Shown here: positions 1-32,426 of the stretch, piece by piece
How the letters are laid out: each line of letters starts with the position of its first letter
Position numbering within the stretch: the first letter of the stretch is position 1
DNA from: an uncultured delta proteobacterium
GTDB lineage: Bacteria; Desulfobacterota; Syntrophobacteria; BM002
Direction: 5' to 3'
DNA: 32,426 nucleotides
Assembly (NCBI GenBank): GCA_963712115.1
Contig: CAVQGX010000062.1
Span: forward strand, 1-32,426
Notes under the pieces: generated by a model
Database searches by the model: none
What the model was told of the DNA's origin: nothing
Seen by the model: only the letters and a program-made list of their open reading frames with translations
Translations under genes and position numbers: made by a program

Positions 1-24
1 AGTGAGCGGTAAGCGGAAGGCTCC

Positions 25-122
25 GGCGAGACGAGGATTTAAACGCGGAAGTCGGAACGCGGAACGTGGAATTCTTTTGTGCTAGTGGCCAACTGACTAA
101 ACCGACCAACTGGCTAACCGGC
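25..122. repeat. Composite period-7 (AACGCGG-type) plus period-8 repeat module, copy of 20662-20755
   Basis: 41-77 is identical over 37 bp to 20678-20714; the flanks are similar. Confidence 0.85.
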
Positions 123-187
123 AAAAAAGAAGGATAATTTGGCCCGACCCCGGTTCAGTATTTTACGTTCATACCTCATCATATACA

Positions 188-1593
188 TGTTGTTGACAAG
201 TGATTTGTCCGGTTCATTTTGACAAATGAAATGTCCGCTCCATAGTTTTCAGTCCTCCCCCTGTTACCATGACGAGGCTTTAGCAACGGGGATACGGTTG
301 GATGCCTGGAGTTCAGTGCTGTGAGTTACTTGTTTTGGTACCGGCTTTCCTTTGGCATTGTAGCGACCCAGCAATCTAGTACCCCACCAGACAGTGTGTG
401 TATTATCGAGGTGTTTTCGCACAATAACACGTAAGCCTGCACAGGAGGCTCTTCCTGGCTGTTTGTCTATTTGGAGTCGCACCTTGTTCATGACCACAGT
501 ATTGTCTTTAGCGACAGTGCGACCTTCTTCGAGACAGAGAATTTGGTTGAGGTTAGCGTTGCCAGCAGTGACAAAAGCACTTTGTGGGAGAGCTGGCTCT
601 CTTTTGAATTCTTGATTGTACTGAGGCAAAAAGCGCTGACGCAGATACCGATTTGCCCCTTTGATGGTGGAGATTCTAGCGATTCGCAACTCATTAACCA
701 ACCGATCCTGTAGGGTGCGATTGATGCGCTCACTTCGTCCTCGTGCTTGCGGCGAGTAGGAGGGAATATGCTCTACGCCGAGACGAGCCAAACAGCGTCC
801 AACTTGGGTGAGGTTTTCCTTGTCCACCCGACCTCCTGCCTTGGGAGTATGGAAGGCCCAGCTGGCCCGATCGGTATACAGTGCCATGGGGATCCCGTAG
901 GTTTCTGTGACCTCGCCCAGGGCTGTCATCACCGCCCAGGTGGACTCTTTTTTCCACAGCTGGGCATACAGAAGACCGTTGGTGGCGTCATCGACTACGG
1001 TAATCATCGTTTGGTATTGCTCTGCGTTTCGGGCCAACCACCTATGACGGCTGCCATCCAGATGGAGCATTTCTCCAAACAGGGCCCGGCGCTCTCGTCT
1101 TTTGCGGTGTCTGCCGCGTTTACGTCTTTTTTTGACTAGGCCTGCTTCCTGGAGTGCTTTTTTGACAAAGCTGTATGAAAGGCTTACTTCATGTTCTCTG
1201 CGTGCAATCCCATGGAAATGGCGGACATTAAAGCCCTGATATCGCTCGCGGTAGAGGCGAAGTACCTTCTCAACCTCTGCCACCGGTGCCCGACGGGGCG
1301 AGGGTTTTCCTGCACGACGGTCCAAAAGACCGTCATAGCCATAGAGCTCGTAGCGCCCTCTCCAACGCCTCAAACTACGTGGGCTTATCGCCAAAATGTC
1401 AGCTGCTTGTGTCCACTTCAACTGTCCGCTCATCGCTCTAAGGATCACTTCTTGAATCTTCATTGCCCGCTCCAGCGCGGATGGCCCGTACAGTTTCATA
1501 GGCAACCCTCCTCGGTTACCTTTGTACAGCCTTCCGCCGAAAAGCGGACATTTCATTTGTTAAAATATGCGGTCACATTATGTACCAACTACA
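188..1593 (-). mobile_element. Insertion sequence, IS1202/ISNCY-like (IS481-related), ~1406 bp
   Basis: Imperfect ~52-bp terminal inverted repeats at 188-239 (TGTTGTTG...ACAAATGAAATGTCCGCT) and 1543-1593 (reverse complement TGTAGTTG...ACAAATGAAATGTCCGCT), with TGT...ACA termini, enclosing one transposase. No target-site duplication seen. Confidence 0.88.
264..1499 (-). CDS. DDE transposase (ISNCY/IS1202-type), 411 aa
   Basis: N-terminal HTH (WTQAADILAISPRSLRRW) and integrase-like core LHLDGS / LYTDRAS / PQARGRSERINRTLQDRL. ATG at 1499 is preceded by a GAGGAGG RBS; the ORF-track start at 1556 lies inside the TIR. Confidence 0.92.
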   Translation of the reverse strand: MKLYGPSALERAMKIQEVILRAMSGQLKWTQAADILAISPRSLRRWRGRYELYGYDGLLDRRAGKPSPRRAPVAEVEKVLRLYRERYQGFNVRHFHGIARREHEVSLSYSFVKKALQEAGLVKKRRKRGRHRKRRERRALFGEMLHLDGSRHRWLARNAEQYQTMITVVDDATNGLLYAQLWKKESTWAVMTALGEVTETYGIPMALYTDRASWAFHTPKAGGRVDKENLTQVGRCLARLGVEHIPSYSPQARGRSERINRTLQDRLVNELRIARISTIKGANRYLRQRFLPQYNQEFKREPALPQSAFVTAGNANLNQILCLEEGRTVAKDNTVVMNKVRLQIDKQPGRASCAGLRVIVRKHLDNTHTVWWGTRLLGRYNAKGKPVPKQVTHSTELQASNRIPVAKASSW

Positions 1594-1610
1594 CTGCACT
1601 GGCAGAAACG

Positions 1611-1639
1611 TTGACAAATCTAAGTTATTAATCTAAAAT
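1611..1639 (+). promoter_or_regulatory. Sigma70 promoter for the oxidoreductase operon
   Basis: TTGACA-17 bp-TAAAAT. Confidence 0.75.
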
Positions 1640-1876
1640 TCTGCTCTCCCTTACCAAGGGCGTTTTCCAAGATGTGAGCTATCCCTCTTCTACCCCACTC
1701 CAAAGAGGGCAATCCACCAATTTACCTGCTCAAGGGCATGGCACAAAAACGGCGACCTCAAACTGTCCAGGTTGGTAAAATAAAACCTGCAGTTTGGGTG
1801 GCACAATGAATTATTATATCTCTAGTCGGAGCAGTGCAGCAGAGCAGGGGTTTTACTGGCCAAGGAGAGAACTAAG

Positions 1877-4800
1877 ATGGAGCAAAGGTTTGATATTGAG
1901 ACTTTGCAGAAAGAGTTGCCTTTTTACAAGATCAGGCTAGAGCAGTCCAAGAAGAGAGAATTTAATTGGAAGAGAGAATGGGACAGGTTTGATGCCAAGA
2001 ACATTTTCAACTTTGACATCTCCTCTATCTCAAAAAGAAACCTCGAGCAAATGCAGAGTCGCGAGGAGGTTTTGTTAGACGGCAATCATGCAGCGCTTTC
2101 TGTGTTTGAAAGGGTTGTAGATGGACTTTGCGGCTATCCCATAACGCCTTCAACGGCCATTGCCGAGGATTTTGCCAAGGCTGCCGCCGATGGCAAGAAG
2201 AACCTTTTCGGCCGAGAACTGATGTATTTCCAGCCAAGTGACGAGCTGTCAGCTATTGCGGCAGTAGAGGCCATGGCTTGCCAAGGGGGCCGCTACTCTG
2301 ACAATACGTCGTCCCAAGGATTGGTGCTCAAGACGAAAAATCTATTCTCTGTGGCGGGAAAGCGACTGCCGGTGGTTATGACCGTCATGGCCCGCGAGGT
2401 AAATAAAGGCTCCCTGAGCATACACTGTGGTCACACAGATTTCTACGGTGTGCGTAATGCCGGATGGGCACAACTTGTATCGGCTGACAATCAAGAACTG
2501 CACGATCTTATGGCCGTGGCTTTCAAAGTAGCAGAGACCAGACAGGTGATGCTCCCCTGTATGGTCATTGGGGACGGTTTTATCAAGAGCCATGCCCTGG
2601 AAAACATCAAACTGCTCTCTGATTCTTTTCTCAAGTATTTTGTGGGCTCGGCAAACCGTTTGTATCAGCCCGACTTTGAGCAAAGATACCTTTCTGGCAC
2701 TTTTACCGACATGGACCTAACCATGGAAGGGCAGGTGGCACAGGACCTGGCTTACAGGTTCATCAAGAGGTGTTTTGTTGCGGCCATGGAAATGATGAAC
2801 CAGATTTTGGATACCAACCACAAGGTAGTGGAATGTTACCGCACCGAAGATGCCGACATGGTCGTTCTGATCATGGGTTCGGCGGCCGGTGTGGTCAAAG
2901 ACGTGGTGGATCACTATCGAAACACCAAGGGCTGGAAAGTAGGTTTGGTGCGACCTGTTCTCTTTACTCCTCCCTGCTATGAAGAGCTTGCCTACGGTGT
3001 GCGCAATGCCAAGATTGTTACTGTACTTGAACGCAGTGGAACGGCCCACAATCAGCTACTCATGGCCGACATCCAGGCCGCTCTGCAAGTTTCCAATAGG
3101 GCCGGCCGCGAAGGCAAGAAAGAACACCGAACTTATGGTCGCCATGATATGCCCACACTCCTGCACGGAGTTTACGGTCTGGGAAGTAAGGACTTCAACA
3201 AATATGATGCGGCTGCAGTAATAGAGAATATGAAAGCGTGTCTTGCTGGAAAGCGGGGCCGGTTCCACCGGGATTTCTTTGCCGGCATTGAAGGCCCTTA
3301 TACTCTGAAACCGGTTGAACTCCCTGATTATCAGGAACGGGAACTGGGTATGACCTTTATTGGCATTGGCGCCGAAGGAGTGAAAACAGCCTTAGAGACA
3401 GCCGCCTTGGTCTACTCGCAAGACAAAGGAGAGGGCTGCAAATATATCCAGTCAGGGGCACGGTATGGTGCAGCACGTAAAGGGGCTGCTGTTTTCATGA
3501 ACATGCGGATAAGCAACCACCCCATTCGCAACAGCTCGCAACTTAGCGAGCACGATGTATTGGCTTTTTTCAACGAGAAGTTTGCCTCTGGACACATCCT
3601 GCAGGAGAATGCGGCAGGTTTAAAGCCACAAGGGCTGTTTGTAATCAATAGCCCCAGAAGCACCGAGGAGATCTTGGCCTCTTTTCCTCCCCAGGTACAG
3701 AAACTAATCGAAGATCGAAAAGTCAAACTTGTAGCCATAGATGCAACCAGGGCAGCCCTCCAGCATTTGAATCGCAATCTGCCGGGCGCTGCCATGCTGG
3801 GCCTAATCAATAAAGAAAGAAACATTCTGCCGGAGGACGAGTTTGAGAGCCGCTTGAAAAGCGTTTTTGAAGAAAAAATGGGAGTAAAAAAGGGAAAAGA
3901 AGTAATTGAGTCCAACATTGCTCTTCTCAGGCATGGAGCATCCCTTGTAGCCACCGGTTCTTCCTCCGAAGTTGCTCTTGATACAACTTGCGTTCCCTAT
4001 GATGTGGCTGAGCCGGAAAACTTTGGACAGAAGCGCAGGGCAGCTGGACTTCCTGTTTCACTCACCGAAAAGGACGAAATGGGTACCATCAAGCCGGTAA
4101 CCCTCTCGAAGAACTACCAGCAGATCTTCTATGACAATATAGTCCAGCCCATCGTTGAAGGGAAAAAGGTCCCCTGGGATAGGTTTCTCTCTGTGGTACC
4201 TGCTGCCACAAGCAGATACAGGGATATGAGTCACATAGGAAGCCAGCTTCCGGTCTACGATTCAGCAAAATGCACCGCCTGTGGTCTGTGCGCTGCTTCA
4301 TGCCCAGACTCGGCACTCTATGCGACAATTACTGATCACCCCATTCCAGATGGTGCCAAACCTTATTTCCGGGTATTCAAAAAACCGCCCAAGGGAATCC
4401 CCTGGGAAAGGTTCGCCATGAACATAAACGTTATTCCCGGAGCCTGTAAAGGCTGCGCCATCTGTGCCCAGGTGTGCCCAGTCGATGCCATGAAAATGGT
4501 GGACAAGCTTCATGCTAGCGAAGTTGATTTTCTCCCTGACAAATACAGGGATTTAGACAAGACTCTTGAGGCAGCTCCTTATGTGAACCAGATGGCTATC
4601 AACCAGCAGGTGCTTTTCGTTTTCTCGAAACTGTACCCGGGCAGACATACCCTGTGTCCTGGTTGCAGTGAGGGGACCATTGGCCTGTTGACTTTCTTTG
4701 CGGCCGAATCCCTCCGTAACAACCCCCAAGGGATCGCAACATTCTATCAGGGAATAAAGGTTCTATCCGAACAGAGCCGACGAGCCATCGATCACATGCT

Positions 4801-5746
4801 GGATTACGGCTTCAACATTTACACTATTACCGCCACCGGTTGCAGTGAAGTCTCGGAACTGGCAAATCCTTTCAATGACCGCATTTATCAGGCAGGCCAC
4901 TACGGCTTCGGCACAGCTTCAGCTGCAGCGCTTGGGGCCAAATTCAGTCTGGACCAGGCTTATATCAGTGGTTTTAGTAATGTGCTGAGCAAGATAATCG
5001 TCTTTGCCGGCGATGGTGCCATTTATGATATAGGCAATGGGCCCTTCAACTATGCTCTTGGCGAAAATTATGACATCACCTGGATAATCTATAACAATGA
5101 AGGCTATATGAACACGGGGGCTCAGAAATCCGGCGCCACGCGTTACGGCTGTGACCGTTCCACCTCTCCCATAGGCCAAAAGTACGGCGGCAAGAACACT
5201 CTGCATCGGAGGATTATCAGCCAGGCCATGGGAATTTCCCATGTCTATGCTGCCAAACTGAGCATTGATAATCCTTTTTACGCCATCAAAATCTTAAAGG
5301 AGGCTATTGCCTATAGTGGACCATCAGTGGTGGAATTTTTCTCAGTGTGTCCGCAGGGCCACCAGACCAATGACTGGGCCGGTCCCTTACTATCAAGGAT
5401 GATGGTGGAATCGAGAAAATGGCAGGTGGCAGTGCGAAGGCCATTTCAGCGGTTGGACATTTCGGCTAACCCAGAGCCAGAGGCCATTTATCCAAGCGAA
5501 GGGCGATCTTTTAAGAAAAAGATCAAACGGGAGCCGGCAACCTTTTACGATGTGGTTAGTATGTTGGGGCAGTACAACCGCCACATAAAGACCCATGAAG
5601 GTGAAGATATTCCTGAAATAGTCCTGGTCAATGAGACAGTGAGCCTATTTAGGTGGCTCAGAAATCAGTATCAGGCTGGATACCGTGACACTATGCCTAC
5701 TGAGGAGGTAGTGGAACGGATGGTAGCAGAACGCTACAAGTTCTAA
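1877..5746 (+). CDS. Single-chain pyruvate/2-oxoacid:ferredoxin oxidoreductase (alpha-gamma-delta-beta fusion)
   Basis: YPITPST, TSSQGL, GVYGLG; gamma-like GIGAEG...YGAARKG; two ferredoxin motifs CTACGLCAASCP and CKGCAICAQVCP; beta-like LCPGC, ATGC, GDGAIYDIG...NNEGYMNTG (TPP/Mg). RBS AAGGAG. Confidence 0.92.
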   Translation: MEQRFDIETLQKELPFYKIRLEQSKKREFNWKREWDRFDAKNIFNFDISSISKRNLEQMQSREEVLLDGNHAALSVFERVVDGLCGYPITPSTAIAEDFAKAAADGKKNLFGRELMYFQPSDELSAIAAVEAMACQGGRYSDNTSSQGLVLKTKNLFSVAGKRLPVVMTVMAREVNKGSLSIHCGHTDFYGVRNAGWAQLVSADNQELHDLMAVAFKVAETRQVMLPCMVIGDGFIKSHALENIKLLSDSFLKYFVGSANRLYQPDFEQRYLSGTFTDMDLTMEGQVAQDLAYRFIKRCFVAAMEMMNQILDTNHKVVECYRTEDADMVVLIMGSAAGVVKDVVDHYRNTKGWKVGLVRPVLFTPPCYEELAYGVRNAKIVTVLERSGTAHNQLLMADIQAALQVSNRAGREGKKEHRTYGRHDMPTLLHGVYGLGSKDFNKYDAAAVIENMKACLAGKRGRFHRDFFAGIEGPYTLKPVELPDYQERELGMTFIGIGAEGVKTALETAALVYSQDKGEGCKYIQSGARYGAARKGAAVFMNMRISNHPIRNSSQLSEHDVLAFFNEKFASGHILQENAAGLKPQGLFVINSPRSTEEILASFPPQVQKLIEDRKVKLVAIDATRAALQHLNRNLPGAAMLGLINKERNILPEDEFESRLKSVFEEKMGVKKGKEVIESNIALLRHGASLVATGSSSEVALDTTCVPYDVAEPENFGQKRRAAGLPVSLTEKDEMGTIKPVTLSKNYQQIFYDNIVQPIVEGKKVPWDRFLSVVPAATSRYRDMSHIGSQLPVYDSAKCTACGLCAASCPDSALYATITDHPIPDGAKPYFRVFKKPPKGIPWERFAMNINVIPGACKGCAICAQVCPVDAMKMVDKLHASEVDFLPDKYRDLDKTLEAAPYVNQMAINQQVLFVFSKLYPGRHTLCPGCSEGTIGLLTFFAAESLRNNPQGIATFYQGIKVLSEQSRRAIDHMLDYGFNIYTITATGCSEVSELANPFNDRIYQAGHYGFGTASAAALGAKFSLDQAYISGFSNVLSKIIVFAGDGAIYDIGNGPFNYALGENYDITWIIYNNEGYMNTGAQKSGATRYGCDRSTSPIGQKYGGKNTLHRRIISQAMGISHVYAAKLSIDNPFYAIKILKEAIAYSGPSVVEFFSVCPQGHQTNDWAGPLLSRMMVESRKWQVAVRRPFQRLDISANPEPEAIYPSEGRSFKKKIKREPATFYDVVSMLGQYNRHIKTHEGEDIPEIVLVNETVSLFRWLRNQYQAGYRDTMPTEEVVERMVAERYKF

Positions 5747-5748
5747 CA

Positions 5749-5819
5749 AACTCGGAATTCGGTGCGGGGAACGCGGATCTCGTCTTTTGCATTCCGCCTT
5801 CCCCGTTCCCCGTTCTGCG
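5749..5819. repeat. Period-7 inverted-arm hairpin (CGCGGAA / TTCCCCG family)
   Basis: CTCGGAA TTCGGTG CGGGGAA CGCGGAT ... TTCCGCC TTCCCCG TTCCCCG TTCTGCG, starting 3 nt after the stop codon. Confidence 0.75.
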
Positions 5820-5831
5820 GTAATCATTTCT

Positions 5832-7118
5832 ATGCACATCCCAGCTCTAATAAAAGTTCTTTGCTGCTTTGGTCTAATCCTGGCCTTGAATCGCTTGCGA
5901 CTGCACCTCAGCATCTGTCTATTAATTGGGACTGTAGCAGTGGGATTTTGGATGGGGCAGTCGCCGGTACAGATCGGTCACGGTTTGGCAGTAAGTTTTA
6001 CCAGCATGGAGACCTTGCAACTGGTGGCGATAATTTGTCTCATTCTCGTGGTAAGTCAATTGATGAAGGTCTCTGGCCAACTGGACCGCATTGTTAAGAA
6101 CTTCGTTGCCATGGTTAAAAATGCCTCCACTGTAAGTGTAGTCATGCCCGCTCTTATTGGGCTTTTGCCCATGCCCGGCGGTGCTCTCTTTTCAGCCCCT
6201 ATGGTAGAAACGGCTGTAACTGGATGCTCCCTGTCACAGGATCGAAAAACGGCGGTTAATTACTGGTTTCGTCATATCTGGGAATTCTGGTGGCCACTTT
6301 ATCCTGGCGTGGTTTTGGCGGTAAGTCTACTGCAGGTGGAAATGTGGCGCTTCATTCTGATCCAGGCCCCGCTCACCCTCATCTCCGTAGGGGCGGGGAG
6401 TATCTTCCTCCTACGACCTCTCCGTGGGAATGGCAATAGAGATAACCATGGAAACAGGGGAGTACAGGTTTTAGCTCCATTTTTGTGGGAGGTTATGCCG
6501 ATTTTGCTGGTGGTCGGTTGTATCGTGTTCCTGGCCTTGTTACGGAACTGCCTCCTATGGGCTGGGGTAAGGGTCAATCTTCCTACCTCCTTGCCCCTCC
6601 TCCTCGGACTGCTGACTTGCTCGATTTGGGTCATGTGGACAAATAGGCTCCGCCTGCAGGATCTATGGAAAGCTGTAATGAATCGTAACACCCTGCCCAT
6701 GCTTCTCCTCATTTTTGGCATTATGGCCTTCAAGGGAGCCCTAATAGACAGCCAGGCCGTTTTGCAGATCAGAGAGGAAATGGTCCAATACCAGATTCCA
6801 TTTCTCATGGTCGTCATGGGCATGCCCTTTGTTTCCGGTCTTATCACCGGTATTGCCGTTGGTTTTGTGGGTGCAACATTCCCTCTTCTGGTACCCCTCT
6901 TTGCGGGACTTTCACCCCTTGACTTTCTACTGCATGCCTCACTCGCCTATGTTTCAGGCTACGTGGGCATGATGCTGTCGCCTGTTCACCTCTGCCTGCT
7001 AGTCACCAAGGACTATTTCAAGGCCAGCCTGGCGGCCAGTTATCGGCATATATATAAGCCAGCGGTGGCCTTGATGCTGACCTGGATGGTGGTCTTGGGC
7101 CTGATCCACTCCCTGTAA
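5832..7118 (+). CDS. DUF401-family (ion-transporter superfamily) membrane protein
   Basis: Multi-TM protein with PALIGLLPMPGGALFSAP, NYWFRHIWE.WWPLYPG and SPVHLCL motifs. ATG at 5832 chosen because upstream codons lie inside the repeat. Confidence 0.82.
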   Translation: MHIPALIKVLCCFGLILALNRLRLHLSICLLIGTVAVGFWMGQSPVQIGHGLAVSFTSMETLQLVAIICLILVVSQLMKVSGQLDRIVKNFVAMVKNASTVSVVMPALIGLLPMPGGALFSAPMVETAVTGCSLSQDRKTAVNYWFRHIWEFWWPLYPGVVLAVSLLQVEMWRFILIQAPLTLISVGAGSIFLLRPLRGNGNRDNHGNRGVQVLAPFLWEVMPILLVVGCIVFLALLRNCLLWAGVRVNLPTSLPLLLGLLTCSIWVMWTNRLRLQDLWKAVMNRNTLPMLLLIFGIMAFKGALIDSQAVLQIREEMVQYQIPFLMVVMGMPFVSGLITGIAVGFVGATFPLLVPLFAGLSPLDFLLHASLAYVSGYVGMMLSPVHLCLLVTKDYFKASLAASYRHIYKPAVALMLTWMVVLGLIHSL

Positions 7119-7150
7119 TAAGTCCCAGTTACAATGGCGTCGCACAAGAG

Positions 7151-7270
7151 AATTAGTAACTAGGCACTAATCACTAGGCACCAAATTAATGATCAAATTA
7201 CTATGCGTATGGTCTCGGACCCGCGGCTAGCCACCCACCGAATTTAGGTAGATTTTTTGGTCTGGAATTT
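7151..7270. repeat. Degenerate period-7 array (TAGGCAC family) with a decayed opposite arm
   Basis: AAC TAGGCAC TAATCAC TAGGCAC CAAATT...; the reverse-complement type occurs at 23434-23456. Confidence 0.55.
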
Positions 7271-7380
7271 GCAGAGAATTTTATAGCCATTTCCTTGCTC
7301 CCATATTCTTAGCTCGGGAGTAGGGCAGGGAGTGGACAGGTCTGCAAATGGACACTGATTGATTTTAAGGGGATATTCTC

Positions 7381-9072
7381 TTGGCATCGGTTGAGGAAAA
7401 AAAGTCGGATACCTTGAAATCCAGCCCAAATGAAGAGGAATGGCAGGCTGCAGAAAAGGTTCTCACCAGTTTGCAACTCGCCCGGAAGAACTATTCCCTC
7501 TATCCCGAAAACCATGTCAATTGTGAGAGGGCTCAAGAGCAATTTTGGTTGCAGCTTGATAACTACCTAAGATCCTATGGTAATCTGCGGTTCGATCTGG
7601 CAAAAGACAAACTTCTCTTCCAGGGGGAGGTGATCCTCTCAGAGCCCCCGGAGGAAGGCAACCTGCCTTTTACCCTGTTCCGGGATGGAATCCAGTGGCT
7701 GGAACTGCAGAAAGGGATTGACTCAGAAGAGGTAGAACAGTTCCTGCGGCTTCTCAACAAGTACCGTATTCTATCAGATGAGCCTGAGGGTGACCTAGTA
7801 ACAGCTCTTTGGGAGGCGAGATTTCCCCACATTCAGTATTACGTTGCAGACATGTTCTGGGGGGCTGAACCGGAGCTTGACCTCACGGCTTCTCCTGCTG
7901 CCGAAGATGCAGAGTTGTTGGAGGAAGAAAAGGAAAAGGGTCCGAAGTCAGAGTGCTTTCCTCCAATAGAGCCGGCCGCACTTAAGATGACGCCGGAGGA
8001 AGAGGCTGAACTTCGGGAGATGGTTCGCACGGAGGAGAAGCGCGATCCAGTATCCGAATATTTGGATATCCTCTTGGACAGCCTTCTGGAGCTGAGAGAA
8101 AAAGAGAATTTTGTCCCGATTCTCGAATCACTGGAGGAGGTATTCCACGATCTTCTTGCTCGAAAACACTTCGAGACCGCCCTGAAGATTCTCAAAAGCC
8201 TAAACTACGTTCGCAAAACCTGTGCGACCGAAACAACTTGGGCTCTGCCGCTAATTGACAATTTCTTTCTAACTGCCTCAAGTGCTAAATCCCTCCGGCC
8301 TCTACAAACAGCCTGGCTGGACATGGATACAGAGGAGATAGGTCAAATCAAGCAGATCCTAGTTCTTCTTCAACCTGAAGCCATCCAAACTCTAGGTGGA
8401 ATGCTGCTCGAAACTAGTTCTTTGGGGCTGCAAAAAATGCTTCTGGAAGTAATCCTTGTTCTTGCCCACCGAGATCTTAAGCCCCTGGAGGCCATGCTGG
8501 GTAGGCCGGAGGAAGAGTTGGTACAAAAACTTGTGTATGTGCTGGGCCGCATAGATGGTGAAAGGTCCACACAAATTCTAGAAAGGATGGTTCGCCATCC
8601 TTCGGCAAAAGTTCGCCATGAGGCCCTAAAGCCCCTGTTGACTAAGGGGTTCACAGAGATCAAAGGGCTCTTCCATCTCATTGAGGACAAGAACGATGCT
8701 ATTCGCCGCTTAATTTTACGCCACATGTCTCAGGATAGAAACACAGTCACAGAGACTCTCCTACTGGAGTACCTCGAGGAGGGTAAGCTAAATCGGTCCG
8801 ATGACGAGCACATCATTGCGTGCTTCAGGACCCTTGGAAGGTGCGGATCACCACGTTCGATTCCCTTTCTGAGAAAAACCCTTCTCGGTCGTGCTTGGCT
8901 GCCAGGTTTCCGGAAGCTGTCATATAGACAGGGTGCAGCCTTTGCCTTGCAGTCCATGGGGATGGAGGAGGCTCAGAAGGTGCTGGAAGAGGCCAGTAAG
9001 AGCCTTTTCCCAGGTGTGAGGGGTATTGCCCGAAAGATAATTGAGGAGCAGAGAAAGCAAAGAAAGGGGTAA
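7381..9072 (+). CDS. HEAT-repeat protein, partner of the downstream HD-GYP
   Basis: Helical repeats (LVYVLGRI, VRHEALK, FRTLGRCG, AAFALQSMG); N-terminal SLYPENH domain; TTG start after AAGGGG. Confidence 0.75.
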   Translation: MASVEEKKSDTLKSSPNEEEWQAAEKVLTSLQLARKNYSLYPENHVNCERAQEQFWLQLDNYLRSYGNLRFDLAKDKLLFQGEVILSEPPEEGNLPFTLFRDGIQWLELQKGIDSEEVEQFLRLLNKYRILSDEPEGDLVTALWEARFPHIQYYVADMFWGAEPELDLTASPAAEDAELLEEEKEKGPKSECFPPIEPAALKMTPEEEAELREMVRTEEKRDPVSEYLDILLDSLLELREKENFVPILESLEEVFHDLLARKHFETALKILKSLNYVRKTCATETTWALPLIDNFFLTASSAKSLRPLQTAWLDMDTEEIGQIKQILVLLQPEAIQTLGGMLLETSSLGLQKMLLEVILVLAHRDLKPLEAMLGRPEEELVQKLVYVLGRIDGERSTQILERMVRHPSAKVRHEALKPLLTKGFTEIKGLFHLIEDKNDAIRRLILRHMSQDRNTVTETLLLEYLEEGKLNRSDDEHIIACFRTLGRCGSPRSIPFLRKTLLGRAWLPGFRKLSYRQGAAFALQSMGMEEAQKVLEEASKSLFPGVRGIARKIIEEQRKQRKG

Positions 9073-9075
9073 AAC

Positions 9076-10512
9076 TTGTCGGATCAACAGGCAGAACTGA
9101 GCGTGTTGGGAGCAAGGTTTATCAAGGCCTTCCATCACATGATCAGTACAGTCAAAATACATCAAGATAACAACCAGTTAATAAAGGACTCCATCAAGCA
9201 TTTTGCCAAGGCCCTCTCGGAGATTTCTGGTGGTATGGAGCTGGAAGTCCTTCTTTGGCGGGGAAGGTTTTTCATCCAAGGCGAAAAGCTCTATTACCGT
9301 AAGGAAAGTTTCGCCTTGATCAACGAGATGATGGACTACTTTCCCCAGCGCGGCCTCCGTGGGTTAATTTTCCATCCAACCTTCAAGGAGGGCACACTTA
9401 AGGAGTTCGTCATTTTTGCTCGGCTGCTTAATGAGTCGGCTGGGCGCGATGATCCCCCAAATTGGCTTGATAAACAATTTAAAGCTCACGAACTCATGTG
9501 GGTAGAGATTCTCAAGGAAATGGACGAGGATCCTCCGGAACTTGAATTAAAAAAGAAGGAACAGGCTCGACAAAGCTACATGCACTCCATGGTTGCAGTC
9601 AAAGAGGTGGCTCAGAAAGTTTCCCAGCGAAGCGTTGCTGGAATTCGCAAGGCGAGACGTCTGGCCCAAACCATGGTGGATCTGGTCCTTGACGATGAGT
9701 CTCTCATGCTGGGCTTAACCACAATCCGCGACTACGACGATTATACCTATACCCACTCGGTAAATGTGGCATTGCTAGCCATGGCCTTGGGCAAACGGAT
9801 CGGTATGTCTCAGATCTTTCTCGAGCAGCTTGGCATCTGTGGGATGTTCCACGATTTAGGCAAGGTAGAGGTGCCCAAGGAGATTCTCCTCAAACCTGAT
9901 ATGCTGAATACTGGCGAGTGGGATCAGATGCGGAAGCATCCGTTGATAGGTGTACACAGAGTGCTCCAACTGCATGCATCCCGTGAGATGAAATCAAGGG
10001 CTGCCCTCGGACCTTTTGAACATCACCTCAACTACAATCTAACCGGTTACCCCAAGACCCATTTCGTCAATAAGGTGACTCTATTCGGCAAGATCCTGCG
10101 CATAGCGGACACCTACGATGCTCTTACCTCAGAACGCAAATATCGACCTAGAGCCTTCAGCCCGGATGAAGCATTGAGATTGATGTGGAGTAAAGTGGGA
10201 GAAGATTATGACCCCATCCTGTTGAAAATTTTTGTCCACATGGTGGGACTTTATCCTGTGGGGACAATACTGAAACTAGATACTGGCGAGATGGGCCTTG
10301 TGGTGGATTATCCCAGTGATGATGAAAGAACGCGACCCGAGGTGCTATTGCTGGAAGATGACGGTGAGGGTGGCTTTAAAGGTGGTAAAACCGTAAGTCT
10401 CGAGGAGCGGGATGAGAAAACCGGTTCATTCTTGAGGAACGTTTTGGAGTGTCACCATCCGTCCAAGCTTGGACTCCAACCTGCACAATTTTACCTACAA
10501 GAAGCCAGCTAA
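9076..10512 (+). CDS. HD-GYP domain protein (putative cyclic-dinucleotide phosphodiesterase)
   Basis: YTYTHSVNV, FHDLGK, HH...TGYP, ADTYDALTSERKYR; starts 3 nt after the upstream stop. Confidence 0.88.
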   Translation: MSDQQAELSVLGARFIKAFHHMISTVKIHQDNNQLIKDSIKHFAKALSEISGGMELEVLLWRGRFFIQGEKLYYRKESFALINEMMDYFPQRGLRGLIFHPTFKEGTLKEFVIFARLLNESAGRDDPPNWLDKQFKAHELMWVEILKEMDEDPPELELKKKEQARQSYMHSMVAVKEVAQKVSQRSVAGIRKARRLAQTMVDLVLDDESLMLGLTTIRDYDDYTYTHSVNVALLAMALGKRIGMSQIFLEQLGICGMFHDLGKVEVPKEILLKPDMLNTGEWDQMRKHPLIGVHRVLQLHASREMKSRAALGPFEHHLNYNLTGYPKTHFVNKVTLFGKILRIADTYDALTSERKYRPRAFSPDEALRLMWSKVGEDYDPILLKIFVHMVGLYPVGTILKLDTGEMGLVVDYPSDDERTRPEVLLLEDDGEGGFKGGKTVSLEERDEKTGSFLRNVLECHHPSKLGLQPAQFYLQEAS

Positions 10513-10617
10513 GGATTTTGGATTTCGGATTGTAGATTGCGGATATTAAGAGGCATAGAGCATAGAGCAAAGGGCATAGAGTGAAGGACTTTGAATTTGC
10601 CCTATGCTCCATGCTCA
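10513..10617. repeat. Composite period-7 arrays (GGATTTC family, then GCATAGA hairpin)
   Basis: GGATTTT GGATTTC GGATTGT AGATTGC GGATATT; GCATAGA GCATAGA GCAAAGG GCATAGA ... TGCCCTATGCTCCATGCTC. Confidence 0.8.
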
Positions 10618-10664
10618 GTTCTACTGACTCCTGAATTATGACTCTTTTCTTTGCACTCTTACTG

Positions 10665-10693
10665 TTGCCCCTTGCATGACTCTGAGATAGACT
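10665..10693 (+). promoter_or_regulatory. Possible sigma70 promoter of the small Cys-rich gene
   Basis: TTGCCC-17 bp-TAGACT. Confidence 0.4.
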
Positions 10694-10733
10694 TAGGATA
10701 ATTCTTAAATAGATTATTTTTGGAGAGAAAAGG

Positions 10734-10964
10734 GTGTCTAACTCCGAAAAGACATTCCAGCGCTTACCCCAGTATCAGGGCCTTTTCTACGCCCCTTGCT
10801 GCGAAAAAGGTTCGAAAAAACATCCTTGCCCTGATTGCCATTTCTGTCAGGAGTGCTCGCCCTCGCGCTGCCAGGTTTGCAGAGGAACTGGCCGAAAATC
10901 TCAAGATAAGCTATCCTTTAAAGAGCAGATTGCCCTCTATGAAAAAATGAACTCCGAAAAATAA
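10734..10964 (+). CDS. Small Cys-rich hypothetical protein (76 aa, probably metal-binding)
   Basis: 8 Cys: CC...CPDCHFCQECSPSRCQVC; GGAG upstream of a GTG start. Confidence 0.7.
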   Translation: MSNSEKTFQRLPQYQGLFYAPCCEKGSKKHPCPDCHFCQECSPSRCQVCRGTGRKSQDKLSFKEQIALYEKMNSEK

Positions 10965-11033
10965 TCCAAAATCCGCAATTCGAGATTCGCAATTCGAAAT
11001 CACTTCCCCATGCTCCATGCCCTATGCTCTCAG
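10963..11033. repeat. Reverse-complement arms of the GGATTTC and GCATAGA families
   Basis: AATCCAA AATCCGC AATTCGA GATTCGC AATTCGA AATC; CCCATGC TCCATGC CCTATGC TCTCAGC. Confidence 0.78.
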
Positions 11034-11045
11034 CCCAATAACTAC

Positions 11046-11957
11046 TTACTCCTCCCCCGGAATGCCTCGGTAGGAGATTCTTCTGGCATTGCCTCGGTTG
11101 AGAGCCACAGCACTGCCGAGAACCATAGCCCCTCCCAGCCAAAAGCGCCAAGTCACCGGTTCACCGAGAAAAAATATGCCGAGAATTGAGGTGAAAACCA
11201 CTTCAGCCATTAAGAAAAGGCCCCCTTCCCAGCTTTTGCAGTAGCGAAATCCCTGATTCATCAGGAGTTGGGCGGCCAAGGACGAGCAGACAATACCCCC
11301 TAACATGAGCCATTCAACTGGAACGCTGGGGATCTGAGGATTGGCCACAAAGGGGGGTAATGAGATTATGGAACCGAGGAGACAGAAGTAAAGATAGATG
11401 ACTACGGGACCGTTTGTCTCCCTTAACTTCTTGATTATGGAGACGGTTAGACCAGCAAAACCGCCGCCCAAAACAGCTAGAGCCTGACCCAAAAGAGCAG
11501 TGTGCAGACTAAAATCAAAGAGAATAGCTACTCCACTTAGAGCAGCAATGACAAACAAAATTTCGTCCCGGGTAATAGTCTCCTTGAATATCAGGGGCGA
11601 GAAAAAGGCAGAGAAAGCCGGAAAAGAAAAGAAAAGGACTAAGGCAGTGGAAATTGGGATCAAACGAATGGCAGCAACGAGTGCCAGGAAAGCACAACAC
11701 CCGGTTATTCCTCTGATTACCAAAAGCTTTCGATTTTGAGCAGAGAAGGGATTACCCTTCCAGCCCAAAATAGGTAGTAAAATGGCTAGGCCACAGGCAA
11801 ATCGATAAAAGGCTATATCCCACACTCGGAAAGATGGCCCTAGAAGCTTGATTAGCCCGTCGAGGACCGCGAAAAGGAAGGCGGCAGCCAGCATCAAAAG
11901 AGCACCCGCAGTTGGGGCGGAATTATAGGGGGCTTTGAGGGTTGCCTTGGGACTCAT
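11046..11957 (-). CDS. DMT/EamA-family transporter
   Basis: About 10 TM segments in two EamA halves (AFYRF, LIFKETI, FFLGEPVT). ATG at 11957 overlaps the upstream stop (ATGA). Confidence 0.88.
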   Translation of the reverse strand: MSPKATLKAPYNSAPTAGALLMLAAAFLFAVLDGLIKLLGPSFRVWDIAFYRFACGLAILLPILGWKGNPFSAQNRKLLVIRGITGCCAFLALVAAIRLIPISTALVLFFSFPAFSAFFSPLIFKETITRDEILFVIAALSGVAILFDFSLHTALLGQALAVLGGGFAGLTVSIIKKLRETNGPVVIYLYFCLLGSIISLPPFVANPQIPSVPVEWLMLGGIVCSSLAAQLLMNQGFRYCKSWEGGLFLMAEVVFTSILGIFFLGEPVTWRFWLGGAMVLGSAVALNRGNARRISYRGIPGEE

Positions 11958-12250
11958 GGGCGCGGAACATTCGGGTCTTTGTGTTTTAGGTCCTCTGCTA
12001 AAACCGCACAATCAAGAAAACTGCTGGCGTCAGTTATTTGACAATCTTTCTTGACCCTTATAAATCCTCCCTGCTCCAGGTGCTGCAGGGATTTCCTCAC
12101 TGTTTCCAATTCTACGCCCACATAATCTATAAGGTCTTGAACGGACAGGTTGCATTCCTTTCCTTGTCTGTGGCAATAGATAATGGCAAAGAGGACCTTC
12201 TCCGCCGGGCTCAGAGTGGGATCTTCCACAACCGCTTTAATAACTTCCAT
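11954..12250 (-). CDS. Small winged helix-turn-helix protein
   Basis: LSPAEKVLF...SVQDLIDYVGVELETVRKSLQHLEQGGFIRV; GGAG RBS. Confidence 0.75.
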   Translation of the reverse strand: MEVIKAVVEDPTLSPAEKVLFAIIYCHRQGKECNLSVQDLIDYVGVELETVRKSLQHLEQGGFIRVKKDCQITDASSFLDCAVLAEDLKHKDPNVPRP

Positions 12251-12279
12251 ATTTTAGCTCCAATGGTTTCACTTTTTAC

Positions 12280-12327
12280 TGAATCTCATAAGGATTCAAT
12301 CTTAGCATTTTTAGGTTTCCTATTGAA
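12280..12327 (-). promoter_or_regulatory. Sigma70 promoter with a downstream palindrome (candidate operator)
   Basis: Minus strand TTCAAT-17 bp-TAAGAT with TGn extension; TGAATC-N7-GATTCA at 12280-12298. Confidence 0.5.
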
Positions 12328-12372
12328 GTGGTGGCGCGCCAAAAAGATGAGGTTGGAGTATTGGAGCCCAGC

Positions 12373-12472
12373 GATTTTAGATTTTAGAATGCAGATTTCG
12401 GATTTAAGAACTAAGAACCTCGCGGGAAGGAATGGATGTAGCCCCAATCTGCAATCAGCAATCTGAAATCAT
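12373..12472. repeat. Period-7 inverted-arm hairpin (GGATTTC family)
   Basis: GATTTTA GATTTTA GAATGCA GATTTCG GATTTAA ... CAATCTG CAATCAG CAATCTG AAATCAT. Confidence 0.75.
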
Positions 12473-12748
12473 AAGTGATAATTGCTCCAGCTGACTTCCG
12501 AGCGAAGGAAAGACTCCTAAAGCTCCCTTGGGGGCAGCCCAAAGTCAGATCCTCCCCCGCAGAGCGGGATCTTCGACGGGCCTGGACTGTTTGGTGATAG
12601 TTAAAGAAAATTTTCGTTATCGAAAGAAATATGGTTGAAAAGAGTACAGAGAGGACTTATTTTAACTTTTCATTCTAATATTTAAAATTTTGTAACATTT
12701 TTGGGGTTGGAATATAAGCTGACTTTTGTTATATATCTACGGTTTTTT

Positions 12749-12788
12749 GCCGGGATTTCCTTCGGTATAAGTCAAACCCCGGCTTTTT
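12749..12788 (+). terminator. Terminator/attenuator-like hairpin in the leader of the PxxKW gene
   Basis: GCCGGG...CCCGGC followed by TTTTT. Confidence 0.4.
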
Positions 12789-12883
12789 ATTCGCCTTCCC
12801 AAGCGTATCCTACAATTCGTTGCGGGGAGATTCATAGGCGGAAATACAACAACAAAACCTATTTATCAGAGGAGGGACGGACA

Positions 12884-13159
12884 ATGCTCTGTCAAACGAT
12901 CAAAGAAGGCACAGAATGCTTTTTCATGGGCAAGCAAGGATGCACCTACAATGGTGGCGTCTGTTACCCCATCGTCGAATCCTGCCAAGGTTGTGGCAAG
13001 TCTATGACCTTATCGCAAGGCGTTTATTGCCAATCCTGCCCAGAGCCTCAAATCAAGTGGAAAAACGGCTCCTGCAATCTCGCCACCCACGTGAAGCTCG
13101 GTACCGAGAAGGTTGTGAAGCTGAATCCCTTGAAGGCTTCCAAACGTTCTCGCAGGTAA
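12884..13159 (+). CDS. PxxKW-family cysteine-rich protein (91 aa)
   Basis: 9 Cys, PEPQIKW motif, CNLATH, basic tail KLNPLKASKR; GGAGG RBS before ATG 12884. Confidence 0.85.
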   Translation: MLCQTIKEGTECFFMGKQGCTYNGGVCYPIVESCQGCGKSMTLSQGVYCQSCPEPQIKWKNGSCNLATHVKLGTEKVVKLNPLKASKRSRR

Positions 13160-13324
13160 GCCAGACAACTGGTCTTCAACCAATGGGTGACTAAAGTGCT
13201 TAGGCTGGCCTCCATTTAGTCCGGCGAGGGTGAAGTATGCCCTCATGGCCACTAGGCACCCTCAAGTCATTACATTTAGCCTCAGTGCCTTTCTTTATCA
13301 CTAGGGTCAGGTTCGTCCATCTAC

Positions 13325-13532
13325 GGTCACTTGCCTTCGGCGTCATTCAGGCTGCCGCCCGTCATTAGGCCTCACGGCCGTCATTAAGTTGTTCCAAAGC
13401 CACAATGAGAGTTGACTAGACAGCGTAGCCTTAATGACCATAAATGACGCCGCAGGCATATTGACAGCGTAGCGTACTGACGACCACTTTCAGTGGCCAA
13501 ATGACTACGAGTGGCGGCGACGCCAAATGACC
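13325..13532. repeat. GTCATT/AATGAC-linked mini-hairpin chain element, copy 1
   Basis: Collinear with 28317-28516; shares units with 16691-16904 and 20791-20862. Confidence 0.85.
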
Positions 13533-13596
13533 CGGTGAAACTTCAGCGCCAATCCAACAATCCTCTAATTCCAGCATCTAGAAGAGCGCCACTCCC

Positions 13597-13625
13597 TTGA
13601 CTTGCCCATAGCAATGGGGCATAGT
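13597..13625 (+). promoter_or_regulatory. Possible sigma70 promoter of the Nudix operon
   Basis: TTGACT-17 bp-CATAGT; the spacer is an imperfect palindrome (TGCCCAT-AGCA-ATGGGGCA). Confidence 0.45.
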
Positions 13626-13687
13626 CCAAGCATCTCTGGTTAGCATCTGTAAATCCATATCTCTCCTCGCAGCAATAAGGAGCGCAA

Positions 13688-14455
13688 GTGATTAGCCCCG
13701 ATCTGTTACAGGATATCGAGGTCGTAGGAGAGGAAACTGGTGAACCGGTGTCACCTTTTGTGCGGCTTCGCAGGTTACAGCTAAGACATCGTTACAAAGA
13801 CGATCTCTATTCTCAATCCTATACCTTCGATATTGTTGAGGGTCCTTTTGCTGATGCAGTGGCAATTGCTCTCTACCACATCGACAGTAGAGGGAAGGTA
13901 TGGGTTGGCCTTCGGCGTGGGGTTAGGCCTTCAATATACCTAAGGAAGGACAATCCGGCTAAGGCTTTTCTGGACGCTCTGCCACGTCTAACTTACCTGG
14001 AGTTGGTGGCAGGGGGAATCGAGTATGATGATCTGGACAGCATTGGCATCAACGGCAGGGCCGCACTTGAAGTCATGGAAGAGGCCGGATATGAGGTAAA
14101 GGCTGAAGAACTGGTCAGCCTCGGTGGGGGCACTTTTTCATCTCCAGGTTTCGGCATGGAGAAAATATATTATCGGGCGGTAAAGGTGGATCCTCTTGAG
14201 GGAATGGAGCCGGGAGGTGACGGCCATCCCCTGGAAGAGGTAGGCGATTTTCAGTTTCATGAACTTTCCCAGGCGATTTCCTGGTGTCGCAGTGGCGAGA
14301 TAGAGGACGCCAAGACAGAGATAGGCCTGTACAGGTTGGCAAATTATCTCGGCTACCATCCCGAATTTGGTCTTTGGCGGAAGGAGTTGCCGCCTGACCT
14401 GCGTCAGAGGGTTCGCTCTCTAGGGCTTGGTCCTGGTCAATCTGAAAGGACATGA
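13688..14455 (+). CDS. Nudix hydrolase (ADP-ribose pyrophosphatase-like)
   Basis: ELVAGGIE...AALEVMEEAGY Nudix box (with insertion, lacking the canonical Arg), SPG..MEK, IEDAKT; AAGGAG RBS. Confidence 0.8.
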   Translation: MISPDLLQDIEVVGEETGEPVSPFVRLRRLQLRHRYKDDLYSQSYTFDIVEGPFADAVAIALYHIDSRGKVWVGLRRGVRPSIYLRKDNPAKAFLDALPRLTYLELVAGGIEYDDLDSIGINGRAALEVMEEAGYEVKAEELVSLGGGTFSSPGFGMEKIYYRAVKVDPLEGMEPGGDGHPLEEVGDFQFHELSQAISWCRSGEIEDAKTEIGLYRLANYLGYHPEFGLWRKELPPDLRQRVRSLGLGPGQSERT

Positions 14456-14844
14456 ATATGGGTTTGGTGACCGCAGCGCTGATCAGAGACGAAGATAAGA
14501 TCTTAATCGCCCAGAGGGGTAGGAACATGCGCTTTGGCTGGAAGTGGGAATTCCCTGGGGGTAAGGTAAGAGTGGATGAGACTCCTGAGGACTGCTTGCA
14601 GCGCGAGATCAAAGAGGAACTCAACCTAGAGATCCAGGTCGAAAAGCACTTTTGCACAACACATCACCAATATCCTGACTTCAACATCGAGCTGATCGCC
14701 TTCTGGTGCTCGATTGTAGGCGGCAAACTGAAATTGGCAGAACATGAACAGGTGCGTTGGGTGACTGTCCAGGAGATGAATCAATACAATTTTGTGGAGG
14801 CAGATCTGAACCTCATCACTGCCCTAGAAGAAATTCGGATATAG
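14452..14844 (+). CDS. MutT/NudG-like (d)NTP pyrophosphohydrolase
   Basis: WEFPGGKV..DETPEDCLQREIKEELN; ATGA overlap with the upstream gene. Confidence 0.9.
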   Translation: MNMGLVTAALIRDEDKILIAQRGRNMRFGWKWEFPGGKVRVDETPEDCLQREIKEELNLEIQVEKHFCTTHHQYPDFNIELIAFWCSIVGGKLKLAEHEQVRWVTVQEMNQYNFVEADLNLITALEEIRI

Positions 14845-14920
14845 TTCCCGGAGCACTGAGTGAAGTCCGAAACGGACGAGTAACACCATCTCAGTTAGAC
14901 GACAGAGGAAGTTTTGAGCC

Positions 14921-16093
14921 ATGAAAAAGAGAATTTCACCCTTGCTGGGGGCTAAAGAGGAACTTACCAAACGGGAAGCAAGTGTGCTTTCCCCATACGC
15001 TACCCTTAGCACAGCAGCCATCCGGAGGCGACCAGAAGAAAAGGTTGAAAGAGGGCACAGGCAACACTTCTCCCTGGATGGGGACAGAATACTCCATTCG
15101 CTGGCCTACACCCGCTACATCGACAAGACCCAGGTTTTCTACCTGGTTGACAATGACCACATTACTCACAGGGTTCTGCACGTCCAATTTCTTTCCAAGA
15201 TAGCTAGGGATGTTGGCCGTTTTCTCCGGTTGAATGAAGACCTCATCGAGGCCATTGCCCTTGGTCACGATATTGGACACGCCCCCTTCGGGCACGATGG
15301 TGAGCGGTACCTTTCCAATATCTGTCGTGGTCATGGGATTGGTGGATTTCAACACAACGTTCAGAGTGTCCGCTTCCTAGACCGCATAGAAAAGAAGGGC
15401 AAGGGTTGGAACCTTTCCCTCCAGGTGTTGGATGGTATTATTTGCCATGATGGGGAGATCCACGAGCAGAGCCTGAGGCCACAACCGGGCAAGACTTTTG
15501 CTGATCTCGACCGAGAAATGGAACTGAAAAGTGACGACCCGAGCGCAAATCTCACGCCTATGACCCTTGAAGGTTGTGTGGTGCGCCTTGCCGACACAAT
15601 TAGCTACATCGGCCGCGATATAGAAGATGCCATTAGGCTCAATCTCATAAGTCGAGAAGAGATCCCCCCAAACTGCGGCACTCTCTTGGGGACCACCAAT
15701 GGTGCAATTGTTTACAATCTAGTAGAAGATGTGATTAAAAATAGCATGGACAAAGACGGGGTGGGGTTCAGTCCTGAGGTCTCCGAAGCCCTTCGGGAGC
15801 TCAAGTCTTTTAACTACGATAGAATCTATCAAAACCCCAAAATTAAAGGTGAAGTGAGAAAGATTGGTCGTATGTTCGAGACTCTCTTTGAACTCTACTT
15901 GGAAGATTTTGCCAAAGAGAACCGCGAGTTCGACCTTTTCAGTGGTTTTCTTGACGGCATGTCCCGGGAGTACATAGACTCCCACTCACCAGCGGAAGTG
16001 GTTCGTGATTTCATTGCGGGGATGACTGATGAGTTCTTCATGAGGCAGTGCAACCTGCGGCTTTTGCCTCAGAGAATGCCCAGCCGCTTTTGA
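14921..16093 (+). CDS. dgt: dGTP triphosphohydrolase-like HD protein
   Basis: DRILHS, KTQVF, ALGHDIGHAPFGHDGE, ADTISY, DFIAGMTD. Confidence 0.88.
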   Translation: MKKRISPLLGAKEELTKREASVLSPYATLSTAAIRRRPEEKVERGHRQHFSLDGDRILHSLAYTRYIDKTQVFYLVDNDHITHRVLHVQFLSKIARDVGRFLRLNEDLIEAIALGHDIGHAPFGHDGERYLSNICRGHGIGGFQHNVQSVRFLDRIEKKGKGWNLSLQVLDGIICHDGEIHEQSLRPQPGKTFADLDREMELKSDDPSANLTPMTLEGCVVRLADTISYIGRDIEDAIRLNLISREEIPPNCGTLLGTTNGAIVYNLVEDVIKNSMDKDGVGFSPEVSEALRELKSFNYDRIYQNPKIKGEVRKIGRMFETLFELYLEDFAKENREFDLFSGFLDGMSREYIDSHSPAEVVRDFIAGMTDEFFMRQCNLRLLPQRMPSRF

Positions 16094-16149
16094 TTCAGGT
16101 TTCAGTGTTCAGGTTTCAGAAATGATAGACCTGAACACTGAAACCTGAA
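16094..16149. repeat. Period-7 perfect 21-bp hairpin (TTCAGGT family)
   Basis: TTCAGGTTTCAGTGTTCAGGT (16094-16114) and its exact reverse complement (16129-16149); starts right after the dgt stop. Confidence 0.88.
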
Positions 16150-16158
16150 GAATGAAAA

Positions 16159-16689
16159 ATGAGCATGGAAATCCTTAAAGTCGTGACCCTGATCATGCTG
16201 GTCTTGGCCATGCCTGCTGCCTTGATTGCGGTTGTCCTCGGTCTTCCAGGAACATGGCTAATATTGGTCACTTCCGTCCTTTATAGTTGGCTAACCGATT
16301 TTTCTGTAATCACCTATCAAATGCTCTTAGGTCTCCTTGTGCTTGCGGTTGCTGCGGAAGTTCTGGAGTTTTGGTCCGGTCTCTGGGGAGCCCGACGTTA
16401 TGGCGGTTCAAAAAAAGCAATGCTGGGGACGTTGATAGGCGGATTAGCTGGTGCAATTATTTTGACACCCATGCTTTTCGGATTTGGCGCTTTAGTGGGA
16501 GCTTTCTTTGGTGCTTTTGCCGGCGGATTTGTGGTTACCTATCTAGAACAAAGAAAAATGAACGAGGCGATGCGAGTGGGGTGGGGCGGCTTGCTGGGAC
16601 GGGTTTTTGCTATGGTTTTTAAAGGGGCGGCGGTGGTGACAATGATTGGTTTGGATGTCTGGGCGATATTCTTCGCCCAAAAGGCCTAA
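16159..16689 (+). CDS. DUF456-family membrane protein
   Basis: LPGTWLI, GARRYGGSKKAMLG; Gly-rich TM helices. Confidence 0.82.
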   Translation: MSMEILKVVTLIMLVLAMPAALIAVVLGLPGTWLILVTSVLYSWLTDFSVITYQMLLGLLVLAVAAEVLEFWSGLWGARRYGGSKKAMLGTLIGGLAGAIILTPMLFGFGALVGAFFGAFAGGFVVTYLEQRKMNEAMRVGWGGLLGRVFAMVFKGAAVVTMIGLDVWAIFFAQKA

Positions 16690-16690
16690 C

Positions 16691-16904
16691 GCCATAAGGC
16701 TTCCGCCCGTCATATGTGGTCATTTGGCTTCGCCGTCAATAGGGCTGGCGCCCGTCATTAGGCCTTACGGCCGTCACTTATGGTCATCTGTAATCATCTG
16801 CCTTTGCCTTCGGAGTCATTCATGTTCACTCATTGTTTGGTGACAATAAATGACAGCGAAGCCTAGTGACGGCCACGTGAGTGGCCAATTGACTACGAAT
16901 GACC
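16691..16904. repeat. Mini-hairpin chain element, copy 2
   Basis: GTCATTT-GGCTTCGCC-GTCAATA-GGGCTGGCGCCC-GTCATTA-GGCCTTACGGCC-GTCACTT ... AATGACAGCGAAGC; overlaps the YcaO stop codon. Confidence 0.85.
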
Positions 16905-18635
16905 AATCCCTAACTCTCCCTCCAGTTTGGCAAGGTTTTCCCGAGCAAAGTCTATTGTGGGATCCATCTCGAGGGCTATCCGATAAAGGCGGATTGCTTC
17001 TTTTTTGTGGCCCATCTCTCTCAGATTAGAACCGATATTGGCATAGTCAATGGCAGAACCTGGGTCTATCTCTAGAGCTTTTTCGAACTGTTCGATAGAT
17101 TGCTCATGCTTTTTGAGTTTGAAATAGCAAAAGCCCAAGACATTGTAAATTTCCTTAAGGTTAGGATCAAACTCACTCGCTCGTTCCAGAGCTTTGATGG
17201 CACCCTCATAATCCCCCATATCTTTGAAACAGACCCCTATATGGGTGTGCACACTGGCTATATCTAGGTGACGGGGACTTAAGTCCAAAGCTCTCTTAAA
17301 TTCTTCCAGTGCTTCCCTGGCTTTTCCTCGGTACTCAAGAACCAATCCCAGGAAGAAGTGCAGGTCGTAACGGCTGGGAAACAATTCAAGCAACCTTTGT
17401 ATTGCAGCGAGCGCCTGGGGACCGTCAATAGTCTGGCTGATTATCTTGGCAGCATGAAAGACGACACTGGTTTCTCTGGTACGATCTCGAAAATGGGCAC
17501 CCGGTATTATGGTATAGACAGACGGGATATCCAACTGTGGGTGAGTTACGTCTACGACCAGAACTTCCATGCCAAGACGGGAGAGTTTAGAGACACACCG
17601 CTCAATTTCAGTCTTGAAGTTGTTGTCGCTGAGATCGGGCAGACTTTTGATGGAAACCACAGGGGCCGAGGCCATTAAATACTCGGCTTCTTCCAGGCTC
17701 TTGTATTTGGGTAGGGTCGGCCGATAACTGGTGCGAAGCTCAAAATCTCCTGCCAGTTGAGCTATTTCTGTGAGGGCACGAACAAGAGATTTTTCTGCAT
17801 TGGGTGCAGTACCAGCTGTAAAGACGATCTCACTTCTTTCGGGAAAAGTGCTGGGATCCCAGGCCAGCGCACCCACTGTGGGAATGCCAGTGTCCAAAGA
17901 GAAGTCTTTTATAAAAACTTGGATGGACTGTGCTGCAAATTTGTCAAGGAGTTCCCTCGCTGCTGGATCTTGGACACTAGATGGATCGATACTGGGGGTA
18001 ATCAGCCGTTCGTTGCTGATCACCGAAGAGACGTGGCGCTCAACTACCTCACAGAGGCTCTGCAGGATAGCTTCCTCCAGCACGTTGCCTGCAGCAGGGC
18101 CGTTGTACTCGTTGATAGTGTAGAACCAATCGATAGGAATCAATACCTCTGTATTACGGGTGAGGTTGCAGGCCCGAGTCCAGCGAAAAGGCAGTTCTCT
18201 GAGGGCATAAGTGCCCAACTTAGGATCGGTTTCGCTGTCGTAGAGGGACTGCCAGAGCATTTCCATTGGCAGGGTGTTGCCGTCTAGTTCTGCGTAGGTT
18301 GCTGTGGGAAAAACCGTGTTTTTGATAAAGGAAAAGAAGCTGAAGCGCTCAGCAAGCTCCATTAAAGCACTAGCTTCCGCTTGGATCAGCGTACCTCCTT
18401 TGCCCATCTGCTTCTTGGTGCCCGTGAGAGGAACCACGTCTGTGCCGCAGAGGCTTATGTAAACGGGGATATCCAATCGACCGGTGTCGATGCGCATTGT
18501 TTGGTGCAAAATGTCCATATCCACGCTGGCGAACCTCTGCCGCACATGGGCCACCGTTTCTTCTGGGGTTCGCACTTTGTCCTGATCGTAAGTATAGGAT
18601 TTGAGCGCATCTTTTAGTTGAAAACAGCCACCCAT
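16893..18635 (-). CDS. YcaO-family protein fused to C-terminal TPRs
   Basis: GKG, MELAERF, NGPAAGNVLEEAILQSLCEVVERH, RALTEIAQ; about 4 TPRs after residue ~425; GAAAGGA RBS (TTG at 18638 is an alternative start). Confidence 0.9.
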   Translation of the reverse strand: MGGCFQLKDALKSYTYDQDKVRTPEETVAHVRQRFASVDMDILHQTMRIDTGRLDIPVYISLCGTDVVPLTGTKKQMGKGGTLIQAEASALMELAERFSFFSFIKNTVFPTATYAELDGNTLPMEMLWQSLYDSETDPKLGTYALRELPFRWTRACNLTRNTEVLIPIDWFYTINEYNGPAAGNVLEEAILQSLCEVVERHVSSVISNERLITPSIDPSSVQDPAARELLDKFAAQSIQVFIKDFSLDTGIPTVGALAWDPSTFPERSEIVFTAGTAPNAEKSLVRALTEIAQLAGDFELRTSYRPTLPKYKSLEEAEYLMASAPVVSIKSLPDLSDNNFKTEIERCVSKLSRLGMEVLVVDVTHPQLDIPSVYTIIPGAHFRDRTRETSVVFHAAKIISQTIDGPQALAAIQRLLELFPSRYDLHFFLGLVLEYRGKAREALEEFKRALDLSPRHLDIASVHTHIGVCFKDMGDYEGAIKALERASEFDPNLKEIYNVLGFCYFKLKKHEQSIEQFEKALEIDPGSAIDYANIGSNLREMGHKKEAIRLYRIALEMDPTIDFARENLAKLEGELGIGHS

Positions 18636-18682
18636 CAATTTCCTTTCATATTCCTTTCATAGTGGAAGCGTAGGATTATTGG

Positions 18683-18711
18683 TTTATAGGGCAACACCGG
18701 CATGATGTCAA
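18683..18711 (-). promoter_or_regulatory. Sigma70 promoter of ycaO-TPR
   Basis: Minus strand TTGACA-17 bp-TATAAA. Confidence 0.7.
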
Positions 18712-18826
18712 GCAGAGGGGGGCGAGTTAGATCATAACTTATGTGATCGCAACTGGGAGGTTACTCCTATATGACATGTATCAATTAACATGATTCCTGT
18801 AAGAGCGAGCTTTGCTTGCGATTTGG

Positions 18827-18920
18827 CTTCTGACCTCTGATCTCTGACCTCTGACTTCTGGACCCTACGACTTCGACGACTTCAACGAATCAACTAATTC
18901 TCTAATCAACTAATCAACGA
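18827..18920. repeat. Consecutive period-7, period-9 and period-8 arrays
   Basis: CTTCTGA CCTCTGA TCTCTGA CCTCTGA CTTCTGG; ACGACTTCG ACGACTTCA; ACTAATTC TCTAATCA ACTAATCA. Confidence 0.8.
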
Positions 18921-18936
18921 CGCTGTCTGGTAAACC

Positions 18937-19812
18937 CTATGATTTTGCTCTCTTGATGACTCGAAGAAGGCTAGTTGCCCCTTTTCCCCTGAAACGAGAG
19001 GGCAATCCTTTAACCCTTAACAGATCGTGCTTGTTTTCCGGTATCTCGCTCGCCAGCCGCACCATGAATTCGTTGTTCATTATTCGAAAGGGAGCTTTAT
19101 TAGTCTTGCGGGCTAAATGCTCCCGATAGGTAGACAGCTCTTTAAGAACTCGTGAGGAACTTTGAGACAATTTCTGGGCACCTCTTAACCGAAGGTAACC
19201 ATCTGGATCCCACTCTCTTGGAGGTTTAACCCGAATCCTTTCCAGTCGAGCAAAATCCTGCTTTGCCTGGTGCCAAAGATTACTCTCTATTAGCTGGCTG
19301 TGGAGTTGGTTCCTGAGCTTTATTAGAAAACGCGTGTCCTGCTGAGCGTAATAGAGTTGCTCTGGGTTCAAAGGACGCTTTTCCCAGTTGCAGCGCTGAT
19401 ATTTCTTGTTCATGGTAATGCCAAAATCCTCTGAGAGAATCCTAGCAAGTCCCAATCTTCTGCGGCCAAGAATCCGACAGGCTACGGAGGTGTCGAATAT
19501 ATTCATTACCTGGAAGCGATAGTCCCTTTTGAAACCAATAAGGTCGTTTTCAGCAGCATGGATAATCTTCTCTACAGAAGAGTCTGAGAGAATGCGACCA
19601 AGGCCAGTAAGGTCTTTCAAAGTCAGAGGATCAAGGATGAAATCTTTGTTGTTTGCGGAAATCTGGATGAGGCAGATACGCGGCCTGTAGGCAAAATAGC
19701 TATTTGACTCTGAGTCCACAGCCAAATGCTTTGCGTGGCTGATCTGTTCGATAAACCTGCCAAAGTCACGCTGAGTCGCAATCAGTTTCGGAGGATTCAT
19801 GGACGCTTTCAT
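18937..19812 (-). CDS. rnd: Ribonuclease D-like 3'-5' exonuclease with HRDC domain
   Basis: VDSES, CLIQIS, HAAEND, FDT, YAQQD (DEDDy); HRDC APFRIMNN; AGGAGA RBS. Confidence 0.85.
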   Translation of the reverse strand: MKASMNPPKLIATQRDFGRFIEQISHAKHLAVDSESNSYFAYRPRICLIQISANNKDFILDPLTLKDLTGLGRILSDSSVEKIIHAAENDLIGFKRDYRFQVMNIFDTSVACRILGRRRLGLARILSEDFGITMNKKYQRCNWEKRPLNPEQLYYAQQDTRFLIKLRNQLHSQLIESNLWHQAKQDFARLERIRVKPPREWDPDGYLRLRGAQKLSQSSSRVLKELSTYREHLARKTNKAPFRIMNNEFMVRLASEIPENKHDLLRVKGLPSRFRGKGATSLLRVIKRAKS

Positions 19813-19860
19813 AACACATTCTCCTATGCTATAAAAGAACTATATTTGTGCGAGTTCACA

Positions 19861-20595
19861 ATGAAAAAAAGACGTAAAAAGAAAAGTTCTGCAGCCTCGA
19901 GCCCGGTATCCAATGAGAGCTTCAATGCTCCCTTTGCTGGACTGGATGAAATGCTTAAGCAGACAGAAGTTCAACCGTTAGCAGTAAGTGAAGAAGCTGA
20001 ACCAGAGAGAGTAAGGGCTGGAGAAGAAGATAATTTGTTTCGAGAGGCTATGGCTGGTGTAGAGACTCTTGACTGCAACAGAGTGGAACCGAGAGAGCCT
20101 GGCCCCCTGGCCAAACCCAGCCGACGGCCAATGTTGGAGGAAGAGTTGGAGGCCTATGCTCAGCTGGTTGACCTAGTTAGCGGTGATGGCAGTTTTGATA
20201 TTCAATATACGGACGAATATATCGAGGGCGCGATTGTAGGGGCTGACCCTGAACTACTGACTAAGTTGCGATGCGGCGATTTCTCCATTCAGACTCATTA
20301 TGATCTCCACGGTATGACGGCAGCCGAGGCCAGGGAGGCTGTGGAACGGTTCATCCTTTCCAGTGTGGTCAAAGGGCTCAGATGCGTTCTGATCATCCAC
20401 GGCCGGGGACTCAATTCGCAGGATCAGATGCCGGTTCTCAAAGAACGCATGTCAAGCTGGCTCAAGCGTGGTCGCTTGAAGCGTTTGGTTCTCGCATTTG
20501 CCACGGCGCAACCCTGTGACGGCGGCGCCGGGGCTATGTATTTGCTTTTGCGTAAACGTTTACCGATGGAAGCCGGTAACGCAAAAAAGGGTTAA
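19861..20595 (+). CDS. Smr-domain protein
   Basis: DLHGMT, IIHGRG, DGGAGAMY. ATG at 19861 avoids overlap with the divergent rnd; TGcTATAAA at 19827-19835. Confidence 0.88.
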   Translation: MKKRRKKKSSAASSPVSNESFNAPFAGLDEMLKQTEVQPLAVSEEAEPERVRAGEEDNLFREAMAGVETLDCNRVEPREPGPLAKPSRRPMLEEELEAYAQLVDLVSGDGSFDIQYTDEYIEGAIVGADPELLTKLRCGDFSIQTHYDLHGMTAAEAREAVERFILSSVVKGLRCVLIIHGRGLNSQDQMPVLKERMSSWLKRGRLKRLVLAFATAQPCDGGAGAMYLLLRKRLPMEAGNAKKG

Positions 20596-20619
20596 ACCAA
20601 AAGGCACGAAGGAGGCTAA

Positions 20620-20950
20620 GCGCAGGGAGCATAGCGCTCTCCGCTGCGAGACGAGATGTCGGGCGAGACGGGGATTGAAACGCGGAAGTCGGAACGCGGA
20701 ACGTGGAATTCTTTGGTGCGCTGATGGCCAACGGGCTAAACCGCCAAAACTGGCTCAACAGTCTAAACAGGCGAGAGGCATCGGGCACCAGCGCTTCGCT
20801 CCTGTAAAGCTTCGCGTCATTAGGCTTCGCCGTCATTAGGTCAATACGCTTCGCTGTCATTTGTTGTAATAGGTAGGTCGGAGGTCAGGGGTAAAGCTGA
20901 TCTCTGATCTCCGACTTCTGACCTCTGTGATGGACGACTTGAACGATTTG
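20620..20950. repeat. Mosaic of about 8 repeat modules, including the left copy of the 159-bp inverted repeat (20782-20940)
   Basis: Modules match elements at 25-122, 10553, 18827, 23200-23457 and 27437. Confidence 0.88.
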
Positions 20951-20979
20951 AGCAACGGACCTTGAATGAGGAGATCACC

Positions 20980-21606
20980 ATGATCAATAAGTTAGTTAAA
21001 AATTTGACCTGGCTCGGTCACGACGGTTACCGTATCGAAGGGGATCTAGTGATTTACTTTGATCCTTACGAAATAGAAGGGGGAAAGCCCGCTGACCTCA
21101 TTTTTATAACTCATGAGCATTTCGATCATTGCTCACCGGCCGATGTGACCAAGATCAAGAAAGATGACACGGTCATTGTCACAGATGTGGCCTCAGCTAA
21201 AAAGCTCAAGGGTGACATCAAGACTATGAGGCCCGGAGACCACTTGAATGTGAAGGGTGTTGAGATACAGGCAGTCCCGGCCTACAACTTAAACAAGCAA
21301 TTCCATCCAAAAAACGCAGATATGCTCGGGTTTGTTGTAAACATAGGTGGGGTAAGGCTCTATCATGCAGGTGATACCGATTTCATCCCGGAGATGAAAG
21401 AGGTCGACACGGATATTGCTCTGCTGCCGGTATCCGGCACCTATGTGATGACCGCTGACGAGGCGATTCAAGCGGCAGAGGCAATAAATCCCAAGGTCGC
21501 AATACCCATGCACTATGGTGCCATCGTGGGGGATAAAAGCGATGCAGCACATTTCCGAGATCAACTGGCTGGCAAGATCGAGGTGGTCATTCTGGAGAAA
21601 GAGTAG
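20980..21606 (+). CDS. Metallo-beta-lactamase-fold hydrolase (Lactamase_B_3-like)
   Basis: WLGH, DPY, THEHFDH, YHAGDT, IPMHY; GAGGAG RBS. Confidence 0.9.
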   Translation: MINKLVKNLTWLGHDGYRIEGDLVIYFDPYEIEGGKPADLIFITHEHFDHCSPADVTKIKKDDTVIVTDVASAKKLKGDIKTMRPGDHLNVKGVEIQAVPAYNLNKQFHPKNADMLGFVVNIGGVRLYHAGDTDFIPEMKEVDTDIALLPVSGTYVMTADEAIQAAEAINPKVAIPMHYGAIVGDKSDAAHFRDQLAGKIEVVILEKE

Positions 21607-21672
21607 CTGGCCCAGCAATTGAAGAATAGGCTTGTTGAACCACGGAGGTTACAGAGGACGGGAAGAACATTA

Positions 21673-21739
21673 AGGTTTCAGTGTTCAGGTGTCAGGTTTT
21701 ACACTCTATTTTTCTCTTTCCTGACACCTGAAACCCTGA
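21673..21739. repeat. Period-7 hairpin (TTCAGGT family), second copy
   Basis: AGGTTTC AGTGTTC AGGTGTC AGG ... CCTGACA CCTGAAA CCCTGA. Confidence 0.8.
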
Positions 21740-21792
21740 GATGTGGTGCTTGGAGTCTGGAATTTAATTTGAATGGATGAGGGTGATATCTA

Positions 21793-22041
21793 GTGGAAAA
21801 TCCGAGCTTTTATTTTTGGATAGGTTTGGCTCTAGGAATCGTTGCCGGGATAGTAGGAACATTGATCTATGGAAAAATTCGAGGCTTTTTTGCTAAATCG
21901 GAAGTTGCTAAATTGCGGCAAGAAAATCGAACACTAAAACAACGGTTAGAGAAAAAGGACAAGCATATCCAAGAGATGATGTATCATACCGAAAAAATCG
22001 CCGCGGGTCTGGCTGATCAAGCAGACAGGAAGAAAGATTAA
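21793..22041 (+). CDS. Small hypothetical protein (one TM helix plus coiled coil)
   Basis: Hydrophobic N-terminus, heptad-like C-terminus; GAGGG upstream of GTG. Confidence 0.7.
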   Translation: MENPSFYFWIGLALGIVAGIVGTLIYGKIRGFFAKSEVAKLRQENRTLKQRLEKKDKHIQEMMYHTEKIAAGLADQADRKKD

Positions 22042-22061
22042 ACTCATCCTTCCCCTTCTCC

Positions 22062-23084
22062 TTAGCTCTCAACGCTCTTATTAAACTGCCGAACTACAAA
22101 GCGACCGAGATTAGAAACCTCCGCCTTAGTGAGGTGAGCATCTAGATTGCCCAGGGGAATCTCAGCGCGGGCCATGGCCCGGTGACCACCGGCACTTCCC
22201 AGTTTGCCAAAGGCTTTAATCGCCCAGGTCCCAGCGTTTTTTCTGAACCCATCGTTGCGGATAACCACCACCAGGTTTTTGTTGTAAACACCCGAGACTA
22301 TTGTCCAGCCCACTTCGTGACATCTCATGAAAAAATCTGCAACCAGGACGAGGATATCTGCCGATTGAACATTGTCGAGGTGGGAGAAGACCTTGCCTTT
22401 TATGATCCGCTTGCTTTCCAAAGCCTGCTGGAAGTATCTGAGATCTCTGACCCCCATATCGGCCATCTCTATTTTCCGCAGCAAGTTCATATTGGCGAGG
22501 GGGAAGAGGTATCGAAAGGCTTTCACATCCTCTTCCAATGCTTGTAGCTCAAAATTGTGCGTGTCCACACGGATGGCGTAGAGAAGAGCGGTGGCTAGAC
22601 TCTTGGAAGGGCGAATTTTAGCTGAGCGCAAATATTCGGTCATCATAGTCGCGGTTGCGCCGTAGTTGGGTCGAATGTCCACAAAGTCCGCTTCTACTGC
22701 CATGGTAATGGGATGATGATCTATGACAGCATGGTAATTAAAATCGCCGAAGGCCTCGTGGTGGTGAGGTTGACCATCAACGAGGAGGGTTTTGGAAAAA
22801 TCCTTGGAATCAACCTGTTGAAGTTTAACCAGGGGGATTTTTAATAGGCGGACCATGGTGGAGTTGTCGAAGCGAACAATTTCATTGAAGTGAGCAATGG
22901 TAACTGATTGGACTTTGTGCCAGAGTAGCCGCTTGAGGGCAATGGCCGATGCCATGGCGTCCGGATCGGCATCAATGGTGATCAGGACACGGTCTTTTGA
23001 CTCGAAGAGGCTGAAGAGCTTGTTGAGGTTTTCGCTGATAGATCGAGGTCTTGCGGAGCGGAGTCGCGAGCTGCTAGAGGCCAT
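22062..23084 (-). CDS. DHH/DHHA1 phosphoesterase (NrnA-like)
   Basis: DADPDAMAS, VD, IDHHP, DT, AGGH. Confidence 0.88.
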   Translation of the reverse strand: MASSSSRLRSARPRSISENLNKLFSLFESKDRVLITIDADPDAMASAIALKRLLWHKVQSVTIAHFNEIVRFDNSTMVRLLKIPLVKLQQVDSKDFSKTLLVDGQPHHHEAFGDFNYHAVIDHHPITMAVEADFVDIRPNYGATATMMTEYLRSAKIRPSKSLATALLYAIRVDTHNFELQALEEDVKAFRYLFPLANMNLLRKIEMADMGVRDLRYFQQALESKRIIKGKVFSHLDNVQSADILVLVADFFMRCHEVGWTIVSGVYNKNLVVVIRNDGFRKNAGTWAIKAFGKLGSAGGHRAMARAEIPLGNLDAHLTKAEVSNLGRFVVRQFNKSVES

Positions 23085-23112
23085 GTCGTAGTCTCTTTAC
23101 TTTTTTTTGCTA

Positions 23113-23142
23113 AAGATATCCACAGTTTGGCTATTTTGTCAA
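23113..23142 (-). promoter_or_regulatory. Possible sigma70 promoter of the DHH gene
   Basis: Minus strand TTGACA-18 bp-TATCTT. Confidence 0.45.
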
Positions 23143-23199
23143 CAACTGTTCAACAGTGCCACAAGCTACGGCCCAGGTCAAGCTCATTTTTCATTTATT

Positions 23200-23457
23200 A
23201 GCATGGAGCACGGAGCATAGAGCATGGAGCATGGCGTCAGATGGTGCAAATCGTTCAAATCGTTGAAACCGTTAAAGTCGTCCATCACAGAGGTCAGAAG
23301 TCGGAGATCAGAGATCAGCTTTACCCCTGACCTCCGACCTACCTATTACAACAAATGACAGCGAAGCGTATTGACCTAATGACGGCGAAGCCTAATGACG
23401 CGAAGCTTTACAGGAGCGAAGCGCTGGTGCCCGGTGCCTAGTCCCTAGTGTCTAGTT
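23200..23457. repeat. Repeat mosaic including the right copy of the 159-bp inverted repeat (23275-23433)
   Basis: GCATGGA-type x5; period-9 AAATCGTTC array; exact reverse complement of 20782-20940; GTGCCTA array. Confidence 0.9.
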
Positions 23458-23490
23458 GAAGCCGAGGCCTGCTGCAGGGACCGTTACATG

Positions 23491-23519
23491 TTGACTCTGC
23501 AATGCCCATTTGCTATGTT
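23491..23519 (+). promoter_or_regulatory. Sigma70 promoter of xerD
   Basis: TTGACT-17 bp-TATGTT with TGn extension. Confidence 0.6.
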
Positions 23520-23598
23520 CTCGACGATTTTAGGAAAAATAGAATTATGTGAGGTTAAACAGAAATTCTCTTCGAATGAAAAATGTGAAATACGGAAC

Positions 23599-23731
23599 TT
23601 GGGCCCCGACCAACAGGTCGGGGACTGAGCCTCCGGCCCGTAGGGCCTACGCCCCGGAGGGCGGAGCGAAGTGAGCGCGAAGTCACTGGGAACCCGCTTG
23701 CGGGCCTGAGCGGAGCGAAGCGAGCGCGAAG
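23599..23731. repeat. Tandem REP-like hairpin units, the first carrying a 32-bp nested hairpin
   Basis: Hairpin + CTGAGCGGAGCGAAGYGAGCGCGAAG occurs twice; the first is interrupted at 23630-23661. Confidence 0.7.
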
Positions 23732-23740
23732 AAATAACAA

Positions 23741-24634
23741 ATGACCATGGAGACCCATCTTGATCTTTATTTAGACTATCTCACAGTTGAAAGAGGGCTT
23801 GCCCCTAATACTAGAGCCTCTTACAGTGCTGATTTGCTAAAATTTCTGACTTACCTTAAAGATCGTGAGATAAGTGACTGGAGTCAGGTTGGTTACTCCG
23901 AGGTCATGGGTTTCCTCTCTCAGTCTCAGGAACAGGGCTTGGCGCCTAGAAGTAGGGCAAGACTGCTTTCGGCGCTCCGTGGCTTTTTTAAATTTATGGT
24001 GCGAGAGAGCCACCTCAGGGAAAGTCCGGTGGCAAACTTAACCTCCCCTCGCCTCCGGCGCCAGCTTCCTTCTGTGTTGAGTGTCGCAGAAGTAGAGCGA
24101 CTTTTGGCCCGACCTAATCCTAAGCTGACGCTGGGCCAAAGAGACGCTGCCATGTTAGAGCTTCTCTATGGAACCGGACTACGAGTTTCAGAGTTGGTCA
24201 CCCTTACTTTGGGGCGAGTCAACCTTGAGGTAGGTTTTCTAGTTGTACTGGGAAAAGGATCCAAAGAGCGCATTGTGCCAGTAGGGGAGGCTGCTACGGA
24301 AGCGGTGCGACGCTATCTGTTGGAGTCCCGCCCTCGCTTGTTAAAAGGGAGGATGACCGAGACCCTCTTTGTCACTAATCGAGGAGCGGCAATGACCAGG
24401 CAGGGCTTTTGGAAATTAATCAAAAAATATGGGCGTGAAGCTGGACTCAAGCAAGAGCTAACCCCGCATAGCCTGCGGCACTCCTTTGCCACCCACCTCC
24501 TTGAGCGCGGGGCCGACTTGCGTTCAGTACAGATGATGCTTGGGCATGCTGACATTAGCACCACTCAGATTTATACTCATGTGGCCAGGGAGAGACTGAG
24601 AGAGGTTCATAAGAAGTACCACCCGCGGGCCTAA
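23741..24634 (+). CDS. xerD: Site-specific tyrosine recombinase XerD
   Basis: GLRVSE, GKGSKER, TRQGFW, HSLRHSFATH, LGH, TQIYTH; context upstream of scpAB. Confidence 0.93.
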   Translation: MTMETHLDLYLDYLTVERGLAPNTRASYSADLLKFLTYLKDREISDWSQVGYSEVMGFLSQSQEQGLAPRSRARLLSALRGFFKFMVRESHLRESPVANLTSPRLRRQLPSVLSVAEVERLLARPNPKLTLGQRDAAMLELLYGTGLRVSELVTLTLGRVNLEVGFLVVLGKGSKERIVPVGEAATEAVRRYLLESRPRLLKGRMTETLFVTNRGAAMTRQGFWKLIKKYGREAGLKQELTPHSLRHSFATHLLERGADLRSVQMMLGHADISTTQIYTHVARERLREVHKKYHPRA

Positions 24635-24639
24635 AGACT

Positions 24640-24726
24640 GACGCGGCGATAGGGAGACCCGGAGAGACGGCGACTGTACTGAGTTATTTTCTTCTCCGCG
24701 TCTCCGTGTCACCGTCTCACCGTTTC
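24640..24726. repeat. Period-8 inverted-arm hairpin
   Basis: GACGCGGC GATAGGGA GACCCGGA GAGACGGC ... TCTCCGCG TCTCCGTG TCACCGTC TCACCGTT. Confidence 0.78.
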
Positions 24727-24744
24727 TTTCCGCTCAGAAACGAG

Positions 24745-24753
24745 TGGTAGAAT
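24745..24753 (+). promoter_or_regulatory. Extended -10 element
   Basis: TGgTAGAAT, 38 nt before the TTG start. Confidence 0.4.
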
Positions 24754-24791
24754 TTTTGAGGTAGAACTGGCTAAGGGTGCTAGGTTACTAA

Positions 24792-27443
24792 TTGGGTAGA
24801 CCTGTGGAAATCATCACCACTCACATAAATGCTGATTTTGACGCCATGGCGTCCATGATTGCCGCAAGCAAGCTATACCCAGAGGCGGTCATGGTGTTTC
24901 CAGGCTCGCAGGAGCATAACCTTAGAGAGTTTCTGGTAGAGTCCACCTTCTACTTCTTTAATTTCGCCAAAATAAGAGATCTGGAATTTACTAGAATTAG
25001 CCGTCTCATTCTGGTCGATACCAGGCAGGCGGGACGTATAGGGAAATTCGAGAACTTGGTAAAAGAGAAAAAAGTTGACATCCACATATACGATCATCAC
25101 CCCGATTCTGAAGATGATGTTTCTGGATCCATAGAGGTGGTAAAACCAGTTGGGGCCACCGTCACCATCCTCACCGAACTTATCAGGGAGCGTGGCATCC
25201 AACTCACGCCTGATGAGGCCACCATCCTCACTTTAGGTATCTACGAAGATACCGGCTCATTTACATTTTCATCCACCACTCCAGCGGACTACGAAGCCGC
25301 CCGCTTTCTTCTCACCCAGGGAGCAAATCTCAATATGGTGTCCGATATGCTCACGCGGGAGCTGACAGCAGAACAAATTTCGCTCCTGAATGATCTGATC
25401 CACTCGGCCACCACTCACACGATCAATACCATCCCAATTTGCATTGCCCGGGCTTCAGTGGATAAGTACATAGGGGATTTCGCTTTGCTGGTTCATAAAC
25501 TTATGGACATGGAAAACCTTAATGTGTTATTCGCCCTGGCCCGAATGGAAGACCGTATCTACATGGTGGCGCGTAGCCGTTTGCCTGAAATTAACGTGGG
25601 AGAAATTGCTGCGGTCTTTGGCGGAGGTGGTCACTCCAGTGCTGCCTCGGCAACCATAAAGGCCCTTACTTTGATCCAAGTTGAAGAAGAACTTTTCCGA
25701 ATTCTCCAGAGCTGGATTAATCCCAAACAGAGGGCAAAACACCTGATGTCGTCCCCGGTCATATCGGTTCCACCTAAACTTAGCCTGCAAGAGGCCGCTG
25801 ACCTTCTAACGCGCTATAACATCAACGCTGCTCCGGTGTTAGATGGAGAACTTCTGGTGGGCATTCTTTCGCGTCAAATGATAGACAAAGGCATATATCA
25901 CGGTCTTAAGGACGTACCTATAAGTGACTTCATGGGGACAGAATTCAGTAGCGTATCCCCTGATGCTTCCTTGATTGAAATTCAGGAGCATCTGGTGGAT
26001 CTGCAGCAGCGATTACTTCCTGTGGTGGAGGGGAACAAGGTGGTTGGAGTTATTACCCGCAAGGACCTACTCAATACACTGTTACACGACCCGAGCCGGA
26101 TTCCCACCTACCTTTACGAACCCGTCCACCAAGCAGAGAACAAGCGCCGCAAGAATGTCTCGAATGTAATGAGAGAACAGTTGCCCCGCCGGATCAACGA
26201 AATATTAGAGGAAGCGGGAAGGGCTGCTGCAGAGCATGATTACAAGGCTTACGCAGTAGGAGGTTTTATCCGCGATCTAGTGTTGCGACGGCCGAACCTG
26301 GACATTGATATTGTGGTGGAGGGCGACGGCATCGTCTTTGCCAAGGATTTTGCTCAAAGCTATGATGCTCGGGTGAGATCTTATAAGAAGTTTGGCACGG
26401 CGGTAGTGATTTTTCCTGACGGCTTCAAGATTGATGTGGCCACTGCCCGGCTGGAGTATTACGAGTACCCAGCAGCTTTGCCCACAGTTGAACTGAGCTC
26501 TCTTAAACTGGATCTTTACAGACGTGATTTCACTATAAACACCCTGGCGGTGGAGTTGAACCCAGGCAGATTCGGCAAGTTGATAGATTATTTCGGAGCC
26601 CAGAGGGATTTCAAAGACAAGGCCATCAGGGTTCTTCACAATTATAGCTTTGTGGAGGATCCCACGCGAGTTCTTCGGGCTATTCGGTATGAGCAGCGCT
26701 TGGGTTTTCGCATTATGAAACATACCTCCAACCTCATTGAGAATGCAGTGAAGATGAAACTGCTTGTGGAGTTGAGTGGCAGGCGACTTACAAACGAGCT
26801 CAAATTGATACTAAGTGAGGAGAATCCCATTCCTGCCATCAACAGAATGAACGAGTACAACCTTTTACCTTTCCTTCATCCTGATATCCAATACGGATCT
26901 TCGGTGGAGCGGCTCTTGAGAGAGATCGGCTCAGTGCTGGCTTGGTACGATCTTAGCTTTATCAAAAACGGCTGTGACAGATGGCTGGTTTACCTTTTGG
27001 CTCTCATTGATCCTTTGAGCCCCATAGGGCTAGAGGATTTCTGCATCAAAATGGAGTTCCCGCCGCGTCTCGCAAGCTTGCTGGTGGAGGGCAGGGAAAA
27101 GGCTATTTCTGTTGGGAGAGGGTTTTATCGCAAACCTGACCTGAAGCCGAGTGAGATCTATCACCTATTGGAAGGTCTTGGTACAGAGTGGCTACTGTTC
27201 ATAATGGCAAAAACCCAGCAGGAAGACACGCGACGTGCTATAAGTCGCTATTTCCGCGATCTGAAAGATGTGCGGCCGAAGTTGCGCGGCAGAGACTTGA
27301 AAGACATGGGAATTACACCTGGGCCGGTTTATCGCCGGATCCTCGATCAACTTCTCGCCGGCCGACTAAATGGGGAGTTGTCGAGCAGAGAAGAGGAGAT
27401 GGAATTTGTTCGGCAGCACTTTTTAGAGGCAGCGAAGATGTGA
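24792..27443 (+). CDS. DHH-DHHA1-CBS-CBS-tRNA nucleotidyltransferase (probably A-adding)
   Basis: HINADFD, DHH, GGGGH; CBS pair; VGGFIRD, DIDIV, DLYRRDFTIN, EDPTRVLRA. Confidence 0.9.
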   Translation: MGRPVEIITTHINADFDAMASMIAASKLYPEAVMVFPGSQEHNLREFLVESTFYFFNFAKIRDLEFTRISRLILVDTRQAGRIGKFENLVKEKKVDIHIYDHHPDSEDDVSGSIEVVKPVGATVTILTELIRERGIQLTPDEATILTLGIYEDTGSFTFSSTTPADYEAARFLLTQGANLNMVSDMLTRELTAEQISLLNDLIHSATTHTINTIPICIARASVDKYIGDFALLVHKLMDMENLNVLFALARMEDRIYMVARSRLPEINVGEIAAVFGGGGHSSAASATIKALTLIQVEEELFRILQSWINPKQRAKHLMSSPVISVPPKLSLQEAADLLTRYNINAAPVLDGELLVGILSRQMIDKGIYHGLKDVPISDFMGTEFSSVSPDASLIEIQEHLVDLQQRLLPVVEGNKVVGVITRKDLLNTLLHDPSRIPTYLYEPVHQAENKRRKNVSNVMREQLPRRINEILEEAGRAAAEHDYKAYAVGGFIRDLVLRRPNLDIDIVVEGDGIVFAKDFAQSYDARVRSYKKFGTAVVIFPDGFKIDVATARLEYYEYPAALPTVELSSLKLDLYRRDFTINTLAVELNPGRFGKLIDYFGAQRDFKDKAIRVLHNYSFVEDPTRVLRAIRYEQRLGFRIMKHTSNLIENAVKMKLLVELSGRRLTNELKLILSEENPIPAINRMNEYNLLPFLHPDIQYGSSVERLLREIGSVLAWYDLSFIKNGCDRWLVYLLALIDPLSPIGLEDFCIKMEFPPRLASLLVEGREKAISVGRGFYRKPDLKPSEIYHLLEGLGTEWLLFIMAKTQQEDTRRAISRYFRDLKDVRPKLRGRDLKDMGITPGPVYRRILDQLLAGRLNGELSSREEEMEFVRQHFLEAAKM

Positions 27444-27516
27444 GATGAGACGGGGTTGCCAAACCAATTTGTTCGGAGTATTCATCCCACATCCCACATC
27501 TCAGATCACACATCCA
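27437..27516. repeat. Period-7 inverted-arm element (GATGTGA / CATCCCA family)
   Basis: GATGTGA GATGAGA ... CATCCCA CATCCCA CATCTCA GATCACA CATCCA; contains the upstream stop codon. Confidence 0.72.
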
Positions 27517-27549
27517 TTTAGACCCCGAGGGGGATAAAACTAGATAACA

Positions 27550-28290
27550 ATGCTGCAAGATTATGAGATCAAACTAGAAATCTTTGAAGGCCCCATGGAT
27601 TTGTTACTCCACCTAATAAGAAAGAACAAAGTGGACATCTACGACATTCCCATAGCCCTCATTATGGACCAGTACCTAAAGTACCTTGACATGATGAGAA
27701 GCCTTAACATAGATGTTGCCGGGGATTTTTTGGAAATGGCGGCCACGCTGGCATATATCAAGTCCCGCATGTTGGTGCCGAGGGTCGGTTCCGAGGAGGA
27801 GGACGAGGAGGAAGACCCACGCCTGGAATTAGTGAGGCCGTTGCTGGAGTACGTGAAGATAAAAGAGGCCGCTCAGACTCTAGCAGGCAATTTGCAGTTG
27901 GATCGGGATGTCTACGTGCGAAACATCCCAACCGAAGAGTTGTGGGGCATGGAAGGAAGTGAGGAAATTGCCGAGGTGGGTCTCTTTGCCCTGGTTAATG
28001 CTCTCCACGAGGTCTTGAAAAGGGCTGAGCCTGGAGATTTCATGGAGGTGAGCGCAGATACTATGCGGCTCAAGGACAGAATCTCCCAACTTATGGAAAT
28101 TCTGTCAGGTGTTAGTAGTATAACCTTCCACGAACTCTTTCAGGGAAAAGCCAGGAAGATGGAGATGATCCTCACTTTTCTAGCTATCCTTGAACTGGTG
28201 CGGTTGCAGATGGTCCGAGCTTTTCAGCATCAACCCAGTGGCATTATTCGGCTCTACCTTGCGGTTGATGGTGACATCATGGCCAGTTAG
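27550..28290 (+). CDS. scpA: Segregation/condensation protein A
   Basis: FEGPMDLLLHLI, MAATL..IKSRML, TFLAILEL. Confidence 0.95.
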   Translation: MLQDYEIKLEIFEGPMDLLLHLIRKNKVDIYDIPIALIMDQYLKYLDMMRSLNIDVAGDFLEMAATLAYIKSRMLVPRVGSEEEDEEEDPRLELVRPLLEYVKIKEAAQTLAGNLQLDRDVYVRNIPTEELWGMEGSEEIAEVGLFALVNALHEVLKRAEPGDFMEVSADTMRLKDRISQLMEILSGVSSITFHELFQGKARKMEMILTFLAILELVRLQMVRAFQHQPSGIIRLYLAVDGDIMAS

Positions 28291-28316
28291 CAGAAAACTG
28301 TATGGGGGATCTTTAA

Positions 28317-28516
28317 GTCATTTGGCTCACGCCGTCATTGCGCTACGCTGTCATTTGCTACGCGTCACTTGGGCTGGCGCTCGTCATAAGGCCTTACGGC
28401 CGTCATTAAGTTGTTTCAGCACCACAATGACAGGTAACTATGAATGACAGCGTAGCGTATTGACCTAATGACCATAAATGACGCCGAAGGCATATTGACA
28501 GCGGAGCGTAATGACC
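28317..28516. repeat. Mini-hairpin chain element, copy between scpA and scpB
   Basis: Six GTCA-led units, then AATGAC/TTGAC-led units; collinear with 13325-13532. Confidence 0.88.
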
Positions 28517-28592
28517 CGCTTACCCGAATGGCAGATGATACCCTGAGCTTTCCAATACTCGGGCGAAATTTATCGTAGTGGAGACATACCCC

Positions 28593-29150
28593 ATGGCAGA
28601 GTTGCGTGCCATTATTGAAAGCCTTCTATTCGTCTCTGAAGTTCCGTTGAGCCTAGTCAAGATTAAGGCCATCCTCTCCATGCACACTCACGGGGAAATA
28701 ATCCAGGCACTGGAAGAGTTGCGCCAAGAGTATGCTGATGATAGGCACGGGTTTTTCCTGGCCGAGGTGGCACAGGGTTATCAGTTCCGCAGTAAGCCGG
28801 AATACGGAGATTGGATCCGCAAACTGAAGAAAATAATTCCCACCAGATTAAGCCAACCGTCTTTAGAAACTCTGGCTATAATTGCTTATAAGCAGCCAAT
28901 ACTCAGATCGGAGATCGAGAATGTTAGAGGAGTGGATGTGGGTGGTATACTCCGCCTGCTTCTAGAGAAAAATCTCATTAAAATATTGGGCCGCAAGAAT
29001 GTTCCTGGTCGTCCCATTATCTACGGTACCACTCAAAAGTTTCTGGAGTTTTTCAGTCTTAAAGACATATCGTCACTGCCTACTTTGGAGGAAATGGGAG
29101 AGCTGATAGAACAAGTAAATCCAATAGAAAAGCCACCTGAGACCGCATGA
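28593..29150 (+). CDS. scpB: Segregation/condensation protein B
   Basis: IESLLF, LETLAIIAYKQP, IENVRGV, PGRPIIYGTT. GTG at 28578 is an alternative start. Confidence 0.95.
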   Translation: MAELRAIIESLLFVSEVPLSLVKIKAILSMHTHGEIIQALEELRQEYADDRHGFFLAEVAQGYQFRSKPEYGDWIRKLKKIIPTRLSQPSLETLAIIAYKQPILRSEIENVRGVDVGGILRLLLEKNLIKILGRKNVPGRPIIYGTTQKFLEFFSLKDISSLPTLEEMGELIEQVNPIEKPPETA

Positions 29151-29887
29151 ATCAAATGCAAGCTGAGAGATTGCAAAAAATCCTTTCTGAAGCCGGGATT
29201 ACTTCCCGGCGCAAGGCCGAGAAGCTAATACTTCAGGGCCGGGTGTCTGTCAATGGTAGAGTTGTAAGTGAACTGGGCACTAAAGCTGTTTTGGGTAAAG
29301 ATGAAATTTGCGTGGACGGGAAGGCAATCAAACCCGAAACAGAGAAGGTGGTTGTGGCGCTTTTCAAACCCAGGAATTGTGTAACAACGCTCCATGACCC
29401 CCAAGGCAGGCCCACGGTGGCAGAGTTGGTGAAAAGTATTTCTGTGAGGGTGTATCCGGTGGGGCGACTGGACTTTGACGCAGAAGGATTGCTGCTAATG
29501 ACCAATGACGGAGAGTTAGCTCATCGGCTCCAGCACCCCAGATACAAGGTACCTAAAACTTACCTAGTAAAGATTCGCGGTCATCCACTTGAAGAAGCCT
29601 TGGCCCAGTTGCAGCAAGGAATTAGCCTGGAAGACGGCATAACTGCGCCTGCAGAGTTGCATGTGCTGGAAGATGACCACAAGGCAACCTGGCTTAGCCT
29701 TACCCTGAGGGAAGGGCGCAATCATCAAGTGAAACGCATGTGTGCAGCTGTCGGATGTCCGGTGTTGAAATTACGGAGGACCCAAATAGGCCCAATAGAT
29801 CTTGGTAACTTGCGGCCAGGTAGAAGTCGAAGACTTAACGCTAGAGAAGTGCGAGCTCTGCGAGAGGCTGTTGGGCTGGAAAAGTAA
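29147..29887 (+). CDS. rluB: RsuA/RluB-family rRNA pseudouridine synthase
   Basis: S4 domain ERLQK..SRRKAE; VGRLD; EGRNHQVKRM; ATGA-coupled to scpB. Confidence 0.88.
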   Translation: MNQMQAERLQKILSEAGITSRRKAEKLILQGRVSVNGRVVSELGTKAVLGKDEICVDGKAIKPETEKVVVALFKPRNCVTTLHDPQGRPTVAELVKSISVRVYPVGRLDFDAEGLLLMTNDGELAHRLQHPRYKVPKTYLVKIRGHPLEEALAQLQQGISLEDGITAPAELHVLEDDHKATWLSLTLREGRNHQVKRMCAAVGCPVLKLRRTQIGPIDLGNLRPGRSRRLNAREVRALREAVGLEK

Positions 29888-29945
29888 CCATCTCCAAGGG
29901 CAACCATTATCTCGCGACCGCTGGTCCGATTAGTACAGAAGCAAA

Positions 29946-30104
29946 AAATCCGAAATCCAAAGCACTAAGCACGAAACAAATCCGAAATTCAAATACTTCA
30001 ATGTTCAAAACACGACTAGCCCACAAGACTTATTTAAGGTTTCGGACATTTGGATTTTGAAAATTTGAATTTGTTTCGGATTTCGATATTCGGATTTCGT
30101 GTTT
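29946..30104. repeat. ~160-bp inverted-arm element (AAATCCG / CGGATTT family), copy 1
   Basis: Arms 29946-30011 and 30039-30104; homologous to 32122-32279. Confidence 0.88.
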
Positions 30105-30153
30105 GGCATTAATCTTAATCTCTTTGGCACTAAATCTTGGGATAAATAAACAA

Positions 30154-32046
30154 ATGCAGAATAGAGCGACGCGAAGAAGGATTCCTATTAGGCGGCTGGA
30201 GCAGGAGCGGCTTGCGGCCCTTCAGGCGAGAGAGAGGCGACGGACAATTTCTCGCAAACTTAAATGGTCTGTTCTTCTCTTGTTGCTTGCGGCAGTTATT
30301 GCCGGGGTTGTTTATGGCGTTATCTTTGCGCCCTATACAGCCCTAAGAGATATGTTACCCATGCCAAGCAAGCTGATTGCAGTTGATTTTATTGTAAACG
30401 GCGTCTCACACACGGTGCCTGCTGAAGGCACCTTAGTAGTACACCCGGCAGATGTGGTTGAAGTTGATGATATTCATACCGATGGAAGATTTAACTGGGG
30501 TTTAAGACTGAGTTCAGGGCAGTTTCCGGCTAATGAACTGTTGGAAGGTCGGCGGGATATAAGGAAGTTCTGGCCAGAGTTCGAGCATGAAGAACCCTTA
30601 AAAGTTGTAGTGGAGGTAATATCTGGGTCTCGGACCATTGGTCGCTTTCACATGGTTGTGCGACTTCGAGCGAGGGACTGGGTAAAGAAGGCGCAAGAAG
30701 CAACAAGTCCTCAAGAGAAGGTACGCTACTATGAACGTGCTGCGCGTCTAGCCTCGCACAATGCCTTGATTTTGACAAATCTCGCCCAGCTTTATGCTGA
30801 GCAAGACGAATGGGCAAAGGCAGCCTCTACCTACGAGAAGGTGGCGGCCACTAGCAAGACCTCACCTATTCTGCAAAAATTGGTTGAGGCTTACCAGAAA
30901 GCCGGCAAGACCGAGAAAGCCCTTACTTCCTATATCAGACTCATCGAAGTAAGCGGTAATGACAAAGTACCATTTTATGGCTTCATTTCATATCTCAACG
31001 CGAAAAAAAGCCCGGAGCAAGCGGCCTCTTTCCTAGCCACCAACTTGAATGATTTTCCAAAGTCCTACCAGCCGGAGGTCTACGCTTATCTTGGGACGCT
31101 GTATGGCCAGCAGGGAGAATGGCAGAAGGCCATCGAGTTTTACAAACGAGCTTTGGCCGGCGGCTTTGACAACCCTCTCATCCAACTAAATGTGGGGGAG
31201 GCCTATAGTAGGGTTGGAAATTATCGCCAGGCTGAAAAGAGCATACTGTCCTACCTCAAAGAAAAGCCTAAGGATGTGGATGCAAGATTGCGGCTGGCAA
31301 CGGTATACCAAAAAAGAAAAAAGAATAAAGAAGCCATAAAAACCCTTGAGGAGGTTATCAAGGACAACCCCAGATCGCTCAAGGCACATCTGGCGCTGGT
31401 AGATATCTACGAGAAATTGAAAATGGACAAAGAGGCCGCGGCTACTTACGAAGCCATAGCTAAATTGGCTCCCGATAACAAGGTAGTGCATTACAACAAA
31501 GGAGTACTTTACTATGAAATGAAACAATACGACCAGGCTGCTAAAGCATTCGCCATGGTTCTGAAATTGGACAATAAGGATATTGACGCTAGAGAATATT
31601 TAGTGGAGGTTTATCGTCAGGAGAAGAAAACCCGCCAAGCATTGTCGGTTCTAGAAAAACTTATCGAAATGCGCCCTGACTACTGGCCCTACTATGCAAA
31701 AGCATTTGAACTTTACAATCAACTCGAGGCTTACGAGGAGATGACCAAGACTCTTGCCCGCGCCGTCGGCAAGCTGCCTGAGCAACCCGAATTGAGATAT
31801 TTTCTCGCCATTTCCTACGAAAAGAGGAATCTTTTGGTGGAGGCAATTCATCAGTTTGAGGCTCTGGTAAAACTGGCACCAAAAAATACCACTTATCTAA
31901 TGCATTTGGCTGGGCTTTATGAGCAGATCGGCAAGAGCGAAAAAGCGTTAAAGACATATAAGAGAGTGCTCGAGGTAGATCCTGAAAACCCCGAAGCTCA
32001 GGATAGCTATCTACGTTTGAAAATGCGAGAGATAGGAAAGCAGTAG
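30154..32046 (+). CDS. Membrane-anchored TPR protein
   Basis: Arg-rich N-terminus, one TM helix, a beta-rich domain, then many TPRs. ATG 30154 preferred over TTG 30103 at the repeat edge. Confidence 0.85.
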   Translation: MQNRATRRRIPIRRLEQERLAALQARERRRTISRKLKWSVLLLLLAAVIAGVVYGVIFAPYTALRDMLPMPSKLIAVDFIVNGVSHTVPAEGTLVVHPADVVEVDDIHTDGRFNWGLRLSSGQFPANELLEGRRDIRKFWPEFEHEEPLKVVVEVISGSRTIGRFHMVVRLRARDWVKKAQEATSPQEKVRYYERAARLASHNALILTNLAQLYAEQDEWAKAASTYEKVAATSKTSPILQKLVEAYQKAGKTEKALTSYIRLIEVSGNDKVPFYGFISYLNAKKSPEQAASFLATNLNDFPKSYQPEVYAYLGTLYGQQGEWQKAIEFYKRALAGGFDNPLIQLNVGEAYSRVGNYRQAEKSILSYLKEKPKDVDARLRLATVYQKRKKNKEAIKTLEEVIKDNPRSLKAHLALVDIYEKLKMDKEAAATYEAIAKLAPDNKVVHYNKGVLYYEMKQYDQAAKAFAMVLKLDNKDIDAREYLVEVYRQEKKTRQALSVLEKLIEMRPDYWPYYAKAFELYNQLEAYEEMTKTLARAVGKLPEQPELRYFLAISYEKRNLLVEAIHQFEALVKLAPKNTTYLMHLAGLYEQIGKSEKALKTYKRVLEVDPENPEAQDSYLRLKMREIGKQ

Positions 32047-32121
32047 AAGAGTTGCAACCTCCGAGCGATCATTGACCGTAACACCATATTCGGACGAGGA
32101 TAGCCAGCACCAACGATCTCT

Positions 32122-32279
32122 AAATCCAAAATCCTAAATCCGAAGCACGAAACAAATCCCAAATCCGAATTCCCCAATGTTCAAAAGGTAGTTACTCAGA
32201 AGAATAATCTAGTGTTTTGTAAATTGGAATTTTGAACATTTGAATTTGTTTCGGATTTAGATATTCGGATTTCGGATTT
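32122..32279. repeat. ~160-bp inverted-arm element, copy 2
   Basis: Arms 32122-32186 and 32214-32279; shares AAGCACGAAACAAATCC, CAATGTTCAAAA and ATTTGAATTTGTTTCGGATTT with copy 1. Confidence 0.88.
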
Positions 32280-32399
32280 CCCAGTGAAGGAATCAGCGAT
32301 GAGAAATTGACTTCGGTCCTGTCGGTGTTACCTGTTGATTTGAGTTGCATGATTCGGCACGGTGGTGTATAGAAATTTCACCCACGAGGGGTAAGACGT

Positions 32400-32426
32400 G
32401 GGCGGGTAACTCAGTGGTGAGAGTGC
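32400..32426 (+). tRNA. 5' part of a tRNA, truncated by the window (Val-like; anticodon not visible)
   Basis: GGGCGGG-TA-ACTC-AGTGGTGA-GAGT: acceptor 5' strand, T8A9 and a 4-bp D-stem; TTGCAT-17 bp-TATAGA upstream at 32345-32373. Confidence 0.8.

Follow-up and report, generated by a model that had tools for sequence, protein, structure and literature searches.

The window (the whole 32,426-nt stretch of DNA analysed here; all positions are on the forward strand) carries short tandem arrays in most of its intergenic gaps. Its host belongs to an uncultured lineage of Desulfobacterota type and sulfate-reducer type. In total, TRF returned 46 rows in the window, 21 of which were of period 7; period-8 arrays were located at 18882-18918 and 24693-24723, and period-9 arrays at 18867-18888 and 23247-23281. 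By TRF or the periodicity track, at least one short-period array occurred in 15 of the 18 intergenic gaps of at least 65 nt, as the original prediction of period-7/8/9 arrays in most long gaps had it. Neither method detected a short-period array in gaps 1557-1876, 7119-7380 and 13160-13687, the last of which nevertheless contained 16-19-nt units. No PF05635-type four-helix-bundle gene was found in the window. The gene-less forms present were hairpins, whose two arms enclosed a loop of 20-40 nt, arms left alone after deletion, and mixtures lying nested or side by side.

The hairpin at 10513-10617 was comprised of GGATTTY (x5), a GCATAGA arm (x4), a loop and a CTATGC arm (x2.5); it began immediately 3' of the stop codon of an HD-domain gene, and its layout was also found in relative G002. 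Downstream of a small Cys-rich ORF, TRF and reading of the sequence gave reverse-complement arrays of AAATTCG-type (x4.6) and CCATGCT (x3.1) units at 10969-11029. A further hairpin at 12373-12471 (GATTTTA/GATTTCG arm, spacer of approximately 40 nt, CAATCTG/CAATCAG arm) recurred as four further copies, 117-137 nt long and 81-84% identical. The entire gap from the stop of a dGTPase-like gene to the start of a DUF456 gene was occupied by a TTCAGGT-type hairpin (16094-16157; RNA MFE -38.8 kcal/mol), and relatives had a different sequence in this gap. Upstream of a conserved 82-codon ORF lay a GGTTTCA/GGTGTCA hairpin (21677-21740), a family retained at this position in at least seven relatives. Between xerD and the CCA-adding enzyme gene, a period-8 hairpin (24640-24723) consisted of a GACGCGGA/GAGACGGC arm, a loop and a TCTCCGCG/TCACCGTC arm. 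A hairpin element of approximately 150 nt with AAATCCG/AAGCACG arms was present at 29945-30100, with a second copy downstream of a TPR gene at 32111-32282.

Units of 16-19 nt formed a long hairpin at 13300-13530 (GTCATT plus GGC..GCC, second arm reverse-complement; up to 43 other copies by coverage) and hairpins at 16690-16890 (GTCATT..GGC..GCC) and, in the scpA/scpB gap, at 28317-28520. The composite element at 25-125, with CGCGGAA (x4.3, 42-71) followed by 8/9-nt CTGACTAAA-type units, was a direct copy of the CGCGGAA composite at 20655-20760 and had up to 19 other genome copies at 84-91% identity over 128-178 nt. The block at 20776-20960 (16-mer units, CTGAYCT x4.4, 9-mers) had an inverted twin at 23247-23456 (9-mers, CAGAGRT x4.4, 16-mers, then GTGCCTA x3.3), the match to 23266-23439 extending over 174 nt at 98.3% identity. 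An unpaired composite at 18829-18918 contained CTCTGAC (x4.6), the 9-mer ACGACTTCR (x2.4) and the 8-mer AACTAATC (x4.6); orthologues of this gap in relatives contained other modules. An AGCATGG array (x5, 23200-23234) adjoined the conserved promoter island of a DHH-domain gene, and a single right arm of CATCCCA (x4.7) lay at 27483-27515, its left counterpart persisting in G002 at the orthologous gap. At 7155-7185, reading of the sequence gave two to three ACTAGGC units with interruptions; they belong to the GCCTAGT family, the commonest of the genome (144 arrays, 185 pattern matches).

Genome-wide census of arrays

The genome scanned comprised 4.9 Mb in 70 contigs (94.4% complete) and gave 4676 TRF rows. 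Compared with an order-3 Markov simulated genome of equal size, short-period arrays were far above chance, which confirmed the observation: 2115 versus 81 arrays at period 7, 426 versus 115 at period 8, 541 versus 88 at period 9, and 455 versus 16 at period 14. Under a crude ORF model covering 78.6% of the genome, 1867 of the 2115 period-7 arrays were outside ORFs. Every family named in the original prediction was multicopy, with 8 to 144 arrays: TAGGCAC (144), CTCTGAC (120), GGATTTC (103), GCATAGA (68), TTCAGGT (56), GATGTGA (31), CGCGGAA (13), the 9-mer ACGACTTGA (15) and the 8-mer ACTAATCA (8). The description of the families as sequence-unrelated failed for GCATAGA, GCATGGA and GCGCATA, which differ by one or two bases only.

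The expected three to five units per array agreed with the census, where 2003 of the 2115 period-7 arrays had 2-5.9 copies (mode 4). An inverted second arm, predicted as the usual architecture, held for a minority: at least two tandem reverse-complement units were found within 250 nt of 612 of 2029 arrays (30%), above the same test for a direct second array (132), the reversed unit (50) and a random other unit (167), and the remaining 70% had no detectable inverted partner within that distance.

PF05635 cassettes and gene-less arrays

This genome contained 14 matches to PF05635/TIGR02436, the four-helix-bundle protein of 23S-rRNA intervening sequences (IVSs), of which 13 were over the cut-off. 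Inverted arms made of tandem arrays stood on both sides of all 14, and these arms used at least 11 different units. An intact cassette opened with a left arm, in which a unit of 7, 8, 9 (or 16-19) nt was repeated in tandem about 2-8 times. A ribosome-binding site of GAAAGGGGC type came next, followed by a four-helix-bundle gene of 105-146 codons (PF05635/TIGR02436, "S23p"); reverse-complement units made up the right arm. The cassette protein scored 132.8 bits against TIGR02436, and its closest solved structure was PDB 2gsc (XCC0516; 9e-19). The original idea of an Avd-like gene was right as to the four-helix bundle; Avd proper was rejected (23 bits, cut-off 80), and a search of this assembly for a reverse transcriptase gave none.

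Inverted arms with a score of at least 12 flanked 33 of 39 PF05635 genes of the genus (12 from this genome, 27 from congeners) and 6 of 300 size-matched control ORFs. In three other genera, 11 of 12 PF05635 genes had inverted arms scoring at least 15. One PF05635 gene in G012 was flanked by direct, not inverted, AAATGAS arrays. A tree of the 39 proteins revealed one arm unit per multi-member clade and related units in sister clades (GCATGGA/GCATAGR, GGTCATTA/GTCATT 16-mer, GCGAGAAAG/GCGAGACGA). No homologous flank was found in 24 of 29 same-clade cassette pairs, with genus synteny otherwise conserved. Gene and arms thus travel together as one unit: each protein clade has arm units of its own, and cassettes of one clade occupy non-homologous loci.

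Cassette arm units common to the window were GCATAGA, AGCATGG, CAGAGGT/CTCTGAC, AAATCCG, GACGCGGA 8-mers and GTCATT 16-mers. The 16-19-nt unit of 13300-13530 was also the arm unit of the PF05635 cassette at C3:31748, the AGCATGG unit of 23200-23234 that of the cassette at C18:8263, and the period-8 unit of 24640-24723 that of the cassette at C20:78459; the block at 20776-20960 matched the right-arm region of a CAGAGGT-type cassette at C30:124478. The hairpin family of approximately 150 nt, with sharp edges at 91 loci genome-wide, aligned with both arms of cassette C30:121568, of which it is the gene-less form. A unit identical to a cassette-arm unit was found in 626 of 2097 period-7 arrays (73 in reversed-unit controls) and in 125 of 521 period-9 arrays (0 in controls), and period 8 hardly exceeded its control (19 versus 8). 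Only about 30% of period-7 arrays had the exact unit of any of the 39 cassettes. No cassette with GCCTAGT arms was found among the 39, and G002 had 163 GCCTAGT matches and one PF05635 match, so array numbers do not track gene numbers. Approximately 70% of arrays were without a detectable partner arm or known cognate cassette.

The inverted-arm counts, the match of clade and arm, the non-homologous loci and the 91-locus hairpin indicate that the hairpins without a gene and the lone arms of the window are probably relics of IVS-like cassettes. The same evidence supports the earlier view of the arrays as empty, non-autonomous versions of elements bracketing small four-helix-bundle genes.

Orthologous gaps in sister species were overwritten by other families, and turnover was quick. 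At the C18 cassette locus this genome had a full GCATGGA cassette, G007 only a GCATGGR left-arm remnant and GGATTTC units, and G012 a GCGAGACGA hairpin. RNase III excises IVSs. Neither two Pfam models nor a tblastn search using the protein of a congener found its gene in the 94.4% complete assembly, and it was likewise not found in G002, G003 and G012; the 23S gene, of 3007 nt, had a normal helix-45 region.

Origin of the arrays

The arrays are probably (at about 0.68) the stems of lineage-wide, small palindromic, selfish-looking cassettes of the 23S-rRNA IVS type located between ordinary genes. Gene-less hairpins would arise through internal ORF deletion, as miniature elements do from full elements. 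On a read-through transcript the arms would pair in a stem of approximately 20-30 bp, as in rRNA IVSs.

Polymerase slippage might alternatively have made the arrays in place as ordinary long simple-sequence repeats (STRR-type heptanucleotide), with inverted pairs from local template switching and four-helix-bundle genes preferring to insert into existing hairpins. In several groups of bacteria, heptanucleotide repeats are known to be over-represented (PMC4692102, PMC4679880). Replication slippage adds and removes units here, with one- and two-unit indels in environmental contigs (+7 and -7 at 21725/21726; -14 at 23206, in the AGCATGG array; -9 at 23244) and a 23-copy array in one relative; the 274 canonical units, 125 of them singletons, and the unpaired 70% of arrays also fit. 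As the origin, however, slippage is unlikely. Copy number drops steeply beyond 4-5 units, composite blocks including non-repeat sequence are dispersed with sharp edges, and a single family ranged from 0 to 251 matches across congeners and had no match in 100 genomes from the class's other families. Moreover, the arm units agree with the protein clades even at non-homologous loci, a pattern that random insertion into pre-existing hairpins would not yield. The earlier claim of more than simple slippage is supported by the dispersed composites and family counts, with slippage operating as well.

Selection by the host for regulatory elements (mRNA stabilisers, processing sites, attenuators, or multivalent sites to which an RNA- or DNA-binding protein attaches), with the sequence free and the hairpin kept, is compatible with a selfish origin and is quite unlikely as the explanation. 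Arrays adjoin stop or start codons and occupy intercistronic gaps, their density is about twofold higher in gaps with a gene 3' end (59-63 versus 33 array bases per kb), the xerD/CCA hairpin is retained across genera (this genome, G013 and G018), and TAACTGA repeats have been given a comparable interpretation (PMC4679880). Many orthologous gaps in close relatives, however, had no array or were deleted (the RluB/TPR gap was 0-25 nt in G002 and G007). G-U-type mismatches in stems leaned weakly to the sense strand (97 versus 75), a difference that is not significant and does not support selection on an RNA stem; terminator-like sites with a T-run after the hairpin numbered 24 versus 21.6 expected, and none of them coincided with an array hairpin. 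It is very unlikely that the arrays are a REP/BIME/REPIN-like system that owes its spread to a RAYT, a Y1 (HUH) transposase whose gene lies at another place in the genome. The genome had four Y1_Tnp matches, the single-copy C56 gene adjoins a heptamer array and a 16-19-nt-unit hairpin, and these units, with mini-hairpins (GGC-N3-4-GCC) after a conserved GTCATT, are REP-like. The C56 protein, however, fitted the IS200 model (150.9 bits) better than the RAYT model (28.3 bits, the best RAYT score; cut-off 80), and repeats are visible on just one side of it, as the contig ends there; two further Y1 copies were plain IS200 with their own terminal hairpins, the 16-mers also form the arms of a PF05635 cassette, and heptamer units have no internal palindrome. 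Since the C56 transposase is of IS200 type, "REP-like" is analogy only. Neither a RAYT nor any other mobilising enzyme tied to the elements was found in this assembly.

Comparison with known systems

The IVS-type cassettes share their protein family (PF05635/TIGR02436), terminal inverted repeats and stem of approximately 20-30 bp with the 23S rRNA IVSs of Coxiella burnetii and Leptospira (PMC4990558). In Coxiella, the IVS combines an S23p ORF with a terminal stem of 28 bp, and tandem GACAGAT heptamers, which vary in number between strains, lie where RNase III cuts (PMC4990558). In contrast to rRNA IVSs, the present elements lie between protein-coding genes, with 14 gene copies, at least 11 arm units and thousands of gene-less arrays, in an assembly where RNase III was not found.

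As here, the STRR of heterocystous cyanobacteria, heptanucleotide SSRs and Xanthomonas GGGAATC are tandem heptamers that are intergenic, lineage-specific and rare between divergent genes; they also differ in length between close relatives and include convergent inverted pairs (70 and 75 in two Xanthomonas genomes) (PMC4692102). The present arrays differ from STRR and Xanthomonas repeats in having many unit families, not one to three (PMC4692102), in periods 8, 9 and 16-19 built alike, and in their Desulfobacterota-type host; S23p and IVS go unmentioned in those papers (0 occurrences in PMC4692102). REP/BIME/REPIN sequences are likewise short extragenic palindromes in mosaic clusters and hairpin doublets, preferring gene 3' ends (PMC3116915), whereas here no RAYT was found (28 versus cut-off 80), each arm is a tandem array and not one imperfect palindrome, and the linked gene encodes a four-helix-bundle protein, not an HUH enzyme. 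Marine Beggiatoaceae TAACTGA repeats are also intergenic tandem sets (2-6 copies), many of which stop immediately 5' of a start codon, but they have a single unit that is nearly always in direct orientation, inverted in one case, and no cassette gene is described for them (PMC4679880). As with MITEs, gene-less inverted-arm derivatives far outnumber the gene-bearing parent, the family of approximately 150 nt having 91 loci with defined ends, although the parent here is without a recognisable transposase. The small dispersed repeats (SDR) of Nostoc punctiforme (Elhai et al. 2008) are reportedly mobile repeats of very small size that sit within hairpins and heptamers in the intergenic DNA of cyanobacteria.

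Apart from the heptamers of the Coxiella IVS, no paper linking such arrays to cassettes was found in the literature. Cassette arms would offer a testable origin for long-unexplained bacterial heptamer repeats.

Short-period arrays in the window and across the genome

The assembly to which the window belongs comprises 4.9 Mb in 70 contigs at 48.9% G+C, and the window is one entire contig (C62). Its gene content was ordinary housekeeping: PFOR, an HD-domain gene, NUDIX, a dGTPase-like gene, YcaO, RNase D, Smr, xerD, a CCA-adding enzyme, scpA/scpB, rluB, and a TPR protein. Rfam and tRNA scans found no Rfam family or tRNA in the window. TRF returned 46 rows for the window, of which 21 were period 7 and the rest included periods 8, 9, and 16–24. 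At least one short-period array was detected, by TRF or by a periodicity track, in 15 of the 18 intergenic gaps, in line with the original observation of repeats in most long gaps. Several arrays began at a stop codon or finished at a start codon, and one hairpin took up the full length of the 65-nt gap at 16094–16158.

Genome-wide, period 7 accounted for 2115 of 4676 TRF rows, compared with 81 of 676 in an order-3 Markov simulation. A total of 1867 of these 2115 arrays were outside ORFs, under a crude ORF model spanning 78.6% of the DNA. Every repeat family that had been named from the window was multicopy in the genome. The 274 canonical heptamers were strongly skewed in abundance (144, 120, 103, 68, and so on), with 125 singletons. 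Copy number was between 2 and 5.9 in 2003 of the 2115 period-7 arrays and fell sharply from four copies (787 arrays) to five (145 arrays).

Adjacent array pairs (n = 949) included 177 same-family inverted pairs, seven direct pairs, and 765 unrelated pairs. A tandem reverse-complement partner was found within 250 nt for 612 of 2029 arrays; the corresponding controls gave 132 (direct), 50 (reversed unit), and 167 (random other unit). This excess over controls indicates that the paired-arm build is real, although it holds for about a third of arrays and so is not the usual architecture that had been proposed. Array hairpins (n = 244) had a median stem of 19 nt and a median loop of 39 nt. T-tails were absent, ruling out intrinsic terminators, and the sense-strand wobble excess in stems was not significant (97 vs. 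75).

BLAST of the window gaps against the genome revealed sharp-edged blocks that included non-repeat sequence, and not merely local arrays. The CGCGGAA composite (~130 nt) had up to 19 further copies at 84–91% identity over 128–178 nt, hairpins of 16–19-nt units had 40–100 copies by coverage, and an AAATCCG-armed hairpin of ~150 nt occurred at 91 loci genome-wide, two of which flank the TPR gene of the window. A 174-nt block (20776–20949) was repeated in inverted orientation at 23266–23439 with 98.3% identity.

The inverted twins bracket a metallo-beta-lactamase-fold gene, an 82-codon ORF, and a DHH-domain gene. In relatives these genes are oriented as here and the twin is missing; it may be a recent duplication or gene conversion. 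The metallo-beta-lactamase-fold gene (20962–21606) was also present in some more distant relatives, whereas the closest ones (loci L001, L003, and L013) lacked it at this position, between Smr and the 82-codon ORF. A G+C-rich palindromic element with CCTCCGG..CCGGAGG cores was cleanly inserted in the leader of xerD (23590–23735; ~135 nt), and three close relatives were without it. A second such element (~227 nt) was on contig C18 (L064:2433–2660), and many copies occurred in each of five congeners, making up most of 51–66 matches per genome. An ISNCY-family insertion sequence (180–1595) adjoins the CGCGGAA composite; its transposase (264–1556, minus strand) scored 339.7 bits on NF033594, and its ends were 100% identical at six other places in the genome.

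Four-helix-bundle genes between inverted arms

PF05635 (S23p) had 14 matches in this genome, 13 of them above the cut-off and none inside the window. Three matches carried an internal stop, and two were halves of one interrupted gene. All 14 were flanked by mutually reverse-complement tandem arrays, the unit differing from match to match, and every one of these cassettes sits between protein-coding genes. The arm units were GAGGTCA/CTGACCT; AGCATAG/CCCTATG; GCATGGA/CTCCATG; GACACGGG-type 8-mers; GTCATT 16-mers; GGTCATTA; GCGAGACGA; TAAAATGTC; CAGCCGT; TCGAATA; and AAATCCG/AAGCACG, the arms of the ~150-nt family. In most cassettes a GAAAGGGGC-type ribosome-binding site preceded the start codon. 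Cassette orientation was that of the upstream gene in 10 of 13 cases, and array density was about twofold higher in gaps holding the 3′ end of a gene; both observations fit read-through transcription.

Altogether, PF05635 genes were present in 18 of 18 genomes of the genus, with 1 to 14 matches apiece. Inverted arms flanked 33 of 39 PF05635 genes as opposed to 6 of 300 control ORFs, bearing out the earlier suggestion that such arms bracket small four-helix-bundle genes; in three other genera the figure was 11 of 12. The cargo had been described as Avd-like. The four-helix-bundle part of that description was supported, one PF05635 protein scoring 132.8 bits on TIGR02436 and matching PDB 2gsc (Xanthomonas XCC0516) at 9e-19, but the Avd model itself reached 23.2 bits against a cut-off of 80.

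At C14:38459–39044 of this genome (locus L070) a GIY-YIG nuclease ORF of 84 codons (56.5 bits) interrupts the PF05635 gene, so that one selfish gene sits inside another selfish cassette. Three cassettes with three arm families were interleaved with ordinary genes within 3.5 kb at C30:121277–126295. In the relative G012, a PF05635 gene (C106:4270–4850, L102) lay within a direct, not inverted, AAATGAS array that is uninterrupted at the corresponding site in this genome. That gene is directly upstream of one whose product starts MRAVVQRV, which we take to be dtd.

On a tree of the 39 PF05635 proteins each multi-member clade had one arm unit, and the units of sister clades were related. Among same-clade cassette pairs, 24 of 29 were without homologous flanks, the CAGAGGT clade being the clear vertical exception. 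The gene and its arms thus move as a single unit.

The same arms were also found without the gene. Where this genome has the GCATGGA cassette, the orthologous locus held only a left-arm remnant and GGATTTC units in G007, a GCGAGACGA hairpin in G012, and other sequence in G011. Both arms of the ~150-nt family consensus aligned with the two arms of the cassette at C30:121568, non-repeat features included (45 of 59 full-length copies in the alignment). Array consensuses identical to a cassette-arm unit numbered 626 of 2097 for period 7 (reversed control, 73), 125 of 521 for period 9 (control, 0), and 19 of 412 for period 8 (control, 8). In total, 14 cassettes that carry the gene, representing at least 11 arm types, coexist in this genome with roughly two thousand arrays of the same types that have no gene.

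Some families had no such counterpart. Among the 39 PF05635 genes examined, none was in a cassette of GCCTAGT, the commonest family, or of the window families TTCAGGT/ACACCTG, GATGTGA, and AACTAATC. G002 had 163 GCCTAGT matches and one PF05635 match. The sharing of arms with gene-bearing cassettes of the same genome supports the earlier idea of empty elements, and the window is best read as carrying the gene-less remains of four-helix-bundle cassettes resembling the intervening sequences (IVSs) of 23S rRNA, reshaped by slippage and rapid replacement.

Host range and turnover at orthologous gaps

Relatives identified through the DHH-domain protein were uncultured Deltaproteobacteria/Desulfobacterota/Syntrophobacterales MAGs. 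At their loci, period-7 arrays were present at protein identities of at least 79% and almost absent below. Of the 21 other genomes in the family, 18 contained a three-unit GCCTAGT pattern, compared with none of 100 genomes from other families of the class; counts across congeners ran from 0 to 251. The reversed control pattern (TGATCCG x3) had zero matches in this family. It was abundant in G026 and G035 (74 and 176 matches), which form one genus in another family of the class, indicating that their genus has a heptamer family of its own. The PF05635 genes of G026 and G035 were flanked by different arms, one of which comprised over 20 CGCCTAA units in a row. The pairing of repeats and cassettes extends beyond the genus of the window.

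Gene order is conserved across the genus, so orthologous gaps could be compared. The DHH/xerD gap had two conserved promoter-like islands, and the modules between them were wholly different in each species, ranging from almost no filling to a 23-copy heptamer array. Across ten gaps in up to seven genomes, module lists seldom matched. This genome, G013, and G018 all retained a period-8 hairpin at the same place between xerD and the CCA gene. Downstream of the CCA gene, the GATGTGA hairpin was entire in G002, was down to one arm in this genome and G013, and in G007 had a further array inserted into its loop. Environmental contigs contained unit-step indels within arrays: +7 and −7 at 21725/21726, −14 at 23206, and −9 at 23244. 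RNA-library coverage consisted of assembled contigs over parts of the window.

The element in the RluB/TPR gap was common to this genome and the more distant G013 and G012, and absent from G002 and G007. Given its presence in the distant genomes, the absence reads as a deletion, uninformative on mobility. For the TPR gene, a conserved ATG at 30172 is the most likely start codon, in preference to the ORF-finder TTG at 30103; this start leaves 284 nt between rluB and the TPR gene, a gap that is reduced to about 5–25 nt in G002 and G007.

Two small ORFs with no Pfam family above cut-off are conserved in relatives and are therefore probably real genes: a Cys-rich ORF of 76 aa (10734–10964; 76% identity), flanked by arrays complementary across about 420 nt, and a coiled-coil-like ORF of 82 aa (21793–22041; 69–87% identity).

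Known systems, candidate enzymes, and a possible mechanism

In REP/REPIN systems the repeats flank a RAYT gene. Here no repeat-flanked RAYT was found; the best candidate, the Y1 gene adjoining an array on contig C56, scored 28.3 bits on NF047646 (cut-off 80) and was IS200-type (150.9 bits on the IS200 model). Diversity-generating retroelements combine Avd and a reverse transcriptase with template/variable repeats; in this genome Avd was below threshold, and an RVT_1 search of the assembly (94.4% complete) gave no match. MITEs derive from a transposase-encoding element and have target-site duplications; a gene-bearing parent with the same arms exists here, and its protein is not a known transposase. 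The neighboring tyrosine recombinase was housekeeping XerD (375 bits), in a region of conserved synteny where the segment is not inverted in relatives. The idea that GIY-YIG proteins commonly serve as another cargo or as the enzyme was rejected, with just three genome matches, one of them UvrC-sized.

STRR heptamer repeats of heterocystous cyanobacteria have been known since 1990. As in STRR and other heptanucleotide long SSRs, the tandem 7-nt units here were over-represented (2115 vs. 81 simulated) and chiefly intergenic. STRR in the strict sense belongs to heterocystous cyanobacterial hosts, unlike the Deltaproteobacteria/Desulfobacterota/Syntrophobacterales-type lineage of the window. A cyanobacterial origin was rejected, as HIP1 (GCGATCGC) had just 29 occurrences and the relatives were Desulfobacterota-type MAGs. 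Heptamer over-representation and inverted pairs have been described in Xanthomonas and Nostoc, in a report that never mentions S23p or IVS (PMC4692102), and TAACTGA repeats have been described in Beggiatoaceae (PMC4679880).

The S23p IVS shares with the cassettes its PF05635/TIGR02436 four-helix-bundle protein and the terminal inverted repeats that form a stem around the ORF, found here in the same 33 of 39 genes. It differs in lying in helix 9, 25, or 45 of 23S rRNA, whereas the cassettes lie between protein-coding genes. The 23S gene of this genome (C2:49082–52088; 3007 nt vs. a 2925-position model) had no IVS, no ORF, and a normal helix-45 region. In Coxiella, RNase III cuts out the IVSs, and its site holds tandem GACAGAT heptamers that lie upstream of the S23p ORF (PMC4990558). 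PF05635 genes also occur among cas genes, interpreted as cas-associated (PMC3936711), and within rRNA insertions of CPR bacteria (PMC11270868). Beyond the Coxiella IVS, no paper linking PF05635/S23p to heptameric repeats was found in searches that covered few subscription journals.

Two Pfam models (PF14622 and PF00636) and tblastn with a congener protein detected no RNase III gene in this assembly, which is 94.4% complete. None was found in G003, G012, or the single-contig G002 either. The gene was present in 14 of 17 congeners, and its absence may be a real loss in this sub-lineage.

One speculative mechanism, to which we give about one chance in five, has the four-helix-bundle protein, a pentamer, binding the tandem units of the arms that flank its gene, at about one unit per protomer. 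In this way the protein would drive or guide the copying of hairpin cassettes to further intercistronic sites, with no need for a classical transposase. Such protomer-by-protomer binding would explain both the limit of about four to five units per array and the clade-specific unit. If this were true, PF05635 cassettes would represent a mobile element of a new class and would account for much of the bacterial heptamer excess, including cyanobacterial STRR and Xanthomonas GGGAATC, and the loss of RNase III in the sub-lineage might relate to tolerance of many long stems.

In annotation, such arrays could be mistaken for CRISPR-like or regulatory repeats. Two separate old puzzles, the heptanucleotide excess known from STRR and the nature of rRNA IVSs and S23p, meet in one genome. 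Its seventeen sister species with conserved gene order allow filled, decayed, and replaced sites to be read in parallel, and because cassettes, gene-less arrays, and syntenic sister species occur in one system, the origin of the repeats is testable.

Follow-up and report, generated by a model that had tools for sequence, protein, structure and literature searches.

Chains of AATGAC words and mini-hairpins as probable arms of a foldback cassette associated with a PF05635 four-helix-bundle gene

The AATGAC-and-mini-hairpin repeats found in a contig of an uncultured delta proteobacterium (CAVQGX010000062.1, analyzed over its whole stretch of 32,426 nt and called the window below) are real, and the constant partner of the element is a PF05635 gene encoding a four-helix-bundle protein. 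The chains are probably the two arms of a small, selfish foldback-type cassette, distributed over many bacterial phyla and akin to the intervening sequences (IVSs) of 23S rRNA. A PF05635 (23S-rRNA-IVS, Avd-like protein) gene is bracketed by the same ATGAC arms, and therefore the copies in the window would represent empty or solo arms of such an IVS-type cassette. A full cassette consists of (hairpin-GTCATT)n, a leader of ~30 nt with a ribosome-binding site, a gene of ~120 codons for a four-helix bundle (PF05635 / TIGR02436, Avd-like), a short trailer, and (AATGAC-hairpin)n. In the window, the three full copies would be its gene-less derivatives, comprising the arms and 20-50 nt of the inner ends, while a 174-nt pair would be solo arms, all of them placed in spacers between ordinary genes.

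At all five window sites named in the initial annotation the letters read as described there. Copy 1 has a left arm (13252..13383, minus strand) with an outer CTAGGCAC word, then six feet reading GTCAT on the plus strand (ATGAC on the minus strand), and hairpin cassettes that include GCCTTCGGC, GGCTGCCGCCC and GGCCTCACGGCC; its core (13384..13412) starts with TAAGTTGTT, with which the cassette leader opens, and its right arm (13413..13532, plus strand) contains seven TGAC feet and the cassettes AGCGTAGC, GCCGCAGGC, AGCGTAGCGT, GACCAC-TTTCA-GTGGCC and GGCGGCGACGCC. The left arm of copy 2 (16691..16818, minus strand, seven feet) begins directly behind the stop codon of a DUF456 gene (16159-16689), its core (16819..16840) is of a type unlike the cores of copies 1 and 3, and its right arm (16841..16904, plus strand, five feet) adjoins the 3' end of a convergent YcaO-TPR gene (16893-18638, minus strand). 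Copy 3 lies between scpA and scpB: the left arm (28317..28405, minus strand, six feet) begins 27 nt past the scpA stop codon, the 22-nt core (28406..28427) belongs to family A (TAAGTTGTTTCAGCACCACA...), and the right arm (28428..28516, plus strand, seven feet) stops 62 nt short of scpB (28578-29150).

The two remaining sites (20791-20862 and 23353-23424), previously described as half-copies, belong to a 174-nt inverted repeat with 98% complementarity. Its left half (20776..20949, minus strand) consists of a GTCAT chain at 20791-20862, then TTGTTGTAATAGGTAGG, then a small foldback of GTCGGAG-type heptamers, and the mirror arm (23266..23439, plus strand) is followed by GTGCCTA heptamers at 23434-23456. 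The idea that this pair bounds a transposon with the MBL-fold and DHH genes as its cargo was rejected on gene order: the Smr, DHH and integrase genes have identical order and orientation in 17/17 congeners, and the MBL gene is present in many of them (e.g. G009, G013) and has no match in G002, G012, G007 and G016. The XerC/D-like integrase (23741-24634) is syntenic in all congeners, and its role as a private recombinase was likewise rejected. None of the five window sites is located in a 23S or 16S rRNA helix, all being between protein genes. Period-7 arrays of many different words occupy most spacers of the window.

The arm grammar was observed directly. Three-foot chains ATGAC-N3-20-WTGAC-N3-20-WTGAC have 11 matches in the window, compared to 0.07 expected on average from 100 dinucleotide-preserving shuffles (largest shuffle value 1). 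The genome scan for [AT]TGAC-hairpin units that the initial annotation had proposed yields 167 such elements. Units of the type TGAC-AGCGNAGCGTA-N-TGAC number 143 versus 0 in the backwards control, and same-strand [AT]TGAC clusters (at least four within 40 nt) number 126 versus 13 with the reversed motif. The foot is [A/T]TGAC, and AA directly precedes TGAC in 617/817 cases. In every case the feet point to the short core and the hairpins are on the outer side; going away from the core along either strand, ATGAC comes first and is followed by a hairpin with a G..A loop. Left-then-right arm pairs at most 250 nt apart number 56 in the genome, right-then-left pairs 2, and gaps of 18, 22, 47 and 104 nt between paired arms recur. 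Most elements (143/167) are outside called ORFs, in co-directional (88), convergent (29) and divergent (21) contexts of flanking genes, the convergent ones being mildly in excess (29/138 elements versus a background of 566/3996). The initial description of a dispersed, modular, intergenic palindromic repeat of BIME/REPIN build, with interchangeable cassettes and a non-GTAG foot, is borne out, while its strand specificity needs restating: polarity exists, but relative to the core and not to one genomic strand.

The link to the protein was found from both directions. Blind clustering of ORFs from 108 loci selected by the repeat pattern recovered PF05635 in three phyla. Conversely, 35/40 PF05635 genes from 7 genomes share at least three inverted 7-mers between their 120-nt flanks (median 11), compared with 8.7% of 219 control ORFs, although in a few members of the family the repeats on the two sides are direct instead of inverted (Nitro_L130: 20 direct, 0 inverted). 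ATGAC arms occur on 6/40 genes, and the six ATGAC-armed proteins together with one GTTCATT-armed protein form a single clade (support 100/100, branch 2.32). This ATGAC-armed clade spans four phyla, a cross-phylum link observed directly, and none of 500 label shuffles is equally clustered; still, such a co-phylogeny of protein and arms also follows from plain co-descent. In a protein-first test, of 80 metagenome loci the 74 whose flanks reach 150 nt or more on both sides were kept (55-75% identity, GC 31-62%). At least two inward feet on both sides are present in 65/74 loci and at least three feet in 53/74, versus 4 in the opposite-orientation control, and ATGAC occurs at least three times in the 3' flank of 67/74.

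All five clade genes found in congeners (two in G005, two in G014, one in G007) have arms. Among the 19 genomes with the unit, which are kin and not independent, the four encoding the clade protein, that is, the studied genome (G000), G005, G014 and G007, top the unit counts with 143, 98, 75 and 37, the next count being 28; the closed genomes G002, G011, G013 and G018 have 7-21 units without the clade protein. The relation could also run in reverse, with more arms making the survival of a gene-bearing copy likelier. In the studied genome itself only 2/167 elements bear the gene (C52:9194-9508 and C3:31748-32062, one with a stop codon), and >98% of copies are gene-less. Reverse transcriptase (PF00078) has no matches in this genome and was rejected as a partner of the Avd-like protein, being present in only 4/21 genomes without relation to repeat counts.

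The G-N-A loop constraint proposed initially holds in the genome and in the protein-selected loci. Genome-wide, of 608 hairpin-scored units, 363 show G..A loops on the TGAC strand, in GC-stem hairpins, and 21 show T..C loops, the rest being mostly spurious 2-bp pairings within non-hairpin spacers; counted as distinct unit types, the ratio is 157/371 versus 19. As an independent check, in the 74 loci selected by protein only, 103/129 GC-stem units have G..A loops and none T..C. The middle loop base may be any of the four letters (GAA 154, GTA 55, GCA 47, GGA 27), and the stems consist of 2-6 bp, G/C only. The suggestion that substitutions between collinear copies fall in the loops is correct for two of the three differences in 50 positions (13432-13481 versus 28466-28515), both at the middle base (GCA/GAA and GTA/GGA), while the third is in a linker. 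The melting temperature is 76.5 °C for d(GCGAAGC), 33 °C for GCTTTTGC and 39 °C for r(GCGAAAGC) (excerpt of PMC13037366). The mini-hairpins may serve as compact spacers that need to fold on the single-stranded ATGAC strand, which would explain why the G..A loops are there and not on the opposite strand.

A different role for the same hairpins, compatible with an IVS-type cassette, is that of tiny mobile units landing in AATGAC arrays, the arms being landing pads. Plain arms do exist (C52 has (CTAATGAC)4, and L266 is similar), 382/635 units in protein-selected loci are bare spacers, copies within one family differ by whole TGAC-bounded cassettes, loose ends occur at 28515, and the same cassette types recur in differing orders and phyla. 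Moreover, 21-27-nt small dispersed repeats inside heptamer arrays were reportedly seen in cyanobacteria by Elhai in 2008. On the other hand, a donor and empty-site pair was not isolated for any single cassette, unequal crossing-over between repeated feet also gains and loses cassettes, and we know of no enzyme for such movement. We regard this as unlikely.

Two sequence matches point to the gene-less copies as derivatives of the gene-bearing cassette. The core of copy C31:248853 consists of GTCATTAGGTTGTTA and CAACAATTGAC, corresponding to the start of the L163 cassette leader (15/15) and the end of its trailer (10/11), and, judging by this match, the copy looks like a cassette from which the gene has been removed. 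The inner ends of copies with the 47-nt core match the C52 cassette with a score of 46, versus a shuffle maximum of 35. As in MITEs, the ends are common to a longer gene-bearing element and the gene is absent. In favor of mobility, some 15 copies at unlinked positions share 84-93% identity over 134-152 nt. The arms of gene-less copies are not mirror images of each other cassette by cassette, and therefore the paired stem is imperfect.

Presence and absence between species were observed directly in the scpA-scpB spacer. The ATGAC element is found in 0/10 congeners, of which four have a bare spacer of 76-100 nt, five (G012, G002, G007, G009, G014) have other repeats, and G011 has 121 nt without a chain. 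Neither a target-site duplication nor a clean empty site was found; orthologous spacers of congeners are bare, too diverged or filled by other repeats, and their junctions do not align. Contigs end at the element edges, as the repeats break assemblies, and the summed depth in both DNA and RNA-library runs rises over 28344-28511, because many copies collapse there.

The element, as a gene-less copy, folds strongly (z of -5.5 as RNA and -4.9 as DNA), with the left arm predicted to pair with the right one, and for the RNA of the full C52 cassette the MFE and the centroid structure alike predict closure of arm on arm. The cassette has the terminal inverted repeats with a predicted closing stem by which IVSs are recognized, in agreement with the inverted flanks in 35/40 genes versus 8.7%. 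By analogy with rRNA IVSs, the arms would pair in a read-through transcript and be cut by RNase III, which would let the insert live inside operons such as scpA-scpB. The AATGAC word would be read by the clade's own protein, because pairing alone would not keep the word constant across phyla, and a protein acting in trans would favor the spread of empty copies. How the cassette moves can only be inferred, and it speaks against the IVS-type reading that the cassette has no catalytic gene and that a ~120-aa helix bundle is no known recombinase. We tentatively entertain the possibility, itself rather doubtful, that the four-helix-bundle protein recognizes the AATGAC word of its own arms sequence-specifically on single-stranded DNA, driving the copying of the foldback cassette with host replication or repair. 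If true, the element would be mobile with no transposase of the conventional type, the 2-bp G..A mini-hairpins, stable only as DNA, would show which strand and which state (single-stranded DNA) the protein reads, and a single system would take in the dispersed heptamer repeats, the intervening sequences of rRNA and a very large "unknown" protein family.

The strong RNA folding would also agree with immobile host-serving RNA elements (mRNA stabilizers, RNase III sites or terminators) selected at each site, with the four-helix-bundle gene a passenger, and so would the occupancy of spacers whatever the orientation of the flanking genes (co-directional 88, convergent 29, divergent 21). Contigs of RNA libraries (runs X15 and X16) span the repeat stretch, though contigs cannot show transcription. 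One X16 contig joins 28274 to 28593 with one side of 31 nt at 90% likeness, and therefore it may come from a relative. We consider such host-serving elements improbable, given that orthologous spacers of congeners lack the element or carry unrelated repeats, near-identical 150-nt composites occur at unlinked loci, T-run terminators were not found, and the commonest cassettes have 2-bp stems, weak as RNA (Tm of 39 °C for the r(GCGAAGC) type). Beyond trivial mini-hairpins, the search for promoters and terminators borne by the element found none, and since overall site counts are near the shuffle expectation (promoter-like 20 versus 13.4, terminator-like 17 versus 15.8), either role was rejected.

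The initial annotation suggested a REP element cut by a Y1/HUH (RAYT) enzyme. The similar architecture (foot and hairpin, opposed orientation, mosaic clusters, intergenic location) and the REPIN/BIME-like build and loops of that proposal stand, but the enzyme does not: the genome has four Y1/HUH genes, none bracketed by ATGAC chains or otherwise tied to the element. The RAYT-like gene at C20:238180-238446 scores 60.9 bits, below the cut-off of 80 bits, and is flanked by different G/C-run hairpins without ATGAC chains. One Y1 gene (IS200) has an element at a distance of 150 bp, but only through insertion of the IS next to an element already in place, as the IS-free version of the locus on contig C27 indicates; the remaining two belong to one IS200 copy with its own ends. 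RAYT and IS200 were therefore rejected as the element's enzyme. In addition, neither the GTAG nor the CGTC tag of REPs was found at the palindrome end, where the foot is [A/T]TGAC, and the constant partner across phyla is PF05635, so that foot-and-hairpin units cut or moved as single-stranded DNA by RAYT or another Y1/HUH enzyme are a very improbable explanation. The element matches no Rfam family, with 0 matches at the gathering score in the window and a noise-level best hit in a permissive search (mir-75, E 0.023). Finally, it is hardly credible that slippage made microsatellite-like arrays, recurring at hairpin-prone spacers with no dedicated protein and only convergent cross-phylum likeness, for although period-7 arrays of many words are present in most window spacers and many bacteria commonly have heptamer repeats (PMC4679880, excerpt), the 6-nt word, the AGCGNAGCGT cassette and one protein clade co-travel in at least four phyla over GC of 31-62%, the reversed-pattern control gives 0 versus 143, and the protein-first test (65/74 versus 4) largely refutes it.

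An IVS-type cassette remains the probable reading, and this lineage is an unusually clean handle on PF05635 proteins and on intergenic heptamer arrays: the 6-nt word is fixed, the protein clade is a single one, empty copies number in the hundreds, and protein presence is related to the repeat count. DNA-stable G..A mini-hairpins on one strand tell which strand to test, and the question of IVS protein function becomes a binding assay with defined oligonucleotides. In practical terms, the repeats break assemblies and sit in operons such as scpA-scpB.

Foldback transposons of the Drosophila FB type have long inverted ends in which short subrepeats stand in tandem, a middle that varies and numerous gene-less copies. 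Compared by description, these eukaryotic elements share the layout and differ in host and in being far larger; a literature search on foldback elements returned only foldback families from eukaryotes and, from bacteria, unrelated MITEs. Cyanobacterial heptamer (STRR) arrays and mini-transposons with very small nested hairpin units were also reportedly described by Elhai in 2008, and by description our nested units resemble these small dispersed repeats (SDRs). Among REP-type elements, the likeness extends to a short foot with a hairpin in opposed orientation, clustering as mosaics, intergenic copies by the hundred and MITE-like behavior (PMC3733652; passages of PMC3116915, where SDRs are merely named as unexplained). 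Unlike REP/BIME/REPIN, the ATGAC element has no GTAG/CGTC tag, its stems are 2-6 bp of G/C only, and its partner is a helix-bundle gene rather than Y1, with no RAYT flanked by units. The REPs with a CGTC tag described by Di Nocera (2013) are distinguished by longer stems of 8-9 bp opening with A-T pairs and by a CCA tail, and neither TGAC nor GTCA occurs in the text of that paper (PMC3733652).

The protein has a four-helix-bundle fold homologous to that of Avd of diversity-generating retroelements (matches to PF22296, bAvd; PMC10053308, in part), and its nearest solved relative is 2GSC, an entry with five chains; unlike Avd, the cassettes have no reverse transcriptase beside them. PF05635/TIGR02436 proteins were still functionally uncharacterized in 2024 (excerpt of PMC11270868), and intergenic heptamer arrays are a long-standing puzzle (PMC4679880, excerpt). 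A search of the main texts of openly accessible papers turned up no description of ATGAC/GTCAT arms or of repeat-armed PF05635 genes outside rRNA, and in the literature searched heptamer-armed four-helix-bundle cassettes were found described only inside rRNA genes. The closest systems are the ORF-bearing 23S rRNA IVSs (the S23p IVS of Coxiella burnetii and the Leptospira IVS), with the gene of the same PF05635/TIGR02436 family in the loop of terminal inverted repeats and heptamers at the arms. In Coxiella the inverted repeats at the termini make up a 28-bp stem with heptameric repeats that is cleaved by RNase III in vitro, RNase III cutting of the arm stem is a feature of known rRNA IVSs, and these are regarded as selfish and horizontally moved (for all these points, excerpts of PMC4990558). 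Unlike rRNA IVSs, the ATGAC element is found in mRNA spacers outside rRNA, more than 98% of its copies are gene-less, and in place of a plain stem its arms combine the AATGAC word with inserted G..A-loop mini-hairpins.

The hairpin chains have the sequence described in the initial annotation at all five stretches that it listed, and the window contains 11 matches to the pattern ATGAC-N3-20-WTGAC-N3-20-WTGAC, versus a mean of 0.07 in 100 shuffles, none of which attained 11. In the whole genome (4.9 Mb in 70 contigs, 48.9% G+C, the window being the entire contig C62) the scan for [AT]TGAC units proposed there yields 126 same-strand clusters of at least four feet, versus 13 with the reversed motif, and a looser parse gives 318 chains. 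Merging of chains of at least four feet produces 167 elements covering 17.3 kb; 143 of them lie outside called ORFs, though called ORFs occupy about 79% of the genome. The unit TGAC-AGCGNAGCGTA-N-TGAC occurs 143 times, and never when read backwards.

Successive TGAC feet are separated either by a short spacer (CTAA in 62 cases, CATAAA in 21) or by a G/C-stem hairpin with one to three A/T bases, the hairpin types being AGCGNAGCGT (with all four N), GCCGAAGGC, GGCGAAGCC, GGCCGTAAGGCC, GGGCGCCAGCCC and GGCCAC-N5-GTGGCC. Arms are paired, with the feet facing a short core: 56 pairs at most 250 nt apart have the GTCAT arm followed by the ATGAC arm, versus two in the opposite order, and core families can be told apart by gap lengths that recur (18, 22, 47 and 104 nt). 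The suggested G..A constraint on loops holds, as loops starting with G and ending with A are found in 363 of 608 scored units on the TGAC-foot strand, versus 21 of the T..C type. The stems vary among GC, GCC, GGC, GGCC, GGGC and GGCCAC, so that the letters change while pairing is kept; 2-bp stems form the commonest cassettes (162 of the 608 units). The loop location of differences between collinear copies, noticed earlier, is borne out for 13432-13481 versus 28466-28515, where two of the three affect the middle loop base. Copies also vary by entire TGAC-bounded cassettes, with loose ends at 28515. The claimed strand-specificity is retained as a constant polarity, but not as a preference for one chromosome strand, since orientation is fixed with respect to the core, and outward reading of either strand gives ATGAC followed by a G..A hairpin.

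A search for the exact pattern in one genome of each species identified at least 108 loci, the taxa listed among them being Deltaproteobacteria, Syntrophobacterales and Desulfobacteraceae MAGs, Fibrella, Spirosoma, Mucilaginibacter, Calditrichaceae, Cloacimonadota, Nitrospinia, Ignavibacteriales and KSB1, and the layout of left arm, core and right arm is visible in these loci as well. When every ORF of 80 aa or more in the loci is clustered, one small family recurs in three phyla, PF05635 (23S-rRNA-IVS, Avd-like four-helix bundle). In four other phyla, each of five genomes that bear the element holds 5-15 copies of the gene, whereas the family occurs in just one of 14 control genomes. The genome studied has 14 matches, and 13 of these genes were displayed with mirror-image runs of a short word on both sides, the word differing from copy to copy; GTCAT/ATGAC arms surround two of the genes, at C52:9194-9508 and, in a version with a stop codon, at C3:31748-32062. 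At least three inverted 7-mers are common to both 120-nt flanks in 35 of 40 PF05635 genes from seven genomes (median 11); among 219 random control ORFs, 100-200 aa long, 8.7% reach this level. The failure of own_C18 to do so comes from an ORF-start artefact, and inspection of this locus does show the arms.

Several loci have other flanks. The near-identical four-helix-bundle genes L130 and L140 of a Nitrospinia genome (G042) do not follow the mirror-arm rule, being flanked on both sides by one heptamer (CTTACTG type) in direct orientation (flank scores for L130: inverted 0, direct 20). In L132, from a Calditrichaceae genome (G043), CCCCTGC is repeated 16 or more times in the 3' flank, and no corresponding arm appears within the 170 nt of 5' sequence displayed. 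The 36%-identical gene L161 (G031:C16, from a different family of the class) has (GAGTCGTTGGGTCATT)n on the 5' side and (ATGACTTA)n, alternating with a longer block that is itself repeated, on the 3' side, a more distant ATGAC-type arm.

In the maximum-likelihood tree of the 40 proteins, six ATGAC-armed ones (two from this genome and one each from a related MAG, Nitrospinia, Fibrella and Calditrichaceae) and a Mucilaginibacter protein with GTTCATT arms form a single clade (support 100/100, branch 2.32), and none of 500 label shuffles clustered as well. Two further cross-phylum sister pairs have a common arm word within each pair. The decisive test of the arm-protein link is the protein-first count, in which an alignment of ten clade members retrieved 80 metagenome loci, 74 of them, with at least 150 nt on both sides, being kept. 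Inward feet are present on both sides at least twice in 65 of the 74 loci and at least three times in 53 (opposite-orientation control: 4), and ATGAC occurs at least three times in the 3' flank of 67. These loci range from 31 to 62% G+C and have different leaders; TGAC is preceded by AA in 617 of 817 cases, and G..A loops occur in 103 of 129 G/C-stem cassettes, with T..C in none. Arm pairing requires complementarity alone, hence a word constant across phyla indicates a reader of that word, and we infer that it is read by the clade protein, the only clade-specific component.

The five clade genes in congeners all have GTCAT arms; their leader reads GTCATTAGGTTGTTAACTGAAAGGGGG..., and the trailer ...CAGCAATTGAC precedes the ATGAC arm. 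The core of the gene-less copy at C31:248853 is GTCATTAGGTTGTTA + CAACAATTGAC, that is, the leader start joined to the trailer end. Window copies 1 (13252-13532) and 3 (28317-28516) belong to the same family, whose approximately 15 members are 84-93% identical over 134-152 nt, with cores beginning with GTCATTAAGTTGTT. The family with 47-nt cores retains the inner ends of the gene-bearing C52 cassette (5' score 46 versus a shuffle maximum of 35, the 3' side being weaker). Judging from these junctions, the window's copies are empty cassettes.

Among 40 relatives searched, the unit was found in 17 of 17 congeners and one other genus of the family, and was absent from the remaining 22 genomes. The clade protein (at least 67% identity) is encoded by four of 19 unit-bearing genomes (G000, studied here, G005, G014 and G007), which rank first to fourth in unit count (143, 98, 75 and 37), ahead of 28 in the fifth. 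This pattern does not result from completeness, as G008 (96% complete), G010 (95%) and G009 (93%) have no clade protein and 11-14 units; four single-contig genomes also lack it and have 7-21. Protein presence goes with unit count, the genomes being kin and cause possible in either direction.

The ATGAC element occupies the scpA-scpB spacer only in this genome; among ten congeners the spacer is 76-100 nt in four, 121 nt with no chain in G011, and contains unrelated heptamer-type repeats in the five others. Two other spacers follow the same pattern. Copy 2 (16691-16904) is abutted by a 581-aa YcaO cyclodehydratase domain fused to C-terminal TPR repeats (16893-18638, minus strand). Period-7 tandem arrays of many different words occur in most intergenic spacers of the window (42-71, 10513-10581, 10969-11029, 12373-12471, 16094-16157, 18829-18918, 20679-20708, 23200-23234, 27483-27515, 30074-30099, 32122-32280), the unit AACGCGG being common to 42-71 and 20679-20708. 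The inverted pair 16094-16119 (TTCAGGT) / 16129-16157 (ACCTGAA...), between an HD-domain gene and a DUF456 gene, resembles an empty hairpin with arms of a different type. On C36 (3044-6823 and 30304-33886) co-oriented solo ATGAC arms, spaced about 1 kb, punctuate a run of small ORFs; CTCCGAC-type heptamers and CCTACCTATTACAACAA stand ahead of each arm, and different heptamers (GCCTTGC, GTGCCTA) come after it.

The earlier proposal of a Y1/HUH (RAYT) enzyme finds no counterpart here, as none of the four Y1_Tnp matches in the genome is tied to the element. Two of them are one IS200 with its own ends. The RAYT-like gene (C20:238000-238640) scores 60.9 bits against a cut-off of 80 (NF047646) and is flanked by a pair of similar G/C-run hairpins (GGGGCGGGG/CCCCGCCC type) different from those of the element; together they may be a separate small REP system. 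The Y1 gene adjoining the element on C56 belongs to an IS that landed beside it later, because C27:31525-31658 has the same flank and element without the IS. The two versions of this locus in the assembly (C56:7500-8165 with the IS200-type insertion of about 680 bp, C27:31525-31760 without) may reflect strain heterogeneity or duplication (genome contamination is given as 5.99%). The 174-nt inverted pair (20776-20949 / 23266-23439) does not represent the ends of a cargo transposon but solo arms in two neighbouring spacers, since the flanked genes keep their order and orientation throughout the genus. The MBL-fold gene between these arms (20962-21606) is present in more distant congeners such as G009 and G013, with no match in the four closest (G002, G012, G007, G016), which is gene loss or gain beside the arms.

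With the arms paired, the predicted fold of a gene-less copy has z-scores of -5.5 as RNA and -4.9 as DNA, and for the RNA of the full C52 cassette the predicted MFE and centroid structures alike have the arms closed on one another. The arms would allow excision of the insert from any host transcript, and the insert may therefore be tolerated inside operons. In the accessible text of PMC13037366, melting temperatures are 76.5 C for d(GCGAAGC), 33 C for a pyrimidine-loop variant and 39 C for r(GCGAAAGC). On these values, cassettes with 2-bp stems should be stable on the ATGAC strand alone, and there as DNA but not as RNA. The most economical reading, though a doubtful one, is that something acts on the single-stranded ATGAC strand, the hairpins bringing neighbouring feet together.

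Among known systems, the Coxiella IVS has a PF05635 gene enclosed by inverted repeats, heptameric ones among them, RNase III cuts its stem in vitro, and Ralph and McClelland are reported to have proposed that the ORF serves mobility (accessible sections of PMC4990558). The PF05635 family was still termed uncharacterised in 2024 (available part of PMC11270868), and our literature search, which covered openly available main texts, found no description of it outside rRNA genes, though an earlier one may exist. The ATGAC-type foot is absent from Di Nocera's GTAG/CGTC survey (PMC3733652), and the portion available of MacGregor's heptamer paper (PMC4679880) has no mention of a four-helix-bundle gene. 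New here are an arm type made of hairpin cassettes that follow the G..A rule, the large gene-less expansion of this type, the protein-first count of armed loci, and the dose relation between the clade protein and unit count.
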